A DNA stretch of 64,000 bases, from NCBI GenBank assembly GCA_051294905.1, contig CM119372.1:5582001-5646000 (forward strand). The letters are read 5' to 3'. Shown here piece by piece: positions 1 through 64,000 of the stretch. This DNA comes from Botryllus schlosseri (lineage: Eukaryota). The notes beneath the pieces were generated by a model. The model saw only the letters and a list, made by a program, of their open reading frames with translations. It ran no database searches and was not told the origin of the DNA. How positions within the stretch are numbered: position 1 is the first letter of the stretch; every line of letters begins with the position of its first letter. The position numbers and the translations under genes were made by a program.

Positions 1-3000
1 TCGTTTTGTAGAATTTCCTAATTGTATTAAGCTGTGTATTATGATATGCGGAATCCGATGCAGCTCCCAAGTATTGCGTATCATATTTTTTGCAGTCTTG
101 ATAGTGCAGGGGTGTTAAAGTTTAGGGATCTGTAAAAAGGCCGCTTTGGCAGAAAAGTTTAAGAACCACGGATGTAGAATGAAGATAACGAGCATCATGC
201 GTCTGCTTTTAATCATAAATTCGCCTTGATCACACGAAATTTGTATCTTGGCGCGCACAATGATTGGAAATCGGCACGGTACCACTTCAGGGAGAGCCCT
301 CTGAGGCTTTTTGACCAAAATGATAAACTGGTACTATATCCTTGCGTTAGTGAGCTACAACATAACTTCCTAATCGTACTATAGTGGATGATTTTGTATT
401 AGCGTTCTGATGCACAACCCCGCATGTGGGTTATACAATATGGGTTGCTTTGTTCATAGTAGCCTAAATGCATTTTCATGTTAATAACTCGGTGCAATAT
501 TCCCTCAATTTTGGCAAAATAAATCCAGTGTTAGCACAGGTCTAAACCACATTTTCAGTTGATTTACTAGTCGTACAAAGCAATGAAAAAGAAACTAATA
601 GGCCTACTATCAACTTACCCGCCTCAACATTGTCAGAGGTGTAGACGCCACCCAGCAAACACCCGATATCCCATGGATTTACTGGTATGTCCTCAATTGT
701 TCCAACTCATCCCACCTCCCACGGTTAGTTACTGAGGACCTGCTCAGTTTGTCACAAACTGGACGTCCAGTTATGTAACTCCAGATGACTTCCAGTGGAA
801 GAAATTTTTAGAATATTCCTGTTCGCGTCACCAATGAATATTCCAGAGGATGTCATAGTAGTATGTCACCTGGATGCCACGTACACAGGAGTTCATCAGG
901 ATGCCCCTACTTGGATATCGCTTTCATGGGGTCCAGCTGGCTTGTTGAAAATGGCATATTATCATTATTATTCCCCATGTGGGATGCACAATGCACATAT
1001 CGCGGACGAAATCGTAAGACATATAGGCTTATAGCCATTTATCAGTGTACTGGTTTTATGAAAATATATCGCAATCCTGCGTTGTATTGATTTGAATAAA
1101 TTGTTAATAAGCTGAATTATAAAGAGGCATATAGCTGGACCCATAAGCGTGCACAACTGCACAATTGTGCAGTGTGCACATCATGGCGAGATACGTGTTC
1201 TGAATATATATCCCGATATAGCGAAATACTGGAACAAATGTGCGCATCAATGTGAAATTGTGATGCAAGTGGCGGTATCACAACGCGATTCACTAAGGAT
1301 GATACGCCATGACTATTTGTAGCACACAGCACGTCTCTACAATCGCGACCCTATCGTGAAAACCAGACAGACATCTTCAAACCAGACAGCCTTCTTCCTT
1401 CTCCGTCACGTGTTACCTGCGCAGTCTAGCGCGACGGCGCGTGCATCTGACATTTGAATCTGAGTTGATATCTGTGTGACTGATGCGACGAGGTTCTTAG
1501 AGATAATGGACGCAGACAAAACAGTCATTGATTTGATTGAGAATCTGTACGAAGCAAAAACAGAAGAGTTGCTGTCTGTGTTTAGTGTTTGTTGATTCAG
1601 AAACTCTACCTGAACCGCTCCAACAGAGAAACAGTTTGAAATGGTAAGAGTTTTAATCTTTAGAATGATGCGTAATAGCGTAAATAGACCTAGCTATACC
1701 GTATACATTTCTTGTGAGCGTGATTTAGCTTCTCCTTTTTCGTTGATAGTTAGTGTTCAATATCGATATATGGTAGAACATTAAATTGTTTGCTGCGCCT
1801 CATTATTTCTTCGAATGCAGATACGCCATAGGCCTACTGTGAAGTGTGAATACGAATATGTTTGAAACGCCATAAACACCGATTTGCTGATTCATTCCAA
1901 TAGCAATGCTTTGCTGGTCGGTAGACTGAATGTTCCTCAAGATATTGATAAAAATATCTTGTGTATTTGCGTGGTCATATAGTAATTTATGTAATGAGGC
2001 AATTATATATTGCTTGATCACTGGCTAACTCTATGAATTATACTAGTTTGATAGCGCTTATTACTGGTTGCCGCCATTGTGGATTGTTCCCAATTTACAA
2101 CTCTTGTTGAACTTGAAAGTATTCTGCTGACTTTTCCTTTGAAAACCTTATAAAATGAGTACATTTACTGAATAGTATGTCTCATATACAACCTCTATGA
2201 GTAATTGAGTATGAACAAGTGCAAGTTATATACTTTGATAGGATACCATAATTGATTAATATCAAGTTCATTGTTGATGACTATGCACCTTTGTTGTACA
2301 TGAAACGCTCTTGCCGTGGCCAAATTCACCCTGTATATACAGCCGCACCGGTGTAAATTGTCCAGTAACATCAACGGCAAGGTAACTGATGTGATATACA
2401 AGCATATTGTTTGAACGTGATAGAAGGCATTGTTTTAAAATTGGGTTGAACCCCTCTGCAAGGTAAGGAAATGCATGTGCCGCAATCAAACCCTCAACTC
2501 AGAGCCGCGGTTTGGCCTATATTGCCCAGCAAATCGCGGCTATCAGAATGAATTATCGAATAACCATTGATGATGTAATCATATTCCGGGTGTTTCACAG
2601 TAGCCAATATTCTCGCCAACAATAACCTTATAAATGATTAGTGTGTAAATGTACTATTGGCAGCATGCTTGCACCCACATCGGTTTGATTTTGTTTCGCG
2701 TACTGTCAGATGACTTCAATACAACCATTCTGATTATTTCAATTTCTTAGATATCAGCAATATCTGCCATTTGTGATGACCAAGTCAAGCCGACTGTACG
2801 AAGAATGCATTATAGAGTGCGCAGTGTACCGTCAACATAATGAAGTACTAAACTACAGCATCGGTTTCAACTCGATAGAAAAGAGCACGGAACAAGTGGT
2901 GCATGTATATTATAATTTTCTTTTCTGGGAGTTGCATGGTAATCCTACCTATCATATCCGAAAATCAATGTTCAAAATCAGAATCTATTCTCAGGCACCG

Positions 3001-6000
3001 GGTTTGAAATCATCAACAATGTCAAGTGTTGCGCCATACCCCGGTATCAAAGTTGGATAGCCTAGCAAACGAAGGTAACATAAATACTTGGATACAATTT
3101 GCTAAAACCGAAGGTGGTTGAAGAATTTTTGGTTGGTACTCAATCAGTCATAGCGTCATACATTCCTGCTCAAGTTCAAGTAGCAGTAGTGACCGAGTGT
3201 TCAAGTAGAAGTAGAGAATCAAGTTCTGAAAATTGCACGAGTATCAAGAAGTGGATTACCCCGAATTGTCGAATTCTTTAGAGTGTAATCGTAAGTGACC
3301 AATGACCATTTCCGAATATAGGTATAGTCAAGGTGAAAGTATATCAGTATTGGTACTCCAGTAGCACTAGAAGCAACATCCTAAATTTCTGCTCCAGCGT
3401 ACGCAGCAGTTTACAAGCAATGGTAAAACTACAAGCGGAAATAAAATTGGAACCCAAGTAAAGCATCAAATTTCTAATCACGTGTACCTAGAGATCTATA
3501 AGGCATGTAAAAACTGCTTTTAGTGCAAGCAGAAATGGAGTTAAAAGAACTCAAGTAATTTGTTTGATCAGAGTAGATTTGGTCTACGTCAGAAGTGGCC
3601 AACCCCTCGCTCGCGAGAAGGTTTTCAGTGTCCCGCGAGTTAATTTTCGAATTTGGTTGTAATATCAATAAATAAAATAGGCAGGTAACTTATTGTGAGC
3701 TTGCAAGATCAACCAAAAATATGATAAGCCTGACCGCGAACTTTATGATGTTGATGACGAAAATATACGTTCCGACTCATTGGCGGAGGCAAGGGCCATC
3801 CACATTTTCGTATATGAACATGAAGTAGAATATTTCGTCGCAGATTTATTTGACTTGATATTTTTCTTGACACTTCGTGCGATTCATTGTCGCTCGATTT
3901 CTAGCTTTTCTAGTATTGTTTCCCTCTCATGAAAATTAAATATGCGCCCATTCTACAAAAGTGAGCCTAACTATATTCGCAATTATGTGAGAACGTATTG
4001 TCCTACATGCGACTTCGCGCCTGTACTCGCAGAAAGATAGTCGTTGATGAAACCTTTGCGCAAAATGATAGACAGATGTTCACTGTAATCTTTGTTATTG
4101 ATATATATACAAGCCCCGATTATTCATGTCCTGGTCAATGGAGCCCAGCTGTATACAGAGGCGACCCACAATATATGCAACATTATTATTGCCCGAATTC
4201 ATTCATTAACATTGATAAAATTTCGCTCTTGGCCCGGCTAGGACTTGTACACAGTGTTTTCATGACATGTTCGTTATCGAATTTGATGCATAGTAATATT
4301 AATATATGTCCTGTTTATACCATTACCTAATCCTGTTCGCTCCTATCGGACGATTAGAAAAAGGACATCAACGTTAAAGTGGCCCATGCAGTTGTTTGTA
4401 AATCTCATGTGGCCCTTTGGCCGAAAAGTTCGGCCACTCCTGATCTAGGTGTTGCATTATCATAGCATGTAATTGTAAATGACTGTTTTCAAATAGGCTA
4501 CATGTTATCAAAGTAGTGTTGTTACCCAAGTAGAAGTAGAGGTGACATCATAAATATCTTTCGATTTACAAGACATGATAAGACTACTCCAAGTGGAAAT
4601 AGAAAATGAACTTGAAAATTAGTCGAGTAAGTCGTTCAAAGAAGTAGATCTGGTCTTGGTGTCGCTTTCTTTTAGCATATATAATTGTTTCCAACCAGGA
4701 TGCTGTGTATTCTGGCATTACGATGCTATGATGCATTATTTCTTGTAATCCATGTACGCCATATACCAAACTAATCCGCAAATCAATGAAAAGGTAATCA
4801 CTTCTCCGCGGCCTGCTGCAAAGTCCATTCATCTGCAACACAAGTGGACTACGAGGAAGCAGTGAATTCTTTGTTACGTCATGCCCCGGAAAAAGTCAAA
4901 AAGCCGCAATTGAAGGTATCAATCAGTTAAGCTCATATGAAACCGGGGAGGGGTCAAAGTAGTCGGTGTCCGTACCCAAGTAGAAGTAATGTCACAGATT
5001 CCCTCCCAAGCATAAGTAGCAATTTACAAGGTAAAGTCGTGTCCGCTGAATTCGGAGACCGTGTAACCGCTTTATTCGGCCAAAAATGCTTGTACAGGAA
5101 AGAAGTAAAATTGCATTTAAAATATTCCGGCCGTTTAATGCGGACAACACAGATTCTGTGGTTAATTCGGCCAAAGTGGGCGGAACCACACTGAATAAAG
5201 TAGAGTCGACTGTATATCAAAACTGTACTGAAAGTATGAGTAGCGATTTACCGGGTATGTCATACCTATTTCAAGTGGAAGTTAACAAGTACTCTGTAGT
5301 TTGATGGAAGTTGATTTGGGCGTAATATCGCATTCATTAAATATGAAACGCATTGGCGACAAACTCGTCTGATGTCGCAGGCCGGACTCAAAAGCTTCAG
5401 ATCGCTCGCGGGCCCCACCAATGGAGTGATTCCAAACTATTACCTGAAAATCCGTGTCATGGTTTTTCATTTGAAACTTGATTATCAAGCCTTTCAACAC
5501 AGTAGTGTAATAGATGAATTATATTTCGGATCATATGGGTTCTATTCTAGTTGCACCTATATTAGCAAACAACGAAATTGTCAATAATATGGTGATTAAG
5601 CGGCAGAATACAGTTGAAAATCAATGGAACAGTAGATCTTCTAATATGATGTCGGCAAGCCGGTATTTTTCTATGCTACCGATGTTTTACTCGAACATGG
5701 CGGCAAACCTGGGTATGTGTTGAGGTAAACAAAGTATTTAATTGTATATACGGACGTTGGAATTTTCTTCATCGTCTTAGAAAGCGATTTAGGTTTCCCT
5801 CGAGGCCGGGTACCATTTGAGTCTTTTGTGATGCACTAGTGCGACCACAGATATTGTAATTATATTTTTGTGAAACTATTGTATTCACCATGTAACTTGC
5901 ATGTATCAGTTCCGTATTGGCGTTTTTGCTTCTGTTTTGGGGAATTTTTCCATAGAACTCGGAACACAATAAGCAATTTTCTTCGTACTCGACATTTGCA

Positions 6001-9000
6001 GAGTTGAGGGATTATTTAATGGAATTGTTTCTTATGAAAATTTCAAACATTAGAAAAGTGCTGCATAATACACGCATTGTTCAATCTACACAGAATTGCT
6101 GGGCGGTCTGTATCTTTGACACCCCTGATGTAATGGAATGTGGCTTCTTTCGAACATGGGTTGGTTAGTTGAAGTTAAAGTAGTCAGTACTCTCAAGTAA
6201 TACATCATTTCTATTGAAGTATATGTAGTGGTTTACAGGACATGTTAAACCTACCTCGAGGAACCAGTTAGTGTGATGTCGTAAACTTGGTCGAGGTGTC
6301 GGTAGATTTTAGCATATAACTGTTAGTGGCGATTAACAAATTGAAGTGTTCAACATTGGGACTATAGTGGAAGTAGAAGTAACTTGGAGTAGTTTTAACA
6401 TACTTCGTAAATCACAGCCTACTCCAGTATAAATTGAAGTTGAAAGGTACTCGAGTGGTTTGAAAATAGTGGATTTGGTTGTAATGTTCCATTCTTTTAC
6501 CATGTAATGGTTCGAACATGTGTAGCCGAAGTAGAAGTGGTCGTTTTTGGTAGTCAAGCTGAAGTAAGAAGTAACATCATAAATTTCTATTGAAGTAGAA
6601 GTAGCGATTTTCAAGATATGTCAATTATTTCAAGTGGAAGTAGAAATATAAGTTGATAAGTACTCGAGTAGTTTGAAAAAGTAGTCTTCGTCGAAAAGGA
6701 GTAGTTAGTTCTCGAGTAGACTTCTAAGTAACGTGAATCTGTAGTGAAGTATAAGTAGCGCTTTCCAAGGCGTTGTTTAACTACTTCGAGGGGAAGCAGG
6801 CAACGTAAAGAATTCACTGACATTGCTGTATATATTTCAGGCACAAGCGCCGAGAAGAAGCGTTTTGGTGCAACAACTTCTGATTGCCAAAGAAAAAGAA
6901 TAGGCACTCAACATCAGCAAACAGTGCTTTGATTTAATTCTTGCATTGTGACTTTTTACTGAACCCGTTTTGTCATGCTCGTTTCAAATTGTTGCTGTTT
7001 CTTTAGTCTTGTGATACCATTCTATTTAACTCTATTTGATATTCATTCAATCAATGTTTTTTTTTTTCGCATAGACTGTTCCATTAGCTTCGAGTTGTCC
7101 TAGCAGTTGCTGTGTCTTATATTCCTGTGACACCTTTTTATGTACTTTAGCTAATGACAAACAGTCCAAGTAAAAAAGCATTGAGTGGTTTTAGCAGCTG
7201 CTGTTTATTAAACCCCTGTGACACATTTTCTGTGATTACTTGTTGCAATATGATTTTTCACTTCAGCCTTGACTGTGTTAAGTGGTAGTAGTTCTCGCCT
7301 TTCACATTTTGTGTGTTCGGTAATAGTAGTATCCCAGCAAACACCCGATGTCCAGTTGACTTCCTGCGGAAAAGACGCAGGACGCCCAGTGTTACTTCCC
7401 TGGAGTGGATTTGTCGACTACTAGAAGCGTCCTAAACACTTCCTGAGTTGGTCTACTATGGACGTGAAGCGACTCCATATGGACTCATTAAATCTGCTGT
7501 GAACGTGACATGACTCCCTATGGATGCGTCAGACCTACTGTGGACGCGACGTGACTCCCTATGGATATGTCATTTACCACCTGTTCTATTCCTCAGGATT
7601 ACCATATCAGGACTCCCCTCCTAACCTGGTGCAATTACATGGAATTCAACATCATATAAACTAACGAACTGTTTATATTGGGTTACTGTAAAACGACAAT
7701 TGCAAAATACAAGTACAACATTAACTAATGAACTAGTACTGGTAAACAAAGTTCAGGCTTACGTGAAAAATCGATCAGGAAGTCACTACGAATAAATGTG
7801 TCAGTGGGAATTTGCATGTAACAGCAAGTTCTAAGTCAATTTTATATTACCATTACAAACATTTCAACTGAAGTGCATCATGAAATTAGAAATAAACGTG
7901 TCACATGACTTTGAAAAAGTACAACTGCTAATACAACTAAAACAGGGAAAAGCATGGAGCAATTATAAGTAAAATTTACATTGCATATTATAAAACGATG
8001 CATTATTTGCACCGCATCATGTTAAGAGCGCGAGTGCGTATTCGCAATAAACTTGGTTGCAACAACAGTTTTCTTCTTGGTCTCTGTTTTGCCTGAAACA
8101 TATACAACAATGTCAGCAAATCATTTGTAGAGCCACTCTGCTGACATAGCACATGAAATTTGCGTCAGAGCTGCTCTAATTTCTAACCCCTCATGCATTA
8201 ATTGTGATCCGCTACTTCTACTTGTGCTGAGTGATAATTTATGACGATACTACAATGTCTACTCGAGTACGGGAGCTTCTGACGTTGTGATACAGAGTTT
8301 GAAACCCGTCAATCAAATTATATTGTGGAAACACCTCAAGTACATACTTCAGTACTATCCAGAACTTCTACTTTACCTAAAATAGTTTTGATAAGCCATG
8401 TATATCGCTGCTTGAGTGCTTGAACCCGAGTAGAAATACATTGCGTTACTCTTACTTGTACTAGACTACTGACGCTACAAATATTTCTAATTGAGTGCTG
8501 GACATGATTGCTTTCCTTATCTCTGTTTAAAAGCATACAACTACGACATTCCTCAAGTCTCCATATTTTGACCATGTCGACACTTGGAAGTAGTTTGATG
8601 TCTTGTAAATCGCTATTTATACTATTTAGTACGGTACTAACGGTGAATACTTTGACCACCTTTATTTGGAACTTCCCAGCAAACACATAATTGCCTAGGG
8701 CTATCCAAGCAGTGTCCGAGTGTCCCAGTGTCCGGTTGGACAGACGTGGGCTAATACTTGGCTATCCACGTTGGAAAATGTCCGGTTCGGATATCCTAGG
8801 ACATACATACAGAAAATCATTTCGGATAGTCCACTAAAAGTCCCAATTCAATTTCCAATGGACATCATAATCTGACAGTGTGCGGATATTTTCATGTTGC
8901 ATCAGCTAAAAAGTCAACCACTCAAGTTCTTGCTGATAAGGGCACATATTTCATCCTTTCAAAATGTTTCAAGAGTACAGTTCGAAAGAAAATCGCACGT

Positions 9001-10897
9001 TTACACACCGATATTCGGGATAGTCCACTGAAAGCGCGAATCAGAATTCCAATGGATATCATATTCGGACAGTGTGAGGATAGCTCCATTTCGTTTCAGC
9101 TATAAAGTCAACCTCTCATTAACTCCCGACGCTGATATGCACAAATTGCACACATTCAGTATTTCAAAATATTTCAATAGAATTTGAAGGAAAATCGTCA
9201 CTGGACGTGATTCTTCATAGCGACGTCACGTAACCGGATTATGCATGCTGGCATTGAACGGTCAATATTCACTGTCGGGCCTACATTTCAACCTTTTAAA
9301 CATTGCCATTTCTGTGCCCTTTTAGCTATCGTGTTACTGTTTGTTCCTGCGGTGAACATTCGCAATTCCGAAAGATGTTACGAACTTTTCGCGTGCGTCA
9401 TGCCGTGAGATGTTTAGCGTTTTTCACTTGAATGCGTTCAATGGGTCGGCAGAAATGGCGACTGCGCACAGTGAATCTGACTTGATCGCCATATAATTTA
9501 CAGGGATTATATGCTGGTATATTGAATAGTTAATGGTATACTCTATTATCGACTTCGATAATGGTACATTCTCTTTCGTACTTTTATTTCGAGCATGTAA
9601 TAAACTTTACAATTTGACAATTACAATTGTTGTACCTCAGAATGTTTTACCGATGTTATATAGATAAGTGATGTTACCTCACTGAATACCACTCAACGAT
9701 TGACGAGCTTTCCTCGTGCGTCGCGCCATGCCTGAAGTGAATGAGATCATTAGCCTTTTTCATCCATATGCGCAGTGGCGCATTGCGCAGCGAGCCCAGT
9801 TCACGTGATTCAAATTTTCGTCTGGGAAGTTTGAACCGTGATTCTTTGAAGTGAATTGTTGTCAGCGGCGAGAAGCATTTTCGACATTTGCTGTGTGCCA
9901 CTTAGCTCGGTGATTACCTAACCATAACCACTGGTTGTAGCAGTGTAGTCAGTCAATGATAATGATACGGTTATAGTCAGAAGTGGCGTATGTGCACAAC
10001 GAAAATGCGCTTGGTTATTGAATCCCTCTATATAGTATTAAAGAGCTATTATGACGGATGTTCGGTATAGGTAGGTAGGTAGGTTTAGAGTTGATACTGT
10101 TATAGTACGTCCTTTTATTGTAACCAAACCTGATTTCTTGATCAACATAAGGTAAGAGTTACTGTTTTGTGATTTATGACTGGAAATGGATTGGAAGGTA
10201 CAGAAACATTTGACTGACCGCAAGCTATCAGAATTTTTGAATTAGACCCGTAACCCAAATTGAGTGATAGACATCCCTACTCAAGAGTCGTGGTTGCTGG
10301 TATTTCAATCATGATATTAATGCTTGGCTTCCAAATTGTATTATTGAAGTACCGATATTCAATTCTACCCAGCCCTATATATATATGGTTTGAGTACTAT
10401 ATTGCAATACTAACTTGGATAGCTCGGCATCGGATGCGGGGAAAAGACGACGGATACGAAGATCTACCAAATATGATTCCGATTCAAGGTCTGATTCGGG
10501 TGGTCACGAGAAGATTCAAAGAAAACGCACATGTTCCACTGATACCAGTGATACTGATCTTGCTGAAGCTCAGGCGAAACAGTTCGAAAAGAAATCTCAG
10601 CATCTTGAAGAAAAATGAAGGAAGAAATCTGCCAGTAATGTCGTGATTTTACGGACAGTGCATCACCAATTTACCAAATGCAGGTTAGAGCTTAATTCCT
10701 CCATGTGGTATCAAAACAGCAAGAAATCTGCAGTTATGACCGTTTGATTTGTAAAAAATTATTTAACTCTTATATATAGTCTAGAAAGCTGAGCTGGGTA
10801 CCGTATGTAAGTTATGAATTATTTGAAATTTTTTATGCTCAGCTCATGCAATGATGACTGTAGAAACTTCCAATTTGATAACTCAACATTAATGTTA

Positions 10898-12874
10898 GAG
10901 CAGGCGACCAGAACGAACAATTTAATTACACGGGTCTCAATCGAAAGCTACTTTCGCACTGACTCCGAAAAATGAAATTAAAATCTGGTCCGGGCACTGT
11001 AACGCCCCGGAAACCGCCCTCGAAGGGTCAAAGTCGGTATTGTTTCTATCAATGGTAACGTCGGTAGACAATGACCGTTCAATGTCTCGTACTGATCGTG
11101 ACATCATTGGGCGCTCTGGCGAAGTCGCTTGCCGTGTTCCCCGTGATTCTCAGACTCAGAGTATTGCGCGTCGTATCAATCGCTGTAGCGCGAATAAGTC
11201 GTAATGTGAATAGTTTGTGTATTTTATGCGTCGTCGCGCATTCAAAAATTTGTATAAATATAAATTATAGCACAAAAGCCTGAACATATACCATATCGTA
11301 GAATTTGCTATCAACACGTATTTCTTGGTACGCAACAGGCCGATCTACAAAACAGTTTGTTCCATTGGGCACAGCGGTTCATGAATTTCATTGTAATATA
11401 TATTCAGCACGACTTTGCCAAGGCGCTCAATGATGTCACAATCAGTTCTAGACATTTGATTTGTCATTGTCTACTGCCGCTACCTTTGTTAGGAACAATG
11501 CCGATTTCGGATTTTAAAGGCAATTTTCGGGGGGTTTTAGTGCCCGGACAAGATTTTAATTTATATTTTCTGAATCAGTGCGAAAGTAGCTTTATATTGA
11601 GACTAGGGTTGGGACTTCGGGATCAAATTTGAAATCCCGGGATCGGGATTTTCCCGGGATTCTCGCTTCTCAATCCCGGGATTTCCCGGGATTGGAAAAG
11701 TATTAAAATACACATACAAGCTACACAATAGGGCTGTTCAAAAATAACCTTTTTTCCTGAATCTTGCCGGGTACGTTTTAAAATCGTTAAGTTGCCTTAA
11801 AAAACGACGCACACCAAATTGGAATTCATTCCAACCAATATTCGCGGGTTTCGTAGAGTTTGAAAATTTTGAATTTGCCCAAAAACGCCAAAAATTTATT
11901 TTTCAAATTTTTCTGCCAACCCCATGCAATTGTTGGCCTGTCTTCAAAAACTATGCAAAACAAATTTGACTCAATTACAAGCCGTAGAAGCGGAGTTGTT
12001 TCAGTTTTTATTCGATAATTCTGGTATTATCCTTGATCTGTGTATAACCCAAGAATTATCATCGAAAGAGGTTTATAGTTAGCGATACAGCGCCTTCTTG
12101 CGTGTATAATAACTCTATATTCGTTCATCAGTTCAATATCAATGACCACTCCATCAGTATTTCAGACAGCTAGCAAAATGCAATGACGTTATCATGCTTC
12201 ATACTTCGAAAAAGCAACTTGACTTGAATTGTGACTTGACTCGTGACTTGACTTGGCTTAACTTGACTCGACTTGACTCGAGTCACCTCCAAAAATCGAG
12301 TTGACTTGACTCAAGTCACCTTTGAAAATCGATTGACTTGACTTGACTCGAGTCGAAATGTGAAATGACGCGTGACTCGAAGGTATTGACTTGATCTCAA
12401 CACCGTTAGACACCATATACTAGACGACAATTGCATCTTATCAACGTAAAAACTCTTGCGCCAAAAGATCGCAGCCATCGGACATATGACACGTGAGAGC
12501 GATTCGGGTGTTTGGAGTGGTTTTACGTTGTCAAATCCGAAATAAGAAATTTCCAAGTAAATATTGGCGAAACTTGAAATTTCAAAATGCTGAAGCTGTG
12601 ACGCAGGCTGCAGAAAATGTTCTCGCGGGCCGCATGTTTGAGACCACTGTTTTAGACAATCAGCCGAGTTTGTGACACTGCATTATTACCAAAATAAGAG
12701 ATATGGCGCTACGTAATCCTTGGTAGATGCTGTTTACAAATCCCGGGATTTCATCGGGATTGATCCCGGGATCGGGATTGCTTCAAATCCCGGGATCCCG
12801 GGATCGGGATTTCCCGGGGTCCCAACGCTAATTGAGACCTGTTTTATTAAATTTTGCGCTCTGTTCGCCAGCTA
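10898..12874. mobile_element. MITE with ~100-bp TIRs, right TIR split by a hAT insertion
   Basis: 10898-11000 is the reverse complement of 11540-11603 joined to 12839-12874. Flanked by TA on both sides. Confidence 0.7.
11604..12830. mobile_element. hAT-like non-autonomous element with CCCGGGAT subterminal repeats
   Basis: TIR TAGGGTTGGGAC...GTCCCAACGCTA, 8-bp TSD ATTGAGAC. Contains fragments of other MITEs, including a GAGTCAAGTC-family piece at about 12060-12403. Confidence 0.85.
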
Positions 12875-13396
12875 TAAGATTACCATTATTTGACTGCGTT
12901 TAATCAACCCATGCCCGTTTTTGCGTGTTTGAGGTGCCACTGACTGTTATTTATCTGTTCAGATGCGTTGTCTCAGCAAGTAGCCCTTCCTACAGAGAGT
13001 CGTCTAGGTTCATTCTGCTGGGAATTTCCTACTGGAAATGGTGAGTATCTGGTATATTTAATTGATTAGCGCTGAGTTTCCCAATATAGTGGCAACTGAT
13101 AAAGTTGGGCAGAACTGGGAAGAAAGCTCTGTGTGCACTGAGTTTATACAAGATATTATATATCGTAGGTTGAACTAGTTGTCGTCTCTATAAATTGTTT
13201 ACTATCATCTTCCTGTTTAGGTGCTTGTTGCAGTATTCCTACGACTGTTCCGGAAAAGGACTACGAGATTGAAGTCAGATCTGTGTTGCGCCATGCACCA
13301 TCCAAAAACAGAAATCAGCAATACGAGGTAGATGCAATATTGATTGTCTAAATATATTGCGCAGAGGGGATAATGGTTATATTGCGTAACCATACT

Positions 13397-14499
13397 CATA
13401 GGCGCCGACTTTTATTTCTACATAGGGTGACCAGATGAAACAAGGGAGGGGTTTGAAATTTCTTCAAATTTACCAAGTTAGCATCATTTATTACGGTTAA
13501 GTACATGCATCTTCTGATGTTTCAGTATTAGCGCTAATCAATTACGTTCGTTCGCGTCTGTTCGTGACCAATTGCGCAGATTCAGGTTTATTCAATTTGA
13601 CGCTGTCAGTCTTAAGCCAGTATAACATAACAATCAAATAAGTAGAGATAGCAGGTAAATCATATGATGCCTGTAGCAGACGCTATAGTTTAGGCCAGCG
13701 ATGTTATCACATGCGCCAGTCCTGCTGTAGACTCGATAGTTCAGGCTGGTAACGATATCAGGCATAGCCTGGTGGCGCACGTGATATTTCATGCCAGCGA
13801 TTATAGCGTGCATGCGGACGCGCTAAATGGTTTGAAATTCGATCCGCGATATGGTTGAGCTCGAGTCCGTCCAGCAATGAAGTTTATTGTATTGGAAAAT
13901 GGAAGGTTCCCGTTCGAACTAATCGAATAAATTCAGAATTTACGCCACAGAAAACCTCGTGTTGCATCACTATTTGACAACGTAATTCAACGCCGTGCAC
14001 TGCACAATGCGCAGTATTATTAACGAATCAAACACCGACAAGTGACATCGAGGAAATGCGAGTGTATAAACCAGACAAGAATTAGTAGCCTACAGATGAT
14101 AGCAGACGAAAAAGCACGCATCCGAGGCCTACGATACGAATATTGTAGGCCTCGCCTGGCGCATCTAATCAGTAATTCACCAACTTGAATACAGCACAAT
14201 GGGTCGGAACCTAGTCTGACAACACGACAAATGCATGTCGAAATCCTGGGTTACAATTTATTGGGGCGTTTCAAGCATTAGTTTGTCGCCGCCTAGGAAG
14301 CTGCGTATTCAATTATTTGCGTGTGTATCGGTTAATGGTAAATAGTTGGCATTTACGCGATATCCCGGACTTGCTCATTGACAGCGCTGATGTCGTATCG
14401 AAATGACTAGACAATAGAGATATACAAAAATTTGAAATCGCAGACGGCGGGCGTTTCAGCATATTGAATGGGGTGCCACCCCGTAACTCGGCGCCTATG
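13397..14499. mobile_element. hAT-like non-autonomous element
   Basis: TIR CATAGGCGCCGA...TCGGCGCCTATG. The left flank ACCATACT recurs 6 nt after the right end. Confidence 0.7.
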
Positions 14500-17400
14500 A
14501 CCATGACCATACTCATATATTTACCTATGTGTCAGTTTTTTTTTTTTTCATTTTCGTGGTCGTTAATATTAGTGTGAAAAGTAGTTTATTTGCAAAGTAT
14601 ATCACCATTATTTGAACGTGTCTATTAGCTATTTCAATGAAGTCTACTAATTTCCAGCTAATCCGTGTCATATCTTTTATTCGTCAACTGGCGATGTCTT
14701 CATCCAAACTCTACCATAGGCCCCTGTAAAGATGGAAATGAGTGGGAAAAAGCATCCCTACATCTTAGGCATTTTTGATCATGTCGGAGTGGTGAAATTT
14801 TCCACCGTAAATACTATTATTTGAAAAATGATGGAAATTTCTAATTGGATGACCTCAGCATCTGCGAATTGAAATGAGTCAAATTTTTTGTGCAAGGTAT
14901 TTTAGGTAACCTAATGATTTGCCAGCTAAGCCAATCAAATTTGAAAAAAGTTTTTTTTTAACACCCCTAGTGTCCACTGTTCCATAATGATCATAAATTT
15001 TAATATTCATGATTTGTGAGTTTATGCATAGTATGCTGTAATTTGTCAGTGTTTGAATGAATTTTGCAAGGCGTTCGGAATTGGTAGCATTTTGAAGGAT
15101 CGTTTCATGTTCGCTTGTAATGATTTTCTTGCTAATTATTTTAGGACAAGAATGCAGAACAAGTCCATATCCTGTCTCAGTCTTACGCAGACAAGGAAGA
15201 GGATGCAGTATAAAGTCATTTCCCTCATACCAACTTTTCACCTCGTTGCAAGTTGAACCTGTATGAAGATTGAAGATATTTCCAGCTAGAGAGATTGTTG
15301 GTTGCAAGTGTGCATTGCTTGCTGTGGAATTTTTTACAAGTTACAGTTGAATCTGCTGATTATTATTTTCATCCGCTCTAGACACGGTATATACGATCAA
15401 AAAGGGGTGAAAGTGAGTCATCCTTGCTGCTCAAGTAAAGGTGGATCTGAAATTGTGACTACTTGAGTACTTTCCAAAAGTAGAACGAGTCGCACACTTG
15501 CAGGTTACTGCAGTTGGTAGAGGCCGCTTTCAAAATTGCAGGATGTACGCGAAAAATATATAATGGCACTCCAATTATAGTGCGATTTCTAAATTGCATT
15601 CATTATTTACTACATTATAGGGGCTATCTAACTGGTTATGTCTGAAAAGTAAGTAGTAAGTAGAAGTAGTAAAAAAACATGCAGTACAAGTAGGCGAAAC
15701 CTGAGTAGAAGTGCTTTGTTTGTTCTACTGCACCTTGCTCAATGTGTGACAGATCTGCGCATAGAGGATGTCGTAACGAGCAATTGACCAGAATAAAACA
15801 TCCTATTTTTTTTGTATCTCTATTCGTATTACCTCTTCACCTTCAAAACTTGCCATCTTGATTCTTAAATATCAACGTCGGATATTTCCCTAGTGTGCAA
15901 CATTCTCTAATCCTTCCAGTGTGCATGCTTCTTGACCTTGATTGATTGACAATTGTTGCTTTGACTCAATGCTGTGCTTTACTTTGCTGCAGTTTTTATT
16001 ATTGCCTATAATGATTTTCAAAACTTGCCAACCTCTTGTATTTCTGATAAGTTGTGTATGTGTGGTATTCTGTAATCCTCCCAGTGTACTTACTTCGTAG
16101 TCATCATATTTTTAGCCTTCGGATTGATTAATTGATCGACTGCTCGTGATATTTTTGAGTCCACCTGTTGCTTTATTGTATGTCTTGAACTTGAGTGAGT
16201 GATTGATTTTGACGTGATTTACAGCCGTTGTTGATTTTATTCGTTGCTGCTTAGTTTTTATTGTTGACAATTTGATAATATAAGCTTTTTGCCTGAAAAT
16301 CAATCTTGTGTAAGTGTATTTGTGCGTCGCCTAACCTGTGGTAAGGAAATATGCAGGTCCAGGAGCTAGCTAGTATTCAGAGGGTTGATCAGTGGATAGT
16401 CTATGGATATCGTTCCCAACCGGACTGTGTCCCTACAGTGGCCAGGAAGTGACTCAGAAATGACTTGATGGATGGTCAGTGGTCACCCACTGGATAACAC
16501 CAGGAGTCGACACGCTCGGTGCAACCGGATGGCACTAGGGTGAATCTGGGCCAAATGACAAGTTATCCGACGGATATCCGCTTGCCGTAATGTGTTTGCT
16601 GGGTTATCACCTACTACAACTAGGGCTTGCCACGAATCTGAATAGAGCAACGATAAGTCGAAACAGATGATCTTTTAGGGTACATAAATTGTATTCAACA
16701 AGAATTAGAATTCCGATTCTATGTACCACTGCGAGGCCTAAAACATAGATTCGTCATATCGCAGAACACGGCACATGTAGGACGTAGCTACGCACGATCG
16801 TGTGAATGACAAATGTATTGTCTCAAAGTACAATAAAATAGGAATTATCTTAAATCTAAAAAACATTCTTCGATATGATGTAGAGCCGGTATTCATTTTC
16901 TTCGAATTCGCATACGAGATAGATATTTCAACTTTTCCTTGTTCATAATGTTGTCACATCATATAGAGCAGAGGCTTCAATTTCAAATGTGGTCGCAGGT
17001 CAATTTCCGGATTTTTGACGACGCAGCAAAATAGGGATATTCAATGTATAATTTCCAAGTAGGCCTTATTTGACGGGAGCTTGCAGACAGGCATTCCACA
17101 AACATCTCGAGAATATAATTTACTATTGTATTATTCACGTTTGACACGAAAAAAATCACAGTTTTGAATATTTCAATAAAATTATTTTTGTGCTGGGCAT
17201 AATTTGTTAAAATAATGAGTTATAGAGATGATGCAATAGGATGCATCATGACATCATCAAACTCTGGGTTATACTATTTCAGTTGGTGGACCTTTGACGT
17301 GTCACAGTTGTATTTTAAAATCTACTGAAATTTGATCTGGTATCAGAGCATTTGAGCGGTGTAGCCTAATCCGGGTTTTGATATAGTCGTGATAAGTAGG

Positions 17401-20400
17401 CTGTTGCTACTGTCATTACCAAAGTCAAATTAATTCAGAATTAGATGTTGGCTTCGATTATTATTGGAACATATCAACAACTTTAGCCATAGTAATAGCA
17501 TTGTTTCTTAGCCTTAGCGATCGCACACCTCATGCTACTCATAAGATTTCTAGCAGCCCAAAATTTATTTTCAACACAATTTCTGATGGTACCTATATTA
17601 AAATCAGATAGTCAATTCACATAAAATTGCGCATAGCACGAGAACCACAGCATATAGGTCTAATTCCACGATGCATATCGTACCACAAAAGGGTCTACGG
17701 GCCCTGTTCAAGAACCCCTGGGATAGAATAGAGCACAAAATCTTCTTTTAGAACTTTTTACTTCATTTTGAAGTGAATTTTACAAGCCTGGTAAATGGCT
17801 AATTGTACAGTAGAAATTCAAGGCGTTGCAACTATTTAAACTCCGGTGCAAACAATATGTACTTTGACCACCAACTATGATTAAACGCTAAGAATGCCTA
17901 CGCAACACCTCGACCAAATCTACTTTTTCAAACTTATTATTTGTATACTTTCCAGAAGTGCATTATCTACTTCCATTTCGAGTAGATCTAACGCAACTTT
18001 AAAGTTGTTACCTCTAGGTGTGTATAAATCCATAACATTACATCTACTTCAGTTCAAAAGATGATTACTTTCACAGCCTCTGGTTTCCATGAAGTGTATT
18101 CAATGTTTTATACCTTTTGACTTTTTCCTGAGGATGACGCAGCACCGATTTTACAGCAACGCTTGTTCCATGTGGCAGTAGTTCTTCCGAACGTTTTTGG
18201 TTTCAGTCATCAAGACATACTTTGTACAGTGTTCTTGACGTTGTTGAACACTATCAATTGAAGACATTGCCGATCTAAATAATCAAAGATATTATAATGT
18301 TTGTAGTGAAGCCATTTGTCAAGAAGCCAAGCCAGGAATCTAGAATATCCTGTAAAAAAAAGACAATGAAGTTCAAGCTGGACCATTCGCACATTCTACT
18401 CACTACAATGACTAATCAGTAGGGCTGAGCACATTGGTATGGTTACTCAAATCTCGAACGAGTATCAATTCTTATGATTCGAGCCAAGTATGTGACTATT
18501 TTCAAGACAGCCTACTGAAATTACACGCTCTGTGCCACTATAACAATGCAGTTTATAATAAAATTATAGTTCCACCCAGCACGTTTTAGCATCCCGATTG
18601 CGAACCACCGTCAATTGTATATTTCCGCATCATCGATGGCACTTTTTTCAGAGTAATAAATTGCTAATTAATGAAATATCATAAATCATCATATATAGTT
18701 CGTAACTTCAACTTACATAATTTAACATCTTGATCCATGAACAATGCACCACTGCGGCGCCTTCCTCTGAAGTTTAGAACTACATAACATTGCCTGTTCA
18801 ATATCTAGTCTCCTGGTAGAAATGAAGTAACTTTGTATACACAAACACAGATATGCCCCATCCATATATAGTAAGAATCCATTGATAATAAGGTTGTGTT
18901 TTCTTATCGACGGCAAGATGACCAATGTGAGCAATCAGCCTTCCTTAGGGCCCATCCATAGCCTACTTTTTTGATACTGCTGCAATGTAGGCAATGTTTC
19001 CGTGTATATATACTAATATCGAAAGTTATAATCAAGCAATAAAAGTATGCACGGAGGCCGTGCCAACATTGCGGTAACATTGCCAACAACCCGTCTGCAC
19101 CAGGTCATGAACATGTTAAGTTTATAGAGTTTATAATTGGTTTAGTGTTTGAGTATCCTTTGATTAGAGCGAGGTTAAAGATGGGCTAACAAACTATTAT
19201 ATTGTTGTTCCTAAAATACCCTAAATATAAACCAATATTGCCAAAAATTCTTACATGTTCACTGAAAGCCTCAATTATTTTATTAACGCTATTATAGATG
19301 GTTATGGTTATATACTGTTGTGGAAACAAAAATACGAAAATGGATGTTAATGTGATGCTACAATCTTCATGCATCCACAAATTCAGCAATCTCACATTCT
19401 ATAAAGGAACATTCCACATTTCTGTAAGCCTATACATAACATTTCAAAATTCAGTATATACCGATATGTTATAAAATACCGGTACATTACTTTATGCGGC
19501 ATCTGGTTTGCTGATTGGGTCCTGCAGTCCTGGGAAATCCTTGTAAAACTTTTCACAGGATGCACATGAAATGGCAAGTTATTGCTTGTGAGACATTATG
19601 GAACAGAGCACAATAAATCAGACTTCTATGATCAATACATTATCATATAGTATCAAATGTAGCCTACTACCAGAATTATCGGCTTGCCTGAGTTACCAAT
19701 TAGCAGCGGGTCGATCAATTCCGTCAGTAGGTGATATTACAGCCGTGTCACTATAATCATATAATCGAATTCATTATATCGCATCAGCAGTTCATGATGA
19801 TCGAGACTATTGCTGTTTATTAAATATAGCACTCAAATACCAAGCTCCCTGCCCTTCCGGTACTCATGATAGAGACATCTCACAGTCCACGCTGTTAACG
19901 TTTCCAATTATGAACTAAACCATTACTGTGATAATTCGTCCCTCCGCCATTGCTACATACGGTGATCAAATTGAATTACACGCGCGGCGCATGCGCGATG
20001 CTCGCCAAATAGAAGAAGGCAGGCTTCTGGTTTTATGGTTGGATGAATCTGAAGCAACAGGCGTGTTCGACTCCATTATCGAAATAGCCGAGAGGATTAC
20101 TTACTGCGTTGTTCCGTGATTGGAATAGTCATCACAATCCCATCATGACGATTATCAAGTTCTGATATCGGAATATTTCACATGCATTACGAGTATTTGC
20201 CCCTGATGTGGGCATTTTCGACCCAGTAATGTCACAATAAAATAAGCCACTGTGTCTCTGTATCGCACATTATATCGAGCCTCTTTAGCACTGTGCGACC
20301 GCAATGATCGACAGCCGGGCTTGTGAAGTTCCACGCGATGAGAAAGTCACACCATATCAACATCCACGGCTTCACTCCACTAGATTTCACTTGTATCATG

Positions 20401-21967
20401 ACTGTATTCAACACAACTTATTCAGCATTGACTGCAGAATAATGCACATTTGAGTTCATAGAAACGATTTCCCAGTAAGGACATCCAAATCAACTCCTGT
20501 GTTGGTGGCATCCAGGCATCACACTATTATGACATCCACTGGAATGGTCATTGGTGACTGGCATGGGAGCACTCTTAAAGTTACTTCCTCTGGGGGTCTC
20601 TTGGAGTTACATAATTGGACGTCAATTTGTGACCTACTGAGCAAGTCCTCAGTCACTAAAAGTGGGACGTGGGACGACTGGGCACAATTGTGGACGTACC
20701 CGTAAGTCCGTGGGAGATCGGGTGTTTGCTGGGATAGCTTCGTTGATAATAACCAATATCGTATTTGTATTTTGCCAGTTTCGTTGCTCGCTCAGCCAAT
20801 ATACGCAGTGTGTGAGCTGATATGATGTTGTATCCCATGTTGTTAGCCGTTAGGCGTTGAACCAGGTATGGAGTCGAGAAAGAGGGCGAATGACACTTCC
20901 ATAGGGAGTGGCGCCACGTACACAGTAGGCCAGGCGCGTCCATTAGGGAGTGGCGTCATGTACACAGTACGTCAGGCGCGTCCATAGGGAACCACGTGAC
21001 GTCCAGGCTAGGCCAGACGCGTCCGTGAGGAGTCGCTTCATGTCCACAGCATGTCATTGTGGACGTACTCAGAGGGCAGACAGGACGTCTCTAGTTGTCG
21101 ACAAATCCAATCCAGGGAGGTAACGGCAGGAAGTAACCGGATGTCCGGCCTGCTATTCCACCGGAAGTCAACTGGACGTCGAGTGTTTGCTGGGCATGTG
21201 TAGACTATGCATTGGGTTCGAACCAGACGGTATATGAGCCCGAGCCCGCACCAGATGGTTGTTGTTACAATAACCTTAATTTGATCATGAATATTGTACA
21301 TAAAACGATTATAACGTTTATTAGTCGAGTGGTCATTGGACACGATTCAAGTGTGAAATATTTCCAATAGTAAAATCCACACCAGAAAAGACCGATCGGA
21401 CTTCGACCTTATCCCATACTTTTAGTACAATCTTTAAAGTATGTGGGGGGCGCTGGGTTCTTGAAATTTCTTAAAGGGGGCGCTGGAAGAAAAAAGGTTA
21501 AGAACCACTGCTTTAGAGCGTTTACAGCTAAGATAATGGATAGGTTCGACTGAAAATCGGCATAAATGACGCTAAATTGCTAATACTGACGTTTGAGCGG
21601 GTCATTCGGGAGTCGATTGAAAGTGACGACCTTTTTTCTTATTCAACATCACTAAATTTAAGCTAAAAGTGGGTAAATCGGGAGTTAAACGAAAATGAAG
21701 ACCTTTTTTAGTCAACACCTCAAATCTTCCAGCAAAAAATAGAAAAATCGGCTGTTTTCAGTCTTGATCAACTAACTTTTTTGATTTGTTAAAAGTGTCC
21801 TCGTCTTCCGATTCCAAAATATATGATAACCCTCTAATATGCAATTTTGAACGGTGCCAGGCAATAAGTATTATGCGCAACTAGGCGATGAATTCGAAAA
21901 AGTTGTGGCGCGGAAAAGACCTTCAAACAATTTTGGAACATTTCACCATTCTCACTTTCGCTCTCAG

Positions 21968-24900
21968 ATATTTCCAAGAGTACGACAGTTGATTTGTATA
22001 CTACTGATCCGTTGGAAACGTTTACTGCTTTATCGACACCCGCAGGTATTATTATATGTATTCCTTAAATTAGTCACGATGAAAAATATTAGGTATACAT
22101 ATATTATATATGTATAGCAGCTTCTTGTGTGTGTGCGTGTGTAAGCACGTCGCACTACCACCAACAATATGTGACAAATGGGACAACATCGAAGACAAAT
22201 ATGAAATATATCTTGATTGAACGTCATTGTGTTCAAACCGTCGGTCAGTGTTGGGATCAAGTCACTACCTCCGAGTCACAAGTCATCTCGAGTCATTGTA
22301 TATTTTGACTCGAGTCAAGTCAATCGATTTTGGAAAGTGACTCGAGTCGAGTCAAGTCACTCGATTTTTGGAGGTGACTCTAGTCAAGTCGAGTCAAGTC
22401 AAGACGAGTCAAGAGTCAAGTTGTATTTTCGAAACACGAGGCATGATTAAGTCATTGCATTTTGCTAGCTGTTTGATATTCAGATCGGTTCGCTATTCAT
22501 TATAAATCGAGGGATGAATATAGACTTATAGAGGTTAAATTAAGTTGCAAATAGGCGTTGTGCATCTCACGAATGCGTAGTACCCTATCCGCCAAAATAG
22601 AGAATAGAATACGAAACCGCAGGCAGGGGAAACGAATTGATATGATACATTATCCCACTACATATCCACGGTATACAATTTAAGCTGCGCCAATGCTTGA
22701 CTACAGTAATATAAACTTGTAAAGTATATTTAATATTGATTTAGATCACACAAGTGATCACCTAACCCTAATGGCCACTGACCAGTCTATAGAACAGAGA
22801 TCGATACCTTGTTATATTACTTTACTACTGCGAAAACGGACGCTCTAAGAGGTCAATGTGTTTGTGATAGACCAATGGAGGTTCAGTAAAACGCAAAATC
22901 ATTGAATGAATGTGATTTGTCACTCTCACAAGCCACACCAGCCTATCGAAAACAATCCGACTATTTGTAAAGAATACAGCGATTGTTATCGACACCGATT
23001 ACTTGATGATTTGAAATTGACTCGTAAAATTTTGCTCCGAGACACGAGTCAATCCGCATTTCTAAAACGCCGAGTCAAGCCAAGTCAAGTTATTTTTGCA
23101 AAGTGACTCGAGTCAAGTCAAGTCATACGAAAAAGGTGACTCGAGTCTGACTCGAGTCATCCCAACACTGCTATATATAAGTATCAAGTTATTATATACA
23201 TCGGATATGCTATGACTTCCCTTTTTGCAGTAGATGGTTGGAAATTGCTTCATTGCTACAAATTCAAATGCCAATAAAAGGCCTGTTTTCGTGATCTGAC
23301 ATACCGAACCACTGCAGTATACAGTGCGCAATTGCGAGACTATAGTGCTTGATATGTTGCAACCTAGGGTAATATATTAGAGCCACCTGGTCAATTGCCT
23401 GTAAGGTTGCGTTATAGCCAAGATCACCCAGTTCCTGATGTTATCCAGCTCAAACGTTTTTCAACTCGCGGACCGGTGGACTTTCAAAAAATTGAAATCA
23501 AACCCAAATGCCAAGTATGCAACCGTTTTTGCATGTATATGGTTCTAGAGAATGACATTTGGAGGGTTTTAATCGTTATTAGTTATATTCATAAAGGCAT
23601 CGATGCGATTTTACGGTAGTGAGTCTGCTGAGTCGAGGTAAAATTGCTTTGACAGATAAACGTGCTACCGCAGAGAGTCGTTTAAAGTCTTTCGCGCCGA
23701 AGGTCGTGGATTTAACCGACCATGCTAACTCGAAAAATATTCTTCTCTTCGGCAATATCGAGAGAAGAAGCATTTAGGCACCTTATCGAGCTAATTTGCT
23801 CATTTCCCACTACCACCAGACGTTGGGTACTCTGGCTACTACGAAAACAATGCGCCGCACGAAAACAGCTGACTACAGCTATAGCCTACCTGGCCATCGA
23901 CAAAATAGGGGTCGAAATAGCACTTTGTCTTCCCAGTCCCCTTAAAACCTTGGTCTTGGGCCCCCAGACCCCACAGTTGGATGGACGTCTTAATCAGTAC
24001 TTGTGAGCACGTTCATTCTACTCAGTGTAGGCAGAGGAGTTTGTGTAGCCTAAACACGCGAGGCGCGAAAATTTTCTATAATTCATGACTGAATCGGTCA
24101 ATAATATTGGTAATTGCATATATTTTGCTATAAATTTTGATTCTCTCAGAATTATCAGATTTTCCGGTAAATCAGAGTGAGGTGTCGTCTTGGAGAATTT
24201 ATGGCACGTAATTTATAATTAAGCGTATTTTGACGGGCCTATTGCAATAATTAATTCGTTCCATGCCTATTTCTATAAATCATGCGTATTTATCGGAGTA
24301 AGGGTCCTCAAATAATCAAAACATGTCGTGTCACGAAATCGGGCAAAGCGCGGCAGTTACGGTCCTGTACAAAATGAATGAATAGAAAACGAATGATCGT
24401 GCAAACTGCGTGGTTTAGCGAGTCAGCTCATGCTTATCGCTCGCATGACGTCAAAGGACACTGCTTGAACTTCAAGTCGAATCGAACAATTTTCCAGACC
24501 TATAATGTCACCTGGCAGACCGGCAGGAAAGTCGTCACGGACCGGCACTGGTCCGCGGACTGGCGGTTGAGAACCACTGATCTACCTTCATCAAAGCTTG
24601 ATGAATGAGGGATCGTTCTATTGCCACTGCTATAAATTGGAATTTTTTTAAAACTTTTGTGCTAAAGGTCAAACTGCATGAAAAGCTGTAGATACTGGTG
24701 TTCATCGAAAGCTATTAATAGCTTGGCCTCGTTATAAACGAGAAAGTCAAGAAAACGACATCTTATGTAGGCTACCTATGCTAAATACATTTTATACAAA
24801 ATAAACATATACGAATGTCGGATTACATGCGTAGCCTTGTAAGATGACCGAAGAATATTAGCAATAGTGTATTCTCGTTTAGCTCAATGTAGGAATCAGC

Positions 24901-26000
24901 ACCTTCTAAGATTGATTTCATGACGTCAAAATTGAACGCAATCGACTCTCCTGCAGACGCAATCGATAAGTGCCAATCATGTGAGACGCATAAACGAACT
25001 AGCGATTATATACCTGTTTCCGACATGAGTTGTCGTGTGCCAGCGGTGTAACGGTCATATATTTTATAGATGCCGACGAAACACTCGGAACTTCAGAAGC
25101 AACAAATATAGGTATGATCACATCCAAATATCACCCATTCTATCTCAAATGTGCATAGCATACTTTAGGTACAATAGTAGCGTGTTGCAATGTGCAATTG
25201 ATAGAAGATACGAAGTTTGTGTCATGCAAAATCAAGTTGTAACCTATTGAGAAATGTTATGCGACCCCAACTTTGGTCGCAGGATTGATTGGAGGGAAGA
25301 TGGTACATTTTCGTCTGCACGGTCGAGGTACTCCGACGATGAAGATGCGAATCAGCGATAAACCATTGTCACAGCTCCACGCTATACCGATGTGTGCTCA
25401 GTTGCCCGCCCCGTATAGAATTCACATAACAAAACCATAATCACCCTCATTAGAATGGGCTTCAGAAGAAGATGAAGAGACGTATAATTTATTGCGATAA
25501 AGTGACAGATCCCGTTCCTTTCAGGAGCAGCACCCATCTTCGAAACAAATAGTTATATTTGCACAGGATATATTCTCGGATAATTATCGTCAAATTACAA
25601 TAGAAAGATCTCGCAATTTGTAAATTGCGCTATTAGTTCTACGATGAAGTTGGAGCTGATACCACACATCTATCACGTAACAATACCATGTGTATGAACG
25701 CGAGGCGATCTGACGAAAGTTTTACGTCATAAAGTGGAATGAGGAGATCTGAATCACCTATCTGTAGGACCAAATGCTTTTATTTTATCATTTCAACTTG
25801 CTCATGAACATATTTATGCTGTATTCTGTGTACCGTAACGGAGTTATGATGCAGGAACACGATGTCAGTATGCTCCCCACACAAAAGATCAAAGCAGTAT
25901 CATCCCTGAATCGATATAATTGCGATAGAACAACCAGCATACCCTTTTCTATGGTAATCACAGACCGTGACGCTCCAGTTCCTTTTCATGTTTTGTTTTT

Positions 26001-26047
<47 letters not shown>

Positions 26048-27934
26048 AGGTCATTTGCTCCACGGCTTTAATTTAATTAATTTCATTTCATCAGGCCTTT
26101 GTAATGTTTCGCACGAATTCCATGCGCTCATACTTTGGGCTCGGCCCTTCACTCCGGGCTTTGGAAACACTGCTACGGCAGTTAAGTCAGCGATGAGGCG
26201 ACCAGAGAAACCTCTGAAACAAAGAAACTTGGTAGAGCCGAGACTCGAACCAACAACTATTCGAGTCGTGGTGATGTCGCTCTGCAGACTGCGCTACTCG
26301 CTTCTCCGAACAGTCCCTTATGAGAGATAACCGACCCCAATAGTTTTACAATACTAATAATAATATATTCTAATTTTATTTTCAGTTGTTATAATAATTC
26401 CGGTCATAATGGTGGCGCTACTGGTGGCATTGGTGGTTTTCTTATATTTCCGGTAATGTAGAGATTTGCTGCCGCTATATATGTAATGATGTGTATGACG
26501 AGACTTTTATTTTACAGACGCCGCTCACTCAGTGAAGAGGTAACAGGAAGTGCGACCGAAAAGTAAAAACAAATTCTTGAGTTCTGGTTTCAGTATAGAT
26601 GATCATAGTCTTTCCCAGATGTGGCCGTAGCAGTTACCATTATTACTAACAAAATAATTAAAAATAAATTTAGTGGAATGTTACTACTCTATAATTGCTT
26701 AGTTCATCCACATTCGGTATGCTTGATCGGACTTCTTTACATAAATATAGTGATTTAGCGCTGTCTGTCACTGAAATGATAGCTAATTGAAAATAGCAAC
26801 GATATCGAGTACATGAGTTATGGAATGTGAGCCATTCGTACGTATCAATTCAAATATCTTTCAACTACAGTTATACCCACAGTTTGCCCACTGCCCATGG
26901 GTACCCTATACCAGGAAGGAACGCACTAATATGTTTCCTTAAAATGTCAGATTCCACATACGTATCTAGATAGAGACTCTACACTACAGTTTACACATGA
27001 CAATTGAAGAACGACAACATTAGGGATTTGGAGATAGTGCCGTGGGCATGAAACATTCCATATACTTTACTTTGCAGGAACATCGTGCTCTATGACACTG
27101 TTGCACTGGAATCTACAACAGGTCAATGCAATGATAGCTATAGTCTGCCGCGTAAATCCGAACATCCCGTCGCGCCATATGAGTAACTATATACCAGACC
27201 AGGACAAATTGGAAACGAAAATCTTTGTTTAAATCTTAACAGATTCATTGACGATGCGATCGCGAAGTCTGGAGAATATCACACTTTGAAATTGGACACA
27301 GTTCCCATACCGTCTGACGGGGACGGATTATATAACAAGTAATCCATGTTCCGTTTCTCCTCTAGAATTGAATATTTAGGAAAATATTATAATAACGACG
27401 TAATGTTACCTGCATATTTGGAATACATTTGTTTTTGTGAACGAAGGTTAAACGAAGTAACTGGAAAACCATGGACCGCAAACACAAACGAAAATACAGC
27501 TAATAAAGACGACCCATATGCTGAGTAATTGAAGATGTTTTTATGAAGGGTAACCACAATGTTCGCAAGTACGGAATGCTTACGTATTTCAGGATTAAAG
27601 AGCCGACTGTCGCATCCCGAGAAGACAACAAGGATTCTACTGCCGATGATGACGATGACTGCACACGGTTAGCGATTGAAAAAATTCGATAGTTACTCAA
27701 CTTATAACGGAAGTAGCCTACACATTTTAGGTCTGAGGAGAAATCCAATGTAACTGGGGATCCTGTAGAATCGGAAACCGATGGACGATCGAATGATTAC
27801 TTCGAGTAACCTGACACTTCTCTTTACACGTGAACTCAAATAAGTCCTTTTGCTTTACATTCAGAATCAACCTGCCTAATACGGAGGATTTGTACGCGCG
27901 ACCAAACAAGCCGCAGAAGTCGACTAGTCAATAA
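21968..27934 (+). CDS. Receptor copy A (5'-partial, spliced): Ser/Thr-rich stalk, single TM helix and tyrosine-motif cytoplasmic tail of an IgSF-type receptor
   Basis: AG/GT-bounded exons keep one frame: 21968-22045 (DISKSTTVDLYTTDPLETFTALSTPA), 25070-25111 (DADETLGTSEATNI), 26386-26452 (TM VVIIIPVIMVALLVALVVFLYFR), 26518-26562 (RRSLSEEVTGSATEK), 27078-27182 (NIVLYDTVALESTTGQCNDSYSLPRKSEHPVAPYE), 27243-27338 (FIDDAIAKSGEYHTLKLDTVPIPSDGDGLYNK), 27447-27524 (LNEVTGKPWTANTNENTANKDDPYAE), 27593-27667 (IKEPTVASREDNKDSTADDDDDCTR), 27731-27805 (SEEKSNVTGDPVESETDGRSNDYFE), 27865-27934 (INLPNTEDLYARPNKPQKSTSQ*). Stalk, TM and first tail exons are paralogous to copy B. The Ig assignment comes from that paralogy. 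Confidence 0.85.
22246..23170 (+). mobile_element. hAT-like MITE, GAGTCAAGTC family
   Basis: TIR CAGTGTTGGGAT...ATCCCAACACTG with CTCGAGTCAAGT subterminal repeats. No TSD is visible in this copy. Confidence 0.85.
26004..26041. repeat. (CA)19 microsatellite
   Basis: Perfect CA run in the intron before the TM exon of copy A. Confidence 0.95.
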
Positions 27935-29294
27935 CGAGTCACCCGAACTTGTCCGAACAGAGGAAGTCAGTTGACAATTGTGAACTGGAATATTTATGAA
28001 GCGCGTATACATCAAGATTTATTTGAGTTTATTTGATAGGAATGAGGGAACTATACGACAGTCGTTTTCAGATAGATTAAATTGCAATCTCTAGATAGAT
28101 TTTGGTTCGTTTGAGGGCGGACTTTAATATACCCTTCGCTATGAGCGCGAACCTGTTAATATTAATTTGAAAGACTACTTTTTTGTAAGGATGCAACTGT
28201 GAACGTGTACAATACTTAAGGATCAACGTACAGTAGTTATCAAAAGCGCAATATTACCACATTGTCATTGTGCCGTTCCACAATATTATGGTGTCACAAT
28301 GACTTCATCCGAAATCCGGATTGTAACATTTCAATTAATTTAATTAATCAATTAACTTCCCTGAATACATTTTATACTGTAGAAATAGAAGTGTATACAT
28401 ATATGTGTATATTTAGTAAGGTTGACATATGTTCCATTCTTGAACTAGCTTTTTGAAATTTGCCAGAATCCGGATTTATTTTTTCGAAATGACACCATTT
28501 TTTATCGTCTGGAAAAGTCCTTTTCTACGACGCAAGATTGATCTCAGTTTATGTAAAGAGTTCCGGGTGCGAATCCGGACGGAGTCGGCTCGAAAATTCC
28601 TCCCCAAGTGTTGGAGGTTTATCTAGGGTCCTACTCGCCAGCTGATCGGCGTAAGTGGTGTCTTAACATGGCTAGAACTGGGCCGTGATACAAGTCGGTA
28701 AAATACGGAATCATAATCGAGAATATCGACATGGTGTAAAATTACCAATGTAGTCGAAACACCATGAATATCAAACAACAACATTTAAATTTACTTTTTT
28801 ACCACCGTGAAATAACGAGTAAATTGAAATTCGAGGAACTTCGATCGCGGATGTAGAGATCACGGAAATTTCTTTCAACCTACCTATGGGTTCTCAGGTT
28901 AGAATCTAACAATGTCCGTTTGCAAACAAGAACTTCTGATTCATCGACAATTGGACATCTTGGTTTTCGGTCAACATAAGGGCAGTGCTTTACGACCAAG
29001 GTTTTCTCGCTGTCGAACTTATTTTCCCCTTACTTAGTCAATTTGATCAGCAGTTGCATTTGCAGTGCCTTCTCGGTGTCCCGTGTTGGCCTAAACTTCA
29101 TATGTATTGGTGCGTCGTGGCGCGGTAATAGCTGACACCGAAATGCTCAATTCTATAAATCGTTGCTTTCTAAATTTGAAAGAAGTTGCATAAATTTTCA
29201 AAGAGATACTATATAATTTATGTTCATTCACGATATAATTTCGGGCCACCTTCGGGCTCTGCCCCTCTAATTGGGGGTTTGGAGAGCTGCAGTT

Positions 29295-32231
29295 CAGTGT
29301 TGGGATCAAGTCACTACCTTCGCGTCACGAGTCATTTCGAGTCATCGCACATTTTGACTCAAGTCAAGTCAAGTCAAGTCAATCGATTTTCGAAGGTGAC
29401 TCGAGTCAAGACAAGTCACTCGATTTTTGGAGGTGACTCGAGTCAAGTCGAGTCAAGTCAAGTCAAGTCACGAGTCAAGTCACAATTCAAGTCAAGTTGC
29501 CTTTTCGAAGTATGAGGCATGATTACATCATTGCATTTTGCTAGCTGTCTGAAATACAGACTGCGTGGTCATTGATTCTGAACCGATGAACGAATATGGA
29601 GTTGAATATACAAGCAAGAAGACGATATATCGCTCTCATATATACATAGAAATGCTAAACCACGGAAGTAATTACATAGCCTCAATTTAGTTTCCAGCCA
29701 ATATAGAGACTATAGAGAAACGAATTCATAAGATGCAATACATTACCAATTTACGAATTGATCAGTGGCGGCTCGTGACAATATCGGGTGGTGGGGCAAG
29801 GGCTGCAAGCGACTTTTTATCAAGATGACGTCACAATCGCGTTTTCCAACGTAAACAAGTAACTTAATGATGGTACGGTAACATGAATTTCCCGGCAACA
29901 GTGATTTTAACGTATATGTGCCACGAGACTCGAGAGGTCCGCCGGTGAGCTGTGACTTGAAGTATGGGAACTGCGTAAACGGCGTACGGAAAAAAGATTC
30001 AACACGATTCATGTTCGCACTAGGCCTGACTAATTATCTGCAGAAATGGAAATGACTATAACTCGGGAGATAGCGTAAGTCTAATTGGAAAGGTCAACGA
30101 GTTCGGACAGATACGCAATTGTTATCTCATAGATTGGGCCTGTCATATTGAATCCAAAACATCATTCTGAAGAACTAAGAATAGCAGCCTCGGAAATTCG
30201 GTCTCGGTACAGCATAGAAGATTTTGGCCTTGAAACTGGAGACTGTAACACGACACATACGGCTTTATTACTGTCTATAGGTCTGCTGCGAAATCGCCTT
30301 TGGAATATATATATTACCGAATAAATACGTGGATGAAAGCCTTAAACTTAGTACACTGTTACATGACATCATCGAGAAGTGTCATCATGGCCCTTTTCGG
30401 TATGGCGCACTGTCAAAATTAATGCGAACAGACCAACACCGAATTTTGCGTAAAATTTACTGAGGAATAGGCTGATCAAGTGATCAGCTGTTAGCCGCCA
30501 TCGAAAACTAAATAGCTATCGCGCTTGAGGGGGTTGTAAGCAAATGGCTTGACGGCCACAATTTCACGGTGAAATTGACATTGGAGGATATAATATCAAA
30601 GTAAATATTTGAATGGAATCTGAGAATGATATCATCATCTCAGTTAACGTTACCGCAGATACAACGGCTTTTGCGTGATATCCGCAATGCGTTGAAGGCT
30701 AAAGTGTCAGATCAGATCGGAGCGCATCTCTACCATGCTCGACCTTGATAACGAAATTACTGCCCTAATCATTGAGTGTCAACCTTGAGACTTGGCATAG
30801 CGTTCGATATAAAAATCAAGACATACTGTTCAAAAGCTTATGACGGATCTGGGTAAGGAGCATCGTTAAAATCAATAGAGACCAATACCGGCTTTGCGTA
30901 TAATCTGTTAGCGATAAATGAGAGTCAGCTCTCACTCGAATTAGGAAACGAAATTACCACTAACACAGTTCAGTGACAAACTTTACACTTGGTACAGCGT
31001 TCGATACTAACGTTAAGACTTACCGTGCCAAATGTCATAACCGATCTCAGTATTGAACATCGTCAAAATCAATGGATTGGATACCAATACCAGCTTTTGA
31101 GTAAAATCTGTTTGCGATACATGAAGGATCAGCACACACTCAACTTCGGAAACGGAATTACTACCCTAAACTTTAAGTAAAAACCCTGAAACTTGGGGCA
31201 GTGTTAAATACCACCATCACGACATGACATACCAAGTTTCAAGAGTTTTCATGGTGTGAAACACCATCAAAATCGACCTATACCACCAAAGGTCGACTAA
31301 ACGCATATGACGGTAACCGAGTTCAGCTATAGATACGATTGTTACATCACACCTTAAGGGCACAGAGCTAATTTGCCCCGGTTGCTCGGTCATTTTATGA
31401 ATAGGAGAGAGTAAATTACCGTTTCTTTATTGTGCGCGGCTTTGAGAGAATAGACAGTGAAAGCTTGTTATGAGCGCTACCGGGGCATGCCCCGGCTAGG
31501 CATTCGCAAAGCAAAAACACAGAAGAGAATTCGATTTTCGTAGAGACTTCGCTATATATGGGCATTTACAAGCGAAAGGACAAGAAGAATACGATTTTCG
31601 CTGTGGTTTCGGTATATATAGATTGGTGTGCGTCTATAAATGGTAAAGAATTGTTATTGAAGAGAATTTTAGGTGGGGCAATGCCCCAGTTGCCCTATAG
31701 GACGAGCCGCCACTGGAATTGATATGATACTATTCGAGTCTGCGCCAATGGTTGATGGCTATATTAACTATATTCGAATTCAATTTCAACGAAACAAGAG
31801 GCTTAGCTAAGGTATAAGAACAGAGAACAGAATTATACATTTTGCTATAACTACTATACTAGTTTACGAGAGCGTAAGCTGTATGCTTTGATCACTTCAT
31901 TTGTGGTCAATTTATTTGTGAGAGAACAATGAAGTTTCAGTAAAACGCACGATCATTGAATGAATGGTCGCTTTGACAGGTTACACCAGCGTTTCGCGAA
32001 CAATCCGACCACGTGCAAGATAGAGTGATTTTATTGACATCGATTGCTTGATGACTTGAAATTGACTCGTGAATTTAGCTCCGAGTCACGAGTCAATCCG
32101 CTTTTCTTGTACGCCGAGTCAAGTCAAGTCAAGTCATTTAAGCAAAGTGACTCGAGTAAAGTCAAGTCATACGAAAAAGGTGACTCGAGTCAGACTCGAG
32201 TCAAGTCATGACTCGAGTCATCCCAACACTG
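29295..32231 (+). mobile_element. hAT-like MITE, GAGTCAAGTC family, carrying a nested insertion
   Basis: Same TIRs; TSD CTGCAGTT. Confidence 0.9.
29763..31715. mobile_element. hAT-like element nested in 29295-32231
   Basis: TIR CAGTGGCGGCTCGT...ACGAGCCGCCACTG, TSD GAATTGAT. Internal degenerate ~200-bp tandem repeats at about 30640-31290. Confidence 0.9.
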
Positions 32232-33214
32232 CTGCAGTTACGGATCTGGGTATGCTATAAAGATTATTGTCTTGGTCGCTGGTTTCCGAGCAGAGTGCGG
32301 CTTGGCGAAATGGCCTTGTTGTTGAGCCAAGCTTGCAGCTCTTCCGAAATATGACGTCCCTTGATCAAGTGTATGTTCTCGTGTTTTTGTCATAGAACCG
32401 ACTTAAATTATACTCCTTAATCACGGCGACCTGCTCGGAACTAACTACTAAAAAGACGGGTTGCCCCTGACTGCCCCTCCGAATCTTCTTTGAATTTCAA
32501 CTTAAGGCTTTCTTTTTCGACATCCTTTATGGGTAATGATGACTCATAGGAATAACGGGCACTGATCGACTTGTTCCACGAATTAGGGATTTGAAAACGA
32601 ATCACGTAGCAATTTGAAACACAGACCGTGAATTGCGTAATGTCACAATGGCAACAAAAAATGGTTTGGTGACTTCTTGTGACTTTAATTGTAACGGCAG
32701 AATTTGCTACATTTACTTTATTTTGAATCTGGATTACGCACGTGAGGTACGTATAGGCTGCGTAATGGCGGCATGTTAATGAACATGCTTGATAGTAAAC
32801 GAATTTGCGGTAGGCGTAAGTTATTAATACATCCTATGGTTTAATCCAGGCAGCAACATTAAAAAATAGGTTTAATATTTTGAATAGCAAGCAGCCTTTC
32901 GCGGGCCACACAGAATAGCTGCGAGGGCCGCATTTGGCCCGCGGGCCGCCCTTTGCCCAGGCCTGCTCTACGCAGTTGTATGAAACATGATTTACTACAA
33001 ATAAGGTATTCATTCAGGGAGCCTGATGTAACTGAAGACATCTCCTACGTAATACATTGAATGAGATAATCCAACTTACTCAGTGGATCCCAAAATTTTT
33101 GAGACACCCTTGCTTCGTGCGATAGTGAAAATTTTCATGACCCCTCCTCGTAATATAAATATAAATAAAAAGAGCAACTGCAGATTGTTTCCAATACAAA
33201 AGCATAGTTTGCTA

Positions 33215-35304
33215 CAGGGCTGTGGAGTCGGTAAATTTTACCACCGACTCCGGCTCCGACTCCGACTCCACACATTTTCAATATACCGACTCCGACTCCG
33301 ACTCCGACTCCTGAGTCTTTAAACGTACCGACTCCGACTCCGACTCCGACTCCTGGGTCTTTAAACGTACCGACTCCGACTCCCGACTCCGACTCCGACT
33401 CCAGCATTATTACCAATTTACCTCGAAAATTATATGCCACATTGTCGGTTGAATGACTATCATACAACCATTAAACATATGCAAACCTATGATTAACTGT
33501 GGCATGCTGAATTGTTTCATTGTGGCACAGCTCGAATTATCCACTATGCAATTAACATGAAATAAAGATTTGCTAAATATCCTTCCTTATTCAAGTTTTT
33601 ATAACATGGACTCTCTAACATCCCGAAATGTATGAATCATTCAAATATGGCAGATATCCAATCCTGTATAATAAAAATGTAGATAAAAAATCCAAGTGTA
33701 GCTCTTGTGTATGACTCAGCAACTAATAAAGAAATTGAACTTACTAATTTTGTCATTACACACTATCCTGATTACAAGCACAAACACTCTTACTACTAGT
33801 AATAGACATTGGTCATAAATGGAATTTAGTTAAGTAGTCAAAGACCATAGCCTATGTCTAGTCTACATGTACTTAATCGAGTATTCAAGGATTGGGACTT
33901 GCAGTCTTTCTTAATCATTTGTTCGACCCAAACAGCTAAGCTACACTACAACTATTTTTAATTTTGTCAAATGGGAAGCATCGTTTGGTCATATTTACAT
34001 ATTTTTACAAATTTACAAAACCAGCCGATGCATTTTCTCTGTCACAGTATCATGGTATAATTCCAAAATTTGCATCAATTTTGACTGCATCGCGAAAACG
34101 CATCTTGCGATTTTCTTCCCCTCTGCAACTGAGTTGTAATTTGCAAGTAATGTCTTTTATCTATATCAGGGGTGGGCAACTTTTTCGGCGAAAGGGACAC
34201 CTGAGATTTACGAACCATTGCGCGGGCAACGGGAATGTTGATAACCTTTTTTAGTCGTCGATAGGAGCGAACCGAAATATGAAACATTGCAAACAAGACA
34301 TATATTACTACGCTCTAAAATTGATAACATTATGTCATCCAACTGTGCAGTGCGCAATCAGGCCCAGGTCGCGCGAAGCGCCAAATTTTTTTGGAAGATA
34401 ACGACTGAATTAGGCTATAGCTATATCAATAAATATGTCGCTAACATACATTGGGGGTCGCATCTGTATACCACTGGGCTCATTTGGCAAGGACAGGATT
34501 ATTCGACGTTAAGACATAGCAAAATCGACGGTATCAGTGAACATGCCTCTATCATTTTGTGCAAATGTTTTGTCGACGATCTCGCTGCGAGTGCACAAGC
34601 GAAGCCGTATCTCCTAATTGCGAATATAGTTAGACTCAATTCTGTGAAGAATATGTATTTATAATTTTCAAGAGGGGGCTCAAATACTGAATGCAAGAAT
34701 TCTAGTGACAATAAGTCATGCGAAGTACCGAGAAAAATTTCAAGTCAAATAAATCTGCTATGAAATATTCTACTTCATGGTCATATACGAAGATCTGGGA
34801 TAAATGTGGCTGACCGCTGGATACGTCAATGCCTCAGAACTGTTGTTTTAGTCATCATCAAATTTCGCGGTCATGCTAACCAAATTTTGGTTGGCCTTGC
34901 AATTGTACCTGATGTCATAAATAATTTCGAGAATTACCTCGCAGGCCACACCTAACCTTCTCGTCTGCCAAATTTGGCCTGCGTGCTACGGGCTGGCCGC
35001 ACCTGATCTGTATGGTTAATGATAACAGTGATTGGTGGTACATAAAAATTATATTGAAAATTCTTTGAAAGCAAATGTTTTCATGATAGAGAAGTTGGAG
35101 TCGGAGTCGGAGTCGAAATCATAGTCATTCTCACAAACTCCGACTCCGACTCCAGTCAGTATTTTCCCACCGACTCCGACTCCGACTCCGACTCCAGCTA
35201 TTATAGTTTTCACGACTCCAACTCCGACTCCGACTCCATCAAGCGAAAATTACCCCGACTCCGACTCCGACTCCACCGACTCCGACTCCGACTCCACAGC
35301 CCTG
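33215..35304. mobile_element. hAT-like element with (CCGACT)n subterminal arrays
   Basis: TIR CAGGGCTGTGGAGTCGG...CCGACTCCACAGCCCTG, TSD GTTTGCTA. Confidence 0.9.
34167..35005. mobile_element. hAT-like MITE nested in 33215-35304
   Basis: CAGGGGTGGGCAAC...GCTGGCCGCACCTG, TSD ATCTATAT/ATCTGTAT (7/8). Confidence 0.7.
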
Positions 35305-35880
35305 GTTTGCTAGCATGGAATGTTATGACTGTGGAGTGTGGGGTGTGGAGGTACTTCTCAAATATGAAACTAGGACTAAACACAGAGCAATATGGATTAG
35401 CTGGAGTTAAATCGCGCCAAGCGCTAAAAATTAATTAATTAATTAATTTATCATGTGCAACAGTAGCACGTAGCATATAGACATTTTAGCGATTTTGGTG
35501 TCTAATCTTTTCGATTACTCCACTTGAAGTTAGCACAAACTAAATTTAAGACCAATGTCGCGGGCCACACGCGATTCAATCTTAGCACTTCATCAGGGGA
35601 TAAAATTTTTTTCTCTACGTGTCGCAGGTGTTCGGCAAGAGAAAAATTTATTTAATTACCTTTGGGCTACCATTAAATGCATTTCTCAATGGTGGTATTG
35701 TACAAAATGTGTCCTAATTGACCGTACTCGGAGCATCTATACTTCGACGTTATAAGTCACTTCAATTTCAATCCCTTTTTCTCGGATTCAGAAGGCATAT
35801 TATGCATGTCAAATGACAGAGCTTATAAGAAAACATGTGTTATTTGCCCATAACATTGGTCTTTTCGTCGCACTCTTCAC

Positions 35881-37168
35881 CAGAGGTGGTCAAAGTAGTC
35901 AAGAAAGCTACTCAAGTAGAAGTAGAAGTAGTGACGAAAAATCTACTCAAGTACGAGTAGAAGTACTTCTTCCATGACCAACCTAAACTACTTGAAGTAG
36001 AAGTAGAAATGACTGACTTTAATGGTACTCAAGTAAGTAAGTAGTTGTGAAAACGATCCTAATTCGTTCACATGGATTATAAAAAGGTGCAAATTGAGCT
36101 ATGCCAAAAGGTGACGAGCTTGATTCATATTGATGCAGACCAGCAGGTATCCAATTTTCGATAGCATAAGCATTCGTCCACATCATGGGATGAAAATGAT
36201 AGTATTGATATGGAAATCCGATACTAATCCTCTGTTTACACAAACAGCACGTTTAAGAAAATATCATGGTATTGCGCACTCCCCCATATTATAAGGCCTG
36301 TAGTTTAGACGAAGAGCAATACGGAGATGTTGTGTTGGATGCGGTGTAAACACTTTGTGTGATTAGTAAACGTTAATAAAAAAATATGGTGGACTGTAAA
36401 ATGCTATATTGTGTAGCTCTATTTCTGGAAATTGAAGGCATTACTACACTTCTTTTTATACTTCAAGATGTACGTTATCCAGACAAAAGAACTGATATTA
36501 ATTAGAAATCAAAATATATGGTACTGGGAATTGAAAGTGAAATCTAAATCTAAAAATGGAAAATGTATTTAATGTCTTTAGTCCAGAAAGTTTCGAAGGT
36601 TGGTATGCTAAAACAGCTCTAAAACTAAAAAAAGTCAGAGTCCACCTTTCCAGATTAGGACACGCCATGTACAGCTAGATTACGGTATGATAAGTAAATG
36701 CTAGATTGCGAAACATAAGTTTCAAACGGTATGATAAGCCATATATATACTGTGATTAAATATTTGATTTGGCGAAGGGCGACAATGCGGTGCGAACGGA
36801 ACCACGCCAACCCGCTACCTAAATTATATTCACCGATACTTTCGTGAAATCATACTGGATACCCTGCAGTCACTGCGCGCTAAGCGCGACGAAAATTCTG
36901 GGCTTAACTCAACTTTTATGAAAATTAAATGTCGATACTCCCCGAAAACAGACCCGAAATTCCTCAGCCTATCTTACTAATTGGAGAATTCAACTACTTC
37001 TACTTGACAAACTGAAAATAGCGAAAAGTAAGTAAGTAGATAACAAAATATTACGAAGTAGAAGTATTAGCAGCGAAAATCAGATCTACTTGAGTAAGTA
37101 CCAGAAGTAGAGGAAAACTATTTGAGTACTTCGAAAAAGTAGAAGTACTTCGTTACTGACCACCTCTG
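35881..37168 (+). mobile_element. hAT-like element with AGTAGAAGT subterminal repeats, copy 1
   Basis: TIR CAGAGGTGGTCA...TGACCACCTCTG, TSD CTCTTCAC. Confidence 0.9.
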
Positions 37169-38105
37169 CTCTTCACTGATCCTTGACAGACAGACCACAA
37201 ATACATTAGCTGAAAGCTACACTCATTCACGAGTTATTCTTAATTCAGAGAGATATTCTGGTCGGTGCAAAGTTCGGTATCCGTCAAAATGTAACATCGT
37301 TGAATAGATAGATAGTAGACACCATTATGGCATTAAAAATCGTAATATATTTATAATTATTTTCGTTGTTGGAATTTGGAAATTTCACCACAAATTTAAC
37401 TCATTCGAGTTCAAGAAATATCATATTTCCCGGGCGGCTTCGCGACCCTCTCAGATGCTTTCACGCCCCTCAGTTTGAGAAACACTGAATGCCAAACTAG
37501 TTGGAAAACGTTACCGTGATATGTGTGGTTTAATCTCAGCAAGTCTGACACCAGCTATTTCTCCCTACCTGTAACACGCCCACCTATAATACCCGCGCAC
37601 CTGGGTAATTTCCGGAGGAACCCAATGTCCGGCAAATATTTTGTATAATACACATAACGCATATTTTTCATGTTCAAGATATATTGCCGTAACAAACATT
37701 CTGAGCGTGTAACTTATTTGCCCCCGTGTACAACATAGAAGCGCGCTGAGAATGCACACAATATAGACTAACCTTATTTGAATCAGATTCAAAGGATACC
37801 AACGTATAGGCTATGCACAAACATAACATCAATAAATGAATGCGCGTTAGCAATTTAGACAATGGACAAACATACGTAATTAAGCGACACAGAGAAAAAG
37901 GAGGCCAAATAAACGCCCGATTCTTCGAAAAGTGGTAATGCGGAGTCTAGAACCGACGATACAGTGCCAATATCCTCGTGTGCTCTGCTTTCGTATTTAT
38001 TCTTTGTATTCCGTGATCTGCCAGACTCATGTCTTTGCCCCCTTCTTATCTAACGGTGTTTCGAGATCTATGGTCAATGGTTATACTATACACAGTACAC
38101 ACTAC

Positions 38106-39354
38106 CAGAAGTGGTCAAAGTAGACTCAAAGACAAAGACTACTCAAGTAGAAGTAGAAGTAGCGACGAAACAAAATCTACTCAAGTACGAGTATAAGTAC
38201 TTCTTTCCTAGGCAACCTAAAACTACTTGAAGTAGAAGTAGAATTGACTTACTTTAAATCTACTCAAGTATGTAAGTAGTTGTGTAAACGATCGTAATTC
38301 GTTCCCATGGACTGTCAAAAGCTGCAAATGGTGTTATGCGGAAGGGGTAGAGAGCATGATTCAAATTGATGCATCCCAGGAGGTGTCGAATTTTGACAGA
38401 ATAAGCTGTCGTCCACATCATGGGACGTAAATGATATAATTGATATATAAATGCGATACTAATCCTTTGTTTACTCGAACACCCCGTTTTAGAAAATATC
38501 ATGGCATGGCGCCCTCCCCCATATTATAAGGCCCCTAGTTCAGTCGAAGAGCAATACGGAGAAGATGTGTCGGGTACGGCTTCAACACTTTGCGCGATTA
38601 GTAGACGTTAATTAAAGATATGGCAGATCGTAAAGATGCCATGGTGTATAGCTTTATTTTCGGAAAATATAAGGCATTACTACACTTGCTTTTACACTTT
38701 AACATGTATGTTCTCCAGAGAAAAGAACTGAAACTATAATTAGAACTCAACGTATAATACCCGTAATGGAAAGAAAAATACAAATACTACTTCTAAAAGC
38801 GGAAAATATATTTCATGTCTTTTGTCCGGAAAGTTTTAACGGTGGTATTCTAAAACAGGTCAAAGTAAAAGTCCAATTTTCCAGATTAGGACACGTCATG
38901 GACTACTAGGTATAATAGGTAATTGCTCTATTACGAAACGGTAGTTTCAAACGTTATGAAATATTTGATATAGGCGACAATGCGGTGTGAAAGGAACCAC
39001 GCAACCCGGTATCTAAATTATATTCAGCGATACTTTCGTTAAACATTTTTGTTACTCCATATCTACTGTGCACGAAGCGCAACGAAAATTCTGGGTATTA
39101 CATGAATTTAATGAAAATTAAATGTTGGTACTACGTGAACACAGCCCCGAAATTCCTTGGGCTATCTTTCTAATTGGGAGATCAAACTAATTCTACTTGA
39201 CAAACTCAAAATAGCGAAAAGTAAGTAAGTAGTTCACAAAATATTACGAAGTAGAAGTAGCGACAAAAAGATCTACTTGAGCAATTACCGGAAGTAGTGG
39301 AAACTACTTGAGTACTTTGAAAAAGTAGAAGTACTTCGTTACTGACCACTTCTG
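38106..39354 (+). mobile_element. hAT-like element with AGTAGAAGT repeats, copy 2
   Basis: TIR CAGAAGTGGTCA...TGACCACTTCTG, colinear with 35881-37168. No clean TSD. Confidence 0.85.
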
Positions 39355-39865
39355 CAACAACATATATTGCTTATTATGATTCCTGATATGCCAACTTGTA
39401 GCATGACCCAACTTCGTCCTAGGCTCATATTGCTAATTTCAACCCTGCATTTGGGTGAGGTGACATACAAGATACCCAGCGACGACTCAGGCCACATTAT
39501 GTCACAATGCTGAGGCACATGCTGACTTTTTAAACATCATCAAATGTATCAACTGTAGCAATCAGATGCTACATTAATCCCATAAAATCGATATCTTCCG
39601 TCGCTTTGTCAACAATTTCGACGAGGACTTGCAAGAGGAAATATAAGCTCGCGCTTTGACGGTCAAGGCCAGAAAGGACAATGTATTCGTAATCTGACTA
39701 TTGCTACCTTGAGATTGAGCAGAGTGTGAACTGGTTTGTATACGTGCTACCGATATAACCCTATAAACAAGTTATACAGTAGACAGCACCCAGACCGCAC
39801 GGATTTGATACAATAAACATATAAAATCAAGATGGATCCCGCCTGCTATATCGTTTACATTAGAC

Positions 39866-40164
39866 CAGTGGTTCTCAACCTTTATTTAGACACGCCCCCC
39901 TTTATGATAGTGAAAAATTTCGCGCCCCCCTTATAGTCATATCACAAAATCCAACCGGGATGCTAGCAACCCAACAGATTGTTTGATGGCATGGAAGGTT
40001 ATAACTATTGATGAGATAATTTAAAATATGAAATTCGGTTTATATATGTATAAAAACGCATGAATTAGTGGTAAATCGCGCCGAGCGCGAAAAATTTTTC
40101 CAGTTGATCGCTTCTTCGCGCCCCCCTTAAGATGCTTTCACACCCCCCAAGTTGAGAACCACTG
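39866..40164. mobile_element. hAT (Charlie-type) MITE
   Basis: TIR CAGTGGTTCTCAAC...GTTGAGAACCACTG, TSD CATTAGAC. Confidence 0.9.
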
Positions 40165-40311
40165 CATTAGACAACGATGCATTGTTTATATAAATTGAAT
40201 TGACTGGTTGCAAGTAAATTGTAATATATGAAAAAGGTTCACACTGCAGAACCTACCAAGGCCCGTTTGTGAATGTGAACCTTTAAATTTTCGAGGTTAA
40301 CACACAGAGCG

Positions 40312-42136
40312 CGGGGTAATCGTGATTAGTAATCGCAATCGATTACGACGATTATAGCATCATAATCGCAATAGATTGCATCTGAAAAAATCCAAAGTAA
40401 TCGTAATCATAATCGACTATTTCACATATCTAATTGATTTCTGTGTGAAAGAACGATTGCTTTTTATTCGTTCAAGGACTATGACATGAACTGAACAGTG
40501 AACATTCTTGAACTATAAAGAGTCCGACATTATAATCAGGTTATTGATGGCAAAATCGTCGGATTTTCAGATGCTGCTGCCCATTGTAATGCACAACTAT
40601 TGGATTTGCTCGTCATTCAAACGAATTATCCACACGCAGTAAATAGATATTCGATGTACATGAAGTTTTGTGTGAATGTAAGAACACCCGCCATGTCGTA
40701 TATCAGGTTATCAATGCTCTGAGAAGCCACTATACGTCGCAGCAGGATAATAATCACAACTTTGCCTTGTTCCAAATAGTAACGCATAGATAGTATTGAT
40801 GTTTGGTTACGCTTAGTTAAATGTGGTTTGACTGTTGCTGCTCGACGAGAAGTAGGCATATTTACGTACACCGAACAAATATTTGAAATTTTATGCTCGG
40901 AAATTGAACAGGACGATTTCCCCACCTAATAATTAAATATCAATGGCTGGTGATATACATCATAACCGATTCGTTATTTGCCGTTACTTGCAATGGCAAT
41001 TCACAATATCTGTATTACAGGCCGAATTTTATGTTCACTTTATCTTATTATCATATGCCCCTACTTGAAACTGGCACGAATTCTTTCCTAAACTTTTGGA
41101 TCTGTCACCATAACCATCCATTTATACACCAGGCTAGCGTGGGTTGCAGCTAGAATCACAGGACCGAAACAACACTTCATACCCGAAACGTTGGTCTAGG
41201 GCCCTCACAAGATGACCAATCAAACTTCTGACGGGCGAAGTCCACCTGCCCCTCCTTTTACGACCAGGCTTTTAGCCACAACTGGACGACACTTTTTGAT
41301 GCGATGTGGATTCGCTGTGTATTTTGGACATTGAAGTCACTCGAACGTGGCAGACTGAAAAAAACTAAAGAAAATCTTTCGTGAGACCCACACACAAATT
41401 GCGATTTTTCACGGGCCATTTAACTCTATAGGTGCCCCGTGGGCATTTGTACTGTAGGACTCAGATTGGGAGGACAGGTTATTCGTCGGGCCCATCCGAC
41501 GTGGTTGTAGACGATGAATATATACACAATGTTTCGGCCAAAGTCTTTCTTTGCTAGCGCGAAGTCGCATGTTGACCGAAACTGCATATGTCTTGGTGTA
41601 TCGAGGTGCGGTAATGGCCGTCACTGAAATGCCTACTTCTATAAACTATGCATATTTTTTCTTGAGGAGGAGAGGTATGCATTTCAAAATAAAGATATTT
41701 AGCGGCATTAAATCGCGAAGCGCGAAGAAAATTTTCAAGTTAATTAAATCTCTCGAAAATACTCTATAATTTATTTTGATTTACGAAATAATTTTGTGTC
41801 CAATTCGAGCTCGCTCCCCACCCTCTTGGTAAGTTTGGTTACGGCCCTGGCTGGAATGCAAATCGTTTGGTGCAAGAAATCGTCAACTATAAAGTGGAGC
41901 AATGAACATATTATGACGTAAACAGAAAATGACGTCGTTTGATTAAAAAAGAAAGTTGTTCTCTCACGATGCCTTTTCATCGTGAACGCTATTGCCTTCC
42001 AATTTGTGTGCAAAGAAAATTTCAAGAAGCAAACTAAATGTAATCGTGATTACTTTTCCAATGTAATCGACTACTTCCCGATTTTGCTGTAATCGTAATC
42101 GCGAGATTCAGAAGTAATCGAAATCGCAATTGAATA
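40312..42136. mobile_element. Degenerate element with GTAATC/GATTAC subterminal repeats
   Basis: Clusters of GTAATCG/CGATTAC at 40315-40420 and 42040-42130. Termini are degraded and no TSD was identified. Confidence 0.45.
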
Positions 42137-43973
42137 CATCCATGAAGGAACAATCCCATGTCTGGTTCACACCAAACCTAGTATCTTGCTCTTCTGCGTT
42201 AGTGACTACATTGCTGAAAATTAAATAGACTGCATGGCTTTGTATTAGATGTTCTTCGTGCAGGAATTTAATTCCAAGAAAAACATTCCCATAGTGTGAC
42301 AGGCCACAATTGAGCAACACTAGTTAGCCTTCTCATACGACCATAATCAAGCATTGCTATTGTTCTTATTCAATTCAAAAGTCAAGCCGTTTCTACAAAA
42401 TGAATTTTAATCATCAATTGATCGAAGGACTGCAAGTCGATATGACTACTTTCTATCTTTAAATTGCATTCTTGTTGTTTTGAGATTATGAAAATTATTA
42501 TAATATAATATAATATAATACTATAAACTGTATGAAAATGTTTATTGTTTTGCAAATACAGAGGTAATAACAATTCCCATAACGAATCACATGCAAACAT
42601 AGATAACCCTTCAAAATGAAAGTAAATATACATTAACCATGTGGCGGAAATAATAATCGCGTTTGTTTTAAGATAAACGGTGATTTGGGTAATCCCGCAA
42701 TTGGCGAAACAGGTAGGATATTACCTATTGTTTTCGTATGAGATGAGGCATTAGAAATTCCTCGGTAAGCAATTGTCAAGAATCGCAGTAGCATGCTATA
42801 AATCGCTCAAATGACCGTTGTAGGTTACATATTTCTTGTTGTATTCGTATTGCGCATTAAAGGGATATCTAATATTCTGGAAGATAAAGTTTAAATAACG
42901 ATATCATGGATAGTAATGAGATATTTTTGGTGTATGATTGCAGAGTCAGTCGTTTTAATCCCCATGATACCGCGCACAGAAAGAAACTTTCATGATTTTC
43001 ATTCTGCATCTAATATTTGATAAGTTCCCAAAACTTATTAACATATACCCATGTCAGAAATTTAACATCATCATTCCACGATTAAGACACCAGTGACGAA
43101 TTTTACAAATAGGCCAATGCTGCTCCGCAAACCTTATCGGAACCCCAAGTTATTCTTATGAGTCATAAAAACAAAAATCAACCACGATACATAACTAATA
43201 CATTACTAGATTACTGGTGCACGAAATGAACTGTGTAATTTTTCATCAACGGAGTTAAGAGAACAACACCATCAAAATATAATTTCCATACAAAACTAAA
43301 ACTTTATCCGCGTAAGAGGTGTCTTACCAAATGCCTAGAGGTGGGCCGTGCTATAAGTCGGCAGTTACGGAAAATAATGAACAATATCGGCCTGGTGTAA
43401 ATGACCATAGTAGTCGACAAACACCATGAATACCACAAACAAAAACTTTACAATGAATATCTATTACTTCGAGTGTTCCCTTTCAGATACCAGTTCAGAA
43501 ATGCGAGGACTCACCTTGGAAAGTGTCGTCGTATTGTTCCGTCGAAAACGCAACAGCGTGATACGAATTGCTTAATTAAAAACGAGCTTGTAAATATTGG
43601 AGATACAATTGACATTTCCGGAGGACTGAATTTTGATTTTGAACCCCAAAATCCCCTGCGCACGCCACTGTAGACAGCGTACCGCCACAACAGTCCCAAT
43701 GCGATTACTGATCGGGCCTAATCACCTGCAACCAATGATGGTCAATACGGGCGTGTCATCACAAATCATCAGTATTGACCTAGTGATCGTCTTGACCTCA
43801 AGGGAACCCCGAAGACTAGCTCAGGGAGGCCATGGTGTTTCATGGAACACCGTTGAACAACCACTGTCCTGCATACTACCGATTATTCAATTTACTTTTT
43901 GTTATATAGCCTGACAAATACAGCAGTCTGTGCGATAATAGAAGACCGGCACGTATACTTTGAATTGCAACTA

Positions 43974-45379
43974 TAGGGATGGTGTGAACCTCTAAAAGGT
44001 TCAGGTTCGTGTGAACGTAAACCTTTTTAAAAGGTTCTGTGTGAACGCGAACGTGAACCTCATGAGGTCACGTGACGTCATATTGCTAATTCCAACACCT
44101 CAGTGAAGTGATAGCCTATATTAATGTACTGTACTGTTGTACACGATACCTAGCGACGACAACACACGCACGCCCACGTCGTCCAAATATCATATGACCG
44201 ACCGAAAAGATCATCGCTCTATCAAATATGCCGGACCTGATGTGTGGAACAGTATCCCGCCCGCCATCCGACAGTCGACGAGCATGTCCTGTCCACATTC
44301 AAGTCGAAATACAAGCAATTATTACTAGATAAATACAGTCCATCCTCAAGATTACCGGACCACGACTGACCTATCGATCTCGCTTCCCATGACCTGCCGC
44401 CCAATTTGTTGTCTCTTTTTCTATACTATCGCCTCTACTTTTATTCAGTGTGCATGACTCCTCTTTACATCGCCTAGGCCAAGGTGGGTGTCTGATTCCA
44501 TAGACTACTCCATGTCGTTTCGACATTTTCCTGTCTTTTCATTGTATCGCATTTTTGTGGTGTATTGAACTGATAAATTGCTAATAAACCAATGATGATG
44601 ACTCGGGCCACATATAGTTCCGCAATGCTGAAGTACATATTGGCGTTTTAAACGTCACCAATGTATCAACTGGGACAACCCCATAAAATCAATATCGTAC
44701 GTCGCCTTGCCAACCAAATCGACGAGGACTTGCAAGGGAATATAAGCTTACGCCTTAATAGTCTAGGCCAGACCAGAATATGCATTTGGCGTCTGAGTAT
44801 TGCTACGTTGATTTTGAGCAGAGTGTAAATCGGGTTTCTGTATTCGTATAATCACATGGATTTGGGTTTTATGATACAATAAACATATGAAATCAAGATT
44901 GACCCCGTATGCCTGCCAGATTTGTTACATCAGACAACGACATCAATTTCATTGATTGGTTGAATAAGCATCATTCGCTGACTAGCTAACCGACAGGTAT
45001 GTCACTCTTGATGTTGTGTGATTGTGGTTCAAGCTCAGAGCAGAGCGTCACTAAATAGGTCTATTCACAAACGGAAAGCTTGATATTTCGGGAAAACTTT
45101 GGTAACAAAGCAAGTAAAATTTTTGCGATTGCCAAGGTGCATGTTTGTTTAGTGTTGATTTTGTTAGGCTGCCAGCGCCATGCATATATAGAGTGGTCCG
45201 CAGTTGAAATACAATAAATTTTAAATAAAGATGTTATAATGAAGCAAAATTGTAATATATGAAAAAGGTTCACAGTGCAGAACCTACCAAGGTTCGTTTG
45301 TGAACGTGAACCTCTAAATTTCCTAGGTTCACAGCACACGCAGAACGCGAACGTGAACCTCACGTTCACACCATCCGTA
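43974..45379 (+). mobile_element. hAT-like element with GTGAAC repeats
   Basis: TIR TAGGGATGGTGTGAAC...GTTCACACCATCCGTA. ATTGCAAC occurs on both flanks (2-nt offset on the left). A partial second copy lies at about 39440-40310. Confidence 0.8.
44161..44600 (+). mobile_element. 5'-truncated LINE (CR1/L2-like) 3' end
   Basis: Encodes SIKYAGPDVWNSIPPAIRQS then, after a frameshift, FKSKYKQLLLDKY, resembling a CR1/L2 ORF2 C-terminus. Ends AATAAA...(ATG)n. Absent from the sister copy at about 39485 (gcgacgac|tcaggcc). Confidence 0.75.
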
Positions 45380-46117
45380 ATTGCAACTGACCTTATTTAC
45401 TAAATAATCTGACACAGTAAATTTGACTGTGCAGCCGGATATCAGTATCATCAGCATATCACTCGTGATATCATCTTGTTATAGTTACTATCAAGAGAGG
45501 TCACTAGTTCTGTATTTATTGGAGGTGATTGGGGTTGCACTAAAACAATAGGTTTGAATAAAACATTTGTTAAACATCCGATCTCAAAATTTTGTTTTCA
45601 AAAATTTTATAATTATGGCCCAATTGTCTGAATATACTTTCAGTTAGCACATGTAGGGTGAGCAACCTGAGGCCATAGAAGGAAACTTTTGCGGCCGTGA
45701 CGCGTAATTTAATTAGGATGTGTTGGCGGCCGTCGACAGGCAAATTAAATTATTGATTAATTGAATTCTAATTCATCTTCTAATTTTCTTCGCGTTACGC
45801 GCGATTCAATGCTATATACTTTATTTTAGCGCCCTTTGCAATCGGAGCCCCACAGTACAGACACGACCGTCAGAGAAAAATGATGCGCCTCATATAGGAA
45901 TACAAACTTGAAATCGTGTGGTTCTCACGAAAGAAATTTCTTTCTGGTACAGTTAAGCGATTCCAATATACTTCCATTGTAGCCTACCGAAAATCCTCAT
46001 GGGAGGTCAAGAAATAACGGCATGCAACAAAATGACTAATACCAGTGGGTCCAGCCGAAGATGCATCATCATGTGTAACTTTCCCTAAATTTAAGAAGAC
46101 ACCACCTCCATGGGAAG

Positions 46118-46467
46118 CGAATGTCGCAGTTGGTTAAGCGTCAACGTCACGCCAACAACAGAAGTGGTTCGAGTCCCGATCCTATGTGTCGGAGATTCAT
46201 CTGGGCTCATCATCGCTAACCTAGCTGCGATTGCAGTGTATGAGAAAAGCCCAGAGTTAAAAAGTTGACAGCAAAGTCTGAAGATTACTGACCTGCAAAA
46301 AACTAGAGTGACCGATGGTGGGAGAGCGCGATAAGTGACGCCGTACGTAATATGTCAAAAAAGGCCGCTAAGACATTAATCTTATTGATATTACCGTGGT
46401 GGGTGTAAATGACGCTATAGGCGATAAGCGCCAATGGTGTAAATAAAGCAAGCAAAACAAAACAAAC
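46118..46467 (+). mobile_element. tRNA-derived SINE-like repeat (family 1)
   Basis: A-box-like GTCGCAGTTGGT, B-box GGTTCGAGTCCC and an (AAAAC)n tail. A related minus-strand copy lies at about 26085-26300. Confidence 0.6.
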
Positions 46468-46834
46468 ACCTCATCCATCATCTCCATCAGTGCATCTGAT
46501 CATTTGGGCTGATATTAAAGGACAAATATTTGATTTTAATATGTGAATGTCCTAATAAGAATGACGGAAATCATTTGTGAACCTGAAAAAATCCTCGCGC
46601 TTCTTGCGACCATAATGTAGGTGTAGGCCTATCCCTTTAAATAAAACATGGCTACTCGCGATCTCGATGCCTGTAGTAAGCGGATCAGCGAAAGTAGATT
46701 AGCCTGGAGTTCACAGTAGATGGATGAGCAGGAATGGTTTAACATGGGTGTTGGCGCCCGGTTCGTTCATTACGGCTTATGCACTGGAATGCGGCGCTAG
46801 GCTACATAAGTGATCGAAATGAAAGTCTGGCGAG

Positions 46835-47103
46835 ATAGCGTACTGGTGTAATCCACAGCCACAACACCAATAGGTTGTGGGCTCGTGTCCGACCAAGGTC
46901 GACTCCAGAATTCCTGCGGACATGTTGGAGGTTTAACTAGGCTCCTCCTCGTCATATCATCCGCGTAAGCGGTGTCTTACAAAAAGCCTAGGAGTGGGCC
47001 GTGCTGCAAGTCGGCAGTTATACGGAATCAAAAACTAACGAATATCGGCCTGGTGTAAATTACCATTGTAGTCAACAAACACCATGAAAACCACAAACAA
47101 CAA
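46835..47103 (+). mobile_element. tRNA-derived SINE-like repeat (family 2)
   Basis: TAGCGTACTGG head and CAAACAACAA tail. Partial copies at about 28560-28782, 43310-43445 and 47694-47820. Confidence 0.6.
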
Positions 47104-47959
47104 TGACCGAAATGAGCCGGCGGGAGCAAAATGGTTCCCTTCCCCTGATTGCAGTATATGAGCCGCCCGACACCGTATGGGATAATTGTATCCCATGACC
47201 CCGTCGTCCGTGTATCAGTTATTCAACCTGCTGGTGCCGACCTATTTGTTTTGCTAGCTAAACAGTAGACACACTGCGTCTCAGTCACGCAATGAATATA
47301 TGCAAATGATGAGCTGCTATAAAGTGAAAGAAGTTGAATACGGATTAGATAAAAACAGCGATGTGCAGGTACATGGCACAGTCATGTACCCGTGCAAGGG
47401 CAACGGTACAACTGTGATTAAGGGAGATTGGTGGACGTGGAATTTCTTCATAGCATATCTGTGGTAGGGAAGCTCATCGAATGTTTCAATCTGAGATTAT
47501 GGTAAAGCAGACCGGATTATAGGCTATAAATAGGGATGGTGCAAACATTGGATTCATGTTCGTGTTTGGTAAGCGAGCCTTTGACTTCTAATTAAGACAC
47601 TCACTCCTAATTTCCAACGACGACAGTGTGTATTATCCTGTCGATGCGTAGCTCAGGCGATAAAAGATCTGAACCGTACATCAACCATGTTGACATGGCG
47701 TAGTGGTATAATCCACGGCTGCAACACCAATGGGTTGCGATTTTGAGTCCGACCGAGGTCAAATCCAGAATTCCTACCTAAGTGTTAGAGGTTTATATAT
47801 AGGCTCCTCCTCGGTGTCTTACCATAGCGAAGATTTTCTTCGTCCGTAAGTAAGCATCATCTTGATACATCATCTCATAGGAGATATGGATCGGGACAGG
47901 CAAAATAAAATTGCGGCCCGCATCCGGGCCGTATGTTGCCCGTCCCTGATATAGAATGA

Positions 47960-49560
47960 TAATCAGTTTGGTATTGGTCAGTCAGATAAGCATAGGCTAC
48001 TGGCATCGATTTTATGAATTGGATTCGTGTATATAGTAGCCTGTCTTAACATGTCGGATGATGTCATAAAACGAGTCTATATCGGAAAGGCATTGGTGAT
48101 AGACATCATTTTCGCAGTACATCGAGACGATGGCAAGTGCGACCAAGATAAAATTACAACAATAACGGAACCGTTGTATTCTTTATTACTTTTGGCATTG
48201 ACTATATACACGGAAACTTGATTAGATGGGTTTGTGCCACCTATATATAAGGTTCCATTTGAAACAAATGGTTGTTTAAAACACTTTGTTTAAACATGTT
48301 GTAAAAAAGTGTTGTAAACATAGGTCGTTGAATTTTTTTTTCGAGTTGTATAATTATGCCATAAGTGTGTAAATACTTTCCAAAACATATGTTGTAAGAG
48401 TCTACGGACGATTACCATCCGATATAGCCGGATATGGGATGGTTAGAACACGCGAAATAGTCGGTTCAACATCTATAGTATGTAGATATAGATCGCAAAC
48501 TGCTGCATGACGATGTAATCCTGGACTCCTGGTTAAAGATATTTTTGATCCGTCTGTGACAGTGGTTGGAAACCTATAACGGCAAAGAGCGATATTTATC
48601 CTATATTTTAAATTGTCAATGTCAATCCACTATGACGCCACAATTGAATATTCGTGACGTCATTGCTTAAAAAAAACATGTTTTAAACAAGGGCCTTGTC
48701 CTAAACATTTTTGTTTCGAATTGATTTTTGTTTTAAACACAACCCTACCTATATATATATGTCATTTACATTAGACACGCCGACACCAGCCACGGATGAG
48801 CGTTTTGCTCTGGCATCCTTACGCGGCACTTTGATATAAATTTGTTTGTAACTATGTTTTCACAGTATATGAGTTAATGCATGCATGTACGGACAACGGT
48901 ACACCATAGCCTACATATCGATGTTAGTGAAGCGAAAGTCGTGAAGTGGTGTTTAGAACCACTGCGATAATTCGTGGTTGTATCTTACGGCCGATCTTTC
49001 GAAATATAGTTGTCATTGGAAACGTGTAATATTCAACATTTCCAATTCATTTCATGCGATGATGACGGTAAGTTTCTTTTGCTCACAATGAAACATCCCT
49101 AAATGTTTCTCCATCAGTAAATACATGTATTGTATTGTATCATAGAAGATATGAATTAGGAACTGAAGCCAAAACTGTTGACTGGACAATATCTGCATTT
49201 GATTGCCTGCGTCATGAATTCCGTCGCCAGCAAAGCCGTTATCACAGCTATCATAATATTCCTACAACGTCACGTCCTTGCTCGAGGTCAGTGAAATGAT
49301 ATACATGAAATATATGTGTGAGGGATCGACATCACCAATCCGAGATCGAAAAACCTCAATACAAATCTCAGTCTTAGACCCCAGTCTTCAAGAAATTTGC
49401 CTGGCAAGAAGAGTCAATTCAGGCTGACCGTGAATGGCAGTAAATGTCCAATGGTCGTGGATCTTAGCTGCCGAGATTCAAAATCATGAATCGAGCTTCA
49501 ATCCAATTTGATACTTGAGTTAAACTGTCAAGGCTATAGTTTGTTTCAAATTGTTAGTAA
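47960..49560 (+). repeat. Segment duplicated at about 55965-57225, upstream of each Ig exon
   Basis: Shared blocks include ggcatcgattt, tgtcggatgatgt/tatcggacgatgt, gtaagtt(t/g)ctttt...cacaatgaa and tgttgactgga(c/t)aatatct. Confidence 0.75.
48248..48747 (+). mobile_element. hAT-like MITE, TAGGGTTGCATTT family
   Basis: Degenerate TIRs, TSD CCTATATA. Confidence 0.8.
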
Positions 49561-51100
49561 TCTATTAGTGGCTCTCAAGCGTTTTGACTTCGCGGCCTGG
49601 TAAAACTTCAAAACAGATGTTGCGGCCCGGTGAATCTTCAAAAATCAAAATTAATCTAATTTTTTTTGTTATGTTCGTGCATTGTACGTTGGTATCGTTT
49701 GTTTCTTATTTGCCTCGGATTAGTAATTACCACCAATCATTATTTCCTCGTGTGTCGTGCTTCGTATTTTTACCCTGTGTTCTGTTGTCTATTTGTTTTT
49801 CGTTGACCTGCACTCAGGATCGTGTTGTCTGTCTTGAAGTTATTCTGCTGATAATATACTGATTTCATATTGCAACCTCGTCGCATGAGTTATTGTTCAA
49901 ACACGATTAAGAGCATAACATTAATTATGACGAAGGTATTGGAAACTTCATATAATATTGCCTTTTCGATATTCGATATTTATACGCTGTTCCTGCAAGG
50001 CGAAGTTTTAGCGACTGTCATTGTGAATGTTCTGTTTCCTTTGGAAGAGATGCGACTTAGCTGTTTCTATAGCCTCTAATATACTGCTGCGTGTCCCATA
50101 ATTGTACTGTCGAAATTTATCGAAGTTTGTTTGAAAGTCTCCGCAGCTCTCACATTTGAATGGTCCGAAACGAGTTGTAAAAAGTTTCATACAACACTTG
50201 TACGATTGTGACGTTCGGCCAAATTAGCCAGTGAACTCTCTCTTACCACATTATGCAGAAATATGCGTTCTAAATTTCTAAATCTATTTAAAAGTTAATG
50301 TCTCATCTTTTAAAATTAGTGGACAAGTGTCCAATTCGTCCATTTTGGTGTTTCGATATGAGATTATAATAACATTGACAGTATATAACTCGCCACGGCC
50401 CATCGGTTGAGAACCACTGATCCATATGTCAGACACACATGTCACGGAAATGCTCAATCTCACATCCTAGCAGATGATATACTGCTCATTGAATCGTATA
50501 TATACGCAATGGGTTACTCCAGGGGTTATGTATTTTGACAGTTTACACCTCTACTTAACAGTTCTGAGGTAAACATGCTTCATTTTTATATTGATGACTT
50601 TGTGAGGTATAGGAAGTAGGTTTGGAATATATGTTCCCATCATGGTTTCGAGAACCACCCAGCACGACCTCCTCAGTTAAGAGCTAAGTACGCGACCTCG
50701 CGAACCAGGCTACGTTTGAAAACTACTTACTGAATACTTTTCAAATGTTTTTTGTCGACTTCAACTTGAAGTATATAGGACATCTCTTGGAGATTGCTAT
50801 CCTTATTCTTGAAATGGAGTAGACATTTGCAGCGTTATTAATAATTCTCTTTGCGTACCAGCGACGACTATAGTTTGACAATTTTAGGATACATGTTCAA
50901 TGGTGACATCGGCAGTATAGACTTTTCGTTTATCGATCAAGTTCTCTGTTATCAACGTAACATATTTTCGCGGACTTCTCGTATGATATAAACAGGGCCC
51001 TATGGCTGCATTGATCGCATTGGTGTATCTGATCTCAGTTTGGGAGACAACTGAATATATTCGAATTCGCTTGATATCATTACGCAATTAGAACTGCAAC

Positions 51101-51950
51101 TAGGGTTGCATTTACAACATATATTGTTCAAAAAACTTAAAACATGTTTTAAATGCCTTTAAAAAAGAAAAATCGTATTTTTCTTGCAAACGTTGTAGAA
51201 GTATGCCATAATTGTGCAAATACTTTCGAAAAAACATGTAGCGAAATTAGTGTGTGTTCACACCCAAGGGGCCGAAAAGGGTGGTACACGAAAACACAAC
51301 CTAATTCAGAATTTTATCTCGGTTATAAAGCGGTCTTATGCCCACGTGAATACCTTCCTCCTACGTCTTCAAGTGCATGCATAATTTGAATTAAAACGTT
51401 GCACTCGAATTGTACCGCGGTATAATTCAGAGGTAGGTTCTGATTTCGTGTTCCATATACATGTATATTCACAGCCGTATAATAGGGGTGGTACACGGGT
51501 GGAGCTGGAAATACACATATTTTTCGCTAATAGCGATAGGATCCTACGGACGAATTGCACGCAATATAGTCGACGTTTGCGATTAGGTGTGGCTGGAACC
51601 CTCGAACTTCTATGGTCGGTTCCACAGTTATAGCACGTATAAATAGATCATTGACACGGAATGGGTGTTCTGTTCATGACGACCGCCGACCGTAAAAATG
51701 CTGCATAACGATGTAGTCCCGGTTAATTATGTTTTCGGTCTGTTTATGACAGTGGTTGGAAGCTTTTTTCGTGGAAGGTGTCATATTTTCCCTACAATTT
51801 CAATTGCCAATGTCAATGCACTGTGGCGTCACAATTAAAGATTCGTGACGTCATGCCAAAAAAACAACAACAATAAAAACGTGTTTTAAACAATGGCGAT
51901 GCTTTGATCATGTTTGTCTTAAATTGATTTTCGTTTTGAATGCAATCCTA
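51101..51950 (+). mobile_element. hAT-like MITE, TAGGGTTGCATTT family
   Basis: TAGGGTTGCATT...AATGCAATCCTA, TSD ACTGCAAC. Ends 35 nt upstream of the Ig1 exon. Confidence 0.9.
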
Positions 51951-51985
51951 ACTGCAACTAACAATTGGCAATGTGTACTCAACAG

Positions 51986-52264
51986 ATGATCTTTCGTTTT
52001 CCGGTAACGATGACGATGGATGTAAAATTATCCCGCTGGGCACTAGAAGCGATGCTGAATGTGTATCACTATCAGCATATGATAAGGATTTAACGTGGTT
52101 GCACGACGGAAGGCCGGTGCCTAATCTTCCGTCAGTAGGCAAGCAACCTGTTCAACAAATGGGTGGTCGATTGCACTTTTTCACCTCCGCGACTGTTCAC
52201 GATTCTGGTGATTACTACTGCAGTTCTGGTCGAGACGAAAAACTGTTGCAAGTCTACATTGTAA
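51986..52264 (+). CDS. Immunoglobulin-domain exon Ig1
   Basis: cag|...|gtaagt, 279 nt, phase 1/1. The translation has the canonical Ig Cys (AECVS), Trp (LTWLHDG) and DSGDYYC (DxGxYxC) motif. Confidence 0.9.
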
Positions 52265-55200
52265 GTAAGTAAATAGAACAAACTCCCTTTTCTAGTTTAT
52301 AGAAATTTGGAATGACACACACCTTGGGCATTATAAACAATCAAGGTTATTTTTGATGACTTCCGGCTTTCGAACAATTTAGGAACATTTTCACTATTTC
52401 GACTGTCACCTACAGATGTGACCGAGAATACGGCAGAGGAATTGTGTAATACTGATCCATTGGAAACGTCTACTGGTGCCACCACTGCTATTTCGACATC
52501 CGCAGGTATTATTGTTTGAATTCATTATATAGGTCACGATGACAAATATCAGGCGTAGGCTACATATAGATGTACACGATGTGTGTGCGAATTGGGTAGT
52601 ATGGATGAGGAGGGGATGGGGGTCGGAGGTTGGTGCCGTGGTAGTGAACTGCCGCCAAAGTGTACACGAAAGGGACCATATTGAATGTCAATTTTACTCA
52701 AACTCTTGAATATATATATGTTGGGTTGTTAAAATACCGAATGTGTCATGAGTTGTCATTTCTGCAGTAGTTGATTGGACATTGTTCTAATTAGAGGGGG
52801 CAGGTTTGGATACCAACGACATGACGCTTTTCGCTATGTGGCTTACCGATAACCCGTGGTATATTCCTCATGTACAGTACACGCGCGAGACTAGTGCTAG
52901 ACATAGCGATGCGATCCTTGAAAGTTCCTGGTTCGTGTGAACACTTGTTTATCTACAGGGCAGTTTTTTAGTGTGACTTGACTTGATTCGAGTCACATTG
53001 CAAAAATGACTTGACTTGTCTTGACTCGACGCTTCCGAAATGTGGATTGAATTGTGACTCGGAGCAAAAATTACGAGTCAATTTCAAATCATCAAGTAAC
53101 GGCGTCGATAAAAATGGCTGATTTGCATATATTCGGATTGTTCGCGATACGCTGGTGTGACGTGTGATATGAGCAATCACTCAATGATTGTGCGTATTAC
53201 TGAGCCTCCATTTTTCTATCACAAATAAATTGACCGCAAACGAAGTGATCCGAGCTTACAGCTTACATGTCGTAAACTAGTAGTAAAGTAATCTTATGGC
53301 AAAGTATCCATCTCTGTTCTATAGATTGTAGGCGATATCCACTTGAACCAAACCTCTTGAATGATTTAAACCGTATTTTAATACTGTATGTAAGTTTATA
53401 CTCGTCGACCATCGGCGCAAGCTTAAATTGTATCTCAAATGGGTGCAGGTGGCTAGTGCATTGCATCATATCGATTCGTTTCAACTTTCTGAGGTTTCGT
53501 ATTCTATTCTCTATTTTGGCTGATAATTATAGACTGCGGCTATACAGTTACTTTTAGGTAGTTTAGCAATTCTACGTATGCGTGTACGATAACACGCCTT
53601 TTTGCATGTTTATTTAACTGTATATTCGTCTCTTCATTCAAAATAAATGGCAACTTTCTATAACAGCTATTAAAACGCAATGACGTAATATATGCCCCGT
53701 ACTGTGACAAATCAACTTGACTTGAATTGACTCGACTTGACTCGAGTCACTTTCAAAAATCGATTGACTTGACTTGTCAAAATGTGCAATGACTCGAGAT
53801 GACTCTTGACTCGAAGGTAGTGACTCGATCCCAACACTGCTAAAGGGTACTATGGGAAAACGAATTTGAACACGAGCATTTGACTTCACATGACGTCTCA
53901 TTGCTAATTTGAAACACCCTGCATACTTTGTTATGGCATTTCTAACGGTACCAGACGATAAGCATTATGAGTAATTAGGTATATTTGCGATGAATTCAAT
54001 CGAGTTGTTCAATAGCGCAGGCCTTCAAACAATTCAGGAACTTTGTTAACTTTGCTCACAGATATAGCCGAAAAAACGACGTTGGGTTTGCATACTTCTG
54101 ATCCCTTGGAAGCGTCTACCAGTTCCGCAACTGCTATTGCAACACCCGCAGGTATTATTGTATGTATTCAATAAATTAGTCACGATGATGAAGATGATAT
54201 AAGCTTAAATATATGGTTATAGATGGTTTCTATACTTGTATGTTTACGTGTGTGTGTTTGCGTGTGCTGTGTCGGTATACCACACAATATGCGAAATGGG
54301 ACATTATTGAAGACAAATATGAAATATTCCTTGATTGAACGCCATTTTTATTCTTACCGTCGACTATATATAAGTATAAGGATGTTATAAATGTCGATGA
54401 TGATATACCGAATTTAGTTCATTTATGATGTTCGTATTTAGGTATTCTATTTTTTTGAAATAATTCCTGACCTGCCAAAACGCTATAGTTAGCGGAACCG
54501 GCGAGAGGAAAATACAAAATTAAAGCGAATAAATAAATATAATAATAAGTTCAGTTGCGAGGTAGCTCTGAAAACTCAATAATTCCAGAGGAGGAAAATT
54601 GAAATGAATTACCAAAAACAAGTTAAAAAATCGCTATAAACAATGAAAATTTAATAATTTAACTCGAAATAAATGAACAGAATTTTCAAATTTCGGAGGG
54701 AAATTTTCACAATATTTGCTTCAACAGAAAAAACAAACAGGTCGTGCGCGTGGATAAACTCAAGTCAAAAACTTCTCGCTACATCAGCGGGCAGCATCAT
54801 GGACTCATTATATAGACTAGTGAAACGATATTAAAAACTGCTGAAAGGAAATGGCTAATTGTGAGGTCCAACAAAGTCAAGTACGTCATGATATCATCCA
54901 TTGAATTTCACTGTAATTCAACCTATAACAATCCAACTAATAACAGTCGCCGTGTATTTTCAAGTAGGATTGGTTATGTAATTGCGGATTATATGCTCTA
55001 GGACAGTGATCCTCAACCTTTCTGTCTTCGCGGATCACTTTGGACTGTCATGGACCCCAACACACAATTTTAGTTCAAATCTAGCTCTATTATCGTGCAA
55101 CCGTCATCTGTCTTGTGTAATTATTATTTTAAAGCGAATTCTGTAGCTGCGTGGCCGTGTCTTGAGAATTTTTGCCGTCGATTTGATACGAACGAATGCC

Positions 55201-58200
55201 GAAAATACATTTCCACAAAGTTAGGTGATGGCGAATACACGTAACTCTTCCGACGACTCCTTTGAGTATGATCGCAACATATATGGCACCAATAAAACGC
55301 CTAGCCTAATAATTTCTATATCTATAGCAGCTCATATCGAAGGTATTCCGGAATAATGGCTATCGATATCACAGGAGAATATGGATTTCTGCCAAAAGGT
55401 TTTTCCCAATACCCGAAAAACTTCTCTAAACAGTGATATGTTTGAATAAGTAGGCTATTGGCAATTTAGGAAAAAAAATTCGCTCGGAAGAATATTTCAT
55501 CTCCGACGACCAGTCTGTTTATGACCAAGTTTCAGCAGTTATGAAGCGAAAGTGCTTCGTGACTTCTCTAATTTAAAATAAAATACGTATTAGTTTACCA
55601 ACCATTTTGCAAATTTGAAGGTTTCGTGGCCCCCCTGAAAATGCTTCGCGGACCCCGGCTGAGACGACTGCTCTAGGAAAACTCTAGAACAGTCGTAAGT
55701 TCTTAACCAGGGCACGCCTCTCAGAATTCGAGGAGCACCAGAGATTCATTTACTTCCTGGTTTTACCATTGTTAATAAAGTAGCACATCATCATCATTGC
55801 ATAATGGTTAGGAACACAGTTGTGATATCACCTTACTAATTGGCATCGTCACTAGCTGACGCAACCACCGCAAGTTACTTACACGGAGAATTATCAAACG
55901 GCTGTTCTTTGTTCAATTATTGGTTTGAAATACAACATTGACCGACATTGCGTATATGATCTTAATTACTTGGCAATTGGTTAGTCAGAAAGTTCGGCAT
56001 CGATTTTAGAATATCATTTGCGGTACAGCCTATATAGGGCTATCTTACAATATCGGACGATGTTTTAAAATAAGAATATATTGGAAAGACATTAATTTGT
56101 GACTATCATCATTTGCGCATTATCGGTATGTGCGACACAGATATCAGTACGGCAATCAACGGCAACAGCAGATATAAGTACGACGTTCAATACACCAATC
56201 AACGGCACTTTTGCCTTTTTTTGAAGTTCCTATTGACTGTGGAAAACGTTGTATGATTGGTTTACGTTAACTGTATATGTCATTTTCATTCAGCAAGCCT
56301 GTCACCACTCTATAACGAAGTCTTTTACTGTAGCACATTTACGCAAGGATTTATAGCAAATTTACTTGTAACAAGGTTCTGATAGTTTATATAGTTTATT
56401 TTATATATAATACTTTATGTATGGTAATTCATACTTTTCATATCGAAATGAATGTCCGGCTCAGTGTCTAACAAAATGTGTGCCTTGAATCATGGCATTT
56501 TTATCGTTTTGGAATATTGCTAAACATAGTCCAGTTGTTGTGCATCGCTGCCATGCCATGCGCTTCGAGGTGCGTCTGAAATCAATTCCATATAACTGAG
56601 AAGGACACGTTGGCTTTTAAATTTTTAATATATTAACGAAACGTAACTCGTGGTTGCATTTTATTTATCGTAGGTCAGCAAAGCGTTTTGAAATATCTTG
56701 CTAAACAAGAAATAATCTTCCGAAATATAATTTTTCTTTTGCAAATATATGCATTTTATTTCATGGAAAGCTGATAGTAAGTTGCTTTTGTTCACAATGA
56801 AGCCTACTGCAGATTCTAACCATCCGTAAATACATACATAGAGGATATGAATGTGGAATCGCAACCAACGTTGTTGACTGGATAATATCTACATTTGATC
56901 ATCTGTACCATGAGGCCCTCCGCCAGCAACACTGTATTTGCTATCGTAACAATCCTATCACGACATGTCCTTGCTCAAGGTTAGCAATATATATATAGCC
57001 TACAATAAACATGAGACGGATCGATGGAGTACCAATCCGAAATATAAGAATCCAAATATAATTGCAGTCTTCTAGAACGCTAGCTGGCTCATTTGTAATC
57101 ACAATGAACACATAATGGTACTGCTCCTTTGTTGTAGATTTGGTCGGCGCGAGATCTGGAGTACTTACATTTGAGATCAAGAATTGAGCTTGTAGAAAAG
57201 TCAATAACCGCGGCTATAGTCTGTTGCTCATCTACAGGGCGCGTTCAGACACGCAATTCGTACCTTCTGACACTCTCATCTTCATCGAACTACAGATAAG
57301 ATATTCGTCATCGAATCCAATGTATATATAATAGGCTTGTTCAAAAATAACTCATTTTTCCGGTTTCCGGGGATTCACTGACCAAATTTGGCTCGATCCC
57401 AACTGGTAGATGAGAATATACAGGAGTTTACATATTTTGAAGTTATTATAAAATATAATAAAGATTTTTTTATAATGACTTCAAAACCCCATGATGCTGG
57501 TAAGTTGTCTAAAAGAACGATGCTTACCAATTTTTGCTCACTTCCAACCGGTAGAGCCTAAGTTATTGCATTTGACAATTTTGAATTTGCAAAAATATCC
57601 TGGACGGTGGGCAATCGCAGAATTTTGAATGAAAAACTCAAATAAAGTCGCTTCCACGGGTTGGAATTGCGTCAAATCTGTTTTGCACCGTTATTTAGAC
57701 AACTCGACAATTTCTTGGCGTTAACAGTGAAATTTGAAAAGAAAATTCAAAATCGGTCAAAATGAAATAAAAAGTTATAAACTCCTGTGCGTTCAAATTT
57801 ACCGGCACTATGGCTATTACTCCAAAATTAAAAAAAAGATGCAACTGCTCCTTCGGGTGTAAGCATTACCGGTTATTTGCGACAGAAAAGGAGAGGCTAA
57901 GGCCAATGTTCCCTCTAATTTTTCAGGAGTCTGCGCAAACACGCCAACTCACTGCGCAGGCCCTCGGACAACAGTGCGCAACCACCCCCCAATAGGGTGA
58001 TAAACCCAACTACTGGGGGGCTTCGCCCCCCAGACCCCCCACACGGCTCTAGGCTTCTTCCGGTACCTATCATGTGCATTGGGTGCCGATCTAGTAGTAG
58101 CGTCCCTAAACGCGCGAAGCGCAAAAAAAATTCTATAATTTATTATTGCATCGGCCAACATAACCGGGAATTGCATATATGTTGCTATCAATTTTTATCC

Positions 58201-61200
58201 TCTCCCTGCTCACATAATCAGATTTACCGGTAGAGCTGATCCAGTGAGGTGTGTTGGAATAGATAGGCCCTCTAAATAATAATAAAACATCTTCGGACGT
58301 ACCCGTTGATATAATGACTTCGTTACATGATGCTATTTCGTGACCCCCTATCTGCTATGTCAAAAGATATTTAAATCGCCATAACTTACTAAAGTAAAAT
58401 ACGTACACGATTTCAACTTGGTATTTCTTAACTGGAAAATAATGTTCCCTCGATATGGCATTTGTCTTGTTGTGGGACTCGGATCGCCAGGACGGGAACA
58501 TTCGGCGCCAGCCATTTAGGCGCCCATGGACATGGACATGGACATGGACAATTACACAAATATTTGTATATATTGAAGTTTTCGGTCAGCACCGAAGCAG
58601 TCTTTTTCGCCCAACGTTTTCTCGCTGCTGATCGTTCTGGCGCACTTCTTGGATTCGCATGTTACACAGCCTTTAATTTCATATGTCTTGGCGCGTCATG
58701 GTGCGGTAATGGCCGACGCCCAACTGCCCATTTCTGTATATCATGCCTAATTTTTTGGGGAAAGGTTACCCAATAATCAGATATCTGACAATAATAAAAC
58801 GCGCTTAGCGCGAAAAAAAAAATCCTGAAAAATTTCAAAAAATACATCATGATTTATGTTAATTCTCGAAATAATCCAATCGGAGGGTTTGCGGTGCGAA
58901 AGTTACGGTCCTGAGTAAATCTTACGCAATGTTCATGCCACGCGAAGAAGACTATCATTTGTTAATTTCTCGCAGATTACCTTCGAGCTAGCCTATTGTT
59001 GTTTAAAACTTTGTTAAACCATGTTATTTCGCCATTCCCAGAAAATAATGCGCTATAGAAATGATATCAGTATCGTTCACGTGTACCAGGCCATACTAAA
59101 ATAATATCTTCCGTGAGGAGCGGGTGATTATGAACTGTAATTTCTTCACGGAGCGCAATAGTTACCTTCGCAGGGCGCACTTGTACCTCGGTTTCAGACT
59201 TCAGTGATAACACTATTTGGCCCTGGCAATGTTCCATCTTAATACTCACGAATCTGCGCGCCTGCGTGGTCCATTGGACAACAGTGCGCAACAACTTAAA
59301 AAAAAAACATCATTTCGGATTTTTTTGTGCGCATCGTAGATTTTCTGTGCGCAGAGACCGTTTCAGCACTGCGCATTTGCGCACGTGCGCAGCTTAGAGG
59401 GAACATTGGCTAAGGCCCTAACTACATCTTTATACCCCTGACGACGTAAGATGCTATGGTAGAGTTGCTTTGGAATGAGTCAATATCCATTTTACTATAT
59501 TCATTCCCTCTGCTGATATTATCTTTTCACGAATTTATATATGTTTTGTTTTATATTTCTACATATAAATATATCTGTTTGCAACGAACAACACTTTCAT
59601 ATTCAAATTCTGTACCACATGGAACCTATATATCTTTTTGTTGAATATCTACTACGTCATACATCTATACTACAACTCCTTCACTTAATTACATCTTACC
59701 TTTTATCCACTACTTTTCCAGATTTTATGTTACATTATATCTACCCAAAATACCAATCTTTGGATTTTTGTCGGTAGGGTTAAGCCCACCTATGACAGCT
59801 TACGGAGGAAGATCCGTTGGCTAAAACACCAAATGTCTTGTTTATCGCTATATCTTAACGACATATCTACAATTAAAACTCCAACAAGAACTTTGGTGGA
59901 TCCATCGCGCTGTCTCTATACTGCGCCCTTACGGGCGCAGCTCATAGTTTTTGTGGCTATGCTGCCTTCGGCAGCTTATCACTGAGCCAAATTGGATGCA
60001 CAGCGTTTAATTAATCAAGTTAACAATTTAATCAGTAAATCTCTGAAATCTAGAAAAAAAGTTATTTTTTGACAACACTAATCTTCTTTAACATATACAT
60101 AATAGTAGGCTACATTATATTATGTTAAAGATATAGGGGTTTTATTCTAGCAATAACACATTTACTCGCAAACAATAGATTTGGCGACAATACCATGATT
60201 GGTCAATTGCATTCAGTTTGTTAGAAATGTGCTGGATAATCCAAGCGTTTTTCCATTTACTTGGACTTACTTTACGGGCCGGATGAAGCCTTCTGACGGA
60301 CCGGACGCTGCCTGCGAGTCGTATATTTGACACCCCTGATCTAATATTTATAATTACTACGCTAGAGTTAGGACACTACCTACTGCTAAATGTTTCAGTG
60401 GTGATGTAATGCATTTCTTTGTTCGATGGAGTTCTGTGCTATAAATCAACGCAATGTATGCTTGGAATTAACGCGTTTGGTATAACTTATTACCTTGAAT
60501 ACATTTGCAGTCGTTCGATATAAACAGATCAGAACTACAGCTAAAAAATGACAACGCGTTCCCGATTGCAGGTAGGGTTGCATTTAAAATAAAGATCAAT
60601 TTAAACAAACCTGTTCAAAACATGGCCCTTGCTTAAAACATGTTTTTTCTAGCCATGACGTCACCAATCTTTAAATGTGACGTCATATTGAATTGGTATT
60701 GAAAATTAAAAATACAGGATGAATATGGCTTCTTCGACGAAAATGACTTCCGACCACAATCATAAACAGACCAAAAATATCCTTAACCAGGACTATCGTT
60801 ATGCAGCATTTTTATGGTCATCATCAGAACATCCATTCCTTACTAATTATTATATATAACTACTTGCTATAACTGTCGAACCAACGACGATTTCGAGGGT
60901 TCCAGCCCCTCCATATCGTATACGTCGACTATATTGGGTGCAAATCGTCCATAGGCTCATACTGCATGTTTTCAAAAAGGATTTGCACAATATGGCAACA
61001 CAATAATTTCATATGCACAATAACTATAGAACGTCTGAAGAGAAAACACCTTTTTTTTAAAAAGGCATTTGTTTAAAACATTGTTTAATCAGACATGTTT
61101 TAAAAACAAATTGTTTTAAAACACCGTTTGTTTTAAATGTAACCCTAATTACAGGGGATCTTTCGTTCAACGGGGATGATGGTAATGGATGTAAAACCAT

Positions 61201-63630
61201 TCCTCTCGGCACTGGCGGCACGGTGGGTTGTCAGTCATCATCAAACCAAGTTTTAACCTGGTGGCTTGACGGAACGCAGGTGTCTGAGTATAATACAGCA
61301 GAACCTATTAGACAAATAAACGGACAATTATACATTTACGGCTACGCGACTGTGGAAGATTCTGGCGATTACTACTGCAAGTCCCAAAATGAGGAGAAAT
61401 TATTGAAAGTCTGGATTGTAGGTAAGTGAAGAACGTTCGGTCTGGTTTTGCTGAGGCAACCAACTCGACGGGGAATTGTATGGTATATTTCCTAATTTTT
61501 ATTTATTTTGCCAAATTTCACTGTTTTTTGTGTAAGTTTCATGATGACGAACATATATTACAATCATTGCGCTAGCGCGAACCTGATAAGAACTAAAGTT
61601 GCGCTTCACTGACCAAACCAACTCACTTTTATTGTCGTCATGAGATTTCGAACATTAGAAGCAATTGTGTATATTTAAGATGAATTCGAATGATTGAAGA
61701 ACAATTTCATCATATTCATTTTCGTTTGCAGATATGTCTGATAGCACCACAGTTGATTTGTGTGTTACTGATCCTTCGACACCCACACGTCCCACAGGTA
61801 TTATTGCATATTAAGGCAGTCGCGGTGATATGGTGATATGGTGAATCACGACAAAATTCAAGTGAAAAGTGTGTAAATCAGGAGTCGAACGAAAGTAATA
61901 ACCTTTTTTTAGACAACTCCTCTAATTTCCAAGCAAAAATATCAAATTCCGTTGTCTTGATCAGCTGACTTTTCTGAATTAGTTAAAGTGTCCCCCTTTC
62001 CCGATTACAAAATATGGTTACCTTGCAACAACTGACGATAACTTTCATACATTTCGCAGACGACAGCGTCACTTCTGGGACTTCAGAAGAATCAGATATA
62101 GGTATGATCAAAACCAGCTATCATGTGCTACATCGAAAAGGTGCAACATGCGTAATTTTGTAGGCAATGAACAGGACAATGAATTTTTATGTATTCATCA
62201 GTGTTGGGATGACTCGAGTCATGACTTGACTCGAGTCACACTCGAGTCACCTTTTTCGTATGACTTGACTTGACTCGAGTCACTTTGTCAAAATGACTTG
62301 ACTTGACTTGACTCGGCGTATCAGAAATGTGGATTGACTCGTGACTCGAAGCAAAAATCACGAGTCAATTTCACGTCATTAAGCACTCGATGTCGATAAA
62401 AATCACTGTATCTTGCAATCGGATTGTTCGCAAAACGCTAGTGTAACCCGTGAGATCGACCAATCATTCAATGATCGTGCGTTTTACTGAGCCTCCATTG
62501 TTCTCTCACAAATAAATTGACCGCTTACGAAGTGATCGAAGCTTACAGCTTACGCTATCGTAAACTAGTATTGTAATGTATTTTAATAGAAAAATGTCTA
62601 TTACTGTTCTCTGTACCTGAACCAAACCTCTTTCTTGAAATTAAATTCGAAGATAGTTTATATAGTCCTCGACCATTGGCGCAGGCTCGAATTGTATCAT
62701 ATTCATTTGTAAATGTGTCATGTATTGCATCTTATCAATTCGTTTCTCTATTCTCTATATTGGCTGGTAATTATATACTGAGGCTTTGCCGTTATACTTG
62801 CGTAGTTCAGCATTTCTACGTATATGTAAGCGATACAAGCGCCGTCTTACGTGTATATTTACCTTCATATTCGTTCATCGGTTCAAAATCAATGACCAGT
62901 TAATCTGTATTTCAGACAGCTAGCAAAATGCAATGGCGTAGGCATTCGGAAAATGCAACTTGACTTGAAATGTGACTTGACTCGTGACTTGACTTGACTT
63001 GACTCGACTTGACTCGAGTCACCTTCGAAAATCGATTGACTTGACTTGACTCGAGTCAAAATGTGCAATGACTCGAAATGACTCGTAACTCGAAGGTAGT
63101 GACTTGATCCCAACACTGGTATTCATCGCTAGCTTCACGTAGAAATAATACCTTCTGAAATTGATTTTGTGACGACGATGAAACACAAAACTGTAGTCTC
63201 CAACAACTGACTATAACTTTCATATATTTCGCAAACGAAAACGACACATCTGGAACTTCTGGAGAAACAAATATAGGTATGATAGAAACCGGATATCACA
63301 TGTTACATCGAAAAGGTGCAACATAGAATAATGAGTGGCGCATCGAGTAAAAAACACGTAGCATCCTATAATGAACAACATTCCTATCAATCGAGAAATT
63401 CGAATCATATGTAGTTCGTCGTCATTCAATTGACATACATTCCAATTGTATTTTCAGTTGTAATCATAGTTCCGGTGATATTGGTCGCGCTTCTGGTGGC
63501 ATTGCTGGTTTTCTTATATTTCCGGTAATGTATAAATGTCCTGTCGCTAAGTTACGACATGTGTGACGACACTTTCATTTTACAGACGCCGCTCTCTCGG
63601 TGAAGAAGTAACAAGTAGTGCGGGTGAAAA
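51986..63630 (+). CDS. Receptor copy B (partial, spliced): Ig - stalk - stalk - Ig - stalk - stalk - TM - start of tail
   Basis: Phase-1 exons: 51986-52264 (Ig1), 52416-52505 (NVTENTAEELCNTDPLETSTGATTAISTSA), 54062-54151 (DIAEKTTLGLHTSDPLEASTSSATAIATPA), 61155-61421 (Ig2), 61732-61797 (DMSDSTTVDLCVTDPSTPTRPT), 62060-62101 (DDSVTSGTSEESDI). Then 63458-63524 (TM VVIIVPVILVALLVALLVFLYFR) and 63586-63630 (RRSLGEEVTSSAGE). The tail should continue beyond 64000 because intron 63631-64000 matches 26563-26940. No confident start exon was found. It could be two gene units rather than one. Confidence 0.75.
52961..53839 (-). mobile_element. hAT-like MITE, GAGTCAAGTC family, one end degraded
   Basis: Reverse-complement copy; TSD CTACAGGG/CTAAAGGG (7/8). 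Confidence 0.8.
55004..55670. mobile_element. hAT (Charlie-type) MITE
   Basis: CAGTGATCCTCAAC...GCTGAGACGACTG, TSD CTCTAGGA. Confidence 0.8.
57332..60080. mobile_element. TIR element hosting a nested hAT
   Basis: TAGGCTTGTTCAAAAATAAC...GTTATTTTTTGACAACACTA imperfect TIRs; a related start lies at about 11728. No TSD was seen. Confidence 0.5.
57904..59408. mobile_element. hAT-like element
   Basis: TIR CAATGTTCCCTCTAA...TTAGAGGGAACATTG, TSD GCTAAGGC. Confidence 0.9.
60573..61147 (-). mobile_element. hAT-like MITE, TAGGGTTGCATTT family, inserted at the Ig2 splice acceptor
   Basis: TAGGGTTGCATTTAAAA...TTTTAAATGTAACCCTA, TSD ATTGCAGG/ATTACAGG (7/8). Opposite orientation to 51101-51950. Confidence 0.9.
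61155..61421 (+). CDS. Immunoglobulin-domain exon Ig2
   Basis: cag|...|gtaagt, 267 nt, phase 1/1. GDLSFNGDDGNGCKTIPLGTGGTVGCQSSSNQVLTWWLDG...ATVEDSGDYYCKSQNEEKLLKVWIV; paralogous to Ig1. Confidence 0.9.
62199..63118 (-). mobile_element. hAT-like MITE, GAGTCAAGTC family
   Basis: TIR CAGTGTTGGGAT...ATCCCAACACTG, TSD GTATTCAT. Confidence 0.9.
63235..63276 (+). pseudogene. Duplicated 42-nt stalk exon with a dead acceptor (pseudo-exon)
   Basis: Copy of exons 62060-62101 and 25070-25111 (DENDTSGTSGETNI, donor gtatga intact). The upstream sequence is tttcgcaa instead of tttcgcag. Confidence 0.7.
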
Positions 63631-64000
63631 GTAAAAACGAATTCTTGAGTTCTGGTTTCAGTATAATTGATAATAGTCATTCTTAGATGAGGCCGAAGCA
63701 ATCACCACTATTACAGAAAAAAATTAAAATGAAATTTGGCGGAATGATACCATTATATAATTGCTTAGTTCATGGACATCTGTTATGATCGATCGGACTT
63801 CTTCATTGTTAAATATAGTGGTTTAGCATTTTCTGTCACAGAAATGATAGATTTAATTGAGCATAGCAACGCTATCGACTACAAGTTGTGGAATGTTAGC
63901 CATTCGCACATATAAATTCAAATATCTTTCAACGACAGACCCACAGTGTCGCCATTGTCCTTGGGTAGCATATAACAACAAGGAACGCACGGATTTGTCT

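Follow-up and report, generated by a model that had tools for sequence, protein, structure and literature searches.

A tandem gene family encoding single-Ig-domain proteins with tyrosine-motif tails in Botryllus schlosseri

Results

Modules of an Ig-superfamily multigene family

The stretch of Botryllus schlosseri DNA analyzed here, 64,000 nucleotides in length and referred to as the window, carries exons of an immunoglobulin (Ig) superfamily gene family. These exons are real; the exons themselves, their reading frames and splice sites, the Ig fold, the selective constraint, and the tail motifs are established below. On balance, we favor the interpretation that the window holds three modules (E, F, and X) of a lineage-restricted multigene family encoding small type I membrane proteins, most likely ones that signal through phosphotyrosine.

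The sequence-only reading had proposed a tandem cluster of Ig-superfamily receptors, whose paralogues might be counted through their Ig exons. Our searches bore out the cluster and gave eight copies of the Ig exon, all eight of them open, with seven on one strand of C2 within approximately 186 kb and one on C14. Seven conserved leader exons pair with the seven Ig exons on the same C2 strand. Pairwise dN/dS of the Ig exons was 0.32–0.78 in 26 of 28 pairs, indicating mostly purifying selection; the most recent pair, B-D, had a dN/dS of 2.5 that was not significant (p 0.18). Within the window, Ig exons with the DSGDYYC motif are found in E and F only, both intact and both on the + strand. The window also contains four stalk exons, all short, Ser/Thr-rich, of phase 1-1, and ending in CAG/GTATTA, as well as two transmembrane (TM) exons (26386–26452 and 63458–63524) with hydropathies of 3.45 and 3.51, the top values across 214 kb.

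Splice donors in this DNA are GTAAC/GTAAT rather than GTAAGT, so that strict splice-site scoring gave nothing, and the exon search used relaxed splice-site scoring. Repeats surround the family exons, and the region from 28 to 49 kb of the window is mostly repeats with no recognizable genes. Conserved blocks located 3' of F and G and 5' of A were considered as shared exons and rejected as repeats because stops abound in every frame.

Structure of gene F

The coding sequence of F is made up of 12 GT-AG exons totaling 1014 nt and runs from ATG to TAA with no internal stop, encoding 337 aa. The gene spans 56910 to 64941 and is cut by the window end, with tail exon e1 inside and six tail exons beyond. 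The features of F are as follows.

56910..56979, + strand: leader exon; ATG; aligns with the other leaders; donor AAG/GTTAGC
61155..61421, + strand: Ig exon with DSGDYYC, I-set type, from sequence, AlphaFold2, Foldseek, and profile matches
61732..61797, + strand: stalk exon, 66 nt, one Cys; AG/GT, phase 1-1; 78% nt identity to the X stalk over 76 nt
63458..63524, + strand: TM exon; hydropathy 3.51; AG/GT flanks
63586..63630, + strand: tail exon e1; AG/GT; 82% identical to X e1
L008:131-235, 296-391, 458-535, 604-678, 738-812, 872-941, + strand: tail exons e2–e7, past the window end (64131–64941); joined frame, AG/GT

The predicted protein starts with a signal peptide of 23 aa, followed by a single I-set Ig domain (about 89 aa) and a Ser/Thr/Pro stalk of 22 aa that has one Cys; after an uncharged TM helix comes a cytoplasmic tail of about 180 aa. 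Exon e6 of F was recovered by a blind exon finder.

The Ig exon encodes an Ig-superfamily domain of the I-set/C2 type. All 10 sequences compared share Cys25, Trp35, Cys74, and Y72/Y73, and the B-F disulfide pair, the strand-C Trp, and the strand-F motif are present. An initial AlphaFold2 run with eight sequences gave a pLDDT of 48.7 and was discarded; for the F Ig exon, the best model had a pLDDT of 90.2 and eight strands, the other four models reaching only 37–47. A Foldseek search with the F Ig model returned at least 500 PDB matches at E ≤ 0.001 with I-set/C2 domains leading, among them Robo1 Ig5 (E 7.7e-6), FGFR2 Ig-C2 (TM-score 0.81 by target), and NCAM Ig1 (TM-score 0.78 by query). The family profile matched titin (E 3.1e-7) and FcgRIII (E 4.6e-6) among PDB sequences. 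The F exon fell below the gathering cut-offs of the Pfam Ig families (Ig_3, 21.7 bits against 30; Ig_2, 17.6 against 27; I-set, 13.7 against 23.7), and the Ig exon of E was also under the cut-off (Ig_3, 20.5 bits).

No named family could be assigned in the sequence-only reading, and our searches agree with this. Word-index and profile searches with the Ig exon and the tail exon found no annotated homologue, the word-index protein search scoring 0 of 40 candidates for the F Ig exon and 0 of 5 for the X tail-exon ORF. An exhaustive profile search matched 269 library proteins to the Ig profile at E ≤ 0.001. Among the 150 matches listed, only P0006, whose cluster has one member and no name, spans the whole exon as a short protein; P0063 and P0077, the sequences of which were inspected, are multi-Ig proteins. 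A word-index search with the family profile (1274 candidates) identified P0151 and P0006 as the only family-specific relatives, both unnamed fragments of 95–96 aa, at 56–71% identity. Pfam searches gave no match to any family at E ≤ 0.01 for 138 + strand ORFs of 40–79 aa (19298–28453 and 49072–64000), and no match to Sushi or another Ig family for 73 ORFs of at least 80 aa from both strands of the whole window.

Modules E and X

Module E comprises a leader, an Ig exon, and two stalk exons, with no TM exon found before the F leader.

49214..49286, + strand: leader exon of E, with ATG, a hydrophobic core, and a donor in phase 1; from a leader scan; aligns with six other cluster leaders
51986..52264, + strand: E Ig exon with DSGDYYC, phase 1-1, from sequence; Pfam Ig_3 E 7e-4, under the cut-off
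52416..52505, + strand: first stalk exon of E, 90 nt with a single Cys; AG/GT, phase-1 open; 86% nt identity to stalk 1 of paralogue C
54062..54151, + strand: E stalk exon 2, 90 nt; AG/GT, phase-1 open; 84% nt identity to stalk 2 of paralogue C

X is a second copy of the TM and tail region, at 21968–27934, in which every splice site is kept and the tail consists of seven exons (26518–27934). No intact Ig exon was found for X in the window, nor any within 25 kb; in a tblastn search of positions −2800 to 26400 relative to the window with the eight Ig exons, the best match was a weak one that may be a decayed relic. The start of the X stalk exon, 21968, is also the start of the interval delimited in the sequence-only reading.

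19715..19816, + strand: possible decayed Ig-exon relic 5' of the X stalk; tblastn E 0.013, 40% identity over 35 aa, in-frame stop; weak
21968..22045, + strand: Ser/Thr-rich stalk exon of X, 78 nt and open in phase 1-1; AG/GT; 72–74% nt identity to the E stalks; CAG/GTATTA donor
26386..26452, + strand: TM exon of X, starting in phase 1 and ending in phase 2; hydropathy of 3.45 across 19 aa; 88% identical to its F counterpart in nt; AG/GT
26518..26562, + strand: X e1, a possible cassette exon of 45 nt in phase 2-2 that encodes a basic stop-transfer stretch; AG/GT in both copies; 82% identical, gapless
27078..27182, + strand: X e2, contains the ITIM VLYDTV and ends in the Tyr that opens the ITAM-like pair; AG/GT in X and F; 89.5% identical to F
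27243..27338, + strand: X e3, completes YEFI, contains YHTL, ends in the Tyr of YNKL; 93.8% identical to F; AG/GT
27447..27524, + strand: X e4, ends in the DDPY of the hemITAM-like DDPYAEI; 97.4% identical to F; AG/GT
27593..27667, + strand: X e5, acidic DDDDD stretch; 89.3% identical to F; AG/GT; donor GTTA weak
27731..27805, + strand: X e6, ends in the Tyr of YFEI; 89.3% identical to F; AG/GT
27865..27934, + strand: X e7, last coding exon, LYARP and stop; 94.3% identical to F; same stop codon as F

Exon e3 is present in only two genome copies by protein search. The acceptor of e4 is better in X than in F, where it is weak; with the weak donor of e5, this means that the distal tail may end differently, the GTTA of e5 making an alternative read-through end possible. 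The sequence-only reading had counted at least two paralogues with Ig, stalk, TM, and tail exons. The exons are there with their splice sites, but the window does not hold two complete genes, because E is without a TM exon, X is without an intact Ig exon, and F is truncated by the window end.

Selective constraint on the TM and tail exons of F and X

The TM and tail exons of F and X form the same 203-codon frame, and AG/GT is kept at every exon in both. The exons are approximately 91% identical, whereas the introns have an identity of 0.824 over 866 nt. No indel was found in 611 nt of exon as compared to 11 in 873 nt of intron; the chance of finding none in the exons is 0.00045, or 0.021 if one copy alone were free to decay. 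Substitutions at codon positions 1, 2, and 3 number 13, 16, and 26, respectively, the differences within e2 falling largely on third positions. For the region as a whole, dN is 0.075, dS is 0.176, and dN/dS is 0.42, a ratio that alone would allow one relaxed copy. The two tails are 84% identical as protein.

Arrangement of Ig modules and TM blocks on C2

Seven leader and seven Ig exons are present in 214 kb of C2, but only three strong TM exons, and the order of two Ig modules followed by one TM block occurs three times. For the third TM exon (L003:6611-6692), a search for the tail gave a single candidate Tyr-rich exon. No TM exon was found for modules A, C, and E, even at lowered hydropathy thresholds. 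This distribution raises an alternative, which we consider unlikely, that leader-Ig-stalk modules with their own promoters share a downstream TM and tail region through alternative first exons, like the protocadherin and UGT1A genes. By such a scheme, and equally unlikely, E and F might be assigned to the TM and tail at 63458–64941, C and D to X, and A and B to the third TM exon. The scheme is compatible with the phase 1-1 structure of all the ectodomain exons, with the stalk donor common to all stalk exons, and with the open frame, free of internal stops, that results when E stalk 2 is joined to the TM exon of F; it would also fit the constraint on X in spite of its having no intact Ig exon nearby. 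The frame fit, however, is automatic given the exon phases, and conservation of the donor is uninformative because the C and E modules are 80–85% identical at the nucleotide level, introns included. Modules without a TM exon could instead encode secreted forms, since read-through of the stalk donor reaches a stop within 5–7 codons. In addition, the closest Ig pairs (B-D, C-E, and A-F) defy a simple duplication of two-plus-one units, and no such joint is among the RNA joints listed. If the scheme were true, different ligand-binding heads would share one signaling tail, which could be tuned motif by motif through its frame-neutral exons.

Tyrosine motifs of the tail

The tail contains eight Tyr residues conserved between F and X, five or six of which are in a YxxL/I/V context. 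A classical ITAM consists of two YxxL/I sequences separated by 6–8 residues in a cytoplasmic tail. Both tails carry YEFI-x9-YHTL, and because its spacing of nine residues is one beyond the classical 6–8 in F and X but inside the looser 6–12 range, we refer to it as ITAM-like. Both also carry the hemITAM-like DDPYAEI and three other YxxL/I sites. The ITIM consensus [S/I/V/L]xYxx[I/V/L] is matched by X (VLYDTV); the sequence at the same place in F, EIYDTV, fails at position −2. All seven tail exons are short and begin and end in phase 2, and an intron interrupts each of four YxxL/I sites. The type I architecture and the tail motifs (ITIM, ITAM-like, and hemITAM-like) put forward in the sequence-only reading are upheld by this analysis, with the qualification that the ITIM is in X only.

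We infer for the family its expression, membrane topology, phosphorylation, and partners, as well as any immune role. By the proposed mechanism, the Ig domain would bind a ligand and the tail would be phosphorylated by Src-type kinases. The ITAM-like YEFI-x9-YHTL and the hemITAM-like DDPYAEI could then recruit Syk-type kinases or other SH2 proteins, and the ITIM VLYDTV of X might recruit SHP/SHIP-type phosphatases. Individual motifs could be included or skipped by splicing, since none of the tail exons shifts the frame.

The same features might also be found in a lineage-specific I-set protein with a non-immune role in adhesion or developmental signaling, its Tyr motifs serving for endocytosis (YxxPhi) or adaptor docking. 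The nearest folds (Robo1, FGFR2, NCAM, RPTP sigma/delta, and titin) are those of adhesion, guidance, and muscle proteins, YxxL/I also fits the AP-2 sorting signal, and the Ig exons are mostly under purifying selection. We nonetheless consider such a role rather improbable, given the conservation between F and X of all eight Tyr, including YxxI-x9-YxxL and DDxYxxI, along with the canonical ITIM of X. Features of tandem birth-and-death evolution also argue against it, these being the variation in copies, the decayed relic, and the divergence of the unnamed relatives; the dN/dS of the B-D pair points in the same direction but is not significant. An immune or allorecognition role is a candidate one, proposed by analogy only.

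Transcript data

Reads from X1, X6, X9, and X10 were mapped to 44001–64000, with 6–13% of each of three bulk RNA runs read. At this level of sampling, the three bulk runs gave a depth of 0 in bins covering the F TM exon and the Ig and stalk exons of E. No RNA data set was listed as matching 51900–61500. None of the predicted junctions is among the 15 joints listed, with 85 further joints lying beyond these. Nearly all the mapped reads belong to repeats (share running on into unlike sequence, 0.94–0.97). One incidental contig from X1, a run whose kind is a guess, matches 61152–61419 only, within 3 nt of both predicted ends of the F Ig exon, with three differences in 268 nt; its 121 extra letters do not continue into the intron.

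The near-zero depth over the exons raises the question of whether the cluster consists of partial gene copies that are decaying amid repeats and are no longer expressed. Such decay would account for the incompleteness of E and X, for the relic at 19715–19816, for a further candidate TM exon at approximately window +89345 that has lost its GT donor, and for the embedding of the exons among repeats. We consider it very unlikely, because all eight Ig exons are open and F is open across 12 exons. X retains every AG/GT and has no exon indels, the probability of this being 0.021 were X alone free to decay, and the F-X substitutions are in excess at third positions. The X1 contig, which stops within 3 nt of the F Ig exon ends and carries letters that do not run into the intron, also argues against decay, subject to the guessed nature of that run.

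Discussion

Comparison with known receptor systems

In vertebrates, signaling in NK cells, B cells, and T cells commonly relies on Ig-superfamily receptors with ITIM/ITAM-type tails, as do the allorecognition receptors lately described in colonial sea squirts. In CD79a/b and the CD3 chains, a small Ig domain is followed by a short, Cys-containing stalk and a TM segment, and the ITAM is divided between two exons. The family described here resembles them in its single small Ig domain, Cys-containing stalk, TM segment, and split ITAM-type motif, but differs in having no acidic residue in the TM segment, no CxxC motif in the stalk, a far longer tail, and many extra motifs. Matches to CD3 were weak (Pfam Ig_5, the CD3 epsilon Ig, E 0.0018; PDB CD3 gamma/epsilon chain, E 4.6e-4) and did not surpass the matches to titin, FcgRIII, or IL-1R. 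The Pfam and PDB-sequence searches gave no evidence of homology to CD79/CD3 past the Ig fold, and relationship by descent, as might be read from the single-Ig, Cys-stalk, split-ITAM layout, is a weaker lead that we consider extremely improbable.

PECAM-1 carries its tyrosine motifs on short cytoplasmic exons that splicing includes or skips. PECAM-1, SIRP, CEACAM1, and teleost NITR/NILT (NILT being mentioned in PMC12582321) have in common with the present family an Ig ectodomain, an uncharged TM segment, and Tyr motifs on short cytoplasmic exons. These proteins differ in having V-set or several Ig domains, and inhibitory and activating motif types on one tail would be unusual for them; no sequence relationship to them was found in our protein searches. 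The sequence-only reading had likened the cluster to paired immune receptors, a likeness that does not hold for F and X. A pair of the KIR/Ly49/SIRP type places a short-tailed activator with a charged TM segment beside an ITIM-bearing inhibitor; F and X form no classical activating/inhibitory pair, as neither has a charged TM segment and their long tails are alike.

Among invertebrates, Hydractinia Alr (PMC9546547) is a cnidarian family with unusual V-set-like domains, several to a protein. ITAM and ITIM domains are described for candidate allorecognition genes of Hydractinia in PMC12065747. The present family is like Alr, at the level of description, in being a tandem cluster of invertebrate Ig-superfamily membrane proteins. 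Another parallel is a hemocyte membrane glycoprotein of the ascidian Halocynthia roretzi, which has two ITAMs (Takahashi et al. 1997 J Biol Chem, via PMC5465252). This glycoprotein undergoes tyrosine phosphorylation and functions in phagocytosis and in the aggregation of hemocytes, as summarized in PMC5465252, indicating that ITAM-type signaling exists in ascidians; its likeness to our family, again one of description, is that of an ascidian membrane protein with ITAM-type Tyr motifs in its tail.

A further comparison is with the fester co-receptors (FcoR) of Botryllus schlosseri itself (Rodriguez-Valbuena et al. 2025; PMC12582321). FcoR has an Ig-Sushi-Ig-Ig ectodomain, its genes sit head-to-head with cognate FF genes (Ig-Sushi-3TM), and its tails contain ITIM, hemITAM-like DDxYxxL/I, core-1 YxxI/L/V, and paired core-2 [A/D]VYxxV motifs (PMC12582321). 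Both families consist of type I Ig-superfamily membrane proteins of a non-vertebrate chordate, encoded in tandem clusters that vary in copies. Both have one TM segment followed by a tail of many small exons with at least two of the ITIM, hemITAM-like, and YxxI/L/V motifs, and in both the motif content varies between close copies, as with the ITIM present in X and absent in F. The FcoR-type architecture suggested in the sequence-only reading is nevertheless not that of the modules here, which have one I-set Ig each, with no Sushi or second Ig in the Pfam ORF scans, and no Ig-Sushi-Ig-Ig. The modules are all on the + strand; no FF-like gene was seen, and there is no Sushi among ORFs of at least 80 aa on both strands. 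The paired core-2 motif is absent here, whereas the ITAM-like YxxI-x9-YxxL pair is not reported for FcoR in PMC12582321. Four motifs of the F/X family are absent from one supplementary file of PMC12582321.

Genes of this kind escape both ORF-based and homology-based annotation. The single-Ig family is distinguished from the known Ig-superfamily receptors with ITIM/ITAM tails by a minimal one-Ig ectodomain, by the combination on one tail of ITAM-like, hemITAM-like, and (in X) ITIM motifs, and by motifs that straddle frame-neutral exon junctions. If expressed, it would offer a compact system for asking how, before adaptive immunity arose, Tyr signals of the activating and inhibitory types came to be combined and adjusted through splicing.

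Ig exon copies on C2 and their divergence

The open reading frame of the Ig exon of F, the most complete gene model, was searched against the whole assembly (495.5 Mb in 219 contigs, the window being C2:5582001-5646000) and returned 41 hits (E <= 0.001). Full Ig exons account for eight of them, with E-values from 2.9e-82 to 5.6e-21; the other 33 cover only the first ~30 residues of the query, which represent a repeat upstream of the F Ig exon, and were set aside. Seven full exons (copies A to G) map to the + strand of C2, from 5,520,951 to 5,707,404, E and F falling within the window, and a single further copy (H) is found on C14. This genome-wide count of paralogues bears out the sequence-only reading, which had proposed a tandem cluster of Ig-superfamily genes. 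A six-frame motif scan of the window for D[ST][GA].Y.C identified exactly two sites, both DSGDYYC on the + strand. The reading frame is open in all eight Ig exons, which share the acceptor ACAG/AT and a phase-1 donor, (A or G)/GT(A or G)AGT, the slash marking the splice junction. A phase 1-1 layout is usual for Ig exons. The genes of the window have GT-AG introns and lie in sequence of 36-45% GC with abundant interspersed repeats (56 internal repeat pairs).

Pairwise dN/dS values of the Ig exons range from 0.32 to 0.78 in 26 of 28 pairs, the remaining pairs being B-C at 1.0 and B-D at 2.5. B and D (L002:5782-6048 and L007:6589-6855, in stretches outside the window) form the youngest pair, with dN 0.091 and dS 0.036, an excess of dN that is suggestive and not significant (Fisher p 0.18). 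Their identity is 0.926 within the exon compared to 0.811 in the flanks, and at synonymous sites they have diverged far less than in the flanking introns. The pattern could reflect exon-limited gene conversion with diversifying change, at a level short of significance.

Evidence for an Ig fold

A single Ig exon scores under the Pfam cut-off (Ig_3, 21.7 bits vs 30). A profile of the eight Ig sequences matched, among PDB sequences, titin (3.1e-7), FcgRIII (4.6e-6) and IL-1R1, with CD3 gamma/epsilon weaker (4.6e-4), and retrieved 269 proteins at E <= 0.001 from a library of 1.84 billion proteins; the three inspected comprised one fragment of the family and two multi-Ig proteins. The ESM Atlas neighbours listed belonged nearly all to ig, I-set or V-set clusters (scores 0.92-0.94). 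AlphaFold2 gave a pLDDT of 48.7 with eight Ig sequences; with ten, the best model reached a pLDDT of 90.2 and a pTM of 0.82, the remaining four models lying at 37-47. The Foldseek neighbours of this best model were I-set/C2 domains (Robo1 Ig5, FGFR2 D1, NCAM Ig1, RPTP sigma/delta, titin). Cys25, Trp35 and Cys74 are invariant in the alignment, as is a third Cys at position 12. These data support an Ig fold for the family exons despite the sub-cut-off Pfam scores.

Leader, stalk and TM exons

Scanning and similarity identified seven leader exons on C2, which align well and consist of an ATG, a short hydrophobic core and a phase-1 donor; one of them sits near C2:5,562,000, before the window start. 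The stalk exons are 66-90 nt long, Ser/Thr/Pro-rich and phase 1-1, with a conserved donor CAG/GTATTA. One Cys is present in E stalk 1 and in the F stalk (two of the four window stalks), as well as in the stalks of G and H, which lie beyond the window; the stalk of X, a second TM+tail copy, has a Tyr in its place. A hydropathy scan of 214 kb of + strand plus the C14 locus yielded only three convincing TM exons; three further hydrophobic ORFs were discounted as GT-repeat or low-complexity sequence.

Leader and stalk exons in the window, and TM exons from the hydropathy scan
21968-22045, +, stalk exon of X
26386-26452, +, TM exon of X
49214-49286, +, leader exon of E
52416-52505, +, stalk exon 1 of E
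54062-54151, +, stalk exon 2 of E
56910-56979, +, leader exon of F
61732-61797, +, stalk exon of F
63458-63524, +, TM exon of F
L003:6611-6692, +, third TM exon, outside the window

The third TM exon (C2:5538611-5538692) has the phases of those of F and X (1 in, 2 out) and a different sequence; it sits downstream of modules A and B, with a candidate Tyr-rich phase 2-2 exon 3 kb beyond. At ~5345 of L010, another outside stretch (C2:5671345, window +89345), and downstream of the seventh leader exon (~window +73064), a hydrophobic ORF ends in TATTTCCG, as do the F and X TM exons, and is followed by TT in place of GT. This ORF is possibly a fourth TM exon that has decayed.

Conservation of the TM and tail exons

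X (26363-28271, then 35666-35880) is ~80% identical to F (63435-65455), and by DNA and protein searches these are the sole copies of the TM+tail in the genome. Eight exons, the TM exon and tail exons e1 to e7, were derived from their alignment. AG and GT flank every one of them in both copies, e1-e7 are all phase 2-2, and once joined the eight exons give an open frame of 203 codons that ends at a stop common to F and X; six of the F tail exons lie past the window end, at L008:131-941. Identity is 82-97% in exons vs 82.4% in introns. Divergence amounts to dN 0.075 and dS 0.176 (dN/dS 0.42), with 13, 16 and 26 substitutions at codon positions 1, 2 and 3. Indels number 11 in 873 intron nt and zero in 611 exon nt, an absence with a probability of 0.00045, or of 0.021 with one lineage alone unconstrained. 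Including leader, Ig and stalk, the F coding sequence comprises 1014 nt (337 aa) with no internal stops, and the F gene model is well supported.

The F tail contains eight tyrosines. An ITAM-like pair is formed by PYEFI and, nine residues on, EYHTL; EIYDTV in F corresponds to VLYDTV in X, the X version fitting the ITIM consensus. DDPYAEI of F is hemITAM-like by the definition quoted in PMC12582321, and DSY, LYNKL, NYFEI and LYARP are also present. The exons of the proposed receptor family with ITIM plus ITAM-like tails are real, as judged by the open F frame, the X VLYDTV and the shared YEFI-x9-YHTL. In each of four YxxL/I sites an intron separates the residue after the Tyr from the hydrophobic residue, suggesting that duplication of an exon with a Tyr motif extended the tail. 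Every tail exon is frame-neutral, and the skipping of any one would therefore be expected to remove or recombine motifs. A shorter tail, ending after an acidic stretch through read-through, is possible because the e4 acceptor and e5 donor are weak.

Modules without a TM exon

The sequence-only reading held that at least two paralogues each combine Ig, stalk, TM and tail exons. These kinds of exon are all present; the two-gene picture does not stand, since E is without a TM exon and X without an intact Ig exon in the window. Of E, the leader, the Ig exon and two stalk exons are present, and no TM exon was found for it before the F leader. X consists of stalk, TM and tail; the closest intact Ig exon, D, lies 25 kb upstream, beyond the window start, and nothing nearer was found than a weak candidate for a decayed Ig relic at 19715-19816. 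Across the cluster, the order of two Ig modules followed by one TM block occurs three times. Either the modules without a TM exon encode secreted forms, consistent with read-through meeting stops within 5-7 codons, or a single TM+tail block serves several modules through alternative first exons. E stalk 2 joins the F TM exon in frame, although this follows from the phases alone.

Repeats and transcript evidence

An interspersed repeat of ~300-900 bp, with 68-85% identity among copies, translates into Ser/Gln/Val-rich pseudo-ORFs. It flanks the stalk exons, could pass for a coding stalk rich in Ser, and is covered at very high depth in each of the four runs mapped.

Copies of the Ser/Gln/Val-rich repeat
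12074-12403
22245-23159
29295-29758
31722-32234
52965-53842
62196-63121

The gene-free interval from X to E contains a 1.3-kb segment twice (35879-37169 and 38104-39355), the copies being 78% identical and separated by ~1 kb. Long ORFs of GVGVGV, TPTPTP and SDSDSD type (33135-33470 and 35058-35438) are dinucleotide/hexanucleotide microsatellites and were rejected as genes. A repeat at 44001-44667 is covered on both strands at very high depth in all RNA runs, with poly-A-like loose ends at 44577-44601; it resembles an expressed retroelement or SINE-like family of high abundance.

In RNA runs X6, X9 and X10, of each of which 6-13% was read, depth was 0 in bins 52005-52671 and 63344-64000 and at most 0.1 in bin 61343-62009. 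No RNA data set was listed as carrying sequence of 51900-61500. A 389-nt public contig from run X1, whose kind was guessed, matches only the F Ig exon (61152-61419, three differences). The match ends no more than 3 nt from both predicted exon ends, and 121 unmatched letters extend beyond the donor, which hints at a spliced transcript.

Relationship to known receptors

Among the matches listed, family-specific similarity is confined to two fragments of 95-96 aa, both unnamed and both from short contigs of assemblies. Against the eight paralogues they show 56-61% and 56-71% identity, which sets both apart from every genome copy. We conclude that this is a previously unannotated, lineage-restricted family of predicted single-Ig receptors with mixed ITAM-like/ITIM tails.

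The layout of one Ig domain, a Cys stalk and a split ITAM resembles that of CD79 and CD3, a likeness that the weak sequence matches make no more than a lead. The Fester co-receptors (FcoR) of Botryllus have an Ig-Sushi-Ig-Ig ectodomain and FF partners (PMC12582321). Pfam scans of 73 ORFs of at least 80 aa on both strands and of 138 + strand ORFs of 40-79 aa in 19298-28453 and 49072-64000 found neither a Sushi-containing ectodomain nor an FF-type partner, and identity with FcoR was rejected on this architecture. The present genes are like FcoR in being clustered Ig-superfamily genes with a single TM and a multi-exon tail bearing ITIM, hemITAM and YxxL motifs. Halocynthia has a hemocyte glycoprotein that bears ITAMs (PMC5465252). 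By analogy with such systems, an immune or allorecognition role of the predicted receptors is plausible.

Follow-up and report, generated by a model that had tools for sequence, protein, structure and literature searches.

The window analysed here is a stretch of 64,000 nucleotides from Botryllus schlosseri (GCA_051294905.1 CM119372.1:5582001-5646000), and it has the character of animal DNA, being intron-rich, with a GC content of about 40% and without long open frames. On its plus strand lies a predicted gene, called copy A, in which a transmembrane exon is preceded by two stalk exons and followed by seven cytoplasmic exons (c1 to c7), and two related copies, B1 and B2, are found downstream on the same strand (Table 1). 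All ten exons of copy A are open and their GT-AG sites are intact. A hexamer of the ATTAAA/AATAAA type is located at 28076, 3' of exon c7.

Table 1. Exons and gene copies of the one-Ig family in the window. Positions are counted from the first nucleotide of the window; a slash within a motif marks a predicted exon junction.
Feature	Position	Strand	Description
Stalk exon 1, copy A	21968..22045	+	Ser/Thr-rich; 78 bases, phase 1-1, open; 73-79% identity to the B1/B2 stalk exons
Stalk exon 2, copy A	25070..25111	+	42 bases, phase 1-1; 67% identity to the B2 counterpart
Transmembrane exon, copy A	26386..26452	+	About 21 uncharged hydrophobic residues, then Arg-Arg-Arg; both flanking joints in contigs of three of four runs
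First cytoplasmic exon (c1), copy A	26518..26562	+	45 bases, phase 2-2, without Tyr; both splice sites conserved in B2
Tail exon c2	27078..27182	+	105 bases, phase 2-2; VLYDTV (Tyr 27091), DSYSLP (27139), first half of YE/FI (27178); junctions predicted
Tail exon c3	27243..27338	+	96 bases; GEYHTL (27277), second module of the x9 pair; start of YNK/L (27331); junctions predicted
Tail exon c4	27447..27524	+	78 bases; start of YAE/I (27517); weak AAG acceptor; junctions predicted
Tail exon c5	27593..27667	+	75 bases, acidic, without Tyr; junctions predicted
Tail exon c6	27731..27805	+	75 bases; start of YFE/I (27798); junctions predicted
Last coding exon c7	27865..27934	+	DLYARP (27893), TAA stop
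Copy B1	49214..54151	+	Signal-peptide-like exon 49214-49286, Ig exon 51986-52264, stalk exons 52416-52505 and 54062-54151
Copy B2	56910..64000	+	Signal-peptide-like exon 56910-56979, Ig exon 61155-61421, stalk exons 61732-61797 and 62060-62101
Copy B2, membrane end	63458-63524 and 63586-63630	+	Transmembrane exon and first cytoplasmic exon, respectively; remaining tail past 64000, outside the window

Read without splicing, the interval 27078-27934 contains stops in all three plus-strand frames, and the eight tyrosine motifs are spread over six exons rather than lying in one continuous frame. The interval is exactly the span of these six exons, the last of which includes the TAA. Joined to 26386-26452 and 26518-26562, they give in the splice model an open frame with a 181-residue tail and exactly eight tyrosines, and after this splicing the motifs are borne out in the order of the original prediction. 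The six tail junctions are predicted to be GT-AG throughout and all in phase 2, with introns of 515 bases before 27078 and then of 60, 108, 68, 63 and 59 bases, whilst the six internal cytoplasmic exons all have lengths divisible by three (45, 105, 96, 78, 75 and 75 bases). Four of the motifs (VLYDTV, DSYSLP, GEYHTL and DLYARP) are contained within an exon, and four (YE/FI, YNK/L, YAE/I and YFE/I) need a junction to acquire the residue at +3. Exon c5 has a Cys codon (27660-27662) at the position occupied by Tyr in c3, c4 and c6. The tail is acidic and of low complexity, with abundant Asp, Glu, Thr and Ser; a Pfam scan found no family in any of the six tail exons, and there was no usable Atlas match for c2. 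An origin of the tail exons by tandem duplication was considered and is not shown, only the c4/c5 pair, as the best of 15 pairs, having beaten shuffles (6 of 300 reached its score).

The six-exon splice model is likely, but it is not unique. An enumeration of splice paths that was blind to the motifs produced 1,405 paths, and when these were ranked by length the model came 14th. The longest path adds to the six exons a 75-base candidate at 26871-26945; this lengthens the frame, but it was set aside, its donor being weak and its counterpart in B2 interrupted by a gap of 4 bases. An in-frame acceptor at 27366 is stronger than the c4 acceptor at 27447; four of the eight longest paths take it and skip c3, and four of the eight end at 28040 instead of using 27865. 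It is on account of these alternative long paths that the model is graded as likely rather than unique. Moreover, G at -1 and +5 is missing in five of the six tail donors.

RNA-type evidence comes from four runs (X1, X3, X4 and X7) aligned over 8600-28500, with 15 of 169 joints listed. The run search returned none listed as an RNA source, and four of its 24 rows covered a share of the stretch (0.28, 0.05, 0.24 and 0.21). Two GT..AG joints, 25109/26384 (stalk exon 2 to transmembrane exon) and 26451/26517 (transmembrane exon to c1), are present in contigs of X1, X3 and X4. In the X3 and X4 contigs the short side of the former joint comprises all 42 bases of stalk exon 2, and since this exon is only 67% identical to that of B2, these contigs derive from copy A or from some relative nearer to it than B2 is. 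Neither joint was covered by a read in X7, a raw-read run sampled to about 6%. Among the 15 joints listed of the 169, none lies inside 27078-27934 and none links stalk exon 1 of copy A to the next exon. The depth of X1 was 3.2, 9.2 and 9.2 in bins with exonic fractions of 0.21, 0.49 and 0.37, the low value belonging to the bin in which the 515-base intron lies. This depth is compatible with removal of that intron, and at this resolution spliced and retained short introns look alike.

The multi-tyrosine tail is genuine and statistically unusual. The residue at +3 is I, L, V or P for all eight tyrosines, a result that none of 100,000 tail shuffles matched; the set, which is the customary SH2 set for the +3 position, was picked after the tail had been inspected. 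The pattern Yxx[ILV] fits six of the eight tyrosines (P 0.0003, 20,000 shuffles) and Yxx[LI] fits five (P 0.0001, 20,000 shuffles), in a tail where I, L or V account for 25 of 181 residues. Taken by themselves, the four in-exon motifs, which are independent of splicing, give a P of about 0.002. An acidic residue is found within four positions upstream of six of the eight tyrosines, and a tyrosine lies no more than two residues upstream of the junction at four of the six junctions (P 0.0004). A scan of the tail found no YxN, YxxM, YxxQ or core-2 motif. The residues at +3 of all eight tyrosines make the tail look selected for SH2-type docking.

The original prediction went further, and proposed a dual-sign signalling receptor with inhibitory and activating motifs in a single tail. 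In that form the proposal is unsupported, as the tail has one chance-level ITIM match and no canonical ITAM or hemITAM. VLYDTV does match the strict ITIM pattern [ILV]xYxx[LV], but it is the sole match in the tail, where a second ITIM or ITSM that could serve a tandem-SH2 phosphatase was not found, and one such match arises in 11% of shuffles (P 0.11). Many receptors use tandem ITIM/ITSM motifs, and an SHP1 site has a medium non-polar residue at pY+1, polar or charged residues being less efficient (Xu et al., excerpts of PMC8631942); VLYDTV has Asp at +1 in place of the small non-polar pY+1 residue looked for in SHP1 docking (excerpts of PMC8631942). Its core can also be read as an Nck-type YDxV site, YDxV being the Nck-recruiting motif of nephrin (excerpts of PMC11247170).

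The activating half of the claim fared unevenly. No match to the canonical Yxx[LI]x6-8Yxx[LI] was found in the tail, and the single pair, YEFI-x9-YHTL, fits the relaxed form Yxx[IL]x6-9Yxx[LI] by which the ITAM of Hydractinia Alr proteins is defined (excerpts of PMC9546547). An ITAM-like pair with a spacing of x6-12 has a P of 0.015 in shuffles. A like pairing recurs in the last two tyrosines, which lie 12 residues from each other and of which the second has Pro at +3. The hemITAM reading of the acidic YxxL/I motifs was not upheld, there being no match to [DE][DE][DE]xYxxL, the definition used for FcoR (excerpts of PMC12582321), and two sites that fit a looser acidic pattern only. The predicted c2/c3 boundary splits the first module of the x9 pair (YE/FI) in phase 2. 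In every classical ITAM the first tyrosine module is likewise split by an exon boundary (excerpts of PMC4536121), which in vertebrates is described as a phase-0 intron (excerpts of PMC2110893). The difference between phase 2 here and phase 0 in vertebrates points to resemblance to the ITAM rather than common descent.

As for the word receptor, the phosphotyrosine-docking tail and the single-pass protein of an Ig-receptor family stand, but for copy A neither a signal-peptide exon nor an Ig exon could be detected in the window. Neither nhmmer nor a four-sequence protein profile run on stop-masked frames found a family signal-peptide or Ig exon for copy A in 1-21967, and none was recognised among 125 open frames of at least 45 residues in that interval, whose comparison with Pfam gave two unrelated weak matches. 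A stretch at 19715-19816 was considered as a possible remnant of an Ig exon belonging to copy A (tblastn E 0.04) and rejected, being recovered by neither nhmmer nor the four-sequence profile. Copy A may lack an ectodomain. An Ig fold with a Cys-Trp-Cys core, the mark of the immunoglobulin superfamily, was recognised in B1 and B2 only, and not within the window for copy A. Over the transmembrane exon and c1 (36 codons), copy A and B2 have a dN/dS of about 0.28 (Fisher P 0.03).

The Ig exons of B1 and B2 give weak, sub-threshold Pfam matches to Ig_3/Ig_2. A model of the family Ig domain built from three sequences has a pLDDT of 87, and its best structural matches are I-set domains, among them NCAM Ig1 (Z 11.8, rmsd 1.5, 81 aligned), with further matches of the I-set type to Robo1 Ig5 and FGFR2 domain 1. 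A CD3-like identity was considered, with sub-threshold Pfam matches to CD3-epsilon in three of four family domains, and was set aside, CD3 epsilon being absent among the structural matches listed; CD79b has a Z of 10.6, near many I-set domains. Two further family Ig domains are single-exon frames with 56% identity. Alignment of the Ig domain with proteins of similar length gave two of 21 candidates, both single-exon frames, whilst comparisons with longer proteins gave none of 26 for the B2 Ig domain and none of two for the frame containing c2. The 117 matches in a search of representatives consist of one family member and generic multi-Ig proteins of 20-40% identity, and two of the three that were looked up are named as CD22-like and IgSF1-like vertebrate proteins. 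No named close relative of the family Ig domain appeared in the protein searches. Metagenome scans gave no match to the transmembrane-exon pattern and no relatives among 591 pattern matches, and a tRNA gene search found none. Among 68 open frames of at least 45 amino acids over 47500-63500, Ig matches fall on two Ig exons only and there is no Sushi match, although divergent domains can escape Pfam. Searches of the open literature, as distinct from subscription journals and the FcoR SI Appendix, listed no paper on this one-Ig family. The locus is apparently an undescribed tandem cluster of receptors with one Ig domain.

The nearest comparison is with the FcoR genes of Botryllus itself, which are likewise tandem, copy-variable type I members of the immunoglobulin superfamily with several tyrosine core motifs (excerpts of PMC12582321). 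FcoR tails carry at least two YxxI/L/V core motifs, and the copy A tail has six such sites. ITIM and hemITAM-like motifs may share one FcoR tail and be exchanged by intron retention, and the YAxPNK context that is C-terminal in the copy A tail is membrane-proximal in FcoR4/25/46 (excerpts of PMC12582321). The ectodomains differ, as FcoR proteins have a signal peptide followed by Ig-Sushi-Ig-Ig whereas B1 and B2 have one short Ig domain with Ser/Thr stalks, B2 consisting of a signal exon, one 267-base Ig exon and stalks; FcoR tails moreover have paired core-2 motifs, which the copy A tail does not (excerpts of PMC12582321). Nine short family words were not found in the available part of the FF/FcoR sequence file, a PDF in which line breaks can hide matches, and a tenth, IPLG, has a match there in an unrelated context. 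Judged by its predicted ectodomain and by these sequence words, the copy A family is not a published Botryllus FcoR. FcoR genes in the chromosome 5 and 11 clusters have a head-to-head partner of the Fester family, and those on chromosome 9 are unpaired (excerpts of PMC12582321). The Alr genes of Hydractinia are also clustered invertebrate receptors of the Ig family, the x9 pair has their form of ITAM, and putative Alr genes without a signal peptide also occur; Alr proteins, however, belong to a different phylum and have V-set, I-set and Fn3-like domains (excerpts of PMC9546547), and the searches made here showed no sequence similarity.

Among vertebrate proteins, FCRL2/3/5 combine ITAM-like and ITIM-like motifs in a single tail, and dual modulation has been shown for FCRL3. 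They have four to nine Ig domains and established phosphatase binding, however, whereas copy A has one weak ITIM match (excerpts of PMC4950983). CD3, CD79, FcR-gamma, DAP12 and the ITAM-bearing CEACAMs have an exon-split first module, like the x9 pair, but with a spacer of 7 and phase 0 as opposed to a spacer of 9 and phase 2 in copy A (excerpts of PMC4536121 and PMC2110893). A small single Ig domain is a further feature that ITAM subunits share with the one-Ig family, and yet the acidic transmembrane residue of the CD3/CD79/DAP12 type has no counterpart, the transmembrane segments of copy A and B2 being free of charged residues (excerpts of PMC4536121). The top structural matches of the family Ig domain are NCAM-type I-set domains, unlike the ITAM signalling subunits. 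Copy A is not a subunit of the CD3/DAP12 type. LAT-type adaptors have a juxtamembrane palmitoylated Cys and Grb2-binding YxN sites; copy A has no juxtamembrane Cys and no YxN, and is not LAT-like in its motifs. Nephrin, a membrane protein of the Ig family, likewise has YDxV in a long tail with many tyrosines, but there the motif occurs three times and the ectodomain is large, whereas copy A has one YDxV among mixed sites (excerpts of PMC11247170).

The reading that we favour, and to which we would give an even chance, is that the tail forms the disordered inner part of a single-pass protein of the one-Ig family and acts as a phosphotyrosine dock with several sites, whose main output is activation or the recruitment of adaptors, rather than as a switch built from an ITIM and an ITAM. 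Clustering through the Ig domain, or through a partner if copy A has none, would bring a Src-family kinase to the tail, where several sites would be phosphorylated. A tandem-SH2 kinase of the Syk/Shark type would bind best at YEFI-x9-YHTL, YNKL, YAEI and YFEI might serve as single acidic-context sites that add avidity or bind Src-type SH2 domains, and YDTV, YSLP and YARP could recruit adaptors of the Nck/Crk/Abl type and through these act on actin. Botryllus expresses Src, Syk, SHP-1, SHIP and Crk homologues in its vasculature, and a Grb2 homologue is expressed in Botryllus as well (excerpts of PMC12582321).

The number of docks on the tail could be set by exon skipping or intron retention. 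Given that the internal exons are all multiples of three and of phase 2-2, any skip is frame-neutral, and all 21 forward exon pairings are open and in frame. Exons c4, c5 and c7 begin with a Leu or Ile codon, so that most skips restore Yxx[IL] for the modules that end c3, c4 and c6. Retention of five of the six introns ends translation at once, so that a split motif loses its residue at +3; the stop results from GTAA donors in phase 2 and so is not in itself evidence of selection. It is the combination of frame-neutral skips with retention events that stop the frame which suggests that splicing could determine how many docks are displayed. A precedent is found in FcoR3 and FcoR4, which exchange motifs through intron retention (excerpts of PMC12582321).

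A dual-sign output is possible on loose consensus matches. Such a tail would recruit an SHP phosphatase through VLYDTV and Syk through the x9 pair and acidic sites, with the outcome set by phosphorylation or splicing, as reported for FCRL3. We regard this as doubtful. The layout would suit it, as c2 encodes both the ITIM-like site and the first half of the ITAM-like pair, with the remaining sites in separable exons, and the FcoR4B tail carries an ITIM together with a hemITAM-like motif (excerpts of PMC12582321). A strict ITIM and a relaxed ITAM occur jointly in only 0.3% of shuffles, but this value reflects mostly the general excess of Yxx[ILV]; with I, L or V at 25 of 181 positions, a hydrophobic residue at -2 of one of the three Yxx[LV] sites is expected about one third of the time. 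The ITIM on its own is at chance level, has no companion ITIM or ITSM, and carries at pY+1 an Asp that is unfavourable for SHP1 (excerpts of PMC8631942). Somewhat less probable is that copy A is a 5'-truncated relic of birth-and-death evolution that is still transcribed, keeping its ancestral motifs whilst placing little or no protein at the membrane. The lack of an upstream signal-peptide or Ig exon within the window would be accounted for in this way, and the region 10680-15143 is occupied by other spliced transcripts. Of the relatives, B1 is also partial, no transmembrane exon having been found before the start of B2, and B2 has a second stalk-exon copy with a broken acceptor near 63236; in addition, copy A has Tyr where the stalks of B1 and B2 have Cys. 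On the other hand, copy A keeps ten open exons and intact GT-AG sites, spliced contigs specific to its stalk exon are found in three runs, the dN/dS is about 0.28, and the missing exons may precede position 1 or vary by haplotype.

The same upstream gap could mean that copy A functions without an ectodomain, starting at an in-frame ATG at 26409 in its transmembrane exon and lending its tyrosines to tail-less receptors as a transmembrane adaptor. This ATG, which takes the place of a Leu in B2, is flanked by A at -3 and G at +4, and eight docking sites in an acidic tail of low complexity would suit an adaptor; LAT and SLP-76 homologues are reported absent in ascidians, for which an adaptor has been postulated to serve fester (excerpts of PMC12065747). 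Only 14 hydrophobic residues follow the ATG, however, and exon 25070 opens with an out-of-frame ATG. Nor does the protein have a charged transmembrane residue for pairing of the DAP12/FcR-gamma type, a juxtamembrane Cys or a Grb2-type YxN, and we consider the adaptor improbable. Slightly more improbable is a fuller version, in which the tail represents an independent tunicate invention, a splice-tunable chain with modules split in phase 2, whose docks would be removed or re-paired in frame by skipping and turned off by intron retention, and copy A has lost its ectodomain and begins in the membrane exon as an adaptor; if true, copy A would be the adaptor-type subunit that has been postulated for ascidian immune receptors and so far not found. 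The least probable reading is that the tyrosines are never phosphorylated and act as AP-2-type sorting signals in an adhesion or scavenger protein that is quickly recycled. The consensus for such signals is Yxx[LIMFV], which six sites match (P 0.0003), but sorting needs only one or two sites, and two tyrosines with Pro at +3 and six of eight with an upstream acidic residue are a better fit to kinase substrates.

The multi-site phosphotyrosine dock thus remains the reading that we prefer, and it bears on a wider imbalance, in that invertebrate chordates have the enzymes of ITAM/ITIM signalling and yet few candidate receptors have been described, FcoR being the main published set in Botryllus. 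Mixed motifs in one tail are already known from FCRL2/3/5 (excerpts of PMC4950983) and FcoR4 (excerpts of PMC12582321), and the dual-sign idea is not in itself new. What does appear to be new, on present predictions, is a small cluster of Ig receptors, apparently undescribed, with an unusual multi-tyrosine tail. With each dock in its own frame-neutral exon, the tail offers a clear test object, and the parallel with the split exons of vertebrate ITAMs, in another intron phase, bears on whether such modules had a single or a repeated origin. The list of such receptors in these animals would grow by a second family, unrelated to FcoR, with one Ig domain and a tail of eight sites.

An invariant third Cys lies near the N-terminus of all four family Ig domains (including those at 61157-61420 and 51988-52263), and the first stalk exon, in the Ser/Thr-rich region that follows the Ig domain, contains one Cys in each of the two downstream relatives of copy A, B1 (52416-52505) and B2 (61732-61797). 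From the sequence, this stalk Cys could pair with the third Ig Cys in both relatives; the stalk of copy A carries a Tyr at the site of their single stalk Cys. Copy B1 and copy A are complementary in their content, as no front half of copy A was found in the window whilst in B1 (49214-54151) a signal-peptide-like exon, an Ig exon and two stalk exons are present but no membrane exon was found. Copy B1 may encode a secreted form, or it may be a duplicate that was truncated. In copy B2 the 42-base stalk exon is present a second time, within 63215-63290, with CAA rather than CAG as its acceptor. The membrane exon of copy A contains an in-frame ATG at 26409-26411, whose -3 and +4 positions are A and G, respectively, and the matching position in B2 is TTG (Leu).

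Upstream of copy A, a separate spliced plus-strand transcript spans 10680-15143, with contigs and raw reads giving the joints 10680/12960, 13039/13220 and 13325/15143, all of which are GT..AG. This transcript is probably multi-copy, and its exon 13223-13327 matched no Pfam family. A long stretch at 18493-19846 lies under near-identical contigs from three runs. Position 18113 has a loose end that matches sequence near 8062-8091. Together these observations suggest that a transcript from the minus strand, or a repeated one, lies upstream of copy A.

A high-copy repeat family (see the table) has several of its copies within the introns of the receptor genes. A short element at 26152-26257, with a depth of about 800 raw reads in run X7 and numerous loose ends, resembles a tRNA-derived repeat, and ARAGORN found no tRNA gene.

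Repeats of the window, with their positions
Feature	Position	Remarks
High-copy repeat family	12074-12403	internal GAGTCAAGTC-type iterations
High-copy repeat family	22245-23159	as above
High-copy repeat family	29295-29758	as above
High-copy repeat family	31722-32234	as above
High-copy repeat family	52965-53842	as above
High-copy repeat family	62196-63121	as above
Direct repeat pair	35879-37169 and 38104-39355	~1.3 kb, 78% identical; in the interval separating copy A from B1

Within the predicted tail of copy A, the 3' end of exon c5 encodes an Asp run followed by a Cys codon (27660-27662) at the exact position of the Tyr in c3, c4 and c6, and the following exon, c6, opens with Ser and not Ile/Leu. 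As judged from sequence, the Cys codon is possibly a decayed ninth dock, the term used here for a Tyr motif predicted to bind SH2-type partners. The 108-base intron ahead of c4 is, past its first stop, free of further stops in the tail frame (27342-27446) and has a strong acceptor at 27366. If the c2 donor were spliced to this acceptor, the tail would gain 27 residues, several Tyr among them.

Follow-up and report, generated by a model that had tools for sequence, protein, structure and literature searches.

Eight tyrosines over same-phase tail exons: a predicted Botryllus schlosseri receptor whose intron-split motifs probably reflect exon assembly

Here, we examined a transcribed gene encoding a predicted single-pass membrane receptor in a window of 64,000 nucleotides, the whole stretch of Botryllus schlosseri DNA that was analysed. 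Its main RNA joins all six tail exons, which likely gives a docking tail with eight tyrosines, and we consider it probable, with some reserve, that the tyrosine motifs interrupted by introns are a footprint of assembly from same-phase exons rather than a working switch operated by exon skipping.

Gene structure and transcript evidence

The membrane exon, six tail exons and last exon carry AG/GT ends throughout and, once joined, form a single open frame whose cytoplasmic tail comprises 181 residues and eight tyrosines. All seven introns between the membrane exon and the last coding exon are in phase 2 (p ~0.001 for six later introns matching the phase of the first, equal phase use assumed), and six of them measure 59-108 nt. 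The tail exons (45, 105, 96, 78, 75 and 75 nt) each have a length divisible by three and are all phase 2/2; this element of the preliminary description was confirmed from the sequence, and the predicted junctions match the RNA joints. The features of the gene are as follows.

21968-22045, + strand: 78-nt candidate stalk exon (phase 1/1), rich in Ser/Thr, predicted from its splice sites and its similarity to the stalk exons of the downstream paralogue; putative member of the transcript
25070-25111, + strand: 42-nt stalk exon (phase 1/1), spliced to the membrane exon; a loose end of X2 contig 10 is identical to 25080-25109
26386-26452, + strand: 67-nt exon (phase 1/2) predicted to encode the transmembrane segment, with a hydrophobic stretch free of charged residues
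26518-26562, + strand: tail exon 1, 45 nt, phase 2/2, without tyrosine; joints in X1 and X2
26563-27077, + strand: 515-nt intron; read-through gives an immediate in-frame stop and a 16-residue tail
27078-27182, + strand: tail exon 2, 105 nt, encoding YSLP, the Tyr of YE|FI and VLYDTV, which fits both the ITIM consensus and YDxV; joints in X1, X2 and X6
27243-27338, + strand: tail exon 3, 96 nt, with the end of YEFI, YHTL (ITAM-like spacing 9) and the Tyr of YNK|L; joints in X1, X2 and X6
27447-27524, + strand: tail exon 4, 78 nt, with the end of YNKL and the Tyr of YAE|I; sequence and RNA
27593-27667, + strand: tail exon 5, 75 nt, with the end of YAEI; acidic, without tyrosine; sequence and RNA
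27668-27730, + strand: intron of 63 nt whose donor is gttagc; probably retained in part in X1, from depth arithmetic
27731-27805, + strand: tail exon 6, 75 nt, with the Tyr of YFE|I; strong variation among copies
27865-27934, + strand: last coding exon, with the end of YFEI, YARP and the stop codon; sequence and RNA

Four of 24 listed public runs were compared with 26100-28560 at 85% likeness; three indexed runs contain about a quarter of the sampled words, and no listed holder is on record as RNA. The gene was covered by three of the four compared runs (X1, X2 and X6), and X10 showed no coverage. X1 and X2 consist of contigs (X1 is guessed to be RNA, and the kind of X2 is unstated) and X6 of RNA reads (about 6% of the run). 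Every one of the seven introns was seen as a joint, each in at least two of the three covering runs, and all 12 junction reads listed for X6 were canonical. An unbranched X2 contig (contig 10, 679 letters, depth 22) links the stalk exon at 25070-25111 to the membrane exon and tail exons 1-3 and reaches exon 4, with no differences from the window among the pieces listed. Transcript depth in X1 and X2 extends to 28560, the 3' limit of the compared stretch. The best reading of the main RNA in the runs examined is constitutive splicing that joins all six tail exons, in a gene that sits within a cluster of small Ig-type receptors.

Nine joints were recorded, of which seven are the predicted introns. 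One of the others, 27669-27865, was considered as a skip of exon 6 and rejected: its record shows GT after exon 5, as at the start of exon 6, and 114-41 = 73 unaligned letters, i.e., 75 minus 2, consistent with a diverged exon 6. The second, 26567-27084, which has non-canonical AA..AT ends, was rejected as a distinct joint and read as the normal junction in a copy that differs at the exon start and carries eight differences in exon 2. A single back-joint in the run data (27903 to 27681, depth 2) was set aside, and a gap in X2 at 27511-27925 was excluded as evidence because the records are filtered.

The preliminary description had proposed that exon skipping could switch signalling. No exon-skip joint was found among the nine recorded joints of the three covering runs, a result of low power (12 junction reads plus contigs, tissues unrecorded), and deeper RNA could still reveal regulated forms. 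At 10% skipping, 12 junction reads would include no skip read 28% of the time; a read joint was counted from three reads up, contigs lose rare forms, and 16 of the 76 pieces are listed. With 12 junction reads, the RNA test of our main explanation is weak, which counts against it.

Sequence variation was also apparent in the runs. Three of the four read variants listed for tail exon 3 are synonymous. Among the variants listed for tail exon 6 in X6 reads, six in number, none falls in the Tyr codon, and in an X1 contig this exon drops below 85% likeness with its length and tyrosine kept where seen.

Tyrosine motifs and their chance expectation

At six of the eight tail tyrosines the +3 position is occupied by I, L or V (YDTV, YEFI, YHTL, YNKL, YAEI and YFEI), and at the other two by P (YSLP and YARP). 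Introns cut four of the six YxxI/L/V motifs, YEFI in the Y+1 codon and YNKL, YAEI and YFEI in the Y+2 codon. The four split motifs first noted (YE|FI, YNK|L, YAE|I and YFE|I) are thus present as described, apart from the layout of YE|FI, where the following exon supplies the +3 residue as its second complete codon. At least six YxxI/L/V motifs appeared in 7 of 100,000 residue shuffles of the tail (p 0.00007), an enrichment suggesting that the motifs were likely selected. When six junctions were placed randomly, at least four of the six motifs were split at p 0.00022 with the cut in Y+1 or Y+2, and at p 0.0035 with the cut anywhere in the motif. These chance models assume independent exons, which is untrue if the exons arose by copying, and they show a pattern rather than its cause.

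The motifs predict docking, and the tail is likely a multi-tyrosine docking tail, whose tyrosines would be phosphorylated by Src/Syk-type kinases and then bound by SH2 proteins. VLYDTV fits the ITIM consensus I/L/V/S-x-Y-x-x-I/L/V, but such a match is present in 22% of shuffled tails, and its ITIM label is weak because, given six core motifs, one with I/L/V/S at -2 is expected with a probability of 0.79. The only ITAM-spaced pair is YEFI-9-YHTL, and a pair spaced 6-12 occurs in 1.4% of shuffles; a search of the tail for YxxL/I-(6-8)-YxxL/I gave no match, with one pair at spacing 9. The tail holds six core-1 motifs (YxxI/L/V) and no core-2 motif.

The same motifs might instead build an adaptor or sorting scaffold that is neither an inhibitory nor an activating immunoreceptor, in which YDxV would recruit Nck, YxxP would recruit Crk/Abl-type SH2 domains and YxxI/L would act in endocytosis. 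Nck binds nephrin-type YDxV, and the only ITIM match doubles as a YDxV, the motif type described for nephrin; the two YxxP sites, the ITIM match in 22% of shuffles and the pair spacing of 9, outside 6-8, also point in this direction. A 6-12-spaced pair in only 1.4% of shuffles argues against it, as do the acidic residues before several tyrosines, a feature of kinase substrates, and the likeness of this fast-changing gene cluster to immune receptor loci. We regard a scaffold role as doubtful; it is compatible with the footprint reading that we prefer.

Donor sites and splicing alternatives

The donor hexamers (gtaaaa, gtaact, gtaatc, gtaatt, gtaacc and gttagc) were correctly reported, with +5G only in gttagc. 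Five of the seven tail donors lack both -1G and +5G, as compared with none of eight predicted ectodomain donors, the latter being paralogous and not independent. This contrast fits regulated splicing and weighs against our main explanation. The -1A at these donors reflects split codons that encode Glu and Lys. Because six of the seven donors carry an in-frame TAA directly, retention of the intron would end the protein at YE, YNK, YAE or YFE.

Regulated intron retention might tune the tail. Each phase-2 GTAA donor would end the protein after Y-x or Y-x-x, so that the products would form a nested series: tail-less with intron 26563, ITIM-only with intron 27183, and so on to a nearly complete tail with intron 27806. 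Near the 3' end of 26563-27077, both X1 and X2 yielded pieces that contain intron: X1 record 1 spans 27010-27182, from the intron into exon 2, without a joint at depth 5.9, and X2 record 11 covers 26844-27013 at depth 2.8. The part at 26598-26763 has zero depth in every run. Bin arithmetic left a residual depth of about 8.7 over intron 27668-27730 in X1 and none in X6, and no piece spanning this intron was present among the 16 of 76 pieces listed. Retention has been associated with weak sites flanking short introns in human data (PMC1831480, available part), and a precedent exists in Botryllus FcoR3 and FcoR4, where motifs change through intron retention according to the accessible text of PMC12582321.

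Several observations temper this reading, which we judge to be unlikely. An in-frame TAA is automatic for any phase-2 GTAA donor; the motif-cutting introns 27183-27242 and 27339-27446 showed no depth in X1, X2 or X6; and the intron-containing pieces may be either retained introns or unfinished pre-mRNA, with X1 itself only guessed to be RNA. Furthermore, retention of all but the last intron would likely lead to nonsense-mediated decay, which counts against it. Retention is nevertheless likelier than skipping as a variant form, because only intron-containing alternative forms were seen and six of the seven donors give an immediate stop. Where splicing does vary, a short intron with a weak donor would more probably be retained than an exon skipped, and the tail would be cut just before the +3 residue.

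As for skipping, the earlier claim that any exon skip keeps the frame holds, as all 64 exon combinations reach the same C-terminus, and they yield 20 distinct motif sets. The further claim that any skip changes a motif is true of five of the six exons and fails for 26518-26562, whose skip alters none. Skips could also rebuild motifs as proposed, with three exon ends able to recombine into new YxxI motifs in our computation. The example put forward, a skip of 27078-27182, does delete the ITIM match, but it also takes the first Tyr of the only ITAM-spaced pair: 16 of the 64 combinations keep ITIM and pair, 16 the ITIM only and 32 neither, and because the pair without the ITIM occurs in none, the signalling sign would not flip cleanly in this example. 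By the definition of the FcoR paper, 0 of 64 combinations contain a hemITAM, and a looser D/E-x-x-YxxL/I was kept in 40. Regulated skipping that edits the motif set, from mixed to ITIM-only (skip of 27243-27338) or to single YxxL/I sites with ITIM and pair lost, is in our view the least probable of the readings considered: the 64 in-frame combinations with their 20 motif sets, the weak donors, and the precedents of PECAM-1 tail exons 10-16 (PMC2132561) and Daphnia Dscam (as cited in PMC6851185), as far as the available portions of these sources go, speak for it, but no skip stood among the nine joints (27669-27865 being a diverged exon 6), 0 of 64 combinations carry an ITAM-spaced pair without the ITIM, and short flanking introns favor retention.

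Origin of the tail, gene copies and ectodomain

Y-x-E/K closes exons 3, 4 and 6, and L or I opens exon 4, exon 5 and the last exon; the ends fit the starts, which makes exon ends interchangeable. The shared Y-x-E/K ends suggest copying of one exon type, and the tail may have grown by copying of an exon that ended in Y-x-E/K and started with I/L. Growth by exon duplication, as first suggested, is plausible, although the best of 42 exon-pair tests (p 0.007) was not significant after correction. The best of 21 intron-pair comparisons gave p 0.12, also not significant, and the threefold repetition of VTG in the tail gave p 0.07. That exon copying left no significant sequence trace counts against our main explanation, and so does the lack of an Ig exon for this gene copy in 1-21970.

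A downstream paralogue provides a view of the putative ectodomain.

51986-52264, + strand: 279-nt exon (phase 1/1) for an Ig domain in the paralogous unit downstream; matches Pfam Ig_3 at E 0.0006, which is below cut-off
61155-61421, + strand: second paralogue Ig-domain exon, 267 nt, phase 1/1; Pfam Ig_3 E 0.0002, below cut-off; Atlas matches are Ig families
63458-63630, + strand: two paralogue exons, for the membrane segment at 63458-63524 and for the start of the tail at 63586-63630, with sizes, phases and donors equal to those of the studied gene

The paralogue and the studied gene are identical at 59 of 67 nt in the membrane exon and at 37 of 45 (82%) in the first tail exon; the later tail exons of the paralogue fall outside the window. 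The intron after tail exon 1 (26563-26934 vs 63631-63998) is about 80% identical, near the 82% of the exon. Such near-equal likeness of intron and exon suggests that the copies may stem from recent duplication or conversion. Two Ig-plus-stalk units (51986 and 61155) precede one membrane exon (63458), so that the paralogue may be a two-Ig receptor or a partial duplicate with a common anchor. The 42-nt stalk exon also has a counterpart near 63236-63277, whose acceptor AG seems to be lost.

An Ig fold of the paralogue exons is supported by the Pfam matches below cut-off, the Atlas matches and a confident predicted structure (exon 51986-52264, pLDDT 88), whose best folds were Robo1 Ig5 and NCAM Ig1. 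The studied copy would likewise carry an Ig ectodomain. In 1-21970, no Ig exon of the paralogue type was found for it, and profile, nhmmer and signal-peptide scans gave no leader or Ig exon. X2 contig 10 includes 341 nt upstream of the membrane exon, of which the last 32 were assigned (stalk exon). Weak Pfam CD3 matches (E 0.0014 and 0.088, below cut-off) were discarded, as the fold search did not support them.

Searches for relatives returned little. A protein search with a longer version of the Ig exon matched 0 of 26 candidates and one with the exon 3 frame 0 of 5. A 50% protein library gave 78 matches, one of them close (P0011, 57%) and the others generic Ig repeats, and a profile search retrieved only two relatives, both unnamed single-exon products. 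We describe a receptor family for which protein and profile searches found no annotated close relative, and the open-licence literature contained no publication that we could find on it.

A short repeat at 26150-26300, in the intron before the membrane exon, attracted thousands of RNA reads in X6 and X10, mostly below 95% likeness; it is likely a SINE, some loose ends being tRNA-like, and searches of it gave no tRNA gene and no Rfam match. A repeat family with internal short tandem units (12074-12403, 22245-23159, 29294-29758, 31722-32234, 52965-53842 and 62196-63121) recurs in either orientation within introns of both receptor copies. Two 1.3-kb copies at 35879-37169 and 38104-39355, 78% identical and with inverted ends, likely represent a non-autonomous DNA transposon. 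A different gene is represented by two strongly predicted exons at 12963-13040 and 13221-13327, and a similar sequence lies at 4804-4918; there was no Pfam match, and the frame end of that gene is reminiscent of BEN-type transposon-derived proteins.

Comparison with known receptors

The FcoR genes of Botryllus schlosseri are clustered and, like this predicted group, encode Ig-superfamily receptors of type I that bear several tyrosine motifs (PMC12582321, available text). FcoR proteins are built as Ig-Sushi-Ig-Ig with core-2 [A/D]VYxxV pairs, and core-2 is absent here. Their clusters on chromosomes 5 and 11 lie head-to-head with a fester-family gene, and a chromosome 9 cluster lacks such partners, as described in the same portion of that paper, which also records vascular expression of Syk, SHP, SHIP, Grb2 and Crk homologues in Botryllus. 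No Sushi exon or fester partner was recognised near our gene by inspection short of a profile search; the paralogue shows Ig and stalk exons. In an exact-word search of the FcoR sequence file, 11 of 12 diagnostic words were absent and the twelfth fell in ectodomains, and the tails in two of eight parts of the supplement, inspected by eye, differ from that of this gene. By exact words and this partial inspection, the gene does not match the listed FcoR sequences.

PECAM-1/CD31 and CEACAM1 are Ig-superfamily members, as predicted for this receptor, and likewise have tails distributed over short exons bearing tyrosine motifs. Tail isoforms of both are documented in the accessible parts of PMC2132561 and PMC2110893, whereas no skip was seen here. 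The motif of PECAM-1 exon 14 lies within a single exon, unlike the split motifs of this gene. Dscam is a ten-Ig hypervariable receptor, and its likeness to this family is limited to a generic Ig match. The tail of crustacean Dscam gains or loses ITIM/ITAM-like motifs through optional exons, and some skips shift the frame, unlike the 64 of 64 in-frame combinations found here (PMC6851185, available part).

The likeness of this gene to vertebrate split ITAMs is likely convergent, which is the simpler reading because its introns are in phase 2 and mostly interrupt unpaired motifs. Of the four motifs cut by introns, three have no partner, unlike in vertebrate ITAMs, the pair spacing is 9 as compared with 7 in vertebrate ITAM genes, and the membrane stretch at 26386-26452 lacks an acidic residue, unlike classical ITAM subunits. 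The intron of vertebrate ITAM genes follows the Y+1 codon. As in this gene, the first of the two paired YxxL/I modules contains an intron in CD3, TCR-zeta, FcR-gamma, CD79, DAP12 and the ITAM-type CEACAMs (PMC4536121, PMC2110893), and the first module of the classical vertebrate ITAM is described as always intron-split in the consulted portion of PMC4536121, which also reports that an additional exon created a second ITAM in Xenopus FcR-gamma. That intron is in phase 0 according to the available text of PMC2110893 and PMC4034164, in contrast to the phase-2 intron that likewise lies inside the first module here; PMC4034164 gives an ITAM spacing range of 6-9. It is a distinctly improbable, if far-reaching, proposition that a so far undescribed family of invertebrate-chordate receptors controls its signalling output through the choice of splicing at motif-internal introns, one gene giving tail-less, ITIM-only and ITIM-plus-ITAM-like forms, with YE|FI-9-YHTL as an independent split-ITAM invention or a relic whose intron shifted by one base. 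If retention or skipping is regulated, the products of one gene could range over decoy, inhibitory and mixed forms of the receptor. Should the split motifs be a footprint only, as we favor, they would represent a second, likely independent case of immune-type receptor tyrosine motifs spread across introns. The split-motif design is already known from vertebrate ITAMs; phase 2 and mostly unpaired motifs set this gene apart.

Follow-up and report, generated by a model that had tools for sequence, protein, structure and literature searches.

Organisation of gene B

The window, i.e. the whole analysed stretch of 64,000 nucleotides of Botryllus schlosseri DNA, contains a gene termed here gene B. 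Its five exons (512 nt) are open, all of their GT/AG ends are intact, and together they encode an open chain of 170 residues from the start to the membrane segment. The exons and the first coding intron are as follows:

56910..56979, + strand, signal-peptide coding exon (MRPSASN...VLAQ/G), with the donor AAG|GTTAGC at 56980
56980..61154, + strand, first coding intron, 4175 nt, phase 1, at an ancestral position
61155..61421, + strand, Ig exon, 267 nt, phase 1-1, open, its 3' end spliced to 61732
61732..61797, + strand, stalk exon, spliced in contigs
62060..62101, + strand, stalk exon, included in the contig of run X7 and skipped in that of X8 (in-frame alternative splicing)
63458..63524, + strand, transmembrane exon, based on a contig joint (X8) and an open frame

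Four exons paralogous to the signal-peptide exon are present in the same cluster on C2. The Ig exon gave a weak match to Pfam Ig_3 (E=2e-4), below the curated cut-off. The preliminary description of this DNA had labelled it Ig2; because a signal-peptide exon of its own lies upstream at 56910-56979, however, it is read here as the only Ig exon of a separate gene unit. Another Ig exon of the window is located at 51986-52264, with a separate signal-peptide exon near 49215-49287. The paralogous unit at 49215-54152 consists of a signal peptide, an Ig and two stalk exons, and no nucleotide match to a transmembrane exon was found in it before the next signal-peptide exon; its product may be secreted, truncated or spliced into the downstream exons of gene B. 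A duplicate of the 62060 stalk exon, with the acceptor CAA in place of CAG, is found at 63232-63277 and is absent from both contigs.

In neutral simulations, an intact gene B survived with a probability of 0.0004 at 10% divergence, 0.018 at 5% and 0.084 at 3%. The lineage-private changes of the Ig exon (23 non-synonymous and 14 synonymous) correspond to an omega of 0.5 (p=0.034), which reflects selection that may predate the insertion described below. The pairwise omega of this exon was 0.39-0.75 against four gap-free paralogs and 0.37-0.67 among those paralogs. Protein searches recovered no full-length or N-terminally extended product of gene B, and the search of representative proteins returned one 95-aa family member, uninformative on splicing.

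The insertion and the duplicated acceptor

The 3' end of the first coding intron is occupied by a transposable element between two copies of its target duplication (TSD):

60565..60572, + strand, upstream TSD ATTGCAGG, with the ancestral acceptor AG at 60570-71 and the G that opens a new GTAGGG donor
60573..61147, no strand assigned, non-autonomous hAT-type (hATm-like) MITE, 575 bp, at a distance of 10.4% to the majority sequence of 20 others
61148..61155, + strand, downstream TSD ATTACAGG, with the acceptor AG at 61153-54 adjoining the Ig exon

The element starts with TAGGGTTGCATTTAAA from 60573, and its inverted partner TTTAAATGTAACCCTA (reverse complement TAGGGTTACATTTAAA) closes at 61147; the two 8-bp TSD copies are identical at seven of eight positions. 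A hAT-type insertion that duplicated the acceptor and created CAG|GTAGGG had been proposed in the preliminary description, and both the insertion (575 bp, inverted ends, 8-bp TSD) and the duplication (an AG in each TSD copy) are confirmed. Equally exact is its statement that 60572-61154 is a GT...AG segment whose removal restores the original junction: the segment of 583 nt (the element plus one TSD) has GT at its start and AG at its end, and the empty site is recovered exactly once it is deleted. The donor at 60572 is workable, as had been claimed, with matches to MAG|GTRAGT at 7/9 positions both as CAG|GTAGGG and as the regenerated AAG|GTAGGG, on a par with the five donors of gene B itself (6-8/9). 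Within the 4175-nt intron, no YAGGT other than CAG|GTAGGG at 60572 occurs on the + strand (the 64-kb window holds 75). In sequence, this site matches a YAG|GT with a usable regenerated donor, as in recursive sites. The AG|GT and the exact restoration add no information beyond the element and its TSD, since any copy with a TSD ending in AGG has both: every end of the family begins with T, so any such TSD gives AG|GTAGGG.

Size, age and target preference of the MITE family

The 12-base end of the family has 4958 exact matches in the genome versus 28 for the reversed control, so the element and its TSD are not due to chance. The best other copies, among the 40 of 5020 candidates scored, are 74-82% identical to the element. 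Its divergence of about 10% lies within the 8-12% found for the other copies themselves and indicates that it is old, this figure being a distance to the family majority that may overstate the age of the insertion. An 8-bp TSD with at most one mismatch is present at 22 other copies, which show a loose, symmetric preference for T at position 3 and A at position 6; the target in gene B fits this preference and ranks in the top 3% of the 8-mers of the window.

The element has the traits of a non-autonomous hAT MITE, being short, non-coding, bounded by terminal inverted repeats (TIR), present in high copy number and flanked by an 8-bp TSD. According to PMC6004678, hATm elements have the termini TAGGGTG...CACCCTA and an 8-bp TSD. 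The gene B element agrees with these termini at 6/7 bases, sharing TAGGGT...ACCCTA and the TSD length, but its seventh base is T where hATm has the G of TAGGGTG. A search for an autonomous partner found no TIR or element match in any of the best 30 of 150 scored PF05699 loci (1.5-kb flanks).

Two further copies of the family are found in the window. An independent copy of 850 bp at 51093-51958, in the opposite orientation and with the TSD ACTGCAAC, is inserted some 30 nt upstream of the acceptor of the paralogous Ig exon, and the branch-like CTAAC at -25 stayed with that acceptor. The third copy, at 48240-48755, is 500 bp long and has the TSD CCTATATA. A different hAT-type MITE with the ends CAGTGTTGGGAT and the TSD GTATTCAT is located at 62200-63119, in a downstream intron of gene B, and has several relatives in the window.

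YAGG precedes the TIR at 130 of the 4958 family ends, compared with 29 expected from base composition or 56 from the TSD matrix of the 22 copies, an excess explained only in part by copies inside duplicated repeats (L050/L051, L060-L062). On a rough count that rests on an assumed 120,000-200,000 splice sites, 0.2-0.8 acceptor hits in the register of gene B and 0.3-1.0 donor hits are expected per genome; one of each is therefore what chance gives.

The intron predates the element

Seven paralogous Ig exons were found, and in all seven the CAG| acceptor is at the same codon; moreover, the last 40 intron bases of these paralogs align with 60535-60571. The intron of gene B is therefore ancestral, the element moved its old end 583 nt upstream and, as read from the paralogs, the insertion made no new intron. 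The segment 60511-60571 translates openly into the Ig exon, and we considered whether the element had interrupted a coding exon here; the segment aligns with the paralogous intron ends, however, and this reading was rejected. Relative to the seven aligned intron ends, gene B has three additional bases at 60564-60571, just before the acceptor CAG, possibly an older footprint.

The 107 distinct YAG|GTAGGG sites include one at an acceptor (gene B), one at a donor and none inside a recognisable coding exon. The exon test used flanking open frames (37 and 30 scanned, thresholds 25-40 codons) and is blind to short exons, and Pfam missed a sulfotransferase-like exon recognised by eye. At 53 of the 107 sites a partner end and a recognisable TSD could be paired, and 43 of these 53 keep the AG in the 3' TSD.

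A de novo intron was reportedly formed by maize Ds (Giroux 1994). That splice sites can derive from a TSD is a principle long known, and both maize Ds and the transposon-insertion model of intron gain at AGGT are treated in PMC3443670. In that model, as in gene B, both splice sites of the insert, the donor AG|GT and the acceptor AG|G, come from a TSD with AG|G, and exact excision is possible; in contrast, its target is exonic and an intron is gained, whereas the gene B element hit an acceptor already in place and the TIR contributes the T of the donor. The preliminary description had also called the unit introner-like. In terms of the definitions in PMC9860276 and PMC11282704, an intron at a position that had none before and many similar introns inside exons were looked for; the intron pre-exists in 7/7 paralogs, and 0/107 AG|GT sites lie in a recognisable coding exon. 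On these comparisons the introner label fails on what was testable. Introners whose two splice sites derive, in full or in part, from the TSD are described in PMC9860276 and PMC12130899, and the likeness to gene B extends to the non-autonomous TIR element and to an mRNA of unchanged length if it is excised, but introners are many new introns inside exons, whereas the MITE family described here is intergenic or intronic. The datasets of PMC12130899 contain introner lists, a tunicate included, which could bear on whether the family is already catalogued.

Splice signals at the competing acceptors

The sequence elements that may influence the choice of acceptor are listed below:

60533..60571, + strand, possible in-frame 39-nt cryptic exon (old intron end), hypothetical, closed by the TSD/TIR donor
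60540..60544, + strand, CTAAA, decayed homologue of the YTAAC branch-like motif by paralog comparison, upstream copy in gene B
61063..61064, + strand, internal AG behind CCTTTTTTTT (ten pyrimidines), candidate alternative acceptor
61138..61149, + strand, branch-like GTAAC (A at -13) and CTAAT (A at -7) before the downstream acceptor

In six of the seven paralogs, YTAAC is present with its A at exactly -25. In gene B, CTAAC has changed to CTAAA and the 60572 site is one base short of Y5+N0-4YAGGT; the strong, conserved upstream 3' splice signals of recursive sites were not found at this site. Before the downstream acceptor at 61154 there is no YTRAY at the distance seen in the paralogs, which is weak evidence either way, as the spliced acceptor at 61732 has no perfect YTRAY either. 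GTAAC at -13 is private to the gene B element (1/21 copies). CTAAT at -7 is formed by the TIR end and the TSD and lies below the range of 10-60 nt quoted for human branch points in PMC10156609; CTAATT is given in PMC2483917 as the commonest branch-like motif in Ciona.

The internal AG at 61063-64 leads in frame into the Ig exon and meets no stop on the way, so that 90 nt would encode 30 aa derived from the transposon. It is present in 15/21 family copies and is brought into frame by two insertions private to the gene B element, an arrangement seen in 1/13 other copies and in 4% of neutral simulations; its context is AAG, and three other AGs lie within 40 nt upstream. The preliminary description held that the insertion is tolerated either by recursive splicing or by use of the downstream AG. 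Tolerance is apparent from the intact frame, the omega of 0.5 and the transcription of the gene, but the two routes are not a complete list, as the internal AG and the 39-nt exon at 60533-60571 are also productive on paper.

Contigs and the second haplotype

The GT..AG joint 61421>61732 is present in contigs of runs X7 and X8, from two studies; the X7 contig continues to 62060, and the X8 contig goes straight to the transmembrane exon. These runs are not on record as RNA; their contigs, at depth 4-7, represent paths through a graph rather than molecules and can merge pre-mRNA with mRNA. The 439-letter contig of X8 is unspliced through 61125-61154 (30 letters verified; nine more fall outside the stretch, one below the bridging rule), while that of X7 ends at 61152. 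Neither of these two spliced contigs, which reach the acceptor, contains a joint of exon 1 to 61155 or to 61065. Four situations agree with this pattern and are not told apart by it: the intron is removed slowly, splicing goes to the internal AG, the path represents a recursive intermediate, or the product is dead. The gene was covered by contigs; the 6% of raw-read run X23 that was read has no depth on its unique exons and nothing of run X14 aligned, so that neither run speaks for or against any of these.

The element is also present in run X5, a DNA-like run from another sample and study, where the 5' junction is bridged by 59 letters and the 3' junction is touched by 24. The X5 haplotype differs by a few percent from the window sequence. 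It lacks about 2.2 kb at 57806-59987, one contig joining 57805 to 59988, which is a presence/absence polymorphism in the intron of gene B.

Productive splicing of gene B is likely, as the gene is intact, it is transcribed, its downstream exons are spliced, and a second haplotype shares the element, which is about 10% diverged.

Probable route of splicing past the element

The insertion in gene B is real and mostly ordinary. A hATm-like MITE landed on the existing acceptor of the first coding intron of a single-Ig receptor gene and duplicated this acceptor. For the working mRNA, the signal-peptide exon is probably joined in a single step to one of the AGs at the element's 3' side, without a new intron and without need for recursion. 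The AG of the TSD at 61154 would be the likelier site, and we prefer it tentatively, as its chance falls somewhat short of even; the internal AG at 61064 may be used instead, in which case 30 residues encoded by the transposon would follow the signal peptide, but it is a rather unlikely choice. The displaced upstream acceptor, its branch-point signal lost, would be mostly ignored, and the new acceptor would be weak, hence the MITE end would often be left on transcripts. Most likely, and with the same degree of confidence as one-step splicing, of which it forms part, the removal is inefficient while the displaced acceptor decays. Two private changes, GTAAC at -13 and the in-frame internal AG, speak for one-step splicing, both having been noticed post hoc; the former and the frame-setting insertions fit either downstream AG.

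In recursive splicing, exon 1 would be joined first to the ancestral AG at 60571, with AAG|GTAGGG regenerated, and 60572-61154 would be removed second. The geometry for this is exact, with a regenerated donor of 7/9 at the only YAGGT of the intron, and the X8 path, which combines the MITE end with spliced exons, fits an intermediate. The intron of 4.2 kb is long enough, and an objection based on its length was dropped, because lariat-defined human recursive sites lie in introns with a median of 3.4 kb (PMC10156609). Nevertheless, we regard recursion as quite improbable. The site resembles the recursive sites and ratchet points of PMC6110457 and PMC10156609 in that YAG|GT is juxtaposed inside an intron, but its branch signal is decayed and not conserved, unlike fly sites, whose conservation is about twice that of control AGGT (PMC6110457). 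It is also located 583 nt from the exon, whereas nearly all fly segments exceed 1 kb; Y5+N0-4YAGGT is missed by one base, and no intermediate was seen in the contigs examined. Moreover, recursion solves nothing that direct splicing cannot, because its second step still requires the acceptor at 61154.

It is unlikely, too, that gene B is a crippled copy that gives little protein, with intron 1 mostly retained, the upstream AG used without re-splicing, or transcripts that start inside the MITE. This would agree with the unjoined exon 1 in both spliced contigs, with the MITE sequence in X8 and with the poor branch signal downstream. The product of the upstream AG stops 22 codons into the element, so the earlier statement that use of this AG alone gives a dead transcript is correct. 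However, the frame and the splice dinucleotides are intact despite an old insertion, the omega is 0.5 and the element is common to two diverged haplotypes. A true gain of an intron by exonisation, with 60533-60571 as a 39-nt in-frame exon and 60572-61154 as an ordinary intron, is very unlikely. Although this exon is open and closed by a 7/9 donor, and the X7 contig ends at 61152, where TTGCAG and TTACAG paths would diverge, its acceptor ATAAACAGATCAG has no pyrimidine tract and competes with an out-of-frame AG 5 nt upstream; 60571>61155 is absent among the joints listed, a comparison dominated by repeats in which joints of depth about 4 may have escaped, and no loose end matching it was found in the X7 and X8 contigs. 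One-step splicing to one of the two AGs downstream remains the preferred reading.

With splicing to the internal AG, the Ig domain of the receptor would be preceded by 30 transposon-derived residues, three of them cysteines; this would be an ordinary exonisation, but one that visibly alters the protein.

A mirror case at a splice donor

Copies of the same MITE family are located exactly on the splice donor of a gene cluster on C4 (5760109, 5845781, 7167894 and 7531538, - strand; L130-L133). To judge from its motifs, the cluster looks carbohydrate-sulfotransferase-like. Pfam and PDB searches gave no name for the gene, and the atlas pointed to a carbohydrate-sulfotransferase cluster (0.89, a lead only). 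At all four loci, the TSD ATCTCAGG is present on both sides of the element, whose end rebuilds the donor (AG|GTAGGG or AG|GTAGGA) beside the exon, and the old GTCAT donor, displaced 500-606 nt downstream, is now an AG|GT point. In six paralogs (L134-L137, L139 and L140) the site is empty and GT is found at the corresponding position. The four elements are in the same orientation and 75-95% similar, which is what a single insertion passed on by duplication would give.

Gene B illustrates, as a clean natural example, how a DNA transposon can persist at a splice junction by virtue of its TSD, and it comes with empty-site paralogs as controls and with this mirror case at a donor. It is quite improbable that the TAGGG end and the target preference of the hATm-like family gave birth de novo to working recursive sites, at 60572 and at the C4 donor. 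If they did, the empty-site paralogs at both places would allow a direct test of how recursive sites originate, and recursion in gene B, if demonstrated, would be a case in which the birth of such a site from a transposon is dated. The literature searches found no paper linking recursive splicing with transposon target duplication, apart from one unrelated listing. Among the four C4 genes, L130 and L131 carry one stop each, and both exons are open in L132 and L133.
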